Shown here one piece after another: positions 1 through 64,000 of a DNA stretch of 64,000 nucleotides. Each line of letters begins with the position of its first letter. Within the stretch, counting starts at the first letter, position 1. The notes below the pieces were generated by a model, which had not been told where the DNA came from, did no database searches, and saw nothing but the letters and a program-made list of their open reading frames with translations. The position numbers were made by a program, and so were the translations under genes. This DNA comes from Penicillus capitatus (Eukaryota > Plantae > Chlorophyta): positions 1,350,351 through 1,414,350 of the forward strand of contig OZ287697.1 of the NCBI GenBank assembly GCA_965649825.1. Reading direction: 5' to 3'.

Positions 1-3000
1 GGAGGAAGCATTGACATCCAGAATGTGACAATGGAAGAATGTCTAGCAGAGTTGTCAGGAGGAGCAATCAGAATGGCATTCTCCAGCGAAGCCGCAGTCC
101 AGAACTCTGTCTTTGTGAGAAACCATGCGAATAATGGCGGAGGCATTGCTTTAGTACAATCATCGTCGCTATTCGGAGATGGTTTGCTCTTCGAGAACAA
201 CACTGTTCATGAGGGTGGCGGGGCACTTGCTTCTGAACAAGCGAGCACCATAGAGATAAACAGCTCCGTTTTCCAAAACAATGCTGGCGGCGATGGAGGG
301 GTGTTGATCCAGCACACCAACACTACTGGGATCTTTACGAATGTCACGTTTGTCAGGAATCAGGCCTGGCGGAAGGGAGGAATAGCCTACGCAACAGAAT
401 CTAATATCAGTTTCGATCGGTGTGTCTTCGAATGGAGCATCGCAGCGGAGCACGGCGGCTTTCTCTATTCGCAAAGAAGCGTGCGTTGTCACTTTAATGG
501 ATCGGTGTTGATCCATGGCTTCTCGCGGGAGGGAGGATGCATCGTCGTGGAGAAAGGGAATCTCACGTTGCAGAAGACATCCATCCATAACTGTATTGCA
601 TCGAAGGATGGAGGTGCACTGCATTTGTCGGAAGGCGCGAACGCGACAATCACTGATTCAAGCATCGACGCAAGTCATGCTGGCGAACACGGAGGCGGTG
701 TTTACATGTCACGCAGCTCTCTCAGTGCAAACAGACTCCTTCTCACTGAAAACATCGCAAAAGGCGACGGGGGTGGCATCTTCTCGGAACACTCTACTGG
801 CATCAGAATTTTCAACGATTCCTACTTCGGGAACAATTCTGCGCAGTCCGGTGGAGGCGTGGCATTGAGAAACACAACAGGGTCCTTGATCGGCGTCAGA
901 ATCTATGGCAACTTGGCATCGAATCGTGGAGGGGCCTGTTGCGCAGAAAGCTCTTCTAACCTGAGGGTCGTAGAATGCACAATCCGTCACAGTGAGGCCG
1001 GAAGCGGTGGCAGTTTCTTTGTCCGGAAGTCGCATTTGAAGCTCATAAGTTCAAAACTCAAAGCTGGACGGGCTTCCGCGGAAGGAGGTTTCATCTCAGC
1101 TACGGAGAACAGCTCGATCCGTGCGGACACCACATCGATGATTGCTGGCGTATCGAAAGAGGGCGGCGCTGTTTTCCTCTCTGAATCTGTCTTCACAGCC
1201 ACGGGCATTCGGATATCGCAGTGCAAGGCAGACGGCGACGGGGGTGCCATCAAGGGCATCGATTCGTCGAGGATGCTCTGCAGTGGCTGCACTCTGAACA
1301 ACAACAACGCAACCCGCGGTGGAGCTGTGTTTGCTATGTATAACGACACTCGAATGCTCTCGATGCAATTAGACAACTGCACTCTCCAGAACAACTCGGC
1401 AACATTTGGAGGTATTCTCGATCACACTAGGGTTAGAGTGAAGTTCACATTCTTCCACGCAGGAGGCGTCCAGATCGTGGCCGGACCGGAGTCCGTATTT
1501 CGGGACTGCCGTGCGGGATGGGACACTTGCAAAGTTACAACTTTGATGAACACAGTCTTTGCAGACAACGAAGCAAAGGCGGCTGGCGGAGCCGTCTTCA
1601 TCGACACAGTTGCTGGACTCCGACTGAGCTGCTCAGATGAATCGGCAGGACATGGACTGGAGTTCTATTCGGAGAAGCGGTGGAAGTCCATGAAGCGCTT
1701 GACATCCACCGAAGACATCTGCCCATCCTGGAAGAACAATTCAGCTGGCAGATACGGACCAGATGTGGCATCTTACGCATCTGATGTCCTAAAGAAGGTC
1801 ACCAACAAAAAGACAAAATGGTTGAGTCCATCAGGCAAGAATCATTACACCATACGCCGCCACAAGAGCGGAAGACCGATTCTCATCGCTTTCACACCCG
1901 TAGACGACCTCGAGCAGAGTCCAGCTGTCGGGATGGACAACAACAACATCGAGGCCGTGACGTTTTCGCCCGATGGATTCTTTGTCGGAAGCGTGAGAGT
2001 GCCACTTAATGCTGCAGGTGTGAATATCAGCACGACTGGCTTCGTGCAGCCTGACGAGTACACAGTTCAGATCGATTTCGAAGGAGCAGATCTGGAGAGC
2101 TTAGAGATCACTGTGGAGGTACAGAAGTGCGAGATCGGCGAAGTTCCTTCGGCAAATGGAACATTCTGCGAACCGTGCAGCGATGCGACATTCAGTTTCT
2201 TTCCAGAAGAGGACTTGGAATGTCATCCGTGTCCAGAAAACGGAAGATGCAACACATCGACCATTCAGCCGATGCCAGGTTACTGGCATCCCTGGCCGTG
2301 CTCCAGTCATCTTCAGAAATGCCTGACGGAGCAGGCATGTGACTTCGACCAGCGCGAGAAGCAACTCTACGAGCTGACGAAAGATATGGAATCGTGTCAC
2401 ATGTCCGACGATCTTGTAGTTGAATACGGAGACGCCCAGTGCGGCACGGTATGGCTGCCCCTTCTCTATCTGAATGCTTTCATTGCGGGTGTTAGGGTCA
2501 CACGGGTCCGCTGTGCGGTTCCTGCAAGCCCGGTTATGGCAAGGCTCAGTTCTTCACTTGCAAAGAGTGTTTCTCCCATGAGGCGAATGTCTTGCTCTAC
2601 CTCCTGTCGATACTGGTGTTCTTGATTTTGGCCGCGATTGCAATGAAAACGAATCTCGAACCCGGTGACCAGTATTCGGGATCGAAGGTCGTCGTCGAGA
2701 TCTTCAAGGTATACGCATGATCTTTCGATTTCTGTCTGCGAGTGTGTTCCGTCAGATTGCGGTGGACTATGCGCAGGTGACGGCTATTGCCATTTCCATC
2801 AACGTCTCCTGGAGCACGACGCTCTCCAAATTCTTCGAAATTACTGGTATCGTATGACAGCGACGATTACTGTTGTCCGAATCTGTTGTCTGCTGGTAGA
2901 ATTGGTCAGCGGCGTCGTCACGGAGGCCATCGAAAGAGCTGTCCATTGTCTCCTGCACGAAGATGATGCCATGGAGCGAGGCATATTTGGTGTTGTGATG

Positions 3001-3885
3001 GACGTCATCACAGTCGTCGCCGTTATGCTCGTGTGCTTGGCTTTCTGGGGCACCGTATCCGTCGTTTCTCGTAGGAACGGAGGTTACTTCTGGAAGCGAG
3101 CGGGGATGAGTTTCTTCGTCGTCTCCTACCTGGGCTACATCTCGCTGACGAGCACCTCCATCCACGTTCTGACATGTCTCGAAGTCCACGACTCGCTGGC
3201 AGTCATGAACAACAGCACAACATCGTACTGGGCCGCGGACACGAACATCCAGTGCCACGAGGGATCTCACGCAGTTCTGGAACGCACACTCGGCTGGCCA
3301 CTCCTTGTCGTTTTTTCGTTCGGATTTCCCGTCGTCGTTCTGTACATCACTGTGTTCGCTGACGAACAGGAGAGGAATCAAGGAGACAGGCGAGAAGTAA
3401 TCGGGTTTATATACCAATCCTACAAGAAGCGTTATTGCTACTGGGAAACCGTCGTTCTCTTAAGGAAGGCGGCCTTGGCCGTCGTCGTCATGCTTGCCTA
3501 TCCGCTGGGGCCAAGTCTACAGGTCATGTTCTCGGCCTCCGTCTTCACGGTGGCTCTCTATTTGCAGACCGTTTGCCGACCATTCGGTGAAGAGAAGGAC
3601 GGGCAGAATGGCCAACAGGACGCGTCAGACGAACTGGATCGACTGAACGACTTGGAAAGCACTTCGCTTCTCGTCTCGCTGCTGACGTTCGTGTCCAGTC
3701 TCTGTTTCGACGCAGAGAATGTGTCGTCGGGCGTCCGTTCTTCTGTCAGTCTGGTGATTCTGGCGCTGAATCTGGTTTTCTTTTCGTACCTTGTTATCGT
3801 CTTCGCGGGAAAGTGTATCGACCGCTGGATAGCTGATCCTAACGCACAGCCTCTTACGTCTGGTTCGAGCAGCGACGAGCCATAA
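1..3885 (+). CDS. R1: Pmp-like beta-helix / Cys-rich / multi-TM surface receptor-like protein, 5' part outside window
   Basis: ORFs 25..2625 and 2665..3885 join through GT-AG introns 1412-1462, 2449-2495, 2709-2755, 2847-2899. Spliced product: GGA[IV]/FxxN repeats, stalk, CEPC...CHPCPENGRC...YWHPWPC...GHTGPLCGSC, then ~9 hydrophobic segments with YWE.V.L.RK and RPF...LNDLE motifs. Stop TAA at 3883-3885. Confidence 0.9.
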
Positions 3886-5529
3886 GTACCTGCTGCACTA
3901 AAACAACCAGTCACTAACTAAGTTTGACGAGTTTCTTGGAAATGCTTCACAAACGTAAAACATGTGTTAGACAGACACTTATTTCTAAAGCGTGGATTGT
4001 GACACCCCTTTGACAAAGCGTGACGAGAAAGGCGTTCATGACCTGAACGACAACATCGTCGAGTTTTGGAGCGGATTTACTCTGTCGGCTATAAAATAGT
4101 CCCGCCCCGATAGAACGATCGAATTTCGAATGTGGACAGAGGTATGTGAGGTAAGAACAAACTTGGTCCTCTGAGAACCCAGAGAACTACTTCGTCTAGT
4201 CCTTCTATTTTCGTTTGGCGAATACACGATGGCTTTCGCGACGAACGACAATTCGTTGAGTGCATTGCGTGCGTTGTTCTGCAAACATGCGTATGTGCTG
4301 TCCTCGTATAAGATACGGCACCCATGCTTGGCGATCATGATCCTTTTCTTCGCGTTCGTGAACAGACTCTTCAGGAGGCGAGGTGATGGAATGAAGTGAT
4401 CATTTAGAGGTGCAAAGCACCGTTCAAGAACAGGTACCGTTGCCCACGGTCGACTGGAGTTTCCGGAGCCGCCAAGGTGCAAGAGAATCTGTTCAGACTT
4501 CCGTTGCAAAAGCAGTCTTTGCAGGGGATACGTCTTCGTCGTCGTTTGCGTTTGCGCACGTTCGTCCGGTGAGGGCGTGTCAACCCGTGTCCAGAGAACA
4601 GAGACACTAGCAGTCGAGTCGTCTCGCCAGACCGGGATATCGACATCAGGCACCGTGCTCGGAGCGCGTCCAGAGCTGTCCTGTTCCAGGCGTTTGTGCC
4701 CGTGACAGTCGTGAAGACGCATTAGCTTAACGCACATAAGATGCACAGATACGTCCGTTCGATGAACACCAATACTTGCAAAACTGCACAGAGGCGCAGT
4801 GCAGAGAGGTGAGCTTCAAGTCTGTTTTAAGATTTCATCCAGCGTCGTTCGGTTTATAGGACATGAAGGGCCACGCTCCAGATCGCGCAAGAAAACCTTC
4901 GGCAACTTTCAATCTCATCTCTGCGACAAGTGCTTTTCTGGCACCAGTACAGTCTTGTCTTGATCATTCACTCTATCATTTTTTGTTTTACTGTGTTTCC
5001 GGCATCACGATCAGAAGCAATATCTCTTATCTGTTCGTTTATCGTCGAATCAGGAGTGAGCACAAGACTTTCATCAGTCTACGGCCTCGACAAGCAGTTT
5101 CTGTCAAGTGGACAATCGAATAAGGTCTTGCAAAACAGGTCACAAAGGAGAGTTGTTCTTCGCGTCACGGTGTCGCCGGTGGCGTCGAACGGAGACGATT
5201 CAAGCGGAAGACTTCTTTACAAGTGTTCGGAGAAGGTCCATAATGCTTCAGAATGTCCTCTGTATACTCGCCTGTCGGCGTGACTTTCAAATTAGATGAG
5301 TCGGCACGTAAGCAGAGCCAGCGAGGAGGGCCTTTTTTATAGAACAGAACCTTCCTAACATGACCTCAAGCGCCCTTCCCGACAGATGACCCATTGACAT
5401 CAAGGCAACCATATCCCCAATCAAAATCTTAGCGACACAGGGTCGAATAGATAATTCTGTTCAATCTAGTGATGATGCAGAACATGCAAAATAGAAAACA
5501 ACCGAGCTCTTCAGGTTATTCATTGTTCT

Positions 5530-5773
5530 TGTCGCCAAGATTTGGTTTGGCGATGGGACTGCCTTGTTTCTGACGGGTCCACGTTCTGGGGGTGCTGGTT
5601 GAATCATCCGAGGCCCTTTTCTCTGGTTCTTATGCTAGGGTGATTCACCTGCCTAGGCAAGTCGCGTCACCATGCGGATATTTAAGGGCAAAACTGAACC
5701 ATTGAACACCTTGCTCCAACAGTTGTAAAGTCTTCCGCTGATTGTCTGTTTGCGTCCGACCCGACCGGCGACA
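5530..5773 (+). mobile_element. Solo LTR (244 bp) of the Gag-like-only LTR family
   Basis: Starts TGTCGCC, ends GGCGACA. Flanked by identical 5-bp TSD GTTCT (5525-5529 and 5774-5778). Aligns with the LTRs at 7692 and 55636 (TGA[ACT]TCA x2, TTCTCTGGTTCT, CACCTGCCTAGG, TATTTAA, CTTCCGCTG). Confidence 0.88.
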
Positions 5774-5802
5774 GTTCTTTTTTCTAATCCTTTTCATGTT
5801 GT

Positions 5803-6060
5803 TGCCAGTACACATCCGGCGTCGTACCTGCCAGTACACATCCGGCGTCGTACCTGCCAGTACACATCCGGCGTCGTACCTGCCAGTACACATCCGGCGT
5901 CGTACCTGCCAGTACACATCCGGCGTCGTACCTGCCAGTACACATCCGGCGTCGTACCTGCCAGTACACATCCGGCGTCGTACCTGCCAGTACACATCCG
6001 GCGTCGTACCTGCCAGTACACATCCGGCGTCGTACCTGCCAGTACACATCCGGCGGCGTA
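5803..6060. repeat. 26-bp minisatellite, ~10 copies of TGCCAGTACACATCCGGCGTCGTACC
   Basis: Nine identical units from 5803 to 6036 plus a near-complete tenth ending CCGGCGGCGTA. No spacers between units. Confidence 0.97.
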
Positions 6061-6306
6061 AATGGTGTCGCCTTTTCTTTCGATAGGTAGAGTTGGTGGT
6101 TCACCTTCTCTGTAGGCCCGCTGCTCCGACTCAACTTCACCTTCCGTGGGGCCGGGTACAGGCAGATCGTCCGGTCCAAGTAATACTAGGTCAACGCTCT
6201 GCTCTTCCGAGCTGCGTCTTGAACCGAATAGGTTGAGGTTGTGCACGATGTGGTCTGCGCCCCGCCGACGTAGTTCGGCTTGTTCCCGCAGGCGGAACGA
6301 GTTCAA

Positions 6307-6573
6307 TGTCGCCAAGATTTCCATGGCGATTTTACTGCCTCGTGCAAAAGGGGTGCATTTAGTTCTGAGACGCTTGTTGTCATGTCAGAGGGGGTCTGTT
6401 TTCTACAAAGGGTCTTCTTCTCTGGCTCTGCATGCGGGCTGACTCATCTGCCTAGGAACGTCGTGTCATCACGTGGGTATATAATGAGGTATTTCTGATC
6501 ATTCACGACCGTGCTCTGTAAACTTCAGAAGTCTTCCGCTGTTTACATTTTGCGTCGGACCCGATCGGCGACA
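6307..6573 (+). mobile_element. Solo LTR (267 bp), older family member
   Basis: TGTCGCCAAG...GGCGACA termini. TSD TTCAA/TTCAG (4 of 5 match). Retains TTCTCTGGCTCT, TGACTCA, CTGCCTAGG, TATATAA and GTCTTCCGCTG in the family order. Confidence 0.82.
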
Positions 6574-6640
6574 TTCAGATTCTCCTGAACGGTCGGGTAT
6601 AGAGGAGGATAGGGAACCAGTGCGCGCTGAAGACTTCGCT

Positions 6641-6664
6641 CGCCGCCGCCGCCGCCGCCGCCGC
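6641..6664. repeat. (CGC)8 microsatellite
   Basis: Perfect trinucleotide run; reads as poly-Gly in the minus-strand ORF. Confidence 0.9.
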
Positions 6665-6699
6665 TGTCCAGGGTTATCAAACTTGCCTTACAGACTGTG

Positions 6700-6875
6700 C
6701 GAAAGAAAGCTAACATGTGATGTCGAACGTCCATTAAATCCCCCACAGTGAAGGGACGGGTGAGTCAGCTCCCAGCGAGAACCAGATAAAAAGGTCTCCT
6801 GAGAGCAGTGAAAAGACAGATAGTGCCCCTTGGCACGGATCCCCCTTCGGACCGAGGCAGTCACCTCGTCAGATG
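6700..6875 (-). mobile_element. Partial inverted LTR-derived segment (remnant A)
   Basis: Reverse complement contains TGACGAGGTGACTGCCTC (cf. LTR TGACGATGTGACTGCCTA), TTTATCTGGTTCT, GCTGACTCACC and GGGATTTAAT in LTR order. The first ~18 nt of the LTR are replaced by the 27-bp array. The 3' boundary is approximate. Confidence 0.62.
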
Positions 6876-7088
6876 CACATCGAGGCGGCGTACCTGCCAG
6901 TACACATCGAGGCGGCGTACCTGCCAGTACACATCGAGGCGGCGTACCTGCCAGTACACATCGAGGCGGCGTACCTGCCAGTACACATCGAGGCGGCGTA
7001 CCTGCCAGTACACATCGAGGCGGCGTACCTGCCAGTACACATCGAGGCGGCGTACCTGCCAGTACACATCGAGGCGGCGTACCTGCCA
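6876..7088. repeat. 27-bp minisatellite, ~8 copies of TGCCAGTACACATCGAGGCGGCGTACC
   Basis: Seven identical units 6895-7083 plus partial units at both ends. Same orientation and same TGCCAGTACACATC...CGTACC core as the 26-bp array. Confidence 0.97.
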
Positions 7089-7271
7089 CCTCTCAGAGCA
7101 AGATTTTGTTTCAGGTTCGAACGTGTCGATTCTTATCTAAGAGTGGTTGTGACCTCTTAGGCAGGTGAATCAACTGGCATCCAGAGCCAGAGAATAGCGC
7201 TTCAGGTGAGTCAACTAGCGTCTTCTCAAATCATGTGGACTTCAAGGATGCAATTAGCATGTTTTGCAACA
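7089..7271 (-). mobile_element. Partial inverted LTR-derived segment (remnant B), 3'-truncated at the 27-bp array
   Basis: Reverse complement: TGTTGCAAAA...GACGCTAGTTGACTCACCTGAAGCGCTATTCTCTGGCTCTGG...TGATTCACCTGCCTA, closely matching the 55636 LTR (GACGCAGGCTGACTCACCTAAGGCGCTATTCTCTGGTTCTGG...TGACTCACCTGCCTA). Confidence 0.72.
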
Positions 7272-7925
7272 CAATGTAAGCTGGTGATGCGAATCATTAC
7301 GACCAATAGCTGCTTGCATAAGAAACGGACATGAGCTGGCCCATCAAGTAATAAAACACTATTGTTCCACAGGACTTCAGCATCAAACGCTGGTTTGTGC
7401 TGCGACTACACAACTTTCTTCGGTTCTGACCTTACTCCCGTTTATCCTGTTTCACATTCACGTTCTCGCTACGGACCTTTCCCCGAGACTAATTCGACCT
7501 CGTCTGAAGCAGTAAGTTCTTTCGACGGAAAGACGGTCGAGTTTAAGTTTATAGATCGTCTGACGCCAGTTCTGTCTGTCTCTTAGCCATGACTGGGGAA
7601 GAGCTCGCTTTTGTGACGGAAAGGAGATACCGTGACGAGACGAACAAAATGTGCACCCCACGTTCTGCTGGCTTGTAATCCCCACGGCCGCTGTCGCCGA
7701 GCGATGTGACGCTGCCTCGTTTTTGGGGAGGCCACATCATGGGGGGTCTTGGTTGAATCACCCAAGGCCATTTTCTCTGGCTCTGAGGCTAGGGTGATTC
7801 ACCTGCCTCGCCAAGTCGCGTCACCATACGGGTATAAAATGAACAATCTGGACGTGTTTTCGCCTTGCTCTGTAACTTGTGAAGTCTTCCGCTGTTATCG
7901 TTTCGTTCGGCACCTCCGCGCGACA

Positions 7926-7938
7926 TGGTTTCGGAGCG
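7926..7938 (+). promoter_or_regulatory. Primer-binding site-like sequence TGGTTTCGGAGCG
   Basis: Abuts the 5' LTR. Differs at 2 of 12 positions from the canonical plant tRNA-iMet PBS TGGTATCAGAGC. Identical copy at 55881-55893. Confidence 0.75.
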
Positions 7939-8047
7939 TTGACACGTTCCTCAGTTTGAATCTCCGTCTTAGTGACGTTGCGCATTTGCTGTGTGCTTTG
8001 CGCCTTTGAGCCCTTACGAGGAAGTTTCAGGAAAACAAGTTACAAGG

Positions 8048-9091
8048 ATGAGTCAAGCACGACGAGAAAGAAGAACGGGGCAAGGTCGGTGGGAGGAAAA
8101 CAGAAGCGGGATTTACGGTATCTACGAGTACCTCGAAAGTTTCCTCGTCTATTGTCGCGAAGACGAGGGGCTCTGCCCCAGACTTCGCGGGCGGAGAACA
8201 TGGATATTGCCGGATGGCTGGTCCACGATAGAGGACGAGTGTTTTTTGGTGGACCTCCAGGATATGTGCGATTTTGTCTACTACGTTTGCCCAAGGCTGC
8301 AAGAGAGGCGCGAGTTGCAAACGACGACGAGACGACTGCGCGAGGAAAGAGAGAGGCTACGCCAGCAAGTGGCGAACCTCGAAGCAGAAAAGGAAGGGTT
8401 ACGAGCGACGCTCAAAATGTCTGAGGCAAGTGCTCTTGCCAGGGGACTGTCAGTCGGGGTTTTACAGCAAGAGGTATCCGAGGCGACAGCAGAAAATGAG
8501 CGGCTCTCAGGGCTTAATACGCAGTTACAACAAGGCATCGCGGAGGCCCAACAAGACACAAACGAGGCCCGTGTGGAGACCTCTTCTACACAACAGAAGC
8601 TGAGAGAGACTGAGACGGCCTACGAAGAGGCCAAGAAGCATTTTATTATGGCACCTGATTTGGTGTCTAATCTTCGGTCGCTGACCGACGCGGTGAAGGC
8701 AGTGCATGACGAAGTTCGGACGAGCAGTGAGAGGACAGTTGAGGCGGTGGCGAGAAGACCACCAGATGGACGAAGCGAGAAGACGCTCACCCAAATGAAG
8801 CGCGTTCTCCACGACATCGGTCGCTATCCGCGGCGACGACGAAGGAAAAAGGCAGCCGACGCAGCTGACGATGGCGGAGGTGCCATCAAGCGCGGTCGGA
8901 TCTGCTATCTGTGCCGGTGCAAAGGGCACTTGGCAGAAAACTGTCCGCGGGTGCGGACAGTTGGGACGACGTCAGCGGAACCGACGATGTCAGATGCGGA
9001 GCAACAGCCAGCGGAATCGAGCGCAGAAGGAGCGTCATCGGGATGGACCATTTTCTCGGCGCTGAGGCGCTTCACCTCGGGCATTGACTGA
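8048..9091 (+). CDS. Gag-like protein: long coiled coil, RRRRKK basic patch, single CCHC zinc knuckle
   Basis: First ATG at 8048 within ORF 7991..9091. Heptad-rich E/Q/R/L segment; CYLCRCKGHLAENC fits CX2CX4HX4C. No protease, RT, RNase H or integrase motifs. Confidence 0.8.
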   Translation: MSQARRERRTGQGRWEENRSGIYGIYEYLESFLVYCREDEGLCPRLRGRRTWILPDGWSTIEDECFLVDLQDMCDFVYYVCPRLQERRELQTTTRRLREERERLRQQVANLEAEKEGLRATLKMSEASALARGLSVGVLQQEVSEATAENERLSGLNTQLQQGIAEAQQDTNEARVETSSTQQKLRETETAYEEAKKHFIMAPDLVSNLRSLTDAVKAVHDEVRTSSERTVEAVARRPPDGRSEKTLTQMKRVLHDIGRYPRRRRRKKAADAADDGGGAIKRGRICYLCRCKGHLAENCPRVRTVGTTSAEPTMSDAEQQPAESSAEGASSGWTIFSALRRFTSGID

Positions 9092-9140
9092 AGCCGTTAG
9101 CATTTTCTGTGGGGGTTTGCTTTACTTGTTTTTCGGAGTT

Positions 9141-9154
9141 GGCGGGAAGCGTGG
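9141..9154 (+). promoter_or_regulatory. Putative polypurine tract GGCGGGAAGCGTGG
   Basis: Purine-rich, directly abuts the 3' LTR, and is conserved at 57089-57102 in element 2. Confidence 0.6.
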
Positions 9155-9729
9155 TGTCGCCGAGCGATGTGACGCTGCCTCGTTTTTGGGGAGGCCACAT
9201 CATGGGGGGTCTTGGTTGAATCACCCAAGGCCATTTTCTCTGGCTCTGAGGCTAGGGTGATTCACCTGCCTCGCCAAGTCGCGTCACCATACGGGTATAA
9301 AATGAACAATCTGGACGTGTTTTCGCCTTGCTCTGTAACTTGTGAAGTCTTCCGCTGTTATCGTTTCGTTCGGCACCTCCGCGCGACAGCCGCTTTTTCA
9401 ACCGTCGCGTCGAGTCGTCTTTGAATCGTCCACCGAACGCAGACGTCGGTCACTGGTCTCTCGGGAATCAAATCCACCGATTTGACGACCGTCTCTTCCT
9501 CGACGCACAGCCGAGAGCTTCCGCCGATGTCGAATCCATGCTGATCGATAATTTGATTCGCTCGTGGGCCAGCTCGGCTGGGGCAAATCTCGATGTCGAT
9601 GGGGTGATGGTGATGTTTGACGCCGAACGGAACACGATTAGATATCAAAGGATAGAAAGTCCCCATGCTCTGAATCCTCTCCTTCACGATTCGAGCACGC
9701 CCTGACAGATAACCGCGAGAGGCGCAAAC

Positions 9730-10130
9730 GCAACACAAATGAGGCACCGCTGCTTCACGCTTTTCCCATTCTGTCGACTCTCCCTCACGAGAGGTGCTGT
9801 CAGACGACCGTGTTAAGGAGTAAGGATAGGCTTTCTGCGTCGCACCTGATAAGCTTGAGAGTTGACAAGATTCCGAACGCATCTGGAATCTTGTTCCATG
9901 ACAGGAGATGACACTGAATCATTTGCTGTCATGCAGGTGACAGGCAGATAAAATGATGATGTATCCTAATCCCTCTGTCCACAGTAAATTTCATCATCTG
10001 TCACATCATGGAAAAACGATGTTGGCAGTTGTTGGCGTGACCTGAATTTGCGTGACCCAGGAGAACAATCTGATCTAATCAAAGAGGTTCAAACATGTGT
10101 CAGGAACCAATGCAAACCCAGATCTTAAGC
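9730..10130. repeat. Diverged duplicate of the R2/R3 intergenic block 16480-16955
   Basis: Shared blocks in the same order: TTCACGCTTTTCCCATTCT, GTCGCACCTGATAA, CAAGATTCCGAAC, CATCTGTCACATCATGGA, TGATCTAAT, ATCTTAAG. Confidence 0.7.
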
Positions 10131-10791
10131 TGTACCGCATTTTTCAGCATGCGAAATCGTGTCGCGGCCCATGACGTAGCAGTCGCTTCGACGCACCGAC
10201 CGCTCGCTCGCATCTCCACCATCGACATCTGCGTTTCGCTTTCAGTCGTGTATAACGACGTTGGGTTGCCGCAGCAGGAGAGACGCTGGATGACGAAAAC
10301 GCGACGATGGCAAGGAACCATTCGTGGAAGAATGGCGGCGGGTCGTTTTCCAAAAGCGTCTCTTCCGTCGTCTTTGACAGGCATTTTTGTCACTGGCACA
10401 GAGAAGCATAGAATGCGAGGTGTACGTGCGCAGGAATCGGAGTTGGACGTCGAACAACTTTCAGCCAGAACTCGCTATTCTTGTTAAAGATTCTAGCGTA
10501 TCAGCTCACAGCCACATCAAGCAAGCTCCCTCATCACATCAACAGCCGATTACATACACGATTATTTCTTCTGTAGCAAAGAATCAAGTAGGGTGCACCG
10601 TCCACGATTAATGCCGAGTGACGTTATGCTTCTTCCTACCCAGACTGCCATAGGCTGTCCGTCATTTAAAACATGCATGTATTAGTGTAAGCCAGAAACA
10701 CAAACAACTGGGATATCGTCGTCGACATTAGATTAAGATGTTCTTATGTTTTATGTTCAAATGAAGAGTGACGTTGTTGACCAATGAATGC

Positions 10792-13700
10792 TTAAACGCC
10801 GGAAGAAAGACTCGATTCATCGGGAGACCGGCCAAATCCCACATAGGGCATCAAGGACTGGAGATTGTAGCCCAGCCAGATCGTCAGAATCTTCAGTGTT
10901 CCGGCATCTGCATCGATGTGCGTTCCGCATTCGTTCATGGAGAGCTTAATGCACTTGGCACAGTACTTGAAAAGAAAAGAGAGAAGAACAAGAAAGATGG
11001 AGATGTTGAGAACAACGCAGATGATTGAGAGCGTCATTCCACGCCACTCTTTCGTGAGACCCTCACTTTCCAGTATGCTGGCTATCAGGATCGTCAGGTG
11101 CGAGACGAAAAGGGCAGACAAGTCTATTTTGTTCAGAGCATCAAATTCCTTTCTGTACGGCATCACTACAATCTGCAATCCCATCGCAAGCAAGATGAAG
11201 ATGGCGAGGGATGTGATAAAACCCAGACTGTCAAAGCGGTGGGCACAGAACACCAGAAAAGCAATGATCGCCTTCCTCAGCACGATGGAAACCTCCCAGT
11301 AGCGTCGCCACCCGGATCCATAGCCACGGTACAGGAATCCAGTGGTCCGATAGACCCACCTATCCGGATGGTCGAGCAGTTCTTTGGGCGATGTGAGGAT
11401 TGAGATGAAGGCGATGAGAAGTCCAACATAGACGATGCTTACGAACGGGAGAATCCAGATCACCAGCATCAAGTGTTGGCCCTCGAAGCATCTCAGACTT
11501 GTGTCCACTGCCCAATAACTGATCTCTTCATATTTTGTCGTGTCTATGATCTTCTCATCGTTCTGCGTTCCATCCAGAACGTTGTATACACGAACGCAGA
11601 GGACAACGCTAAGTGTTGTCTTAATCACTGATGCGGAGGTTATGTACCATAGTGCCATGAGTGAAAGCAAAGATCTCTGTGCGATGTAACGGAGTGGCCG
11701 TTGCATTTGATAAACGAGTGCCATTACCATCCAGAACGCAATGAGCAACAGGAATGCAGTAACAGGAACGACAGAAACGCTCACGATCGTTCCCCAGACG
11801 GTCGGATGAAGAAACTGCTTTGCTTTACTCAGACAGACAACGGAGCGCCGGATGCTCTCTGCGGCGAGCCCGCTGATGAACTCTATACAGCACAGAACGA
11901 CGATAAGGTAATGCAGATGGTCGACATGGACATCTGAGGACCTGCTATCTTTCCCAGGATGAGAACAGGAAATGCCCATCCAACATTCAAGGTTGCAATC
12001 AGCACTGTCACTTGAACGTAGTTCAGCGTTATCTGCAACAACGGTCACTGTTAGGGAAGAAAACGTGCACGATTGTCACACCTTGAACATCTCGGTAACT
12101 CTCCATTGTGCCAGGGCCGCTTCAGTCACATGCACCATTTCTGCTGAGGAATCTATACCTTCGACCTCGTGTGATCTGTCAGAAAAGGCTTCTTCTCTCA
12201 GACTTTCTGACATGCTTCGGATCGAAAGATCTGATAGTTGAATGCTACGGGAAATCCGTCTGTGGCCGGAAAGCATCATCCGTTGGCGGTTTGTAGTGCA
12301 CAATGTTCCCTTGATCGTAATCCCGGATAAAAACAACAGAATCACTACTGATATGCAGATCACCAGTACATTGCCGGTTTTAACAGGACACTCTTGGCAC
12401 TTGGAAGAAAGAGAACTGCCGTATGAACTCTCACACGATCCGCAGAGTGGACCAGTGTAACCCTGCATACACAACAGAGATCGCCAACATCTGAGCAAAT
12501 TAGAATTCTAAACTTGCCTCTTCACACTGTGCCTGTTGATATTCTTCGATCTCCTTGCTGCTGATGTTGCAGTTGGAAATATCCCGTGTCAGTTGCTCCA
12601 GTTTCTCAACGCGTTTCTTGTTGTGACATGCGTCCGCGCTCAGACATTTGCTGACGTTCTTGGAACAGGGTGATGCGTGCCAATATTCCTCGTTTGGCAA
12701 GATGATTTGACTGCTACAGTCTCCGTTCTCTGGACACGGACGACATTCGGCATCATTTTCTGGGGAGAAATTGAAAGAGACGGCGTTGCAAGACTCACAG
12801 AACGTCCCATTGCCGGAAGGAACTTCGCCAATGTCACATGGCTTCACCTCCACAGTGATCTCGAACCTCTCCAGGTCTGCTCCCTCGAACTCAATCAGAA
12901 CTCTGTAATTGCCAGGCTGCACGAAGCCAGTGGCACTGAAAGTCGTGCCTTCCATCCCCAGAGTCTTGCGAACACTTCCAGCCAAGAATCCATCCGGCGA
13001 GGACATTACAGCCTCGACGTCTTCACTGTTTTCTCCAACGGCCGGGCCTTGTCCGAGTTCATCCACGGCTGTTAAGACGATCAGGGGAATCGGTTCTCCG
13101 CTTCTATGTTTGTGCACGGTGTAATTACTCCCACTGACCAAACTCAGCGCTTCCATCTGTTCATCAACGATCTCCTTTCGGATATCGATTGCAGAGGTTG
13201 CCACATCCCGTCCGTATCTCCCAGCTGAATTATTCTCCCAGGATGTGCAGATGTCATCAACGGATGTCAGGCGCTTCATGAAGTCCCGCTGCTTCCCCGA
13301 ATAGAATTGCAGTGCCTGTTCTTTTGATTCAGCTGAGCAGTTCAGTCGGAGGCCAGCAACTGTGTCGATGAAGACAGCTCCGCCTGCGGACCCTGCTCTG
13401 TTGTTAATCATCGACGTGTTCACCAGAGCCACGACTCCACATTCATCCAGTTCTTCCAGACACGTCTGCGATATGGACTCAGTTTCGGCGGCGATCTGGA
13501 TCCCTCCTAAGTAAAGAACAGTGTGAACCTCTCACTCTGTCGGTCTTGTGATGAATACCTCCAAATCTGGCTGAGTTGTTGAAGATATCGCTGTTGTCCA
13601 GTTGCACGGAAATGGACTGAGTAAAACTATACTCAAAGAATATGGCTCCGCCGCGGGATGCTTCGTTGCCCGCCAGAGTACAGCCACTGCAGAGCAACCT

Positions 13701-16199
13701 TGATAAATTATATACGATGATGGCACCCCCATTTGTCATTGCCTCGCATTGTGAGATCTGTGTGCTGTAGATCTCAAAGACAGATTTGGAGAGGAAAAAG
13801 GCACCGCCTTGCTCACTGGCAAACATGTGAAGAGCTTCAGTCTTCCGGATAGAAACGTTTGAAGAGGATGCGTAGATTCCTCCGCCATTTCTTGCAGATC
13901 CCTCGGTAAAGTTGCACTTCCGAATCGACAACACAGAGCCTTTGATGCGTAGAGCACCACCAGATCTGGATGCTTTGTTCTGGTCAAACTGACTGTCGGT
14001 TATGATGCCAGAGGAGTTGCGTGCGAGGAAGATGCCCCCGCCAAATTCAGCCGAGTTGCCGGAGTAATGCGATCCCGTGTCTGTGAAACTGCAATTAGGA
14101 TAGCATTCGATCGCGCCGCCTCCCTCGGCCGCGCCGTTCTCCGAGAACGAGCAGTCCTTCACGCGTATCTTGGAAGTTCCGCCAGAGAGGAATCCACCAT
14201 ACTTATCTGCAATCAGACCAGACGCGAAGGTATCCTGGACGGAGACGATCGAAGAGAATGCGTAGATTCCTGCACCGTTTTCAGCAGATCCCTCGTTGAA
14301 GACGCATTTCTGAACCGAGAGGACAGATTCATCGACGTAAATGGAGCCACCAGATCTGGATGCTTTGTTCTGGTCAAACTGACTGTCGGTTATGATACCA
14401 GAGGAGTTGCGTGCGAGGAAGATGCCCCCGCCAAATTCAGCCGAGTTGCCGGAGTAATGCGATCCCGTGTCTGTGAAACTGCAATTAGGATAGCATTCGA
14501 TCGCGCCGCCTCCCTCGGCCGCGCCGTTCTCCGAGAATGAGCAGTCCTTCACGCGTATCTTGGAAGTTCCGCCAGAGAGGAATCCACCATACTTATCTGC
14601 AATCAGGCCAGACGCGAAGGTATCCTCGACGGAGACGTTCGAAGAGAATGCATAGATTCCTCCACCGTTTTCAGCAGATCCCTCGTTGAAGACGCATTTC
14701 TGAACCGAGAGGACGAAGTCTTGTACGTAGATGGAGCCACCAAATCTGGATGCTTTGTTCTGGCCAAACTGACTGTCGGTTATGATGCCAGAGGAGTTCT
14801 TTTCCACACGTATGGCTCCTCCATATCCTGCTTCGTTCTCTCGATACAGGCAATCTTTGATGGACGCTGTTGCATTCTTTAACTGCAGGGATGTATTGCT
14901 CGCACCTTTCTGGCTGAACGAGATCGAATTCCAAATGAATTGTGACCTTGACATGTTCAAGAAGCCTTCCACAACCTTGAGACTCATGCATCCGTTTTCT
15001 GAACTGTTCATGCGATCCACTGACGTCTCTGATCTAGGAGGTGCGTGAAAAACCGTCGTGTTGGTATTCTTAGAATCAAACGGTTTGTTCTGATGAATGA
15101 TGACGTCTCTCAGTCGATTCCGTCTAGACAGGATCACACCGCAGTGGCCATCGCAGGTGTTAGTCTCGAAGACGAAGTCGATCAGTTCCAGCTCAAAACA
15201 AGATGGAGATTGCATGGCGAGTCCTGCGCCATTGATCAGGATGTTATTCCTGAAACTGACGTGGTGGAACTGAATGGTGCCTCCATCGCGACTGGATACA
15301 CAGTTTTCAACTTCTACGATGGATCCAAAACTCCCAGATTCGAACGAGCACTCCTCAAAGATCAGATTGGCGAAAACGACACCCGCCGACCTGAACGTGA
15401 GGTCGACATCAGACAACTGCAGATTCGAGAACTCAAATCTCACCTCACCAAGAAAACACCCTCTCTTCTGTTCGGACAGGTTAAGGTCGCCTTTGCGTCG
15501 GAACGAGGGAACACACCTTCCTCGACCTCGGGACTGCTCACTAGGGCTGTCAATGTCAGTGGCCATGGTATGACGATGCGCGAAGAAGGCCGGATTCTGC
15601 TCTTCGAACTGAAGGAGAGGACGTCGCCTGGCTTCGTACAGTCGACAATGACTTGGATGTCATCTTCGACGTCAGTGAGAAGCGAACGGTCTATATTCCA
15701 CGTTCGCGTCTCTATGTTGAGATGGTCTCTGATGGTTCGCTCGCTGAACGAACAAGGAACGCCTGCTAAGACCAAGACCACTGGCGTCAAGAAAAAGCTC
15801 TCGAAGACACCAAGGAGCCTCACTTGTAGTAGCTTCGTCGCCAGAAACATCGTCTTGACGCAGAGAGCGGCCTTCATCCCGGCCTCTTCCAGCCATAGAC
15901 GGGTGTTCTTTCTCTGCCGCCTCGCGCGTCTTGGCCGTGAGGGGCGGAGCTGTACTGTGCGAGTGTTTCGTCGGGAACGAGGCAGACTCTTTCGCGCCAG
16001 GCGGTTCAGATGCCTTTCTTTCTGAGCGTGCAAACGGATGTGAGGTCGAGGTTTTGGCGGAAAAGGAAATGGTCGAGGTTTCTTCGGCTGTCTCTGCGGC
16101 TAAAGCTCGGCTTAGGTGAGACCTCCGACAGGTGAACTCGCCCGCATTTGTACTGAAGACGACGAAGGTCAGCAGCAGACCAAGGAAGGTACGTCGCAT
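10792..16199 (-). CDS. R2: Pmp-like beta-helix / Cys-rich / multi-TM surface receptor-like protein (complete)
   Basis: ATG 16199 with signal peptide MRRTFLGLLLTFVVFSTNA. Exons in ORFs 15672..16199, 15440..16033, 13479..15566, 12500..13432, 12076..12498, 10792..12048. Introns include 15443-15391, 13558-13507 and a GC-AG intron 12517-12463. Stop TAA. Confidence 0.92.
13945..14800. repeat. Near-identical 390-bp (130-aa, 5-rung) tandem duplication in the R2 beta-helix exon
   Basis: Anchor TGG[TC]CAAACTGACTGTCGGTTATGAT recurs at 13981, 14371 and 14761. Boundaries approximate. Confidence 0.92.
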
Positions 16200-16949
16200 T
16201 ATTCGTCAGGCGACTTAAGGACAGACTTCAACAGACGCTAGGGAACTGTGCGGCAGGCTTATGCAGTCAGAAAGAGGACAGTTGTACAACAAAATTAGCG
16301 GGAAGATGAGGTTTCGGTTATACGACTACAGTTGTAGTCCAGCTGCCACCATAGCCGTTCGTGAAACGCAGGGCACAAGCACATGTCCATGTTCTCCCGC
16401 TCGAATCCTGAATGCGGGAAGCGTAGCAATTCCCGTGTCCGTAGCGGGTCACCGTGAACAGCTCCGCCGCATTGGGTATGAAGCACCGCTCTTTCACGCT
16501 TTTCCCATTCTATCCATTCTCACTCTTGAGAGGTGTACCTAGACGACCGTCTATAGGGAAGAAAATTGGCTTCTTTCGTCGCACCTGATAAAGTTGACAG
16601 TCAACAAGATTCCGAACACGTCTGAAATCTTCTTCCGTGACGTCAGACGACGCGCTGAATCGATTTGAGCGTGTACCGTCATTTCTGCAAACGGATTTAA
16701 TTGGTGCCTTCCAGCATGGCATTTTTAGCGAACTGTATCGCCTGCTGTCCTGCAGGTGACAGCCTGCTAAGAATCGATGATGGATCTTTACATTCATATA
16801 CACGATACATTCTAGCATCTGTCACATCATGGATAGGAAACGACGATGGTCATTGTTGGCATGAACTGCATTCGTGTGGCCCCAGAGAAATAGAGTGATC
16901 TAATGAAAGGAATTAAGATACGTGTTAGAGACGAATGCAGACGCAAATC

Positions 16950-19900
16950 TTAAGGCGTGCTGTGGGTTTCGGCCTCAAGTTTGCGATGGAGTGCGGCAAG
17001 ACGACTGGCCCACTTTCGAATCACATTTCGTATAGATTCGGGCAGATGACCCACAAGATAGATGGCCAACACACGCAATCGACTTGCGTCGGCATCAAAG
17101 GAAACATTCTGATTCGTAAGCACAGCTCTGAGATGGTCTGCCATGGATCTCAATAGAATTACCAAAAGGAAGAAAAAGAACAGCAGATTGAGTAGCAGTA
17201 TCACCAAACCGATGGAAAGACGAGCGCTCGACGAGAGACGATCCGTATCGAAGCAGAGACTAGAAATAAACGTCAGGAGCGATATGAGCAGGGAGTAGCT
17301 TTCCAGGTTGTTCAGCAGATCGAGATCGTCTCTGAACGGTCGACAGGCTGTTTGCAGGTAGAGAGCGACGGTGAAGACGAAGGCAGCAAACATAACTTGG
17401 AGACTGGCACCGAGTGGATAGGCAAGAACGACAACACCAGCAATGACAGCCTTCCGTCCGATGACGACACATTCCCAGTAGCAGTGACTGTCTTTGTAGG
17501 ATTGATACATGAAACCGAAGAGATCTTGAGTCCAACCCTCGTTCCTGTGCGTCCGTTTGCCCAGAGAGATGACGCATGCGGTGATGAGGGGAAATCCCAG
17601 AGATAGCAAGATCAGACCGGGCCAGCCCACGACGCGTTCCAGCATCGCGTGGGATCCCTCGTGGCATCGAATGCTGGTGTCTGTAGTCCAGTATTGTGTT
17701 GCGGCCGTTTCCATGGTCTCCGTCAGTTCATTGACCTCGATGCAGTTGAGGATGTTGATGAAGGTGCTTGTCAGTGAGATGTAGCCCAGATGAAGAACGA
17801 CGACGACACTGAGGAACGCTCTCTTCGCGAGGTATGTCCAGTCTCGAGGATTGGACGGCATGACAATGATCCAGAAAAGAATGGAGATGAGGATGACAAG
17901 GCTGACGGCAGCAATGTCCATCAGGATGCCAAAAACGGATCGCTCCACGATGGCGCCGTCGGGAAGAAGACAATGCACAGCCCGTTCGATGGCATCCGCG
18001 ACGACACCACTGACAAGCTCTACAAGAACGGATGAGCAACTGAGTGCGTCAGATGGTGCAAATTTTTCATGTCGTTACCGGCAGCTTCGAATAGTCGGAC
18101 CAGATTTAGGTCCCAAGACACGTTAATCGAAACGGCCACGGCCGTTACTTGGGCATAGTTCACCGCAATCTGGCAAAAAATCTGGTCTCATGCAAAACGA
18201 TGAAGGATATTGCTTGCCTTGAAGACCTCGACCATCATCTTACGAGCCGACGAATCGGGGTTTGTGGAGCCAAGATTCGCTCTCATGGTGATCGCCGCCA
18301 GGACTAGGAAGACCAAAACGGACAAAAGCACGAGGAGGACATTCACAGCATCTGAGAAACACTCCTCGCACGAGACGAACTGGACCATTCCGTAACCGAT
18401 GTCACATGAACCGCAGAGCGGTCCTGCATATCCCTAAAAACACATGGCGATAGAGCTCGCATCCACATGCTGGCAAGGTACATACCTCGCTACACTGAGC
18501 TAATGTGTAGTTCTTGATGAACATTTCATTGAAGTCACAGTATTCCACATCATCTGTGAGTTCTAACAGTCTATGCTGCCGACTGACGTTGTTACAGGCA
18601 TCTGTAGAAAGGCATTTCTGAATGTGCGGAGAGCAGGGTGTCGGATGCCAATAGCCTTGATTGGGCAGGATGATTCTGGTGGTACAGTTTCCGTTGTCGG
18701 GACAAGGCAGACACTCGGAGTCTTCATCATCCAAGTCAAAGTTGTAGGTGGCGGCACTGCAGGGCTCGCAGGACGTCTTGTCTTCGGACGACTCTTCTCC
18801 GATCTTGCATCGCTGCACCTCCACCACGATCTCGAAATCTCTCAGCGTTTCTTCGCCGAATCCGAAGAGAATCCTGTAGTTGCCTGGTCGTGCGTGAGCA
18901 GTGACATTGAATTCCAGATCAGATTTCATGAGAATGCTGTAGTCTCCAGCGAAGAGATCGTCTGGAGATGAAATTGTGGATACGACAGGATGGTGATCTC
19001 TTCCAGTCGCCGGAGTCTGTCCGAAATCGTCAACGGCTCTGACAGCGACGGGAAAGGAGCTTCCGCTTCTGTAAGGTCCGATTCGGCATGGATCCTTCGT
19101 ATTGGAGACGGTCGTGTTTTCGCCGTTGAGTCTCACCGTTGCCACGATCGTGGAGGCGAAGGTGGCAGTATCGTCACCATACTGTCCAGCGGCGTTCTCC
19201 CTCCATGTCCCACAGACATCGTCCGTTGAGTTGAGTCTGCCGACGCAACGCTTCCGCGTGTGGACACCCGTCTTCCCCTCATTCTTCGAAGGGCAATCGA
19301 TGTACACATTCTGACTGCAGCCCATGAACACCGCTCCTCCTGCCTTGCGAGCTCTGTTGCCCACGAAACTCGTCTCCAATAGCCTGACGACTTCGCATTT
19401 GTCGGGATGGTTTGCATGTGACGTTTGATCACTGCTCGATACATGCAGACCTCCTAAAGAGCACACACATGCTATCTTCATACACTCGGGATGGGATCTC
19501 ACCTCCAAATCGAGCAGCATTATCGAGCACCTTGCATCTTCTGAGTTCGGCGATCAGACGTGTGCTGTTTCTGTAATCGAGAGAGAACGCTCCACCGTTG
19601 CCTTCAGCTCTGTTTCCTTCGAGGGTGCAGTCTGTGCACGAAAGAGAAGAATTCTCCCCTCTTAAGGCACCACCGTCGGCGGATGCTGCGCAGTCGGAGA
19701 CGAGGAGATTGGTTGCTTCGAAAGCGACAGACGATACTGAGATGGCTCCACCTCTTTCGGCACTGCCATTGATCATTTCGGCGTCTGTTATTGAGATTGA
19801 TCTCCCTGAACTCGCATAGATGAAGCCGCCATCCGACCCAGCGGTTCCTCCTCGAAACTCCGAATGCACGATCTTCAAACTGGATTCTTCGAGATGGAAG

Positions 19901-22670
19901 GTGCCGCCGCTCCCAGAGCAGACGTTATTCTCAGAAGTCACACGGATGACTGAACCATCAGTTCCGCTCTGATAAACGGCCCCTCCGTTGTGCGCAGAGT
20001 TGCCCTTGAGTGTCACATCCGCAAGCTTGAAGCTGCATCGCTTGAAGAGGATCCCGCCTCCAAGGGCGTTTGCTGTGTTGCCCTCGATGACCATTGCCTC
20101 GCCAGTGAACTGCTTCCCCTCTGCAACAATTGCCCCACCGCTGTTCTCTGCTTCATTCTCCGAGAAGTTGCTGTTCGAGATGTGCGTGATCATGTCGATG
20201 AGATGCATCGCTCCTCCGTCTCCCGAAGACGTGCAGCTTTGCACGGTCGAGTCCTGGATATGCAGGAATCCGTTAACGGCCTGCAGGCAGCCACCGAGTC
20301 TCGCATTGCCGTTCTTGAGCGTCGAACTGCTGATGGAGGCAACGGAGTTTCTCTTGACGTACAGAACTCCACCGTTCGCCGCACTGCTGTTGTCGAAAAT
20401 GCAATGGACAAAGGTCGTGATCGACGCATCGATGAAGAATGATCCGCCCTCGGTGTCAACTGCGCTGTTGACGAAGGAGACGTTGACAAAGTGTGCAACC
20501 GACTCTGGTTCTTGGAACACGACTCCTCCATTGTCTGCCACGGTGTTCTTGAACAGAGAGTCCCGCACTGAAATCCTCGTCCGAAATCTGACGAAGAGAC
20601 CGCCTGCATGATCGCCCGCCGTATTACTCTCCGCGATCCATCCCTTTCCAGCGATCGTGGAGAATTCTGCATACAGAAGTGCACCGTCGTCTTCTGCACG
20701 GTTGGACGTCATGGTGGAATTGGTGATGACGGCAGTGGCGTTCGTGAGCCGCACGGCACCGCCATCGACTTGGGAAACACATTTTCGCAGTGTGACGTGC
20801 TCGAGCTTGAGATGGCCCTGGTACGCCTGAAGACATCCGCCGTCTGCTCTGGCTTGACCGTCTTCGAGCATTGAGTGTGATATGGTGACGGTGGCGTTGT
20901 CTCGGATGGCAAAGAACCCTCCATTCTCTGCGCTGCCTTCTGTGAAGTTGCATTCGGTGAAGGTCATGTTCGCTTCAAATAAGCGAAGGGATCCACCGTT
21001 CTCTTCTGCCGAGTTCTGCGTGAAGAGGACACGGGTGAAATGCCCTTCTGCCGTTCCCCTCGCACAAATCGCCCCTCCGATTCGCGCCTTGTTCTCCTCA
21101 AACGCGGCGTCGCTCACAACGAGCCTGGTCTGACCCTCGACGTAAATGGCACCCCCTTCGTTGTCAGCATTGTTTGCCTTCAGCAGGATTCCATCCGCTG
21201 TGACGTCGGAGTTCACTGCGTAGATGCCTCCGCCGTTGTCTTGTGATGAACATGACGTCACTGTTACGTTCTTGATGAAGGCTCTCGTGTCCCGCAAAGC
21301 GATGGCCCCGCCTTTCTTTGCCCTGGTGCCATCGAAGGACGAATGGCGCAGGGTCACATCTGAGTCCTCTTGGGCAGAGATCACGGCTCCATCTTCAATT
21401 TCGATGTCTCGAAACTGGCAATTGTCGATCACAGTTGTAGAACGCGTGAGATGAATGCAGGAACTGTGTGAGCGATTCCTCATTTCAGCGTTTGGAGGGA
21501 TGCCCGAGAATTCTGAATTTTTGAGCTTAAGCCGACCGTCTTCGATTCGAAAGATCTCCACCTCGTTAGCGAATGCCTTAATGCCTCTGGCATCGGTTTT
21601 CGAGCCTTGGTTGCCACGGATGAAATGGGCGTCGCGTGTGCCGGATTTCAGCACCCCCTCGATGACGAAATCCCTCAGCAGGTTATCTGCGGACAGGACG
21701 ACGCCACAGGCACCGCCGCATTCGTTTCGCTCAAATGTGACGTCGATCAGTTCCATCCTCGAACAGGATGATGCGCCCCCATCAACACCCGAGGCGCCGA
21801 CGAGCACATTGTCCTTGAAGCTAACATGGCGCAGCTGGATGACGCCCTCGGTGTCCGTTGACAGGCATTCCTCTACCTCCACAATAGCCCTGGATTCGCC
21901 AGAGCCGTCGAAGTAACAGCCCTCGAAACGAAGATTGGCCAATACCACACTATGGGTCCTGAAACGCGAAACGCCATTCGCCCCTTTCGTTGCAACACGA
22001 GAATTGCACTCACTTGACGAGGAAGATGCCCTCTTGCGCATCAGGGCAGGTGAAGGTCGCCTTTCTCGGAGCTCGTGGGTAGAAGCCGTCGATGCCTCGA
22101 GTGCGATTCTCCGTCACTGAGCTGATGGTGAGATTCCACGGAATCGCGAGTCGCCTTACAGGCTTGACAGAACCGCGAACGTCGACAAGCAGCGTATCGC
22201 CTTTCTGCGTGCAGTTGACAACGACCTGGAGGTCGTTCTTTACTTCGTCGAGAACTGCCTCGTCGATGAGCCACGTGCGCGTTTGGGCGTGAAGGTATTT
22301 CCGTTTCTGTTGGGCTCGGAGGTCGCACTCGTACTCTGCGCAGACACAAAGGCCCGACGTTCGGCATCACGCCCCGGGCGTTGTTCGTGGATTGACCTGT
22401 ACGAAGAGATACGCCGTCGGCGTCGCCGTGCATCTCTTCCTGCAGCACGCGTCGACGTTGACTCCCGTGTTTTTGAGGAGCGGGATGTGGGCTATCTTGT
22501 GGAGCATGTACAACGAGGTCGGCGTCAACGCTCGACAGTTCAGCGCTCTCCACCACAGGTCGTGCGTCTCCCAGTGGCAGCATCTTATCTGCTGACGTAT
22601 TTTGAGATGAAGGGCGACATGAGACAGTTGTCAGCAGCAAGACGTGAAGAAGGAGGAATCTGAGAGGCAT
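16950..22670 (-). CDS. R3: Pmp-like beta-helix / Cys-rich / multi-TM surface receptor-like protein (complete)
   Basis: ATG 22670 (MPLRFLLLHVLLLTTVSC signal peptide). Cap exon (TRTWLID...NCTQKGD...IPWNLT...TFTCP...EGIFLVK) is open. Beta-helix exon 21958-19503. Further exons in ORFs 18402..19520, 18188..18388, 16950..17978. Stop TAA. Confidence 0.9.
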
Positions 22671-23361
22671 GGTTTGCGAGAGTGCACACAACGACGGGCT
22701 GATTGTTTTTGAGCACACTTCGCATTCAAGTTCATAACAGTAACTTAGTGTGCCTCTATATTCGCCTGTCCTTTCAACAGTTACACCGTATATGCCTCGA
22801 TATTCGCCTGTCCTCTCAATCGTGGAAACTATCTCACACGAAAAGAGTTATCTGTAAGCGTCCAGTTGTCTCTACCTTCCCCGAAGCCCGGTGATTCGAC
22901 CGCTCGCAGTTCGTTCTGCGGCAGAAAAGGTAGCTGGAGCTTTCTGGACTGTCTTGTCTTGCTGAACTTGCTGTTCGGCGTCGTCTGTTGACCCGCATCG
23001 GAGAGACCACTGGGACGAAGTTCTAGTGAAGACATCCGCGTTGGACTGCGGAGTCCGATGCTTTCCGCTAGCGCCTTCGAGGTTTCGCTGTGACCTCGTA
23101 ACATCGAGCGATTCAAAGGAAGGCCTTCAGCGTACGACTAACCATATGGAGCGTTTTGAACGAAGATCCATGGAATTAGTTACTGTTACCGCTATTAGTA
23201 ACATCGTGATCCTTACGATCTTGACGCGTCCTGCTCTTTGTCTCTCCACTGTGTTTCATCGCGCGTCCGTCAACACAGCATTGCACACACGTTAACGGAG
23301 ACCCTTTATCTTCGCGAGGTCGTTTCTGCGAGACCATCTTTTCCGTCGGACTTAAGGACGG

Positions 23362-26300
23362 ATGCAGCGCTCGTTTGTTCTGCTCCTGTGCTGCGCTTCA
23401 TGCAGCTTTTATGTCTTGTCCATTGCCGACCGAGAACCATTCGCATACGACCAGCAGTTTTCCCACTCCACTGATGAAAGTACGTATCGTTCCGACACGG
23501 AGGTGTGCAATTGTTTCGCCGGCAGACGACGCGCGCACAACTGTCGGACGCCGTCCACTATCAACCATCCACATAGATGTTCTCTCGGAGACTCCTGTTG
23601 AAGCATCACTGGTGAGCCCGCATAGCCAGTAGCGAAACGTCGGCATTGTACTTTTGCGTCAAGGTCCGCGACGGAGAACGCATTCTGCTCCAATCCGAAG
23701 GATTCGACGCCGCCAGCGAACCAGGTCGGAGATTTCTCTCCCGATTCTCCTCTCAGACGATTCACCGAGCGCGTGTTCTAGAGCGCGAGTGTTCTCTGCG
23801 ACGCGTCGACATCCGCCGCTACTTGGACGAGAGCTCGAGAACGTGGACAATAGACGATGACGTGCTCGATGCAATCGACAGCGACGTGCAGTCGCTCGTC
23901 GACTGTACGAATGAAGGAGACGCTCTGCTGTTCGACTCGACGAAGATAATCCGACCCTCCGCTCGCGTAGTCCTCCCGTGGCCGCTGACCCTGAGCGCGT
24001 TCGTGGAACACGCCGAGCTCGAGGAGGGCGTGTTCCCGAAGGCACTTAAGAAAGCGACGTTCACGTGTCCCCACGAGAACGAGGGCATCTTCCTCGTCCG
24101 GTAGGTCCTGTCTTTCACAGTAAGTGTTGTCGACGGTGTGTGCCTTGCAGAACCGGAGGTTCGACTCTCGCAAACTTAGCGTTCGAGGGATGCACATTCG
24201 GCGAATCAGAAGAGGAGAAAGCGATGATCGAAGTGGATGGGTGTGCCTCGGCGCGAGCAGACCGTACTCTGCTTCTACACAACTTGTCCTTTAAGGAGAA
24301 CCGACTCGTCGATGCGACGGGAGTCTGGGTGCACTCGACATCGTGTCTGGCTCTCGACATGCGAAGCGTCGAGTTCTCGGACAATCAGTGCTCGAGCAGC
24401 GGCTGCGGCGCCATCCTGTCGTCGGGTAACAGCATCGAAGACTTCACGGCCAGGCGGAATCGCCTGACTGAAGAACACGACCGCCAGCCGTCCGTGCTAA
24501 ATGCTCCGGCTGGATCGAGGACAGCGGCGAGCGGCATCAGGGCTGTCCACAACGACCTCTCCGCGATGCACGTCGTGGAAGGATCGCTCACCTTGACGGA
24601 TTCGACCTGTTCGCATAACTCAGTGGAGGCATTTGATGACGAAGAGCCCTTCGGTCCTTGCATCCATCTCGTCCGATCGACTGCTACGATCCAGGAATCC
24701 CGATTCGAGGGAAACGAAGGGTACTGGGGAGGGTCCGTTTCTATGTGGTCCTCTAACATCTCTCTTTCCGACTCAGACTTCCAAAGCAACAGAGCCGAGA
24801 AGGGCGGTGTCCTATACGCAGAGAGAGGCAGCACAGTCTCTATTGAAAGATGCCGCTTCACGGAGAACAGGGCAAGCGAACACGGAGGCGTTGGCTTCAT
24901 CGAGTCTTCATCTTTATCCATGAGCGATTCAGCCATGAGTGGCAACTCTGCCACGGATGGCGGCGGAAGTCTTCGTCTCACAGATTCGGAGTTGGCGATC
25001 GAAGCATGTCATTTTCAGAACGGAAGTGCATCCTTCGGGGGGTTCATTCACGTACGGAGAACATTGGTAAATGTCAGCGACTCAGAGTTCGCAAGAGGCA
25101 CAGCAACACAAGGGGGATGTATCGCCTTAGACAAGGGGAGCCGATTTGTGTCTCAGAATGACGTCTTCAAATCCAGTTCTGCCAGACGCAATGGAGGAGT
25201 TGTCGATGCGCAGCGGAACAGCTCTCTGTCCTTCATCAATGCGACTTTTGTATCAAATACAGCGGCGATGGATGGTAGCTGCATTTTTGCTGAAGCTTCA
25301 CACGTCTTTACGAAACAGTCCCTTGCGACCAACAACACAGGACTTGGCGACGGAGCCTTCCTCAGCGCCGCAAATCGTAGCAGTGCAGAGATCGTTGATA
25401 CCACTTTCCTTGGCAACTCGGCCGATTTCGGTGGCGTCGTCTCTCTGCGGACGATGAGCTCAGTGGAAGTACATGGAAGTCTCTTTTCCGGGAACGCAGC
25501 AGTTGGAGGAGGCGGAAGCTTTTACAGTGACAGTGATTGCACTCTCTCCGTCCATCTGTGTCGATTCAATAACGGAACGGCTGGCAATGGTGGAGGATTT
25601 GTCTCATCATCTGACAGTGAAATCAGAATCGTTAGTTCTTACTTTGCCAATGCTTCTGCCGTTCTCGGAGGATGCTTCGCTGTTTCGACCGGCGCGAGAA
25701 TGACTGTAGAAAACAGCACCGTTGCTTTTTGCAGCGGACAGAATGATGGTGGCGCTATCCATTCTTATACCTCAACAGTGGTCGTCAGGAACAGCATCGT
25801 GGCGAACAGTACAAGTGACCGTGGTGCTGGCGGCGGCATTTCCTGTGTGCAGATGTCCCGAATAAGCGCAGTAAATTCGTCCTTCGAGGCAAACTCTTGT
25901 ATATACGGAGGCGCCATATCTCTCATGGACAAGAGCGTGGCCACAGTCGCTGGGTGTCGTTTTTCAGGAAACACTGTTCAACGGACTGGTGCATCCCTGT
26001 ACGTAGATGCCTCAAATGCCACTTTGAGTCATTGTATTTTCACAAACGGAAATGCTTCGGATGGAGGCGCTCTTTCTGTCCACCGGAGCGCACGAGCAAG
26101 TTTGACTGATTCCTCCATCTCCTACGGGATGAGTAGTCGGTCTGGCGGCGGAATCACTGTAGGCAGCGAAAGCGTTTTGGAGATGCGCAATGTCTCCATG
26201 GAAAACAACACATCGCTGAATAGTGGAGGCGCTATCTATGTCGAAGATTCGAGCACAGTGCACGTTCGAAACTCAAGCTTCGTCAGAAACCAGGCAATGG

Positions 26301-29300
26301 CATTCGGCGGCGCTATTGTTGCGATCACCGGATCAGAACTTATTGGAGATGCATTGGTTTTTGATGAAAATTCTGCACGCGAAAAGGATGGCGGAAGCAT
26401 CGGCAGCCTAGAAGCCCATAGACTTCAGATCTCAAATTCTCGTTTCAGTCGCGGTATGGCAAACAACGGCGGCGGCCTAGTCATCCGACATAATACGGGG
26501 GCTAGTGTATTTGTCAACTGTTCATTCGAGAGCACCTCAGCTCTGTCAGTTGGCGGCGCATGTGTTGTGACGAGTTCCGTTGCGAAGTTTGAAAACTGCA
26601 GCATGGTGGGAAACAGAGCTGGACGGGTAGGAGGCAGCTTGGCAGTCACCAATGCAACTGTCGACATTCACAACTGCCACTTCAGTGGTAACAATGGGAC
26701 ACATTCCGGTGGTTTCGTAGGGGCCACGAATAGCGAGATCCGAGGGCGCAATGTATCCATGGTGGACGCATCTTCAGAGTACGGAGGCGCAATGTGGTTG
26801 TATGACTCTGCGATCCAGCTGGAAGATGCTCACTTCTCAAGGTGTCATGCAATTACGTCTGGCGGCGCCGTCTTCGGTTCGGAAAACTCCTCTTTTCGGT
26901 GCACCAGCTGCGTCTTCGAGGACAACGCTGGGCTGGGCTGGGGAGGTGCACTATGCTTCATCGGCGTAATGTCGCACCCCGTCTCTGTCCAGATAGATGG
27001 ATCCACTTTCGAAAACAACGTAGCCACACATGGAGGTGAGACCGATACCTGCAGTCCACTGATAACAGAGTCTTGTGATCAGGTGCCATAGCCTTCCTGA
27101 GAGACTCCGATCAGGCGAACTGCGCGATCCAAGATGACACCTGTTCTTTCCTGGTCGTGACAGACTCTGTCTTCTCCGAGAACATGGCAGAGATCGTCGG
27201 AGGGGCTATCTTTGTGTCAGACATCGACAGCATTCGAATGAGTTGCTCTGCCAATGAGAACTGGCAAAGCAGATCAGAATTCTACGACAGAACAGAGCTG
27301 GAGGCCTTGGACGTATTGAGATCTGCAGACGACATCTGTCAGTCGTGGAAGGGCAACCAAGCTGGAGCATACGGGGACGATGTCGGGTCAGCTGGTGCCG
27401 GAGTTCGCATCACTGTCATCCCTGACAATCTGCACAACCCCGTAGAGGAAGTGTCAGGAAACAGGCTAGTCGTCGAAGAACACTCGAGCGGAAAGCCTCT
27501 TCCCGCCATTCACATGGAGGTTGTCGATGGATTGAGTCAAGGACCGGCATTTGGTCTTGAGAGGCCCATTGTCGAAGCTGTGATGACCTCTCCAGATAAT
27601 TTCTTCACTGGATCCATCAAGATTGAGATAGAGGAAGGCGTCGGGAACTTCTCAGGAGCGGTCGGGTTTGGACCAGAGGGCGTCTACGAATGCATCATCG
27701 ACTTCAGCGAACGACTAATCGAGTCGCTTGTGGTCGAAGTGCACGTCAGGGGATGTAGGCTCGGTGAAGTGGCCGCTGCCAACGGAACCGTCTGTGAACC
27801 TTGCACCTCTGACACATACAACCTTCAGCCAGGCAACGACGGGACAGGATGTCATCCTTGCCCCGAAAACGGAGACTGTGCCACTCACGTCATCCTGTCA
27901 GCAAAGGGATACTGGCATAAGACTCCTTGTTCCGAGAACATCCAAGAGTGCATATCTTCAGAAGCGTGCAGTTCAGAAGAGAGGGAAGACAAATTGACTG
28001 CAGCAACGAGGAACATCAGCAGCTGCGAATTCGATGAGGAGTTTAAACAGAACTACACGGAAGCTCAGTGCAGAGAGGTGATCTCTGGGTGCTATGGTGT
28101 ATTTTGCTTGAGATGTGTCGTCACAGGGACACGAGGGCCCTCTGTGTGGATCCTGCAAAGCCTCGTACGGCAAGTCTCACTCTTCATTGTGTGAGGAGTG
28201 CTTCTCTGGATTCGGTAACTATGCCTTGATCTTTATGTCGTTCTTGGTGCTCCTGGCACTCTCGTATATCACAGTGAGAAGCAACACAATCTCAACTCCA
28301 ACTTCGGGGGGCAATTCTGTCGAATCCATTCGCCAGCTGAGGTCTCTGCCGAGCAGATCAATCTCGGTCCCTGTTAATGAAGAAATGGTGGAGATGATAG
28401 TCACCGGTCGCGTTCCGCCGGAGATTCTGCAACCAGAACTGTATTCAGCACAAGTGTCCGAAACGCCATCCGAAGATGCAGACTTGGCCAAGTGGAAGAC
28501 TGTAGAAATGTTCAAGGTAGAGCAAACCTCCCCTGTCTAAAAGACACTTTGCTGCATGTAGATCATGGTGAACTTTCTCCAAGTAACGGCAGTCGCCATC
28601 GCCATCAACGTCAAGTGGACTCTGATGCTGATAGCTCTGTTCGAAGGCGCAGGTGAGAAGAGGGTCTTCAGAAGAACGTTTATTCTCCCTTGTTCTTTGC
28701 AGAGTTCATCAGTGGAATGACCTCACAGGCGGTGAATAGATCAGCGGATTGTGTCGTCCCTGACGATGCCTCGGTGGATCGCTCGATCGCCAGCGTCATC
28801 ATCGACATCTGCCTCCCATTGGGAGCCATCTGTGTGTTCAGCGTGATCTGGTTAGCCGTCAAGGTCAAGCGAGGAGAGCCATGGACCCATCTGCTGAAGA
28901 AGATCATCCTGACGACCATCGCCGTCCTGTACATAAGTTACATATCCCTCACCAAGACGTTCGTCGGCATTCTGGACTGCGTGGAGGTTTACGATTCTAT
29001 CGATTCCGAGTTCGACGTCACGTCAAACTACTGGTCCACAGACACCAAGATCGAGTGCTACAAGGGACCCCATGCCTTGTTAGCCTTTTTGTTGGCATGG
29101 CCTTTATTGATCCTTTTTTCCTTCGGGTTTCCGTTGATCACTGCCTGCGTCATCGTTAAGAACGTCGAAGAGGACTACGAGCGTGGATGGATCTACGAGA
29201 CCTGCGGCTTCTTGTACCGTTCGTACAAGAAGAACTATGTGTTCTGGGAATCTGTGATTATGCTTAGAAAGGCTGTTCTGGCAGTGATCGTTGTTTTTTC

Positions 29301-29742
29301 TTACCCTTTGGGGGCCAATCTGCAACAAGTTCTTGCGGGGCTCCTTTTCACATTTGTTCTCTACCTTCAGATGCTGTGCTGTCCTTACCGCCCCGAGTTT
29401 GATAGTTTGAACAAGATGGAGAGTTTGTCTATTCTTGTCTCAGCAATGACGTTTGGTTCGAGCATGTTCTTTGGGGACGAACACGTGTCTTCCAACGTTC
29501 GTATCGTCATTACTGTCGGTATTGCATTCTTCAACATTGCACTCTTTGTTTTCTTTTTTGTTGTCTTTGTCATTTATGCAGCCAACTACCTGAGAACTGT
29601 TCTTGATGAAGAGGGAGTGCCTTACAAGCCTGATGGTGGTGCGCACCACATCCTGTGGGTCTGTTTTTACCATTACCTGGTTGAACGCTTGAGGAAGGCG
29701 ATTCTCAAACTTCTCTGTGGGGCACGGCCAACACCTGCCTAG
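23362..29742 (+). CDS. R4: Pmp-like beta-helix / Cys-rich / multi-TM surface receptor-like protein (complete), divergent from R3
   Basis: Signal peptide MQRSFVLLLCCASCSFYVLSIA. GT-AG introns 23480-23525, 23612-23663, 23725-23781, 24101-24150, 27036-27082, 28078-28126, 28517-28561, 28653-28702 give one open frame. Stop TAG. Confidence 0.9.
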
Positions 29743-31795
29743 TAATTGGACATCTACGATTTGACATCTGTCCTTTGTGCCGTGACGTACTTAACTGTTG
29801 AGCACTTTCTATTTGATTTGAACCTATCCATCAAAACTGCCATGTAAGCGATTGTGTGAGAACAGAGGACTCGCAGCCGTTGCCACAACGAGATCTCAAT
29901 CTCGGTCCGATAGCGATTTCGACGGCTCAGGTGTTGCGTGAGCTTATCAACTAGCTCTGATCTATCTCACTCATGTAGGTTACCGGGTGACAGGTTTCAG
30001 CTTAGATTGCTGCGATGTTTGACGACATGGTCACTTAAATCAACATCTTTATGTGGCTGACGTGTGAGATGCTGACCCAAATACAGAAATCCGTCAAAAT
30101 GTCTACATACAAAAGACAAAGAGACTTGAGGCATTCCTGAAGAAGATAGTGTCCGACCTTAGCTAAGAATACTCGCGTTACGTTGCTGGGATCAGTCATG
30201 AGGCCTTCCGGAACAGCGAGATCGTCTAGTTGCACCGATCTTTTCGATGGCGGATTTTGTTTCGATCGCGAACTTTCTCATAAAAGCACACATTTAGGTG
30301 CCGATGTCATCCGGGGAGTTATAGACCATGAACTGGTTCTCGAGTTTCTGTTTGGATAGCTTCCTATTCTTCTTTTTGTTCCTTAGTCCACAAATGAATG
30401 TCAGGCAGTGTTTAACAGACTCGAACGCTAGGCACCCTTGACGTTGAAAACGTTCTTTTGCGGTTTCACGATTAAAACTTTCAATCGGGATGCCACCAAA
30501 TCTAAGGCGATTCCGCAAGGAATTGTCCTAGCTGATTGCGAGACGTTTAGCTTTGTGCAGCTAACTCTGCTTTGAGATGCTAAGTGAAAGCTTTATACTC
30601 CGTCTTCTATTGGCGCCTGGCTTCTGTGGAGACAGGACTGTACGAGAGGCTGATCTCGAATGATATCGGTTTGTGATCTGTGGATGGTATTTCAATTTGA
30701 TGTGTGCCGGTTACATTCCAGAGGAAAGGTTTTTAGGGTAGTGAGCGATACAGCGACCTTTTTTGAGAGTCATTCGAAGACATGTTAAAGAAGAAGCAGG
30801 AATACTGAGTTCTCGTTCTCCAACAGACTCAGTCCAGAATGTCATCACATTGCGTCGTCGTACGACTCATCTGTCTTTCCCATCATCTCATCGACTTCAC
30901 GTCTACGAACAGCGACATTGATTCGAGCGGAAAGCACAGTGAGTGACGTGTCTCGGCCGTCTTCCTTGATTCTAGCGACGTAACGTCTTCTGAAGATGCA
31001 GCGTAAACGTCATAAAGCAGACAGATTGTGACAAACTATCTCATGTTTGGAAAACAATCCGAATCCTTTGTCGCTTGAGCAAGCTACCGGATCGCAGCTC
31101 ATCTGTGCACTGCTCTCTCGCGACCTGTTTGTTTTCGACAACGCCAGGAATTCGCACTCAATAGAGGTCTGAACGGTGAAGATTTCATTCGATCTCTCAC
31201 TTGAGATGGCCGATCGTCGATCGCTTTTGTCGTCGAATGTCTGCTTCTGTTCCCTCGATGAAGACAACGGACACATGCGGAGCGATGTAAAGACGAGAGG
31301 ACGATGTGCTTCGGGATCTGCCACTCTAGGCTCTAGGCGTACACTCTATGGCCAGGTTCGATACACGTCGTGTGAGCGCGATCACATAATAATGCTAACG
31401 TATCAGTGCAGCCAACGGCTGCTTCAACGCTGTTACCAAGATCCAGCTGGTGAACAGCAATGTTCTAAATTGTACTCCATGGTTGTTCGTTGCATCCGAG
31501 CATGTAAGGTTCTGTTCACTTTGAAAAGACATCCAGGGGCCAACGAGGCAAACAGATGCTCGAAGAGGAATGTTGCATCGTTTCTGGTCCCGAGGGAAGA
31601 ACAAGGGAGGTAGGCATGCAAGTATCACAGACTATGTCTGACAAATGGTCGCCGGGTCAGTTGCGTAGCGGCTGGATTGGAATCGTTCCTCGCCTCATTT
31701 AGATATGAGTTTCATCTGTCCAGTCTCATTCTGACTACAAAAGCCGTACGTTTGTTAACGTCTGTTGGAGTTTCCGTTGAGTAATCTTTCAAAAC

Positions 31796-34700
31796 ATGCG
31801 GCGCCGTTTCCTTGCTTTGTTGCTGACGTGGGCGATGCTCGGCGCAGACGCGAGCAAATTCGCCTGTCCGAAGTCCCATCTCCGTCGAGGTCTGGCCGCA
31901 GAGACGTCCGAAGATGCCTCGGCCGTGCTTTTTTTTGGCGGAGTCTCAGCCTCGAATCCATCGGAACTTTCAGAAACAACGACATCTGCGCCGGCTCAAG
32001 CGACGAATACTGCCTCGTTTTCTACGAGGCACGAAGACGAAGCGGCGGATCCGTCTCCTACGTCCCAGATGAGTGTAACTGGAGAAAAGGAACGTCCTTC
32101 TGTTGCTGGTCGAGGTCGGAGCCAGGGGCGTTCGCTCAGACAAGATGACCGCCAAGACGACGAAGCTCCTGAAAGTGAGACTACTTGTGTCTGCGAGAAC
32201 TCTTTCTTGACGCCTATGTCTTGGTGTTAGCAGACCTTCCTTGTTCGCTCAGTGCAGAGAGACTCGATTTGCACCTGAACGAAACGACCAGAACATGGCG
32301 CATCAACCGTTCGCTTCTGGACGACGTCGAGGGTGATATCCAAGTCATTGTCAACTGTACGACGCCAGGCGACGTCCTCTCCTTCAGTTCGAAGCACAGA
32401 ATCCGGCCATCCTCGCGCGTCGTCATACCATGGCCGTTGACGTTGACGGCCCCGGTGGACAGTTCCGAACTCGAAGAAGGCGTTTTCCCACGTTCCGACG
32501 CAAAGGCGAACTTCACCTGTCCGAGCGAAGGAGAGGGCGTGTTTTTGGTGAGGTGAGATTTGAGTTCTCGAATCTGCAGTTGTCTAATGTCGACCTCACG
32601 TTCAGGTCGAGGAGTGTCCGTTTCGCCAATCTGGTCTTCGAGGATTGCTCGTTTGAATCTGGGAGTTCTGGGTCGATCGTGGAAGTTGAAAACTGTGCTT
32701 CCAGTCGCATCAGAGGCACCATTCAGTTCCACCACGTCAGCTTCGGGAATAACACTCTTATCGGCGGCTCGGGACTCGCAATGCAATCGCCATCTTGCTT
32801 CGAGCTGGAGTTGATCGATTTCGTCATGGAAAGCATCACCTGCGATGGCCACTGTGGCGTGATCCTGTCCAGGTGGAATCGACTGAGAGACGTCATCGTT
32901 CGACAGAACGAACCAGCTGACGCAGAAAACACCAACACGGCAGTGTTCTATGCGCCTCCTGGATCAGAGACGTCAGTTGATCACATGAACAGTTCAGCGA
33001 ACCGATGCTCGAGTCTCGAAGTCGAGGACGGATCTCTGAATATGACAGAGACTGTATTTGTTCTGAATTCGTTCGTAGTTAGCCGGAACGATGCGAGCAG
33101 TTCATCCCTGCGCTTGAACTCGGCAACAGCGTCGATGAAGGAGTGCGAGTTTCGACAGAACTCATCTCCGGCCGGAGGCGCCATCGAAGCATCCAGATCG
33201 AACGTCACCTTCACCGACAGCATTTTTGCAGAAAATGTCGCCATAAGGGGCGGTGTCATGGTGCTTCGCGATGACAACATTGTCTCGATTCAATCCTGCA
33301 GATTCCTTTCGAATAGAGTTTCCCAACGTGGTGGTGCAATAGCGGCGACAGAGTCTCGGTTATTTGTCACCGACTCCTTTCTGGCAAACAACTTGGCGAA
33401 CATCACCGGCGGCTGTATTTTTCTGGATGACTCAAGTGACCTTACCATGTCATTCACTGTGATGAACAATAACCAGGCTTCTTATGGTGGTGCTTTTGCG
33501 CTTGAAGGAAACGCGTCAGGACGCGTGACGAATTCGTCCTTCCACATGAACACTGCATACAACTTTGGCGGAGCCATTCACGTCGATGAATCTCTACTTT
33601 CAGTTCAGCAGTGCAACCTCACCGATGGATCTGCAGGATTCGGCGGAGGAATCCACTCATCCTCTTCAGATGTCTCTGTCGAGAACGTTTCTGCGTCTGG
33701 CCTGTCAGCTGGCGAGTACGGTGGATTCTTGTTTGGTACAGATTCTGAGATGCGCATGAAACACTGCGCATTGTCGAACAACGTGGCTGGTTCAGGGGGA
33801 GGCGCGCTCCGCTGCGAATCCGATAGCAGATGCACAGACACGGGATCGAATTACTCCAGCAACGCAGCCGATTTCGGTGGCGCCGTTTATCTCCAAGAAA
33901 ACGCATCTGGCAGCATCACCAACTGCCAGTTTGACAAGAACACAGCATCCAGATCTGGCGGCGCTATGTACATCCAACGCTCTATGCTTTCCGTTAAGAA
34001 GTGCACCTTTACGAATGGATCTGCAGATTCTGGAGGAGCAGTCTACTCACACTCTTCAAACATCGCTCTCGAGGATGCTTCGTATTACTCCGACAACGTG
34101 GCCAGATTTGGCGGCGCCATCAGTCTTACGGGCAACTCGTTGGGCAACATCGCTGACTGTGAGTTTGTCAAGAACACTGCATCCAGATTCGGCGGTGCCG
34201 CTTATGTCGAACTCTCCATGCTCTCCGTTCAGAAGTGCCACTTCACCAATGGATCAGCGGAACACGGCGGCGGACTCTTTTCAATCTTTTCAAACATCTC
34301 TGTGAAGGATGCTTCGCATTACTCCAGCAATGCAGCAAAATCTGGTGGTGCCGTTTATGTCGAAGGCAGGTCATCGGGCAACATCACCGACTGTCAGTTC
34401 GAGAAGAACAATGCATCCACAGATGGCGGCGCTGTATACATCCGAGACTCCGTGTTGTTGGTTCAGAAGTGTCACTTCACAGATGGATCTGCAGAATTCG
34501 GTGGAGCAATCTACTCATCCTCTTCGAACATCTCTATCCGGAAGACTGAAGCTCTTCGCATGTCTGCCAATAAAAATGGCGGTGCTATTCTTTTCTCGAA
34601 TTCTGTCTTCAGAATCAGCAACACCCAGATCTCACAGTGCGAGGCAGAGACAGATGGAGGTGCCATCATGGGATATAATTCATCAAGGCTGCTTTGCAAT

Positions 34701-37559
34701 GGCTGTACTCTGGTGGGCAACAAAGCAACTCGCGGTGGAGCCATATTCTTTCAGTACAGTGACACTCAGTCCATTTCGCTGCAACTGGACAACAGCAATG
34801 TCTTTGACAACTCAGCCGAATACGGAGGTATTTGTGATAAGGCCAACAGAAACGGAGGTTCACCCTGTTGTACTGTCGTAGGAGGGATCCAAATTGTTGC
34901 CGAAACGGAGTCCACATTGCAGAAGTGTCTGGTAGGACTGGATGAATGTCGAGTGGCGGCTATGACGAACACTTCGATGATAGACAACAAAGCACAGTTG
35001 GCAGGTGGTGCTGTCTTCATCGACACAGCTGCTGGCTTCCGATTGAACTGCTCAGCTGAATCGACAGGACGCGAACTAGAATTCTATGCGGAGAAGCGAT
35101 GGGACTCAATGAAGCGCCTGACATCCACTGAAGAAATCTGCACATCCTGGGAGAATAACTCAGCTGACAGATACGGACCGGTTGTGGCAACCTCCGTATC
35201 CGATGTCCAAAAGGATATCTCCGATAAAGAGACTGGTTTGTCGAGATTGGTGAATGGGACCAATTACACCGTACACAACCACAGAAGCGGAGAACCGATT
35301 CCCATGATCGTTTTAACTGCCGTGGATGAACTCGGACAAAGTCCAGCCGTCGGAGAGAACAATAAGGACATCGAGGCTATGATGTCCTCACCGGATGGGT
35401 TCTTCATTGGAAGGGTTATCGAGCCCCTGGGCGTCGAAGGCGCGAGTCTCAGTGCCGCCGGCTTCGTGCAGCCTGGTAACTACAGAATTCTGATCATATT
35501 CGAGGGAGCAGACCTGGAGAGCTTCGAGATTACTGTGGAGGTGAAACCGTGTGACATTGGTGAGGTTACTTCAAGAAATGGAACATTGTGCGTCTCGTGC
35601 AACGCTGTCTCCTTCAATTTTTATCCAAAAGAGGATCTGGAATGCCATCCGTGTCCAGCGAACGGAGACTGCAGCAGTCAAGTCATCATGCCAGAAAGAG
35701 GGTATTGGCACCGGACTCCCTGCTCAGAGCACATCCAGAGATGTCTCACAGAAGAAGCGTGTGACAGTGACAGTCGAGAAAACACGTTGGCGGAACTCAC
35801 ACAAGATGTGCAGACGTGTCAATTTGACGATCAGTACCTACAGGACTACACAGAGGCGCAGTGCAGAGAGGTGAGCATCGTGCTTAATTGTGGACTGCCT
35901 CAAGTGTCGTTGGGTTCTCAGGGGCATGAAGGACCACTTTGTGGATCGTGTAAGGAATCCTATGGCAAATCTCACTCCCATCTCTGCGAGGAGTGCCGTT
36001 CAGATGGCATCAGTGTCGTCCTAGTCGTCCTGTCGTTTCTTGTTCTGTTGGGGTTGGCCAGCATTACCGTCAGAAGCAACCTTCTCTCAGCCTATTCGTC
36101 TCAGCAACAAACACAATGTTCTCAGTTTTCTGCAGCCTCCACCAGCACTCGAGCAGTTCCAGCTGAGAGAAGAATAGAAATGACAGTCGTGGAGGCGATC
36201 ACGGAAGGAGGCTCAACTCCGGACATTCCTCAAGAAGCTGATCCTGTTCAGTCTTCTGAAGACGCAGAGCTCGCAAAATGGAAGGCTGTCGAGCTCTTTA
36301 AGGTCACACTTTCTCTGTTGCCTACTGTCTCCATTCGGCCTGACTGTGCTGTAGATCACAGTGAACTTTCTGCAGGTCACCGCCATAGCGATCGCTGTTG
36401 ATGCACAGTGGACATTCGCATTGATCGCACTCTTCCGGACTGCAGGTGAATAAGAAACAACTAACTCTGTCCATCAGTTCCATGACACGTGGTGTGTTCT
36501 GCAGAGTTCGTCAGTGCCATCACATCGGAAGCTGTGAATCGATCCATCGACTGCCTTGTCTCGGCAGAAACTTCTCTGCAGCGATCAGTCGTTAGTACAC
36601 TGGTGGATGCATTGCAGCCGATTGCATGCATCCTTGTCTTTATCGTTTTCTGGCTGCTGATCAAGATCAGACGCAGCGAGTCGTGGACTTACCTGTTGAG
36701 GAAGTGTGTCCTCAGCTCTCTGGTCGTCTTCTACATCAGCTACATGTCTGCCACCAAGACACTCATCAACATCTTCAACTGCGTCGAAGTCCATGACTCG
36801 AAGGTGGCTGGGATCGACGAGACAACGAACTACTGGGCAGTGGACACTGGCATCGAGTGCTACGAGGGATCGCATGCTGCGTTGGCTTACCTGTTGGCAT
36901 GGCCATTCCTCGTCATCTTCACTGTTGGGTTTCCACTCTCTGTCGCATTCCTGGTTGTCAAGAAGGTTACAGGAGACTACAAGGATGGATGGATCTACGA
37001 AGTCAGCGGCTTCGTGTATCGATCCTTCAGTAAGAAGTTCATTTTCTGGGAAACCGTGATCATGATCAGAAAAGCCTTGCTCGTTGTGGTGATCGTTTTC
37101 TCTTACGAAGTGGGGTCCATCATCCAGGCTGTTCTGGCCTCCTTCATCCTGATCATGGCCCTTTACCTTCAGACCAAATGTCGTCCTTACCGCGTGGAGT
37201 TTGATTCTCTCAATGATGTGGAGAGTCTGTCCATTACGATTTCGTCTCTGACGTTTACCTTCAGCATCTTCTTCGGGGCCGATCACGTCTCGGATGATGT
37301 TCGTGTGCTCATCAGTGTTCTCTTGTGCCTTGCGAACGTTTTTTTCTTTCTTTACCTCCTCAGTCTGACTGCCGTCTTTGCAGCCGAGTACTTCAAAACT
37401 GTGCTGGCTGAGGAAGGAATTCGTATCTCGTCGACAGATGACACGTTTCGAATTCTCACGACGTATTTGATTGATTACCTGTTCATGAATGTGAAGAATG
37501 TCGCGATGAGATTGGGTCAACCTGCCAGATCTTATCGCTACCGTCGTCCTGAAGTTTGA
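31796..37559 (+). CDS. R5: Pmp-like beta-helix / Cys-rich / multi-TM surface receptor-like protein (complete)
   Basis: Signal peptide MRRRFLALLLTWAMLGADA. Introns 32175-32230, 32553-32605, 34828-34881, 35871-35921, 36303-36354, 36446-36504. Close paralog of R2 and R8. Stop TGA. Confidence 0.92.
33549..34480. repeat. Internal beta-helix duplications in R5 (units of 390, 234 and 234 bp)
   Basis: The N[TN]AS...GG anchor codon AAC falls at 33549, 33939, 34173 and 34407. Confidence 0.82.
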
Positions 37560-39020
37560 AGTGGCTCTGTTATGTTTCACATGTCGATTTGTGAGGGGAG
37601 GGCGAAGGAAAGCGATCGTAGTTCTCTCCCTTGATGTTGTCAATGATGACGGGGTTCTCAAAAGAACAGCAACTGTCGATAAACATGTGTTTAAAGAGAA
37701 GTGTCTGGGTGTTTTGTGAATTGCGCTCTCGAACATCGTCTTCCGATAACCGACTGCTTGATGCAGGGTGTATAGGAATAATTCCTCACTCGCAGGAGGG
37801 ACGCCTTGATTCTGATTCTGACACCTGCAAAACGCAGCAGGTTACAAAAGAGCATCTCCTTTTCGGATTCTCTGTTTGGAGAGAGGGGATGCCTGTCGAC
37901 TGCGACGACTTCTGTGTCGTTGCAGACGTTTTTTGGCGCGTGTCTGATGAAGAGGATAAGAGTGTGGTTTCCAAAGCGCAAAAGTGTAGCGAAGTGTGAG
38001 AATGTCTGCGGCGCTGTCGCAACGCTGTATCGTCGTAGATCTCACTCAAGGACAGGAGTATCGCCTGCTAGTGCATTCTCAGAAGCAGACAACGCGTCGA
38101 CTACAGACTCACGCGACAGGCTCTTATAAAGTTCTTTCAATCTGAGAAGTAGACTGTCATGAGACTCGACTCGATCCTTAACAGAGCGCCACCGTTTCCG
38201 CTGAGCGTTTCGTTTTTGAAATCACCTAACCCACTATGTGCGTATCAGAAGCAGCGCTTGCGAATGCGGCGCTATGTTGGTCGCTCTGGATGCAGAAGCC
38301 CGTCGACTGATGGTAAAAGGTCCGCTTGTCAGGACACTGCACAGAGCAGCAGCTTCCTCACGGAAACCGAACTTTGCGAGGCCTTGGTTTCAGACTTTCG
38401 TTGGAGATCATACTGTCGCCGACCTCGTCGAGGTCCGAGTGGTGGTGTGAGCGATCTGATAGTGTTGGAATCGGAAAGCGCTGATGCGACAGCGAAGAGA
38501 ATACTGTGATGTTCGTATGTAAAGGCCTTTATCTGACTGGTATAGAAACTAGAATTCTAGAGAGCTTACCTCGCGCTGTCGAAACGCTTGCGACATTCTG
38601 TCACGAGTCTATAGCCTGCCACGGTTTAGTTTTTCACGAAGTACGCGCAAAAGAGCGGAGCGACTCGCAAAGTCCGTCGTGAAAAGACGTGCCTACCGAA
38701 GGCACCCAAACAGTCGTGTAAAGAAAAGAAAGCCGCGATGCATTACTCGCCATTCACACAATGAATTTCTAATCCCAGTAGTGGATATCGTACTTACTGT
38801 TAAACGATAAACGCCTTAAGCAAGCTCGTTGTCAGTCAGACTGTCATCGCGTTGTTGTTATGGTTACTACTGTATGGTCCTAAAGGACTGTGACAGAGGT
38901 GACGGGTAGTACTTACCGCATGGTGATAAAATCGAATCCATTCCACAGAGGCATTGGTTCAAAACGATTGAGATTCTTGAGTGTTTTCAGGCGTGTGCCT
39001 TTTCTGAGTGTCACGCCTAC

Positions 39021-42000
39021 ATGGCCCTTACTACAATCTCTCGTTTTCGTCTCGTCTTGTGGATTCTTGCACTTCTGTGTTCTCGTGACACCCTTGCTGA
39101 ACTAGAAGTACGCTCGGAGGTTAACCGACCCGCGTCGACGGCGGGTCGAAATCCCAGTGGCGAGTTCGATGTTCGTCCACACTCTGTTTCTCGACGAACG
39201 GCTGGCGATTTTGGCACTCAGAAACCACGCTTCACTCGGCATCTGTTGCAGGGGGACACCGACAGTTCGAACACGGGTAACCGCCCGAGGCAAACAGGCG
39301 TTTTGCCGTATCCATTTGTGTTTTCGTAGAGTACCTGTGCTCTCTTCAGGAGGAAATGACGGAGTATCTCGATACGGCCACACGGACCTGGCGCATTGAC
39401 GGTGCTGCTCTCAGCGCGATTGACAACGACGTGCAGGCCATCGTGAACTGTACGACAGAAGGCGACACGCTGCTCTTCGACGTCGGCGACGTCATTCGGC
39501 CGCGAGCTCGAATCACGATTCCGTGGAAGCTGACGATCAGCACAGCGACAGGCAGGACTTGAAGAGTGAACGGCATCTATCCAAAAGCTCCTCGGAAGGC
39601 AACGATCACATGCCCCACCGAAGGAGAAGGCGTCTTCCTCGTGAGGTGAGCTCAAAGTCCTCAATGTGGAGGCACTGTCTGACCTTCTTTCTCTCCAGGT
39701 CTAAAAGTGTCCTCTTTGCGAATCTCAGATTCGAAAACTGCTCTCTTCGAGGTTCGTCAGGATCCGAAGCTATCGTCCAAGTCGAGGAGTGTCAATTCAA
39801 CAGGACACAAGACGCTGTTCAGCTGCACCACGTTAGCTTCGAGCGCAACACCTTGATCGACGCAGCGGCTCTCTCAGTGAAGGGTCCATCCTGTGCCAGA
39901 CTCGAACTGGTGGACTTCGAATTCTCGGACAGTGACTGCGGTGGTCGGTGCGGTGTGACGCTGTCCGCGCAGAACCGACTGCGCAATATCCGCATTCATC
40001 AGATCCGTTTCTATGACTCAGCCAACAGGAGCTCTACAGTCTTCTACGGTTCAGTCGGGTCAGAGACATCTATCAAACGCATGAACGCGACCGAGAGCGA
40101 GTGTTCCCTGTTGCATGTCGAAGGAGGCACCCTGAATGTGTCAGACTCCGCATTCGTTGAAAACGACATGTACAGCACGAGGGAGAACGATGTGAGGTTT
40201 TGCATTCGGCTGTCGAACTCGACTGGGTCTATCCACGATACTCGGTTTCGCCGGAATCAAGCTCAATCTGGAAGTGCCGTTACCGCCACAGAGTCGGACT
40301 TAACGGTGATCGGCTGTGTCTTTGGGAACAACTCTGCCACCTCGAACGGAGGATCCATCTGTGCAACGGACTCCAGACTCTCCATCCAAATGTGCCGCTT
40401 CGAGAATGGCGCGGCCGAATCCGGCGGAGCCATCTCTATGGAGTCTGGATCGTCTGGGTTGTTCGTCAACACCACTTTTAGAAAGAACTTGGCAAATGAG
40501 AATGGAGGGATATGCCACGTCGAAGATTCCGAACTCGTCGTTCAGAAATGTCACATCACCGAAGGATCCGCTGAAAACGGCGGAGCAATCTTCGCGTTGT
40601 TTTCAAGAATCACATTTCGGGAGACCGTGGCGTCTAACCTCACCGCAGCAAAGCACGGTGGTGTTATCTCAGGCAATGCTTTAGTGATTCGCATGACTGA
40701 CTGCTCAACCCTGAAAAACACAGCTGCTGTCAGCGGAGGTGTGATGGAATGCCACCCTAACTGCACATTCACAGACACAGAATCGAACTATTCTCGTAAC
40801 TCGGCAAAGTTCGGTGGCGCCATCATTCTAGACAAGAACTGCTCGGGAAGCATCAGCGGCTCTACATTCGACCACAATAATGCCTCTAAATCCGGCGGCT
40901 CAATCTACCTTGGAGAGAGCACTTTCAGCATAAGGCAATGCACCTTCTCCGAGAGCAATGCTACGTGGGGTGGCTTTATCTACGTAACCGAAACGAGAAT
41001 GAGCATTTCCGCCTCGAACTTCGAGCAAGGATCAGCCATGGACGGTGGTTGCACTCGAATAACAAATGGAAGCGAAGTAATGTTCCAAGATGTCAAAATT
41101 GCATCCTGCAAAGCCGAATTGACTGGAGGAGCAGTGCAATTCCTGTCCAATTCCACTGGTACCTTGAACAACGTATTTCTTGACGAGAATTCTGCACCAT
41201 CAACCGCTGGATCTGTTCTCGTCCAGGAATCAAATGCCAGTTTTGATCATTGTACTTTTCAAAAGGGCCATGCAGAGTACGGTGGACTGCTAGCAGTTAT
41301 CTCCGGAAGTATAAACATGCGCCATTCTGTGCTCCAGAAAAGCACAGCGGAGTGGGGTGCATGCTTGCATTGTAATGGCTGCAGTATGCTCCTTCAGAAT
41401 GTGACGATGCAAGAATGTCGAGCAGAGTTGTCAGGCGGAGCGATCGGCATGGCATTCTCCAGCGAAGCCACAGTCCAGAACTCTGTCTTTGTGAGAAACT
41501 ATGCAAGTTTTGGCGGAAGCATTGATTTATCACGATCATCGTCACTGTTTGGAGATGGTCTGCTCTTCGAGGACAACACTGTTGAAGAGGAAGGCGGCGC
41601 ACTTGTTTCTCAACAAGCGAGCACCATAGAGATAAACAACTCCGTTTTTCGTAACAATACTGGAAGAATTGGCGGCGTGTTGATCCAGTACAGAAACACT
41701 ACTGGGATCTTTGCAAATGTCACGTTTGAGAGGAATCGGGCGACACAGAACGGAGGCGTCGTCTACGCAACAACATCCAATATCAGTTTCGATCAGTGTG
41801 TCTTCGAACGGAGCAGCGCAGAGCATGGCGGCTTCCTCTATTTGCGAAGAAGCGTGCGTTGTCACCTTAGTAGATCGGTGTTGATCAATGGCACTGCACA
41901 AGAGGGAGGATGCATCGTCGTGGAGAAAGGGAATCTCACGTTGCAGAAGACATCCATCCATACCTGTATTGCATCGAAGGATGGAGGTGCACTGCATTTG

Positions 42001-45000
42001 TCGGAAGGCGCGAACGCGACAATCACTGATTCAAGCATCGACGCAAGTCATGCTGGCGAACACGGAGGCGGTGTTTACATGTCACGCAGCTCTCTCAGTG
42101 CAAACAGACTCCTTCTCACTGGAAACATCGCAAAAGGCGACGGGGGTGGCATCTTCTCTGAACACTCTACTGGCATCAGAATTTTCAACGATTCCTACTT
42201 CGGGAACAATTCTGCGCAGTCCGGTGGAGGCGTGGCATTGAGAAACACAACAGGGTCCTTGATCGGCGTCAGAATCTATGGCAACTTGGCATCGAATCGT
42301 GGAGGGGCCTGTTGGTCGGAAAGCTCGTCCCTGAAGATGGTTGGATGCACAATCCGTCACAGTGAGGCCGGAAGCGGTGGCAGTTTCTTTGTTCGGATGT
42401 CGGAACTGAAGCTCACAAGTTCAAAACTCAAAGCCGGACGGGCTTCCGTGGAAGGAGGTTTCATCTCAGCTACGGAGAACAGCTCGGTCCGTGCGGACAG
42501 GACATCGATGATTGCGGGCAAATCGAAAGAGGGCTGCGCCGTTTTCCTCTCTAAATCTATCTTTACAGCCACGGGCATTCGGATATCGCAGTGCAAGGCA
42601 GACGGCGACGGTGGTGCCATCAAGGGCATCGATTCGTCGAGGATGCTCTGCAGTGGCTGCACTCTGAGCAACAACAACGCAACTCGCGGTGGAGCTATGT
42701 TTGCTATGTATAATGACACTCGAATGCTCTCGATGCAATTAGACAACTGCACTCTCCAGAACAACTCGGCAACATTTGGAGGTATTCTCGATCAGACCAG
42801 GAGTAGAGTAAAGTTCACATTCTTCCACGCAGGAGGCGTCCAGATCGTGGCCGGATCAGAGTCCGTATTTCGGGACTGCCGTGCGGGATGGGACACTTGC
42901 AAAGTTACAACTTTGATGAACACAGTCTTTGCAGACAACGAAGCAAAGGCGGCTGGCGGAGCCGTCTTCATCGACACAGTTGCTGGACTCCGACTGAGCT
43001 GCTCAGATGAATCGGCAGGACAGGGACTGGAGTTCTATTCGGAGAAGCGGTGGAAGTCCATGAAGCGCTTGACATCCGTCGACGACGTCTGCCCATCCTG
43101 GAAGAACAATTCAGCTGGCAGATACGGACCAGATGTGGCATCTTACGCATCTGATGTCCTAAAGAAGGTCACCAACAAAAAGACAAAATGGTTGAGTCCA
43201 TCAGACAGGAATCATTACACCATACGCCGCCACAAGAGCGGAAGACCGATTCTCATCGCTTTCACACCCGTGGACGACCTCGAGCAGAGTCCAGCTGTTG
43301 GGATGGACAACAACGACATCGAGGCTGTGACGTTTTCGCCCAATGGATTCTTTGTCGGAAGGGTGAAAGTGCCACTTAATGCCGCAGTTGTGAATATCAG
43401 CACGACTGGTTTCGTGCAGCCTGACGAGTACAGAGTTCAGATCGATTTCGAAGGAGCAGACCTGGAGAGCTTAGAGATCATCGTGGAGGTACAGAAGTGC
43501 GAGATCGGCGAAGTTCCTTCAGCAAATGGAACATTCTGCGAACCGTGCAGCGTTGCCTCTTACAACTTTTATCCAGAAGAGGACTTGGAATGCCATCCGT
43601 GTCCAGAGAATGGAGACTGCAGCAGTCAAGTCATCCTGCCAAACAGAGGATACTGGCACCGGACTCCTTGCGCAGAGCACATCCAGAAATGCTTCACAAC
43701 AGAAGCGTGCGACAGTGGCAATCGCGAGGATGAGTTAGCAAAGCGCACACGAGATCTGCAGACGTGTCAATTCGACGATCAGTACCTGCAGAATTACACA
43801 GAGGCACAGTGCAGAGAGGTGAGCATCGTGCTTAATTATGGACTGCTGCAAGGTCGCGATCCTCAGGGGCATGAAGGACCACTTTGTGGATCCTGCAAGA
43901 AGACCTACGGCAAGTCTCATTCGCATCTCTGCGAGAAGTGCTTCTCGGGCTTCAGCGATGTTGTCTTGATCGTTCTGTCTCTTCTGGTTTTATTGGGTTT
44001 GTCTAGTATCACGATCAGAAGCAACCTCATATCTGTCCTTTCGTCGCCGAACCAGCAACGGACACGAACCTTTCACTCCTCTATTGCCTCGACACGCACT
44101 CGAGCAGTTCCTACCGAACAGACGATTGAACTGGCTGCTGCAAAAGATGTCGCAGAACAGAGTTCTTCTGTGCGTCACAGTGAAAGGGATCATCCTGATC
44201 CATCTACCGATACAGAGCTCGCAAAATGGAAGGCGGCTGAGCTGGTCAAGGTCATCGTTTTCTGTTTCTTTCAGTCTTTTATGCCGTTGCTGTCTTACAG
44301 ATTGCTGTGAACTTTTTGCAAGTGACAGCCATTGCGGTCGCCGTTAATGTGAAGTGGACCCTTGCCATGGTTGCAATCTTCCAAACTGCCGGTGCGTCAG
44401 CCAAGTCTCCTACACGACACCAGAGCGCGTTGTGTGTTCTCTAGAGTTCATCAGTGCTGTCACATCAGAAGCTGTGAATCGCTCCGTCGACTGTCTCGCC
44501 CCGTTGGGAGCCTCCATCCAGCGCTCCATCGCCAGTACTCTGGTCGATATCTCGCAGCCGCTTGTCGCCATCCTCACCTTTGCCGTTTTCTGGCTGGCGA
44601 TCAAGATCTGGTTTGCCAAGGACTGGATGTATCTGTTAAAGCGCTGTATCCTCAGCGCCCTCGTCGTCTGTTACGTCAGCTACATCTCCATCACCAAGAC
44701 ACTCATCAATACCCTCAACTGCGTCCAAGTCCACGACTCAACGACGGTTGGAATAGATGGCACGACAGATTACTGGATACTGGATACCAGCGTCGAGTGT
44801 TACCAGGGATCCCATGCCGCATTGGCTTTCTTGCTGGCATGCCCGTTCCTCTTTATCTTCAGCCTTGGGTTTCCTTTGCTTATCGCATACGTCGTTATCG
44901 TAAAGGTGAAAGAAGACTACAAGGATGGCTGGATCTACGACGTCGCTGGTTTCGTCTATCGTTCCTTCAGTAAGAAGTACATTTTCTGGGAATCTGTGAT

Positions 45001-45499
45001 CATGTCCAGAAAGGCCGTCCTCGCCGTCGTCGTCGTCTTCTCTTACAAACTGGGCGCCAGCATCCAAGCTGTCCTTGCCTCCTTCGTCCTGATCATGGCC
45101 CTTTACCTTCAGACCAAATGTCGTCCTTACCGCGTGGAGTTTGACTGTCTCAATGACCTGGAGAGTCTCTCTATTCTGCTCTCCTGCCTCACGTTCATCT
45201 GCAGCATCTTTTTCGGCGACGATCGCGTGTCTTATGGCCTTCGTGTGCTGATTAGTGTTTTCCTGTGCTTTGCAAATATCGTCCTCGTTCTCTACCTTCT
45301 CACTCTTTTCGTCATCTATGAAGTCGAGTACATGAAAACGGTGCTGGTGAGAGAAGGCATTCACCCATCGCCAGCACAGGGTACACTTCGCGTTCTCCGT
45401 GCCTATTTTTTCGATTACCTGTTCATCGATATGAAAGAGGCAATGGTGCGATGGGTCCACCACGGAAGATCTCGTCGCTATCATTCTTACAGAGTTTGA
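39021..45499 (+). pseudogene. R6: receptor paralog with a single in-frame TGA in exon 2 (null allele or recent pseudogene); remainder intact
   Basis: Signal peptide MALTTISRFRLVLWILALLCS. Introns 39277-39329, 39646-39698, 42782-42832, 43819-43866, 44251-44300, 44392-44444. TGA at 39560-39562 lies in frame within the conserved cap exon (PWKLTISTATGRT*RVNGIYPKAPRKATITCP). Confidence 0.75.
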
Positions 45500-46220
45500 C
45501 GTTTCTCCATCGCGTTCTGTATCGTTTGCTGCCGTACCTTGCATTAAAAGAAGCACCTTTTGACTCCTACCCTCTGACACACGTAGGCGCAAGTGCTCAG
45601 ACATAAGTGTCTGGCTGTTTGGTAGCCTACCCCCTTTCATCTGGCCTTTGCTGTGACTCAGTAACTGTTTCTGTGTGCGATGACGAGAGGCATGCCGGCC
45701 TCTCTTAAGCGAGTCACACTTTGATTGAAATTCTGAAGCACGCAGAAAACGACACGTTCCCAATGCTGCGCTGTTTATCTAATATTTCTCTCTAGATGAA
45801 GAGCAACGTTCTCATCCTCTGTCAAACTCGCCGTGATCGAAGTCTGATTTGAACGCGACTTTCGCGATGCAGAGATGGGTCATGTGGTGAGGATGATCAT
45901 CCAGGCGCTGCATCTTTCGAGATCTCACTCCGATGACGCACGCGTCGATAATCGTACGATACCATGCAAAGCTGACAAAAAATGTTCAACACATAGAAAG
46001 GTGCATTCCCTGCGAGATCGTCTGTAGGGAAGGCAATGATCATGTAATCAGGAACAGAGGCCAGAGGCTTTGCTGGCTGCATTCCCCCCTTAACGCGCGT
46101 TTTACTGACGCGGGCGCGGGTCGTTTATCGTGTAAGGCTCGTCGTCGACGAACGGCCCTTCATTTCCGTTGAACAACGCACAGCGTAAGTCCATATGCGC
46201 CATCTGCCAACCCGTACACC

Positions 46221-46704
46221 CTACACGAAACACCTCACCCTAGAGAAACGCACAAGCGGCGCCCCACATGCGATGCTTGCGCAATGTTCGGCACAGGTGA
46301 ACGGATTCGGCGCATCGATGTGGTCAACCGGTTGGGCTGTGTACCTCGCCCCGATATAGACTGGAAATCCTAAAAGACAACGCCGCCGGTGTCCATCGAA
46401 GCGCAAAGTGAAGCGATCTTCGCTCGCCTTGGGGATCGTTTTTCATTTGCTCGGCGACGATGTTTTCGACGGATCCCGGTTTGGTAAGCACTGCAAAGCA
46501 GATAGACAAGCATCGAACGTCGAGCGACGGCAGACGTGTGGTTTACGTTCGGCAAAGATGGAGGATCTCTCAAAGCGCGCCGTTCCGACCTGCCGTCGTT
46601 GTCAGCACGCGTCGAGCGTTGGATTCGCCGGCGGGGTAGATGCGCACCTTGAAGAGGCAGAGAAAGAGGACGGCGGTGGAGAGCACAGACTTCAGGTGCT
46701 GCAT
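46221..46704 (-). CDS. Possible small multi-exon secreted-protein gene (tentative)
   Basis: ATG 46704 gives MQHLKSVLSTAVLFLCLFK. Candidate 56-58 nt introns of the local type (GTGCGC...GCTGAC...GGCAG; GTAAAC...TTTGCAG; GCGAGC...TTTTAG) join to VGTARFERSSIFAELLTKPGSVENIVAEQMKNDPQGFPVYIGAR. The 3' end is unresolved. Confidence 0.3.
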
Positions 46705-48370
46705 ACTGCTCTGCTTGAAAAACGAGAAAACTGAACGACCGGCGAAAAGAAACGCGAAATGCACGGTCGCTGACGCACTCGCTTTTTATATCCATGAGCT
46801 TCGCTCAGATGATCATACCTCTGATCGAGTTCATCTTCTGGTACAGGACACGACTGTCAATAGAACGATCTGGGACTGCCGCACACCTGTCTGGTTTTTG
46901 GGGGGCTTTTTTAGATGGCGCAGTGGCTCCTTGGACGGGAAGGGAAAGGATCGTGGCGGAGGAGGATACTGAGGAAGGTATGGATGGTAGGTACTCTAGG
47001 CATCTCGTTAGAGAAGGCACAAGCCGATGGCCCCGTCATTGCACGAAGGCACTTGATGAAAATCTCGGCCGATGTCATTCTTTACCCCGTCGCCAATCCG
47101 TCTCTTGATCTGCAGCATTCACCGAGGTAGCTATCATCGACGGAATCGATACCCACGACGCCACAGAAGTAAACTTCACGCTGCATCATCCCATTGCGCC
47201 TCCTGCTGGCGGCGCTGCTGATTCGAACAGTGGGTGCCTTATCTGGATGCAGCCAGTATCAGCGGGGTTCCGATTTGACAGCGGTGGTTCTCGAACAGAC
47301 GTACTACACACCAGTCACTTGTCTGACAAGGGAGCGACGCAAACAGATCACCGTTCGGACGCTGTCCACCAAAAAGCATCATCTAGCAGGGCATTCGAGC
47401 CAGGCATGCAGAGAAATCGACGATGTGACGTTTGCTCATCGAGAAGATCGTCTTGAGCATCTTAGCCATTTACCACTTCGACTGCATCTTTCTGATGACG
47501 TCTTTCCTCAAGATAGGTCTTAATGGTACTCTCCACGAATCCTTAGACAGTCATGAGCACACGAAGGCCGAGATGGATACTCTCCTTCAGCCGACGGTAC
47601 AAAAGAACGTTACATACCGTCTCTGAACTGTCTTCGCATCTGATCCCTTCTCTTCCTAGCGCCTTCATGGTGCCTTTGGACGCAGCCTGCATCATATTTA
47701 AGAAGAGTGACGAAAATGACAAGACTGGATAAGTTGCCAGGCACGGTATTGACGGAAGAACGCATTTCGTCTCTTCTGAGTACGGGCGCGACCTCTATCG
47801 TACGTCTGACAGGTGCAGTCTCGCGACGAAAGTCGTATGGAGGCGGCAAATCCGTCACAGCAACTTGTACACGGAGTACTGTCGATGACGTGACCGCCAA
47901 CGCTCGAATGCTAAGGCAGAGGGCTTCGTTGTCATGGAGTTCGAAGCCCTCTTGGGAGGAGTCTGTCGCCGTAACGCTCTGCCAACGCAATTGATGTATT
48001 CCATCTCCGTTCGCTCCACCGACAACACAAAGTCAGTTGACTGGAAGCAGCTTCTCGCGTTCTCATAGCGACCACTCTTACCACACTTGAGTCGTAAAAC
48101 AACAACAACCAGACAGTCTTGACGTAAATGAGAGTGACTTGGAGTATCGACAACTCTGTGGACTGCCGTAGGTCAAGGCAATCGAAAACGCACCTTCATG
48201 CCTTGTTATGGACGAACCTCAAGCCACATAGTCTTTTTTCTCACTCGGTGATAACACACTCATTCATATAATCAAATGACTTTCCTGTGACTTGAGCACA
48301 TAGATACGGCACACATTACCCGTTTCCTGTGTTCACATTCTTTTCGCGGTAAAGACATACAACAGCAACG

Positions 48371-51300
48371 ATGCTGTGCGAAAAATTTCTCCTGTTGTTC
48401 CTCTGCCTTTCGCTGTCTCTGTCTGCCTTGGCGACCACCAAGAACGACGGAAAACGGCTAGAAGAACAACCGTCCTCCGTGTCGGGTTTACCAGGTGAAG
48501 CCGAATTCTTTTACGCTCTGCTTTTCCGTGTCACGAACTCGCCTAAACCTATGCCTGGCAGAACCCGGAGCGATGTTCTCGACGGAATCGGCTTTATCTG
48601 ACGAACTTTCTCTCGCACTCTTCCTAGACAACGCAAGAACCGTAAGCCCCTCCTGTACCTTTCGCATCTGCCGCCGTCACCTTCTTCGTCTTGCTTAGGA
48701 TGCCAGTTCCGGACGAACGCTGTCTCAAGACGGTGCCGTTTCCGGAGACGGCGGCTCTGGTACGGCACTCGTACATCGTCGTAGATGCCCGATATTTATA
48801 CCGTTTCTGTCCAGACTTCGAGTGTTCTCTCAGTAAACAAGCGATTCGTCGGTATGTCGACGAAGATACGAGAACATGGCGCGTGACTGCAGCTATACTC
48901 GACGAAATCGAACACGACCTGCAGTCCATCATGAACTGCACGGAAGACGGCGATATTCTCTTGTTCGATGTCGTCGGCACTATTCGCCCCGCCTATCGCG
49001 TGACGATCTCCAACAGACTCACACTTGGCGCCAACGTCGAGAATACCCCGGACACAGACGACGCGAGTATTGCTTCCCAGACGAGCGCCACGTTCGAATG
49101 CCCCCAGGACAACGAAGGCATCTTCACGATCCAGTAAGCATCTTGCCGACCCTCGTGATGCGTTTGCTCATCGTATCCGATCAGGGCGAATGGCGTGCGG
49201 CTCGAGAATCTCATTTTCAGAGACTGCATGTTTGACGATTCTTTCAGATCCCGATCTATCATCGCTGTTACCGTCGAATGCAACGGAGGTCAGAACGGCA
49301 CGCTGGCATTCAGCAACGTGCAGTTTGCGAGCAATCGACTAGTCGGTGCCGTCGCCGTCGACATACCGCCGTCGTTGTCCTGTATGGCTGTCAAGATGAG
49401 CAACATTACATTCGTAGACAATACCTGTCATGGGCGTACCTGCGGAGCCGATTTGTCGATGAGCAACGAACTTAAGGATTGCACCTTCAAGGACAATCAT
49501 CTGGACGACGACGTGGAAGACGGCCGTCCTTTCATGCTGTCTGTCCCGGCTGGTTCGACGACAATAGCTCGAGGCATCACGGCGGAGAAGAACGCCGTCG
49601 GACTGCTCAAGGTTGAAAAAAGCTCTCTGACGCTGTCGGCATCATCGACCTTTACTGAAAACCGCCCACCTGAAAACCGTTCGTTCGTACCTTTGATTCA
49701 CCTCGTCGACGCCGAAGCCACATTTGAATCGTGTCGCTTTGAAGAGAACGGCAGATCGAGTGCCAAACCGCTGATACTGATGACGGAGAGCTCTGATGTG
49801 ACCCTCACGGACTGTCATTTCATCAAGAACTCGGCGCATTCCGGCGGCGTGCTGTATCTGAATGCAAGCAGCGTCGTGATCGACGAGTGCCGATTTGTAT
49901 CAAATGCGGCGTCGTTGAATGGAGGCGTCGTCTATGCATTCGCGTCCAATATCTCGACGTCAAACACCGTCTTCAGCGAAAACAAAGCAGATAACTCCGG
50001 AGGGTGCTTTTATCTTGAACCCAACAGCGAGCTGAACGTCAGTTCCGACACGCGCATGACGAAGAACAGCGCAAAGAGAGGCGGAGTGGCGGCGCTTCTT
50101 GATGGTTCGACGGCAAACCTCGCAGACGCCGTCTTCGAAGACAGCGACGCATCGGCCTCTAATGGTGGTGCCTTTTATTTGCGCCATTCTCGGATGACCG
50201 CACAAAACTGCAAGTTCAGAGGAGGCGTGGCGATCAGAGGAGGATTTGTCTATGCCGACGACGCCGCCGTTCTTGAGTTCACGGCATCGAACTTCTCTGA
50301 CGGAAATGCAAGTCTCGGCGGTGCATTCGCGCTTGCGGAGGAAACGAAGTTGGACATGCGAGATGTTCGTATGGAAGACAACGAAGCTAAACAGCGAGGA
50401 GGAGCCATCTATGCGATCGGCAATTCGAACGTCACCGCCAGCCACTCTCAGTGCATCTCCAATGAGGCGCGTGGAGAGAACGGCGGCGGATGCTTCTTTG
50501 TGGAATCTTCCTCGTTAACGCTGCTCGATACCGTTCTCTCCGAAAACAAAGCTCCGAATACCAATGGAGGCGCCGTGTCTTGCCGAGAGAGCTCGATACT
50601 GTCTGTGAACGCGTCCGAGTTCTCGAAGAATGAGGCGGAATACGGGGGCACCATATCCTTGTCTTCCAGATCCAGAGCAGACATCGAGTCTTCCAACATT
50701 TCCGACAGTCGAGCTAGCCACTCTGGCGGCGTGTTCTTTCTCGACACGGCAGAAGTCGACCTGTCGCATTGCAAGATCTCCGTCAGCAGAGCTGAGCAAC
50801 AAGGCGGTATCCTTTACGCTTTGGCCTCGGCGGTGAGCGTTTCGCATTCGCAGCTCAAAAACGGTTCTGCTGTCGACGGAGGGTGCCTTCATCTGAGCGA
50901 TGGCACGAACGTCTCTATCCACGACACATCTCTGACGGTGTGCGACGCGAAAGGGGACGGCGGTGCGGTGTGGATTGCCGATGCCTCTGAGTGCAACATC
51001 TCCGGTGGCGTTTTGGAGAGGAACTCGGCGAACGCGACAGGAGGCGCCGTCTACGCTGCCGGATGCACTTTGACGATCCAAGACACGAACATCACAGACA
51101 ACGAAGCTCGAGAAGGAGGCGGCGTCTACGCCTCTCGAGGAGCGCAGCTGAATTTGATCTCTACAAACTTGACCGGCAACAAGGCGGAAGACGGAGGAGC
51201 CTTGGCGACGGTGAACAACCGCGCGGCGACAGTGAACGTGACGGACTGTCAGTTTTCTCAAAACTCGGCCAGCGACAGAGGCGGCGGCTGTATTATCAAC

Positions 51301-54300
51301 AACACGCGCATTCGTTTCACAGACTGTCGCTTTCAAGACAATCGTGGACGACGTGGAGGCGCTCTTGGCGTGTGGAGGTATTCAATTGCGGATCTGACAG
51401 ATTGCGTGTGCAGAGACAGCTATGCAGACAATGACGGCGGCTGCCTCTTCGGCGGCAATGACAGTCACATAAACATCCGAAACGTTAGCCTGGTAAACTG
51501 CACAGCAGAGCGCAATGGAGGCGGCATCCACCTTGAACAGTCGACGAATCTCGATATCGCGAAAAGCAGCTTCTTGGAGAATCGTGCCGAACAGAACGGC
51601 GGGTCCATTTCCGCGAGAACGTCCAATGTCAGTGGCACCGGTCTGGTCTTCAGGACGAACACGGCAAGACAGAGTGGCGGAAGCGTACTCTGCGCAGAGC
51701 ACTGCGAAATGGACATCGCCGATGCGGTCTTCGCCGACAACCACGCTGACGACGGAGGTGCCGGTTGTCTCATTGATGGATCTCGCATCGCCATTGGCGG
51801 CTGCCAGTTGAGCGGGAACGAAGCCAAAAGAAACGGCGGCAGTTTCTACGCCAATGAGGCGATGCTCTATGTATCGGATTCGCAATTCGACAGGGGGCTT
51901 GCCGGGATCGACGGAGGGTTTGTGAGATTGGACAATGGCAGTCGCATCATTCTACAGAACGTCAACATGAGAAAGGGCGAGGCAAAAAACAGCGGAGGAG
52001 CGATGTCCATCGACGATTCCGAATTCGGCGCCGCCGACTTCCGAATCGAGAAATGCATCGCCCGATTCGACGGCGGTGCAATGCATATGCTCAACGCTCA
52101 GACATCAAACTGCACCAGATGCCAGTTGACGGAAAACAGAGCCGAACGCGGAGGAGCCGTCGCCGTTGAACACACGAAATCGCCTTCGGTGGAATGGTGC
52201 TTCATCTATTCGACACTGCATGACAACACGGCGTCCTACGGAGGTATGTCAGTCACCCTATACGCCTCACGCTCGGATACGAAGACGTGCTGTGCAGGTG
52301 CGATTCATCTTCTGGAACCACAAGACGGAGAAAGGCAGAGTGTGACAGACCAAGGCCGACCACTCTTTGGCTTAGTTCGCACTGAACTGTCCCGCAACGT
52401 GGCGGAGGTCGGCGGCAACGACATCCTCGCCTTCGATCTCACAGGCGTGCGTTTTATCTGCGATGATGACGCGTCTGCGACAACGGCCACGTCGATCCCT
52501 TCGCGAGACGAACTGGAGAAAGCGCACAGACTGGATGCGGAAGGCGCTACGTGTCCGGAGTGGCGCAACGGAGACGGCGGCGACATGACGACGTACGTGC
52601 GTTCCGTGGAGAAGACGATGTTTTTTCAGCAAACGAACGAGAGCGTTTCCGTCGATGGCGATCGCCACACAATACGAAGCCATGCGAGTGGGACGCCCCT
52701 TCCCACGATCGTCTTTCGATCCCTGACCCAGCTGGGGCAGCCTTCGTCTCTCGGACTGAACAGGGGTGTGATTTTGGCCAAGACCGAATCGGGTGACTTC
52801 TTCTCGGGTAACTTGCAGGTCGACCTGCACAACGGAACCGGCAATTTCTCGAGCATCGTCGGGTTTCATAATCCTGGAAGCTATGAACTCCGGATCGCTT
52901 TCAGTGAGGACTACCTACCAGACTTCGTCGTCACCGTCGAGATTCGTGACTGCCGCATCGGCGAATCGGTGACGGCGGGCGGGTCGTTCTGTCGCCCGTG
53001 CAGCGGAGCGACGTACAGTTTCTTGCCAGATCGAGAGGATCTCGGATGTCTGCCGTGCCCGGAGAACGGAAGATGCAACACATCGACCATTCAGCCGCTG
53101 CCAGGTTACTGGCATCCCTGGCCGTGCTCCAGTCATCTTCAGAAATGCCTGACGGAGCAGGCATGCGACTTCGACCAGCGCGAAGAGCGACTCTACGAGC
53201 TGACGAAAGATATGGAATCGTGTCACATGTCCGACGACCTTGTAGTTGAATACGGAGACGCCCAGTGCCACACAGTATGCGCATCTGTCTCTATCTGGCG
53301 TCTCTTGATGTGGGTATTAGGGTCACACGGGTCCGCTTTGCGGTTCCTGCAAGCCAGATTACGGCAAGGCTCAGTTCTTCACCTGCAAGGAGTGCTTTAC
53401 CGATGGGGTGAATGTCTTGCTCTATCTCCTGTCGATCTTTGTGTTCTTGGTTTTGGCTGCGATTGCAATGAAAACGAATCTCGAACCCGATGACCAGCAT
53501 CCGGGATCGAAGGTCGTCGTTGAGATCTTCAAGGTATATGCATGATCATTCGATGCCTGTCTGTGAGTGTGTTCCGTCAGATTGCGGTGGACTATGCGCA
53601 GGTGACGGCTATTGCCATTTCCATCAACGTCTCCTGGAGCACGACGCTCTCCAAATTCTTCGAGATTGCAGGTATCGCACGACGACGCTGAGTCTCTGTG
53701 GTCTCAATCCGTTATCTGTTCTTAGAATTGATCAGCGGCGTCATCACGGAGGCCATCGAAAGAGCTGTCCATTGTCTCCTGCACGAAGATGATGCCGACA
53801 TCGAGCGCGCCGTCTTTGCCGTCGTGATGGACATCGTCACTGTCCTCGGCGTCCTGCTCCTATTCTGCGCATTCTGGGGAATCGTCACCGTCATTCGTCA
53901 CGAAGACTGGTGTTACCTTTGGAAGAAACTCGGAATGAGTTTCTTTGTCGTTTCCTATCTGAGCTACATCGCGCTGACGAGCACCTCCATCCACATCTTG
54001 ACATGTCTCGAAGTCCACGACTCGGTGGAGGTCGCGAACGACAGCACGACAGCTTACTGGGTAGCAGATACGAACATCCGGTGCCACGAAGGATCTCACG
54101 CAGTTCTGAAGCATACGCTCGGCTGGCCACTCCTTGTCGTTTTTTCGTTCGGATTTCCCGTCGTCGTTCTGTGCATCACTGTGTTCGCTGACGAACAGAA
54201 GAGAGATCAAGGAAACAGGAAAGAGATTCTCGGATTTCTGTACCAATCCTACAGAAAGCGGTACTGTTTCTGGGAAACCATCGTCCTCTTAAGAAAGGCA

Positions 54301-54888
54301 GCTCTGGCCGTCGTCGTCATGCTCGCTTATCCACTGGGGCCAAATCTGCAAGTCATGTTCTCAGCCTCCGTTTTCACGGTGGCACTCTATTTGCAGACCG
54401 TTTGCCGACCATTCGGCGAAGACGAGAACGGACAGAATGGCCAACGGGACGCGGCAGACGAGCAGAATGACCAACAAGACGCTGCAGACGGGCAGAATGA
54501 CCAACAAGACGCTGCAGACGGGCAGAATGAGCGACGGGACGCTGCAGACGGGCAGAATGGCCAACAAGACGCAGCAGACGGGCAGAATGGCCAACAAGAC
54601 GCAGCAGACGGGCAGAATGGCCAACAAGACGCAGCAGACGGGCAGAATGGCCAACAGGACGCTGCGAAGGAACTGGATCGACTGAACGACTTGGAAAGCA
54701 TCTCGCTTCTCGTCTCGCTACTGACGTTCGTGTCCAGTCTCTGTTTCAATGCAGAGAACGCATCGTCGGGCGTTCGTTTGTTTGTCAGTCTGGCGATTCT
54801 GGCGCTGAATCTGGTTTTCTTTTCGTACCTTGTTATCGTTTTCTTGAAGAAGTTCTGCAGATGCAGCAGAGCTGACCCTAACAACTAA
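48371..54888 (+). CDS. R7: Pmp-like beta-helix / Cys-rich / multi-TM surface receptor-like protein (complete)
   Basis: Signal peptide MLCEKFLLLFLCLSLSLSALA. Introns 48495-48561, 48642-48698, 48760-48814, 49134-49184, 52244-52297, 53275-53320, plus the two conserved TM-region introns. Stop TAA at 54886-54888. Confidence 0.9.
54448..54657 (+). repeat. 30-bp coding tandem repeat x7 (DAADGQNGQQ) in a loop of the R7 membrane domain
   Basis: GACGC[GTA]GCAGACG[AG]GCAGAATG[AG]CCAACAA-type units between RPF and ELDRLNDLE. R1 has about one unit at this site. Confidence 0.95.
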
Positions 54889-55635
54889 TCTAAGCCTTTT
54901 CCTTCTGGTTCGAACAGCGGTACGGCATAAGTGCGTGCTACAGAACCAGTTGTGCGTTCGTTGTTGAGTACTGTTGTTAGGCTTATCTCTGGTACTACGT
55001 CATTGTTTAACGCTCTTTTTGCTTCAGGCTATAACATTAGTCTCTAAGCTGTGATGGAACTGGCTTGGCGGCAAGCCGCACTTGATTTATGAATCGTCAT
55101 AAAACGTTGTCATCTATCTGTATTTGATCTATCTTTTGGATAACATTTGCCAAAAAGGTTTGTTTAACGCATTGAACTATCAGAAGACGAATTTCAAGCG
55201 ACGCGTCGGTTCCTGAGAGAAGAAAGCCAACTATCGGTGCGACGATTCAACGCTAGTGCACAGAGCTAGTTTGTAGACGGCAGTCGAGGCCGACGGTAAG
55301 GTTTACAGATTTCAGAATTTTCGCCATAGATGAACTAAAACGACCAAGACTGCATCTCTCGACACGAATTGATCGTCGCCTTTCGTCGGTCGAGGCGGCA
55401 AGTGGATAGTCGATGGTTATGGGTCGGCGATGAAACCAACTCGAAGGAACACTCGTCAATTAGCTCTCTCAGGAAAAAGAGATGATCACTGCTCCTATAT
55501 CTTTACCAGTGTCAAGAAGAGATTCTCTTCGCTGTTCTGTGGCAGCAACGACAGGCACAGATATTCAGATACCATGGAGGAACCTATCGATCTGTCGGCC
55601 GTTAGATGCATGTCAAACCACGCCCGAGTTATCTG

Positions 55636-57347
55636 TGTCGCCAAGATCTGGCTTGACGATGTGACTGCCTAGATTCTGAGGGGTTCATCATTTGGGGGGA
55701 CGCAGGCTGACTCACCTAAGGCGCTATTCTCTGGTTCTGGCGCAAGAGTGACTCACCTGCCTAGGCAGGTCACATCGCCACGGGGATATTTAAACGAACA
55801 ATCTGAACGTGTTTTCACCTTGCTTCGAACACTTGTAAGACTTCCGCTGTTATCGTTTCGTTCGGCGCCTCCGCGCGACATGGTTTCGGAGCGTTAAAAC
55901 GTTCCTCAGTTTGATTCTCCGTCTCAGTGACGTTGCGCATTTGCTGTGTGCTTTGCGCCTTTGAGTCCTTTCGAGGAAAAGTTTCAGGAAAACAAGTTAC
56001 AAGGATGAGTCAAGCACGACGAAGAGGAACGGAGCAAGGTCTTGGAGGGGAAGGCTTCGACGTAATTTTTTTTTCGGCACCACTGTGTACGGACCAAGTT
56101 TGCTCAGCTCTCTGGGACAAGACGAGGGAGTATACCCTGGTGCGCTACATTGTCACAGGGTGTGGACGCAGAGTCGGATTAGTGTGAACAACCAGTTCGG
56201 AGATATGTTTTTGGTTGACGCGGCCGAACTGGTTGAGTTTTTCAGATACGTTTGTCCGCGACTGCAAGAAAGACGGGAACTGCAAGGGACGACGGGACGT
56301 TTGCACAAGGAGAATGAACGGTTGAAACGGGAGCTGCAATGGGCACAACGACGAGCCAGTGCGGCCGAATTGGAAGCTAGTGAAGCCAACGACGAGATGG
56401 ATTTTTTGCTGGTCGGAAATGAGAATCTGCAGGAGCAAAAACAAAAGCTTCAACAAGAGCTTTCCGAGGCGGAACGAGGTATCGTTGAGGCACAGAGAAG
56501 TGCGACCGAGGCACGCCGAGAAGCCTCCTCCACACAACAAAAACTTAGACGGACAGAGACGGCCTACGAAGAGGCCAAAAGGCATTTCATTATGGCGCCT
56601 GATTTGGTGCCTTGTCTTCAGTCGTTAACAACAGAAGTGAAGACGCTACAGGAGGAAGTCCGAATGAGCGGCGAAAAGACAGTTGACGTGGTGGCACAAC
56701 GACCACCAGATGGACGAAGTGAAAAGACGCTAAACCAGATGAAGCGTGTGCTGCACGACATCGGTCGATATCCGCGGCGACGACGAAAGGGAAAAGCAGC
56801 CGACGCAGCTGACGATGGCGGAGGTGCCATCAAGCGCGGTCGGATCTGCTATGTGTGCCGGCGCAAAGGGCACGTGGCAGAAAACTGTCCGCGGGTGCGG
56901 ACAGTTGGTACGACGTCGGCGGAAACAACGATGTCAGATGTGGAGCAACGGCCGGCGGAATCAAGCACAGAAGCAGCGTCTTCGGGATGGACCCTTTTTT
57001 CGGCTCTGAGACGTTTCACCTCGGGCATCGACTGAAGACCGTCTGTTCATTTTTTTGTGGGGGTTTGCTTACAGTGTTTTCGGAGTTTGGCGGGAAGCGT
57101 GGTGTCGCCAAGATCTGGCTTGACGATGTGACTGCCTAGATTCTGAGGGGTTCATCATTTGGGGGGACGCAGGCTGACTCACCTAAGGCGCTATTCTCTG
57201 GTTCTGGCGCAAGAGTGACTCACCTACCTAGGCAGGTCACATCGCCACGGGGATATTTAAACGAACAATCTGAACGTGTTTTCACCTTGCTTCGAACACT
57301 TGTAAGACTTCCGCTGTTATCGTTTCGTTCGGCGCCTCCGCGCGACA
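55636..57347 (+). mobile_element. Complete non-autonomous LTR retroelement 2 (1712 bp; same family as 7692-9388)
   Basis: 245-bp LTRs at 55636-55880 and 57103-57347 (one mismatch seen: CACCTGCCTA vs CACCTACCTA). TG...CA termini. 5-bp TSD ATCTG (55631-55635 and 57348-57352). Same PBS and PPT as element 1. Confidence 0.93.
56005..57035 (+). CDS. Gag-like coiled-coil/CCHC protein, with a -1 frame break at a T9 run
   Basis: ATG 56005 (MSQARRR..., as in element 1) is out of frame with ORF 56085..57035 (YVCPRLQERRELQ...CYVCRRKGHVAENC...GWTLFSALRRFTSGID). The break maps to T9 at 56066-56074. Confidence 0.72.
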
Positions 57348-58751
57348 ATCTGTTTCTATTCTGTGCACGCCTTCATTTGCAGCAGCAATCTTTCTGACAG
57401 AACAATAATTGTTGGCAAGGACATTCATTTGACAAATGCAAGAATGAATGTGCGACCATAATGTTAAGTGAAGTGTTTTGTAGAACCAACCTGTTTTTTG
57501 TTCACGGAGTCTTGGCATGCAATGTGTCCTGCTCACAAGTACGGCCTGATGCCGTGCAATACTCAAAAACCTCAATCTGAAAGCGCACAGAGTCGCTGAT
57601 AAATCTGTATCTACTTTCCGAGTGGCTCATCTGTACGTCGCTACCCGAAGCAGTAAACAAATTCTGCTATGTACCATCTCGCTTTCAACTCAAATCCATC
57701 ACCGAGGTCTCTGCACGAGGGTGCTGTATCCAGATAGAATGACCAACCATGCAATCGAATCATAGCCTTTGCTCGAGACTGAACAAAGAATGGATCTCGT
57801 GTCTTTCAAACCATGAATGCAGTCGGCCGAACGTTTAGGGCGCGAACCAAGGCCGTGCAAGGTCTCCCATCCCGAGAAAGGCCACATCACCTTTTCTATG
57901 CGGTATTGCATCGTACGGTTTTCAACACCCAGACTGCATAACGATAAAAACAAACGATAAAGAGTGCCGTGCCTGGAACGCCACAGCACAAGTGAATCTG
58001 ACACTCTCCTCATTATGCGAGCGGAATGCAGCCATCCACAGGTCAAAAGCGACAGAGACGCGCCGACGGGCAGAACCATACGAACGGCGTGTCCACGGAT
58101 GCAACACTGCCCAAGTGCTTTGAATCAGGGTCGATCTTTGTCATCCTTAAGCAAAAGGGCATCAGGTTAGGTGGAACTCCGAACCGTGAGAGTTATAGAA
58201 GATGTCACACTTGTGGTGGACTGCCGTTGTTCGCGTTTTCCGTCGAAAACTTGCTTCCTTCCTCTCTGTGACGGCGGCGGACATGCATCGCGATGCAAAA
58301 ACGAGTGAACGGCCTTCTTCGGTGCTGACACTCCAGATGCACAGTCTCTGGCCAAAATTCGTCAACATCGCGTCAGCGCGACACCATGAAACGCAGCTTT
58401 GTAACAGCGAAGCCATAGGCTACTTCAAACGCCGTTATGAGATCCAACTGGTGGACTCTGATGTCTCTTCCGAGCAGAGTTGTGGTTTGCGGGTGTTCGT
58501 TCGTGCCAACGCGTGTTGCTCTGCTCGATTTGAAAAGACGTTCATGGGTCAGCGCGGCAAAGGGACACATGCATACAGCATGCTCTCGGATACGTGGTCG
58601 TTCGCTGCACCAGCTGCATCGTAGCTGCAGCAGAAGCATTTCTCGCCTCAGCTTCCAACGTTCCATGCAACTGGCCTCTTCCTGACTATAAAAGCCTCCT
58701 CTCAGTTTGCAAGCGTCTGTTGAAGTTTTCGTTCAGTAGTCCGACGAAGAA

Positions 58752-61700
58752 ATGCGACGCCGTTTACTTGGTCTGTTGTTGACGTGTGTGGTGTTCCGCA
58801 CGAACGCGAGCGCATGCTCGTGTCCGACGCACCATCTCCGTCGAGCTGTGGCTGCGGCGACGGCGGAAGATGCCTCGATCGTGCGTTTTTCCAGCGAAGT
58901 CTCAGCCTCAAGTTCATCCGAAACTTCAGAAAGTGCAGCATCTGCGCCGACTCATGCGACAGTGACTGCATCGTTCTCGACGAGGCACGAGGACGAAGAG
59001 GCGGATCCGTCTCCCACGTCCCAAATGAACAAGTCTGCAGAGGCGGAACGTTCTTCTGTCGCTATGCTAGGTCGGAGCGAGGGCCGTTCCCTGCGACAAG
59101 ATGACGGCCTCGATGACGAAGCTTCTACAGGTGAGACAGACCTTTGCTGTCTGCGAGAGCATTTCCTTGACGTCTGTGCTCTTTGTCTTGGTAGGCCTTC
59201 CTTGTTCGCTGAGCAAACGAACCCTTAGAGAACACCTGGACAGAGCGACCAGAACGTGGCGTATCAACCGTTCACTGCTTAATGACGTCGAGGATGACAT
59301 CCAAGTCATTGTCAACTGTACGAAGCCAGGCGACGTCCTCGCCTTCAATGCGAGGAGAATCCGGCCGTCTTCGCGCATCGTCATTCCGTGGCCACTGACG
59401 TTAACAGCATCGGTGGACAGTTTCGAAGTCGAGGAAGGCGTGTTTCCTCGTTCTGGCGCGAAGGCAACGTTCACCTGCCCGAACAGAAGAGAGGGCGTCT
59501 TCTTGGTCAAGTAAGATTTGAATTCCCGCATCTGCTGTTGACTAATATCGATCTGGCGTTCAGGACAGCGGGTGTCCTTTTCGCCAATCTGATATTCGAG
59601 GGCTGCTTGCTCGAGACTGGCAGTTCGAGGTCTATTGTGGAAGTCGAAGGGTGTTCTTCCAGTCGCATCAAAGACAACATTCAACTCCACCATGTCAGTT
59701 TCGAGAATAACACGCTGATCAACGGCGCAGGACTCGCAATGCAGTCTCCATCTTGCTTTGAGCTGGAGCTGATCGACTTCGTCTTCGAGAACAACACTTG
59801 TGATGGTCGTTGTGGTGTGATCTTGGCAATACACAATCGACTGCGAGACGTCATCATTCGGCGGAACAAGCCGTCAGACACTGCGAACGCCAACACGACA
59901 GTGTTCTATGCGCCTCCTGGATCTGAGACATCTGTCAACCGCATGAACAGTTTAGAGAACAGATGTTCAAGCGTCAAAGTCCAGGATGCATCTCTGGACA
60001 TGACACGTTGTACATTCATCCAGAATTCGATCGCGGCTGGCCAGGATGGCGTGAACAGTACATCTCTGAATTTGACGTCGGCAACAGTGTCGATCAAGGA
60101 GTGTCGGTTTCAACAGAACACGGCTCAGATCGGAGGTGTCATTGCCGGATCCAGATCGAATGTCACCTTCATCGACAGCGCCTTTGATGCAAATGCTGCT
60201 TCAAGTGGCGGTGTCATGGCGTTTGACGATGACAGCACTGTCTCGATTCAATCCTGCAATTTCTCTTCGAATACAGCTCTCCAATCTGGTGGAATTCTAT
60301 TTGCAAGATCGTCTCAGCTATTTGTCAGTTATTCCTTTCTGGAAAAGAATTCTGCAAATGGAAACGGTGGTTGCTTTTGTCTGGATAATTCGAGCAATCT
60401 CGAAATGTCGTTCGCCACCATGACGGACAACCAAGCTGTTTTTGGTGGAGTGTTGGTTATCAGAGGGGAGGCATCAGGAAATGTGACGCATTCGTCCTTC
60501 CACATGAACGATGCATCAACATCTGGCGGTGCCGCTTTTGTCCAAGCTTCTACGCTCTCCCTCGAAAAGTGTCGTCTTGCCAATGGATCTGCAGAATATG
60601 GAGGAGGTATTACTGCAGTCTCTTCAAACATCTCCGTTCTGGAGAGCACTGCGTCCAATCTCTCCGCGAGCAAGGAAGGTGGATTTGTTGTCGTGCGTGC
60701 CGATTCTGTGTTACGCATGAGTGACTGCATATGCTCGGGCAACCAGGCAAGCTTTGGTGGGTGCATGCACGTGAAGGAGAATTCGTTGGGCATCGTCACT
60801 GACTGCCAGTTTGACAAGAACGATGCATCAACATCTGGCGGCGCCGCTTTTGTCCGAAGCTCTACCTTCTTAGTTCAGAAGTGTCACGTTGCCAATGGAT
60901 CTGCAGAATATGGAGGAGGTATTACTGCAGTCTCTTCAAACATCTCCGTTCTGGAGAGCACTGCGTCCAATCTCTCCGCGAGCAAGGAAGGTGAATTTGT
61001 TGTCGTGCGTGCCGATTCTGTGTTACGCATGAGTGACTGCATATGCTCGGGCAACCAGGCAAGCTTTGGTGGGTGCATGCACGTGAAGGAGAATTCGTTG
61101 GGCATCGTCACTTACTGCCAGTTTGACAAGAACGATGCATCTACATCTGGCGGTTCCGCTTACGTCAAAGATTCCGTCCTATCCGTTCACACGTGCAGCT
61201 TCGTGAATGGATCTGCAGTAAACGGTGGTGGGATCATTTCATTCACTTCAAACATCACTGTTGACGATACCTCTGCTTTTGACATGTCTGCAGTCCAGTA
61301 TGGTGGATTTCTCGCTGGCAAAACATTCAATATACGGATGAAGGACTGCTCATTCTCGGGCAACCAGGCAGACTTTGGTGGAGCCATTTGCCTTCTGAGC
61401 AACTCATCCGGCAACATCACTGACTGCCAGTTTGCCAAGAACAGTGCATCTACATCTGGCGGCGCCGCTTACGTCAAAGATTCCGTCCTATCCGTTCAGA
61501 AGAGCAGCTTCGTGAATGGATCAGCAGCACAAGGCGGAGCAATCCACTCATTCTTTTCAAACATTTCTATCTGGAAGACTGACGCATCTGGTCAGTCTGC
61601 CAGTGAGCTTGGCGGTGCTATCTACTTCTCCAAATCTGTCTTCAAGATAAACAACGTCAAGATTTCGGAGTGTGAGGCAGAAAGTGATGGGGGTGCCATT

Positions 61701-64000
61701 ATGGGTATCAATTCATCAAGACTGCTCTGCAGTGGCTGCATTCTGATCGACAACAAAGCAAGACGTGGCGGAGCCATCTTCTTCAAGTATAATGACACGC
61801 AATCTATTTCCATGCAATTAGACAACAGCATTCTCCAGAACAACTCAGCTGAGTATGGAGGTACTTATGATAAGAATATCAGAAAAAAGCTTCACAGTCT
61901 TCTTCACTTAGGAGGGATTCAGATTGCTGCCGAAACGTTGTCCTTGTTGCAGAACTGTCGGACGGAACATGATGAATGTAGAGTTGTTGCTATGGCGAAC
62001 ACCTCGCTGATGGATAACAGAGCAAGGTCGGCAGGTGGTGCTATCTTTATTGACACAGTTGCTGGTCTCCGGCTGAACTGCTCAGATAGATCGAAAGAGG
62101 AGGAACTGCAATTCTTTTCGAAAGAACAGTGGATGTCTATGAGGCGCCTGGTATCTATCTACGACATCTGCCCATCCTGGAAAAACAACACAGCTGAGAG
62201 ATATGGACGGGATGTGGCGACCTCCGCATTCGGTATGCGGAAGGAGATTGCTGATGAACAGACAGGATTGCCGCGTTCGGTGAACGGAAATAATTACACC
62301 ATACACAACCACAGAAGCGGAAAACCAATTCCCGTGATCAGTCTAACACTAGTGGATGAGCTCGGACAAGGCCCGGTTGTTGGGGAGAACAACGAGACCA
62401 TCAAGGCTGTGATGTCTTCGCCGGATGGATTCTTTACTGGAAGTGTTAGCAGGCCTCTGGGCATCGAAAGCGCGAATTTCAATGCCACTGGCTTCGTAAA
62501 GCCTGGAGTGTACAAAGTTAAGATTGAGTTCGAAGGAACAGACCTGGAGAGCTTCGAGATCACTGTGGAGGTTAAGCCGTGTGAAATGGGTGAAGTTCCT
62601 TCTGGAAACGGGACGTTCTGTGAATCTTGCAACGCTGTCTCTTTTAATTTTTCTCCGGAAGAGGATCTGGAATGCCATCCGTGTCCAGAGAATGGAGACT
62701 GTAGCAGTCAAGTCATCCTGCCAAACAAAGGGTATTGGCATCGAACTCCTTGCTCGGAGCGCGTCCAAAGATGTCTGACAACAGAAGCGTGTGACAGTGA
62801 CAATCGTGAGGACGAGTTAGCAGAACTCACACAAGATGTGGAATCCTGTGACTTTAATGAACAGTACCTGCAGAACTACACAGAGGCGCAGTGCAGAGAG
62901 GTGCGCTTCAAGTTTGACTGAAAACTGCTATCAAGTGTCGTTGGGATTTCAGGGGCATGAAGGGGCACTATGTGGATCCTGCAAGGAATCTTACGGCAAG
63001 TCCCACTCTCATCTTTGCGAAGAATGTCGATCAGATGCTGCTGATGTCGTCTTAGTCGTTCTGTCATTTCTTGTCTTATTAGGCTTATCCAGCATCACCA
63101 TCAGAAGTAACCTCATCTCTGTGTCTTCATCGCAGCAGGGACAGCAAAGGCAAACTACTCCTCAGTTTTCGGCTGCCTCCACCAGCACCCACACAGTTCC
63201 AGCAGAGAGGAGAATAGAATTGGCAGTCATGAAAGATATCACAGAAGAAGGCTCGACTTCTGATCGCAGTCAAGAAGCTGGTACTGGTCAGCCTTCTAAA
63301 GATGCAGAGCTCTCCAAATGGAAGGCAATTGAGCTCTTAAAGGTAACTCTTTCCTCTGTCACATGTTGTGTCCATTCATTATGACTGTTCTGCAGATTAC
63401 AGTGAACTTTTTGCAGGTCACAGCCATAGCTGTGGCAATCGATGCTCAGTGGACATTCGCATTAATCGCACTTTTCCGTACTGCAGGTAAGTAAACAACG
63501 ACTCTGCACGAAAGTTTCTGAACATGTCGTCTGTGATGCAGAGTTCGTTAGTGCCATCACATCGGAAGCCGTCAATCGTTCTGTCGACTGCCTTATCCCA
63601 GCAGGAACGCATCTGCAGCGATCAGTCGCCAGTACACTGGTAGATGCATCGCAGCCGATTGCATGCATCCTTGTCTTTATCGTTTTCTGGCTGGCGATCA
63701 AGATCAGACGTCGCAAGTCATGGATGTATCTGGTGAGGGAGTGTGTCCTCAGCACCCTCGTCGTCTTTTACGTCAGTTACATCTCCATCACCAAGACACT
63801 CATCAACATCTTTAACTGTGTCGAAGTCCACGATTCAGCAACAGTTGGAATCGATGAGACAACAAACTACTGGGCAGTGGACACCGGCGTCGAGTGCTAC
63901 GAGGGATCCCATGCCGCACTGGCCTATCTGTTGGCGTGGCCATTCCTCGTCATCTTTACTTTTGGATTTCCACTCTCTGTCGCATTCCTCGTCGCAAAGA
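58752..64000 (+). CDS. R8: Pmp-like beta-helix / Cys-rich / multi-TM surface receptor-like protein, 3' end outside window
   Basis: Signal peptide MRRRLLGLLLTCVVFRTNA. Introns 59131-59194, 59511-59563, 61861-61911, 62901-62952, plus the two conserved TM-region introns. Frame still open at 64000. Confidence 0.9.
60510..61445. repeat. 312-bp (104-aa, 4-rung) tandem duplication in the R8 beta-helix exon
   Basis: Anchor [GA][AG]TGCATC[AT]ACATCTGGCGG recurs at 60510, 60822, 61134 and 61443. The first two units are near-identical. Confidence 0.9.

Follow-up and report, generated by a model that had tools for sequence, protein, structure and literature searches.

Membrane proteins with a predicted Pmp-type β-helix, encoded in a Penicillus capitatus tandem array, exchange ectodomains and membrane modules at one conserved motif

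Many polysaccharide lyases and hydrolases fold as right-handed β-helices. Among eukaryotic proteins with Pmp repeats, the trichomonad Pmp-like proteins have a single-pass anchor. Fungal members of the Pfam family PF06011 (Flc/Pkd2 "TRP") carry an N-terminal ML-like/TRP_N domain, and some of them, the Flc proteins, have been reported at internal membranes. Fission-yeast Pkd2 is predicted to place its N-terminal domain outside the cell and its tail in the cytoplasm, and the reconstituted protein shows stretch-gated Ca2+ permeation (PMC9727806); it has been found in the ER as well (PMC11333956). Flc1 regulates Ca2+ homeostasis, and the yeast Flc proteins act in calcium homeostasis and flavin transport (PMC9600462). 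The Pmp proteins of bacteria and trichomonads are adhesins (PMC6701047).

We analyzed a 64-kb stretch of the green alga Penicillus capitatus (the window), using a purpose-written spliced protein-to-genome aligner to build gene models. The spliced alignments reproduced the eight paralogs (R1–R8), the six common intron positions and the single architecture given in a preliminary description of this DNA. All eight have GT-AG introns of 37–67 nt at the same positions. The array, which had been taken to hold eight genes, is larger and runs past the window on the contig, to about 14 genes over at least 108 kb. The window begins inside R1 and ends inside R8, truncating both. Completion of R1 from the adjoining contig stretch, L004, gave all six introns and an intact ORF of 2273 aa. 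The β-helix exon measures 1832 (R2), 2222 (R5), 2297 (R8), 2456 (R3), 2885 (R4), 3059 (R7) and 3083 nt (R6), matching the 1.8–3.1 kb first reported, and the complete exon of R1 reaches 3965 nt. The genes and other elements of the window are as follows.

1..3885, plus strand: R1, a chimeric gene of which the 3′ 3.9 kb are present, the other 3.25 kb lying upstream of the window; exons 1-1411 (helix, cut), 1463-2448, 2496-2708, 2756-2846, 2900-3882.
4503..5170, plus strand: decayed relic of an R5/R6/R8-type tail with stops and frameshifts, comprising exon 4 from PCPENG onwards, intron 4 and exon 5.
7692..9388, plus strand: gag-only LTR element, LTRs of 234 bp, 100% identical, TG..CA, TSD GCCGC; gag/CCHC ORF at 7991-9091.
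10795..16199, minus strand: R2, complete, 1699 aa, with an R5/R8-like ectodomain and a distinct "type C" membrane module; exons 16199-15824, 15765-15444, 15390-13559, 13506-12528, 12490-12082, 12032-11942, 11882-10795.
16953..22670, minus strand: R3, complete, start ATG at 22670, with an R7/R1-type membrane module (51-54%).
23312..29739, plus strand: R4, cap exon 23784-24100, helix exon 24151-27035, tail to 29739; first exon and start codon not placed.
31796..37559, plus strand: R5, the complete reference model, 1812 aa; exons 31796-32174, 32231-32552, 32606-34827, 34882-35870, 35922-36302, 36355-36445, 36505-37556.
39021..45499, plus strand: R6, 2081 codons, with an in-frame TGA in the cap exon at 39560-39562 (CGA in R1).
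48371..54888, plus strand: R7, cap exon 48823-49133, helix exon 49185-52243, tail to 54885; exon 1 structure tentative.
55636..57347, plus strand: second gag-only LTR element, in the R7–R8 interval, TSD ATCTG, ORF 56085-57035.
58752..64000, plus strand: R8, cut inside the last exon by the window end, R5-like over its whole length.

The premature stop in R6 means that some copies may be non-functional. The precise empty site of the second LTR element is present in locus L005 on a 7x contig. This locus is a divergent copy of the R7–R8 interval, with divergence too great for it to be called an allele.

The predicted glycoproteins are 1700–2300 aa long, with 24–58 N-glycosylation sequons per copy, and consist in order of a signal peptide, an acidic low-complexity stretch, a cap, a putative Pmp β-helix, an Ig-like β-sandwich, a Cys-rich stalk and a membrane module. 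The helix has 17–33 rungs with a rung period of 26–27 aa. Its repeats had been described as Pmp-type, and Pfam bears this out, with R6 (36.1 bits) and R7 (50 bits) above the gathering cutoff of 20.6 for Chlam_PMP (PF02415); relatives from Caulerpa and Bryopsis score 31–84 bits. The stalk carries the motif CxxC...CxPCPENGxC, then a GxxGxLCGSC EGF-like knot. The AF2 prediction of the stalk (pLDDT 80) comprises the terminal rungs as short strands, the Ig-like sandwich and the Cys-rich part, the helix being covered in its last rungs only. For the Ig-like sandwich, Foldseek returned C3 MG domains and UNC119 as matches (E ~1e-3).

The nearest named relatives, from Caulerpa lentillifera, Bryopsis sp. 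KO-2023 and Ostreobium quekettii, are all uncharacterised proteins and point to a source that is most probably a bryopsidalean (siphonous) alga. In UniRef the Ostreobium homolog bears the name "Right handed beta helix domain-containing protein" and, as many polysaccharide lyases and hydrolases share this fold, the proteins might be membrane-anchored carbohydrate-active enzymes, in which a catalytic helix of pectate-lyase fold remodels a xylan, mannan or sulfated-polysaccharide wall and the module is mainly an anchor. We consider this very improbable. Pfam detected no lyase or hydrolase family in the window copies or their relatives, and of the helix families only the non-catalytic Chlam_PMP; no solved structure in the PDB is related in sequence to the helix exon; and a nine-TM module so strongly conserved (dN/dS 0.05–0.35) goes beyond mere anchoring.

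The membrane module was predicted by AF2 with a pLDDT of 89 and a pTM of 0.87. The helix order in this model, the signal peptide and a conserved-Cys extracellular hairpin fit a topology of approximately nine TM helices with the N terminus outside and the C terminus inside. Within the window, R3 alone matched PF06011, at 23.4 bits and below the gathering score of 28.5; the membrane modules of the other copies gave no match. One of the 23 members of set A1 matched. Among 70 diverse relatives, all with a profile E ≤ 1e-52 to the module, 18 matched PF06011 at E ≤ 0.01 (best E = 7.3e-13), and two scored above the cutoff (P0149, 35.5 bits; P0155, 32.2 bits). PF06011 is the sole recurrent Pfam family among the module relatives, and the matches always fall at HMM positions ~190–403 of 426. 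These relatives indicate that the module is a remote homolog of PF06011. Thus, the Flc/Pkd2-type likeness noted earlier is upheld through relatives, while the window copies themselves stay below threshold.

Comparison of the AF2 module with the PDB using Foldseek gave nothing significant (best E 0.28, TM-scores ≤ 0.22), and a profile search of PDB sequences with the module returned no match. We rejected a canonical TRP/polycystin channel, which is 6-TM and tetrameric, as no TRP or PKD2 entry was among the Foldseek PDB matches. The structure predictions suggested at the outset yielded models of the module and stalk but no correspondence of the module to a solved TRP/PKD2 channel. Pfam found no TRP_N/ML-like N-terminal domain in the window copies or relatives, and no autotransporter domain in the window copies.

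Because some PF06011 members, the Flc proteins, have been reported at internal membranes, a site in the plasma membrane is less than certain. The array could encode Flc-like transporters or channels of the ER, Golgi or vacuole, in which a lumenal β-helix handles wall precursors or glycans. The arrangement of signal peptide and sequons fits a lumenal as well as an extracellular ectodomain, and homology of the module to PF06011 recalls the calcium and flavin functions of yeast Flc (PMC9600462) and the presence of Pkd2 in the ER (PMC11333956). However, a rigid, heavily glycosylated ectodomain of 17–33 rungs and an expansion in copy number are more typical of surface proteins, and we regard an internal-membrane family as quite unlikely.

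Comparison of the copies along their length reveals that ectodomain and membrane module assort independently, as originally proposed. R1 shares 86 and 82% amino-acid identity with R6 in exons 3 and 4, and 86, 97 and 78% in exons 5, 6 and 7 with R7, the nearest relative of its 3′ half. R2 is 74–80, 56–59 and 64–65% identical to R5/R8 in exons 2, 3 and 4, and its exons 5–7 are only 24–38% identical to any other copy. Neighbor-joining trees conflict across the CPENG motif. Before it, (R1,R6) and (R2,R5,R8) each have 100% bootstrap support; after it, (R1,R7) and (R5,R8) have 100% and (R5,R6,R8) 99%. MaxChi of R1 against R6 and R7 gave a chi2 of 980 (left 667:26, right 56:539; permutation p ≤ 0.002), so that both the incongruent module trees and the recombination signal anticipated in the preliminary description were found. 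dS between R1 and R6 goes from 0.08 to saturation across the junction, and blastn of tiles too shows exchange between paralogs. R1 consists of an R6 head and an R7 tail, being R6-like up to ~2240 and R7-like beyond, and R2 of an R5/R8 head and a type C tail. The paralogs demonstrably swap ectodomain and membrane module at one conserved motif, at the following positions.

2164..2251, plus strand: R1 exchange zone, where R6 and R7 both match; informative sites switch at ~2235-2241, at the CPENG|RC codons of exon 4.
12690..12770, minus strand: R2 exchange zone; similarity to R5/R8 stops right after CPENGDCSSQIILPN.

Both junctions lie within exon 4 at the CxPCPENG motif, where nucleotide conservation in 60-nt windows reaches its joint maximum (0.71). 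This location at a conservation peak argues for homologous exchange rather than intron-mediated exon shuffling, and the earlier term modular shuffling does not apply in that sense. Upstream of R1, R0 is 67% identical to R5 before the junction and 95% after. R6 behaves as a sister to the R2/R5/R8 group over its whole length, so its R5/R8-type tail need not be a swap. Consequently, of the two module types paired with the R1/R6 ectodomain, the chimera R1 stands and the R6 pairing need not reflect exchange, while the R2/R5/R8 ectodomain does occur with either the R5/R8-type or the distinct R2-type module.

The chimeras might also be false joins between similar paralogs, made during assembly of a 13x metagenome, given the low coverage (contig ctg340394_13x) and a junction in a conserved stretch. 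We hold this to be extremely improbable. On either side of the junction R1 is distinct from each "parent" (dS ~0.1; 81–98% nt identity) and so was not pieced together from R6 and R7 reads; its ORF is full-length and uninterrupted and has rung indels of its own. Similarity is shared over a zone of no more than ~90 bp, far below long-read length, and the type C tail of R2 has its own relatives elsewhere (84% and 74%).

The copies also change by other routes. Helix length changes through in-frame gain or loss of whole rungs by tandem duplication: TRF periods in the helix exons are 234, 312 and 390 bp, corresponding to 3, 4 and 5 rungs, and rung indels between copies are 27, 52, 104 and 189 aa. 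The repeats within the window are these.

13957..14798, minus strand: recent in-frame tandem duplication in the R2 helix exon, with a 5-rung unit of 390 bp present in 2.2 copies that are 96% identical.
33846..34535, plus strand: older rung repeat in the R5 helix exon, with a 3-rung unit of 234 bp present in 2.9 copies that are 70% identical.
54428..54662, plus strand: 30-bp coding repeat of R7, DAADGQNGQQ, 7.8 copies in a loop between TM helices; a single unit in R1.
60502..61527, plus strand: rung duplication in the R8 helix exon, with a 4-rung unit of 312 bp, in 2.1 copies (94%) and in 3.3 copies (82%).

A block of ~9 kb, from mid-R5 to the CPENG motif of R6, recurs upstream as R0–R1, by segmental duplication or long-tract conversion. 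dS between copies is mosaic along their length, reflecting patchy gene conversion. Three or four exchanges among ~10 genes can be dated, at dS of ~0.1 for R1 and 0.4–0.6 for R2. This is ordinary for a tandem family, and "rapidly" recombining, the wording used previously, overstates it.

In nearly all sliding windows, central helix included, pairwise dN/dS lies at 0.2–0.6; pairwise and sliding-window values taken together lie at 0.2–0.7, and no sliding window in the pairwise comparisons between copies gave well-supported dN/dS > 1. The copies appear to be under purifying selection, and diversifying selection was not detected in pairwise dN/dS; the idea of ligand variability through diversifying selection is not sustained. 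These values bear on a reading of the array as an immune-like repertoire of non-self receptors, an NLR/VLR analogue diversifying rapidly, with recombination and helix-length change selected for ligand specificity. Such a repertoire would accord with re-pairing of ectodomains and membrane modules, with whole-rung indels and the peak of divergence among copies in the central rungs, and with the adhesin function of bacterial and trichomonad Pmp proteins (PMC6701047). Large tandem arrays occur in this genome and, as gene numbering suggests, in Caulerpa, where stalk and TM similarity are also discordant among paralogs (e.g. g3687, g3776, g3796). Nevertheless, besides the dN/dS values, the datable exchanges are few, a typical immune-receptor signalling domain was not found, and L005, the one candidate alternative copy, is too divergent for an allele. 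We judge this repertoire unlikely. Of the NLR/VLR analogy, recombination among tandem paralogs is retained, while the rest lacks support, with no dN/dS excess on the ligand-facing repeats.

The explanation we favor, and hold as a whole to be fairly likely, is a family of sensor-channels. The proteins would reside in the plasma membrane, where the rigid β-helix may take load or bind a ligand, either the alga's own wall polysaccharide or foreign surfaces, and the signal would pass via the stalk to a module that, by analogy with Pkd2/Flc, may be Ca2+-permeable. The family has diversified by rung duplication, segmental duplication, gene conversion and homologous exchange at the recurrent CPENG island, the last re-pairing ectodomains and membrane modules. 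If so, a coenocytic cell that is giant, turgid and easily wounded would profit from a sensor-channel of this kind.

Comparison with known systems places the array among several. Plant NLR/RLP clusters, which evolve by unequal crossing-over and gene conversion, likewise hold tandem paralogs, chimeric genes from paralog exchange, repeat-number change in a ligand-facing solenoid and transposable elements between genes, but their domains are unrelated and pairwise dN/dS here carries no sign of positive selection; the array gives no sign of the somatic assembly known from VLRs. Chlamydial Pmp proteins share GGA(I/L/V)/FxxN-type repeats with a period of ~26 aa, and form paralogous families of variable repeat number. 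They are type V autotransporters whose C-terminal β-barrel sits in the bacterial outer membrane, whereas the array genes are eukaryotic, with a signal peptide, six spliceosomal introns and an α-helical multi-pass anchor. The fungal PF06011 proteins (S. pombe Pkd2, S. cerevisiae/Cryptococcus Flc1-3, Aspergillus TrpR) resemble the array proteins in layout: the N-terminal domain faces the outside or the lumen, a multi-pass module comes next, and the tail is cytoplasmic. In the array proteins an ectodomain of 1200–1800 aa (β-helix, Ig-like domain and Cys-rich stalk) takes the place of the ML-like domain, an additional TM1 and linker precede the core, and the window copies match the C-terminal half of the HMM only, below threshold. 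The N-out/C-in topology is AF2-based for the array proteins and predicted for Pkd2 (PMC9727806). The family runs to dozens of tandem copies, against 1–4 genes for the fungal proteins. The trichomonad Pmp-like proteins, located at the cell surface (PMC6701047), are also an expanded eukaryotic family with Pmp repeats, whereas the array proteins are anchored by a nine-TM PF06011-like module that follows an Ig-like domain and a Cys-rich stalk.

The G+C content of the window is about 52%, and its long open reading frames are broken by short gaps. We built a model of R5 by hand and, by spliced protein-to-genome alignment, carried it over to the remaining copies. The preliminary description of eight paralogs (R1–R8) sharing six intron positions and a single architecture was borne out by this alignment of all copies, with six GT-AG introns of 37–67 nt at the same positions in each. 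The exons encode the following parts.

Exon 1: signal peptide and acidic low-complexity stretch
Exon 2: "cap", ~105 aa
Exon 3: β-helix, 1832–3083 nt in the window copies
Exon 4: stalk, ~330 aa
Exon 5: GxxGPLCGSC knot, TM1 and linker
Exon 6: TM2
Exon 7: multi-pass region, ~350 aa

Complete, open models were obtained for R5 (1812 aa), R2 and R3; R7 is also open, with a tentative exon 1 model. The R4 model excludes the first exon and start codon, and R1 and R8 are truncated by the window ends. R6 carries an in-frame TGA in its cap exon (39560–39562), against CGA in its close paralog R1; the explanation is a recent nonsense mutation, read-through or, at a coverage of 13x, an error of sequencing. 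A tRNA scan of the window returned none. Two antisense ORFs, at 36585–37736 (− strand, 383 aa) and 44738–45763 (− strand, 341 aa), lie over the final exons of R5 and R6. Codon composition probably accounts for them, their conservation probably arising only because the sense exons are conserved.

We compared the ectodomains (cap, β-helix and stalk) and membrane modules (exons 5–7) of the copies. In tile blastn searches, R1 matched R6 over 1–2244 (84–98%) and R7 over 2173–3897 (73–90%). R2 matched R5/R8 at 70–85% down to ~12400, and its membrane module had no DNA match within the window. MaxChi detected the switch in R1 between R6 and R7 (χ2 of 980; informative sites 667:26 left of the switch and 56:539 right of it) and a second signal for R5 against R8 and R2 (χ2 of 189), near the same alignment column. 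Neighbor-joining trees grouped (R1,R6) and (R2,R5,R8), each with 100% bootstrap, upstream of the junction, and (R1,R7) at 100%, (R5,R8) at 100% and (R5,R6,R8) at 99% downstream. Across the junction, dS rises from 0.08 to saturation for R1–R6 and falls from ~2 to 0.10 for R1–R7. Per-exon identities, MaxChi and bootstraps thus agree on the discordance, and the module trees are not congruent, as the preliminary description had anticipated.

The switch in R1 lies at 2235–2241, within the codons of a conserved CxPCPENG motif in exon 4, and the likeness of R2 to R5/R8 stops ~10 codons past this position. The 60-nt junction stretch ties as the most conserved in the all-paralog alignment (mean identity of 0.71). 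From this location and conservation, the junctions are homologous exchanges within a conserved exonic island. Exon shuffling at introns was ruled out because the junctions lie 200–270 nt upstream of intron 4. Of the modular shuffling first proposed, the re-pairing of ectodomains with membrane modules therefore stands, but the exchange is intra-exonic and not mediated by introns. The R1 and R2 chimeras could instead be errors of assembly; this is unlikely, since R1 differs from both R6 and R7 on both sides of the junction, its ORF is intact and has rung indels of its own, and the shared zone measures only ~90 bp.

A similar swap was not adopted for R6: in the helix exon and all later exons its closest affinity is to the R2/R5/R8 group, and its placement by the cap exon is ambiguous. 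The distinct R2 membrane module belongs to an old subfamily that has many members in this metagenome assembly and one on a 344x contig. The pseudogene relic at 4503–5170 derives from an R5/R6/R8-type tail, starts exactly at PCPENG and lies 0.6 kb downstream of the R1 stop. It might be the displaced original tail of R1, but at 68–73% identity to the living tails it is too diverged for the R5–R6 and R0–R1 duplicate, which is ~89% identical.

The window corresponds to ~400553–464552, reversed, of contig ctg340394_13x_l in the ENA metagenome assembly ERZ25074695. One locus of this assembly (L004) overlaps window positions 1–5297 at 100% and extends 15.8 kb upstream, over an R3-like gene (93% identity), a further gene, R0, and the 5′ part of R1. 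R0 is an intact R5-like gene (1890 aa); the full R1 is likewise intact (2273 aa), its helix exon measuring 3965 nt. Another locus, L002, holds three more members 7 kb past the other end of the window, so the array spans at least 108 kb. The stretch that starts in mid-R5, crosses the spacer and stops at the R6 CPENG motif recurs as R0–R1 at ~89.5% identity. R1 is therefore the counterpart of R6 in a segmental duplicate, or in a long conversion tract that ends on its right at the CPENG island. Before the junction R0 and R5 share 67% identity, and after it 95%. Along R1–R6 and R0–R5, dS forms a mosaic from 0.01 to >1, as expected from repeated conversion patches.

Two further regions of the same sample contain family members. 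Locus L005 (ctg304653_7x_l, 14.3 kb, 7x) repeats the interval from the R7 membrane module to R8, with 96.6% identity over the former and 81–86% over the next R8/R5-like gene; the choice is between a divergent haplotype and one more block of paralogs. On ctg340592_344x_l (6.9 Mb, 344x), which represents a far more abundant genome, two convergent members, one type-A-like and one with an R2-type membrane module, lie at 834–877 kb (L001 and L003), and their intron positions match those of the window copies, at least in the type-A gene. The presence of the family at both 344x and 13x therefore means that either two related organisms or two genome compartments co-occur in the sample.

The repeats outside the genes comprise two elements and two near-perfect tandem arrays.

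5803–6060: tandem array, 26 bp x 9.9
6876–7088: tandem array, 27 bp x 7.9
7692–9388: LTR element, 1.7 kb, gag-like CCHC ORF only, TG..CA LTRs, target-site duplication GCCGC
55636–57347: LTR element, 1.7 kb, gag-like CCHC ORF only, TG..CA LTRs, target-site duplication ATCTG

The tandem arrays have related units and occupy the interval from the relic downstream of R1 to the first LTR element. Both elements have (near-)identical LTRs and 5-bp target-site duplications, and L005, which lacks the second element, preserves its exact empty site at 2110–2170. The elements are 75–90% identical to each other, so they are independent recent insertions of one non-autonomous family.

In the ectodomain, the Pmp-type repeats that had been proposed were upheld by Chlam_PMP matches above the Pfam threshold in the helix exon. 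A GGx(I/L/V) motif recurs every 26–27 aa, giving 17–33 rungs, and each protein carries 24–58 N-x-S/T sequons. A sequence search of the helix exon against the PDB gave nothing useful. The AF2 model of the stalk (exon 4 and the start of exon 5, pLDDT of 80) runs from the last helix rungs through an Ig-like β-sandwich to a Cys-rich part, in which 8 of the 13 invariant columns are cysteine. The top Foldseek matches of the sandwich were complement C3 MG domains and UNC119 (E ~1e-3). Tandem Repeats Finder identified in-frame duplications within the helix exons of R2 (390 bp, 96% identity, 5 rungs), R8 (312 bp, 94%, 4 rungs) and R5 (234 bp, 70%, 3 rungs). Indels of 104 and 189 aa separate R1 from R6, and of 27 and 52 aa R0 from R5. 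Nei–Gojobori dN/dS was 0.3–0.6 in the ectodomain and 0.05–0.35 in the membrane module. No sliding window gave a well-supported value above 1. Divergence peaks in the central rungs, but by this crude test they are under purifying selection.

The AF2 model of the R5 membrane module (pLDDT of 89, pTM of 0.87) contains long helices and a β-hairpin bearing an invariant C...YWxxDT...C motif. We infer nine TM helices, with the N terminus outside and the C terminus inside, a topology that the predicted helix order and the signal peptide would fit. A 30-bp coding repeat at 54428–54662 (DAADGQNGQQ x ~8) enlarges a predicted cytoplasmic loop of the R7 module; R1 has one unit.

The resemblance to PF06011, the fungal Flc/Pkd2 "TRP" domain, emerged through relatives. 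In the window R3 alone matches, at 23.4 bits and below the cutoff of 28.5. A membrane-module profile searched against 1.84 billion representative proteins found 9506 relatives at E ≤ 1e-3, of which 277 reached E ≤ 1e-30. Among 70 diverse module relatives, PF06011 is the sole recurrent Pfam family (18 of the 70, best E = 7.3e-13); two clear the gathering score, P0149 with 35.5 bits and P0155 with 32.2 bits, the matches always falling at HMM positions ~190–403 of 426. By these matches, the module is a remote homolog of the Flc/Pkd2 domain, at least of its C-terminal half. The profile found no match among PDB sequences, and Foldseek comparison of the AF2 model with the PDB gave nothing significant (best E of 0.28), so we rejected a canonical TRP/PKD2-channel fold. 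The proposed kinship thus holds through the relatives, but not as a likeness to canonical TRP channels.

From the representative search and cluster look-ups, the nearest named full-length relatives combine Chlam_PMP with the C-terminal module.

Caulerpa lentillifera: g3687–g3796 and others
Bryopsis sp. KO-2023: BSKO_05282, BSKO_06881 and BSKO_09668
Ostreobium quekettii: CAD7699384.1

The family is large, with relatives in all three genera. These relatives point to a bryopsidalean green alga as the probable source, with which the standard genetic code and the G+C content agree (52.4% in Ostreobium, against ~52% for the window). Neighboring gene numbers suggest that the Caulerpa members are arrayed too. 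Stalk and membrane-module similarities are discordant among g3687 (P0112), g3776 (P0050), g3791 (P0114) and g3796 (P0108): the g3687 stalk is 50% identical to that of g3776 and only 28% identical to that of g3796, yet the TM modules of g3687 and g3796 share 62% identity. This discordance, in which gene-model errors may play a part, hints that re-pairing is family-wide. Word-indexed homolog searches reached only paralogs from the metagenome assembly that holds the window, and a JGI metagenome scan gave short contigs with distant relatives only. Searchable literature on Chlam_PMP in eukaryotes or algae and on PF06011 yielded no account of the family, and neither did the main texts of the genome papers for Caulerpa, Bryopsis, Halimeda and Ostreobium.

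To the observed architecture, homologies and modes of array evolution we add a proposal on function. The Bryopsidales grow as single cells on the scale of metres, recover from wounds and have dense microbial partners. A rigid solenoid joined to a Pkd2/Flc-homologous module would make this family a concrete candidate for sensing wall stress, injury or foreign surfaces in such cells. Of the non-self receptor repertoire proposed earlier, the recombining array stood; the immune-like reading is possible and drew no specific support. More doubtfully, siphonous green algae might possess lineage-specific receptor-channels, in which a β-helix "antenna" and a Pkd2/Flc-like pore gain new pairings at a dedicated CPENG junction, for recognizing foreign surfaces, wall damage or wounding. 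This would be a surface-recognition repertoire built on a non-LRR solenoid in giant coenocytic cells.

Unequal crossing-over, gene conversion and repeat-unit duplication are here ordinary processes. The array nevertheless shows cleanly, in nature, how a short conserved coding motif can fix a recombination junction and so re-pair putative sensing and transducing halves. By analogy with Pkd2, whose N-terminal domain is predicted to lie outside the cell and whose Ca2+ permeability is reported to respond to membrane stretch (PMC9727806, PMC6727746), the family may act as a plasma-membrane sensor-channel; Flc1 functions in Ca2+ homeostasis (PMC9600462). Whereas fungal PF06011 proteins have an ML-like architecture, the algal family carries its PF06011-like module outside that architecture, which would widen the range of the domain beyond the fungal arrangement.

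Follow-up and report, generated by a model that had tools for sequence, protein, structure and literature searches.

A chimeric gene pairing an R6-type ectodomain with an R7-type membrane module in a tandem array of PMP-repeat membrane-protein genes

Introduction

How does a gene come to resemble one of its neighbours along the ectodomain and another along the membrane module, and is such a gene real rather than a product of the assembly? This question is raised by R1, the first gene in a stretch of 64,000 nucleotides (here called the window) that is part of contig ctg340394_13x_l in an ENA metagenome assembly (sample ERZ25074695, 13x). The DNA is eukaryotic, with a G+C content of ~52% and GT-AG introns of ~47-53 nt. 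Eight paralogues of one family, R1 to R8, lie in the window (Table 1), and a ninth, R0, is located directly upstream (in L001).

The family members share a common layout, in which the ectodomain, a beta-helix of Chlam_PMP repeats, is followed first by a stalk formed by a beta-sandwich, then by a Cys-rich region and finally by a multi-pass membrane module. The repeats (Pfam PF02415) score 30-50 bits across the family, against a gathering cut-off of 20.6, with an E value of 2.9e-07 in R1. The Cys-rich region opens with the motif C-x-P-C-P-E/A/D-N-G, detected by a six-frame motif scan in all nine paralogues of the array. A Pfam search with the C part returned weak matches only, namely DUF7630 (E 0.003) and, in one of 12 members, TRP (PF06011, E 0.0084), a domain carried by a Bryopsis relative. 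A profile search of the PDB with the TM module found no match, and the C-terminus, which is a multi-pass hydrophobic module, had no Pfam match to an autotransporter beta-barrel. The best named relatives are proteins of Caulerpa lentillifera and Bryopsis with 24-28% identity, which makes a green alga likely as the source. A literature search found no description of this eukaryotic family of PMP-repeat membrane proteins.

Results

Table 1. Genes, tracts and related features of the array, in window coordinates unless stated otherwise.
Feature	Position	Strand	Description
R1 (chimeric gene)	1-3885	+	Family member, 3' two thirds inside the window; exons in the window 1-1411, 1463-2448, 2496-2708, 2756-2846, 2900-3885
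R6-type tract of R1	1-2184	+	92.6% identical to R6 41377-43614; 343 of 350 sites R6-type; dS patchy, 0-0.36
Mosaic junction zone	2173-2241	+	Identical run, then R7-like 2187-2201, R6-like 2202-2235, R7-like from 2241
CHPCPENG codons of R1	2221-2244	+	From the six-frame motif scan
R7-type tract of R1	2241-3897	+	Cys-rich region, three introns, multi-pass TM module; 92 of 97 sites R7-type
Relic	4578-5150	+	Orphan degenerate group-I Cys-module pseudo-exon; frameshifts, stops; starts at motif codon 1
R2	10792-15566	-	Group-I ectodomain with a different, R2-type membrane module
R3	16950-22041	-	Family member
R4	24065-29742	+	Family member
R5-R6 block	31404-43614	+	Colinear with the R0-R1 block (L001 1494-14833); 68-99% identity, patchy
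R5	32430-37559	+	Family member
R6	39523-45499	+	R1/R6-type ectodomain with group-I membrane module (ancestral pairing); motif at 43591
R7	49195-54930	+	Architecture ancestral for the R7 type; motif at 53047
R8	59388 to past the window end	+	Family member

R1 is a true in-frame chimera, composed of an R6-type ectodomain and an R7-type Cys-rich and TM module. By BLASTN, R1 19-2244 aligned with R6 41395-43614 at 92.6% identity over 2226 columns, while the following part aligned with R7 in two segments, R1 2173-3632 with 52996-54461 (85.9%) and R1 3598-3897 with 54637-54942 (81.4%). The same searches gave no match of R1-N to R7 nor of R1-C to R6, and R6 and R7 shared only four weak matches of 37-97 nt with each other. 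The 51-nt intron at R1 1412-1462 is 90.2% identical to its counterpart at R6 42782-42832, and the identity of introns is in general ~90% on the R6 side and 63-89% on the R7 side. Within exon 2, informative sites left of 2173 were 343 R6-type versus 7 R7-type and those right of 2240 were 5 versus 92, with the optimal breakpoint falling between 2184 and 2187 (Fisher p 3.9e-76). In agreement, trees built from separate segments grouped R1 with R6 in the beta-helix and the stalk, and with R7, then R3, in the Cys and TM parts. The preliminary description of this DNA, made from the letters alone, had proposed that R1 is close to R6 over ~18-2180 including the intron, that it is like R7 and not R6 from ~2240, and that the swap occurred in frame, inside an exon, at the stretch coding for CxPCPENG. 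Each of these points stands, and the identity switch persisted in the formal comparison, being located in exon 2 within an open frame.

The same description held the junction to be patchy (R7-like, R6-like and then R7-like again), which we could reproduce with the reservation that the first patch is possibly a change in R6. R7-type bases are found at 2187, 2188, 2195, 2196, 2199 and 2201, followed by a stretch (2202-2235) where nine of ten sites and the state of a 3-nt indel are R6-type; tested post hoc, the two patches have binomial p values of 4e-10 and 2e-11. Across 2187-2201, R6 is similar to R0 and R5, and what looks like R7 sequence in R1 may instead stem from a short conversion of R6. 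On the left, the mosaic is bounded by a 10-nt run, CCGTGCAGCG (R1 2173-2182), that is identical in R1, R6 and R7 and is the longest exact run between R6 and R7 in ~1 kb. Nucleotide identity between R6 and R7 is highest around the motif, reaching 62-65% in 60 nt, versus 35-55% elsewhere in the stalk, and at the final switch (2235-2241) the shared runs reach at most 5-9 nt. A high-identity stretch of tens of bases was looked for at the junction between present-day R6 and R7 and none was found. The likeness at the junction is one of microhomology or homeology, not of classical homology. Thus, the claim that the conserved motif supplied the homology for the swap is only partly sustained; the local peak in identity exists, but it is low and its longest exact run is that of 10 nt.

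Since the contig belongs to a metagenome assembly at 13x, R1 could be suspected of being an assembly chimera. However, R1 differs by 7% from R6 and by 14% from R7, which does not fit a join of their reads, and a mosaic of 15 nt and 34 nt is beyond what an assembler can create. Moreover, an independent contig of the same sample, ctg330099_6x_l (L002), found through the protein cluster of the long ORF of R1, carries the identical R6/R7-type junction at a divergence of ~3%. L002 and L001 share 96.7% identity over 9.4 kb, a value that rises to 98.1% when L002 is compared with window 1-5920. An assembly origin of R1 was rejected on the grounds of these divergences and of the shared junction, and such an origin, or a recombinant origin of R6 or R7 instead of R1, is in our judgement hardly credible.

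The open reading frame of R1 begins at L001 10001, which is 2589 nt before the window. A manual splice model gave a single open frame of 2092 aa in full with GT-AG borders at all four introns, and the second copy on L002, R1', is similarly uninterrupted after splicing, with 2093 aa and GT-AG at four of four introns. Between R1 and R1', pN/pS is 0.38 in the ectodomain (N) part and 0.19 in the membrane (C) part; omega is 0.49 for R1N/R6N and 0.35 for R1C/R7C. Purifying selection is evident from these ratios and, as the frames are intact in both copies and all ratios, including those to the relatives, are below 1, the hybrid appears to have been maintained as a working gene.

Which of the three genes is the recombinant was addressed with outgroups, comprising X3 (a 34x contig of the same sample) and X4a and X6b (from a sister organism in a second sample, ERZ26696514). 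The ectodomains of R1, R1', R6, X3 and X4a form a clade with 98% bootstrap, while in their TM modules X3, X4a and X6b share 57-77% identity with R6 and only 40-45% with R1 and R7. As the relatives with an R1/R6-type ectodomain have R6-type TM modules, R6 carries the old pairing. On the other side, R7b (L008 5562-11271, same contig) is 90.5% identical to the whole of R7, and R7x (L007, sister organism) is 80-86% identical to R7 along both halves; the pairing in R7 is hence old as well, because both match R7 over its full length. R6 or R7 as the recombinant was rejected, the outgroups assigning the ancestral architectures to these two, and R1 is, judged from the compared sequences, the derived gene. 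The R7-type tract of R1 stops ~12 nt past the stop codon of R1. The 3' flank of R7 is 77% identical in R7b and 72% identical in R7x over ~450 nt and is absent after R1, and since this flank is still conserved in both relatives of R7, the 3' end of the tract is a real boundary. R7x is itself split by an LTR retrotransposon (RVT_1, rve; L007 4695-9338), inserted at ~R7 coordinate 52730.

A nucleotide tree of the C part, (R7x,((R1,R1'),(R7,R7b))), was obtained with 81% support, and the JC distances were 0.152 for R1-R7, 0.143 for R1-R7b, 0.146 for R7-R7x and 0.089 for R7-R7b. From the tree and the distances, the membrane module of R1 left the R7 lineage at about the time when the two organisms split. 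The event is thus old, and present-day R6 and R7 are relatives of the parents, not recent donors. In terms of synonymous divergence, dS is 0.33 for R1C/R7C and on average 0.13 for R1N/R6N, yet the latter falls into two classes, a background of 0.27-0.36 and values of ~0 at roughly 544-900 and 1498-1857. The values of 0.33 and 0.27-0.36 place both halves of R1 at one background age, while the stretches with dS of ~0 indicate that R1 and R6 exchanged short patches recently across 41 kb. The preliminary description had the swap take place between genes 40-50 kb away. Exchange over such a distance does occur, as the recent R1/R6 patches illustrate, but the event that formed R1 is old, and its parents were perhaps adjacent, ~9 kb apart, in a duplicated block.

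Downstream of R1 lies a further fragment of the family, the relic, with a nucleotide identity of 63-73% to the modules of R0, R5, R6 and R8 versus 42-54% to other types. As it is equidistant from these four, it has no definite place within group I, and a recent R6 copy whose module was merely displaced does not account for it. In the interval 3898-4584, no ectodomain sequence was found upstream of the relic, and these ~690 nt between the stop codon of R1 and the relic match no compared locus.

Other genes change type near the motif as well. In R2, whose motif has its first base at 12745, the change to the R2-type module comes ~54 nt beyond that base. The gene that precedes R1' on L002 (1238-8341) combines an R5-like ectodomain (93.5%) with an R2-like membrane tract, the change being a mosaic over ~200 nt up to the motif. 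Its R2-like tract includes 600 nt past the R2 stop and is followed by a 3' remnant of the replaced R5-type module, while L001 has at this position R0, whose module is of the R5 type and shares 96-99% identity with that of R5. The R2-type gene in the neighbourhood is inverted; provided that this gene, or one closely related to it, served as template, the hybrid originated from a copy event and not from a crossover. A further gene on L008 joins a group-I stalk to an R2-type module.

Perhaps such positions reflect what survives rather than where breaks occur. Breakpoints could have fallen anywhere, with only in-frame joins between independently folding modules being retained, and a filter of this kind acting at a domain boundary would likewise leave the surviving junctions at the motif. 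The low identity and short exact runs between R6 and R7 at the motif agree with this account, as does the spread of the junctions in the family over ~-200 to +60 nt around the motif instead of at one point. In an AlphaFold model of the stalk and the Cys exon, the predicted beta-sandwich (residues ~90-230) ends just before the motif, as a module boundary might; the mean pLDDT of the model is only 64, the beta-sandwich being its only moderately confident part, and the matches of a Foldseek search with it were generic, being Ig-like or of macroglobulin type, and had low TM-scores. Nonetheless, the relic, a pseudogene, starts at motif codon 1 although no functional filter acted on where it begins, an argument that fails if this boundary belongs to the event that formed the R1 junction. 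That the mosaic is bordered on its left by the very run which is the longest exact match of R6 and R7 in ~1 kb also speaks against selection as the sole explanation, which we consider highly improbable.

Several observations concern the array in general. Recent internal tandem duplications of the beta-helix block are found in R2 (13957-14798, 390 nt x 2.2, 96% identical), R8 (60502-61161, 312 nt x 2.1, 94%) and R5 (33846-34535, 234 nt x 2.9, 70%), and the length of the ectodomain is changing through them. The last exon of R7 contains a 30-nt tandem repeat in 7.8 copies (54428-54662), coding roughly for GQNGQQDAAD, of which R1 has a single unit (3598-3631). Between the genes, direct repeats of ~245 bp that are ~75% alike occur once alone (5530-5773) and twice as pairs (7701-7925/9164-9389 and 55636-55880/57103-57347), the pairs flanking ORFs at 7991-9091 and 56085-57035 with a coiled coil and a weak zinc-knuckle match; together they resemble small elements of the LTR type. 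The spacer between R1 and R2 also holds near-perfect tandem arrays of related sequence at 5803-6060 and 6876-7088, with units of 26 nt and 27 nt in ~10 and 8 copies, respectively. Finally, the ectodomain coding sequences of R0 and R5 are 68-80% identical versus 87-95% for the flanking intergenic DNA (L001 2393-5900 compared with window 32300-35600), which points to either a fast divergence of the ectodomains or converted spacers.

Discussion

We lean towards an origin of R1 by a non-allelic, copy-type repair event that started at the motif island and displaced a group-I module, a reading that we hold to be probable, if only just. It is favoured by the combination of a discrete tract, a relic starting at the motif and the parallel case on L002. 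In fact, the R7-type segment has the properties of a conversion tract, with two boundaries (2185/2241 and 3897), retention of the R7 type (in R7 and R7b) and an unchanged gene order; we infer the direction and the number of the conversion events. The event would have begun in the short conserved island around CxPCPENG and would have proceeded by ectopic gene conversion, or by synthesis-dependent repair with template switching. Pairing would have relied on short homeology only, i.e. the exact run of 10 nt within ~70 nt at roughly 65-70% identity, and the mismatched intermediate may have given rise to the mosaic junction. Copying of the 1.7-kb segment of the R7 lineage would then have stopped just after the stop codon, and the resident group-I module, pushed downstream, would have decayed into what is now the relic. 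Since that event, the R0-R1 and R5-R6 blocks have kept swapping short patches over 41 kb.

An unequal event of the haemoglobin Lepore type can also be envisaged. Here, R5-R6-R7, perhaps together with R8, would have been duplicated, and a deletion or crossover between motifs ~9.4 kb apart would have fused R1; R0 would be the copy of R5, and the relic could be the remnant of a copy of R8. The colinearity of R0-R1 with R5-R6 fits this scheme, as the right end of the colinear block is the motif of R6 and R1 and R7 is the next gene directly after R6. Background identities are similar throughout (75-80% for R0/R5, 82-85% for R1N/R6N and 86% for R1C/R7C), in line with the dS of R1C/R7C lying within the background range of R1N/R6N, and the relic is 72.6% identical to R8, which fits neutral decay of that age. 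In these two respects, the colinearity with R5-R6-R7 and the similar divergence of both halves, the fusion accounts for the data equally well. Yet it requires a duplication ending 12 nt past the stop codon of R7 and, for the relic, a second, homology-free deletion ending exactly at a motif. In addition, the R2-type gene nearest to the parallel hybrid on L002 is inverted, and a crossover would not yield that hybrid if this gene was the template. We therefore regard a fusion by deletion or crossover as possible but rather unlikely.

The Cys-motif island might be a built-in recombination hotspot at which ectodomain and membrane cassettes are swapped, an idea that we find improbable. If this is true, its repeated use would be recorded in several genes (R1, R2, R0' and the second one on L008) and in the boundary of one pseudogene, and the island would offer a combinatorial route to receptor diversity in an alga.

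R1 is an ordinary product of non-allelic recombination among tandemly arranged genes, which is a well-known process. Its value lies in that the parental types can be viewed side by side with an outgroup, another copy and a fragment left behind, for a reassortment of modules in an undescribed eukaryotic membrane-protein family. It is worth mentioning that hardly any sequence identity at the join is needed for a successful exchange, and that blocks 41 kb apart still exchange patches. The view of how such families evolve is not changed by this locus; its chief use would be in annotating and tracing the family in green-algal and metagenome-derived genomes. General reviews deal with chimeric duplicates and with gene conversion (PMC3449122, PMC3924838).

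In its architecture, the family recalls the chlamydial polymorphic membrane proteins (PF02415), with which it shares GGxx/FxxN-type repeats forming a beta-helix. It differs from them by lacking the autotransporter barrel, by having instead a stalk rich in Cys and a helical membrane module of several passes, and by being encoded by eukaryotic genes with introns. As to the organisation of the array, a likeness exists to the Hcr9/Cf and NLR clusters of plants, which are tandem receptor-like arrays with fast-changing ectodomains, patchy interlocus conversion and reassorted modules. Those clusters, however, belong to a different protein family and to different organisms, and the comparison implies neither ligand nor function.

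Hybrid genes produced by non-allelic recombination between tandem paralogues include haemoglobin Lepore, hybrid KIR genes, RHD-CE and GYPA/B. Similarly to these, R1 is an in-frame fusion of neighbouring paralogue types with its junction in a conserved stretch, and it has been kept as a gene that appears to work. Unlike in the human cases, both parental types of R1 are still present and the identity at the junction is far lower; moreover, its R7-type tract ends sharply just past the stop codon, with an orphan module further downstream. The var genes of Plasmodium and the VSP genes of Giardia are mosaic antigen families that recombine at conserved blocks. With them the present family has in common that short conserved blocks flank variable ectodomains and that chimeras arise there. 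Nevertheless, the array bears no sign of programmed or high-frequency switching, and the event that formed R1 is ancient and fixed on both contigs.
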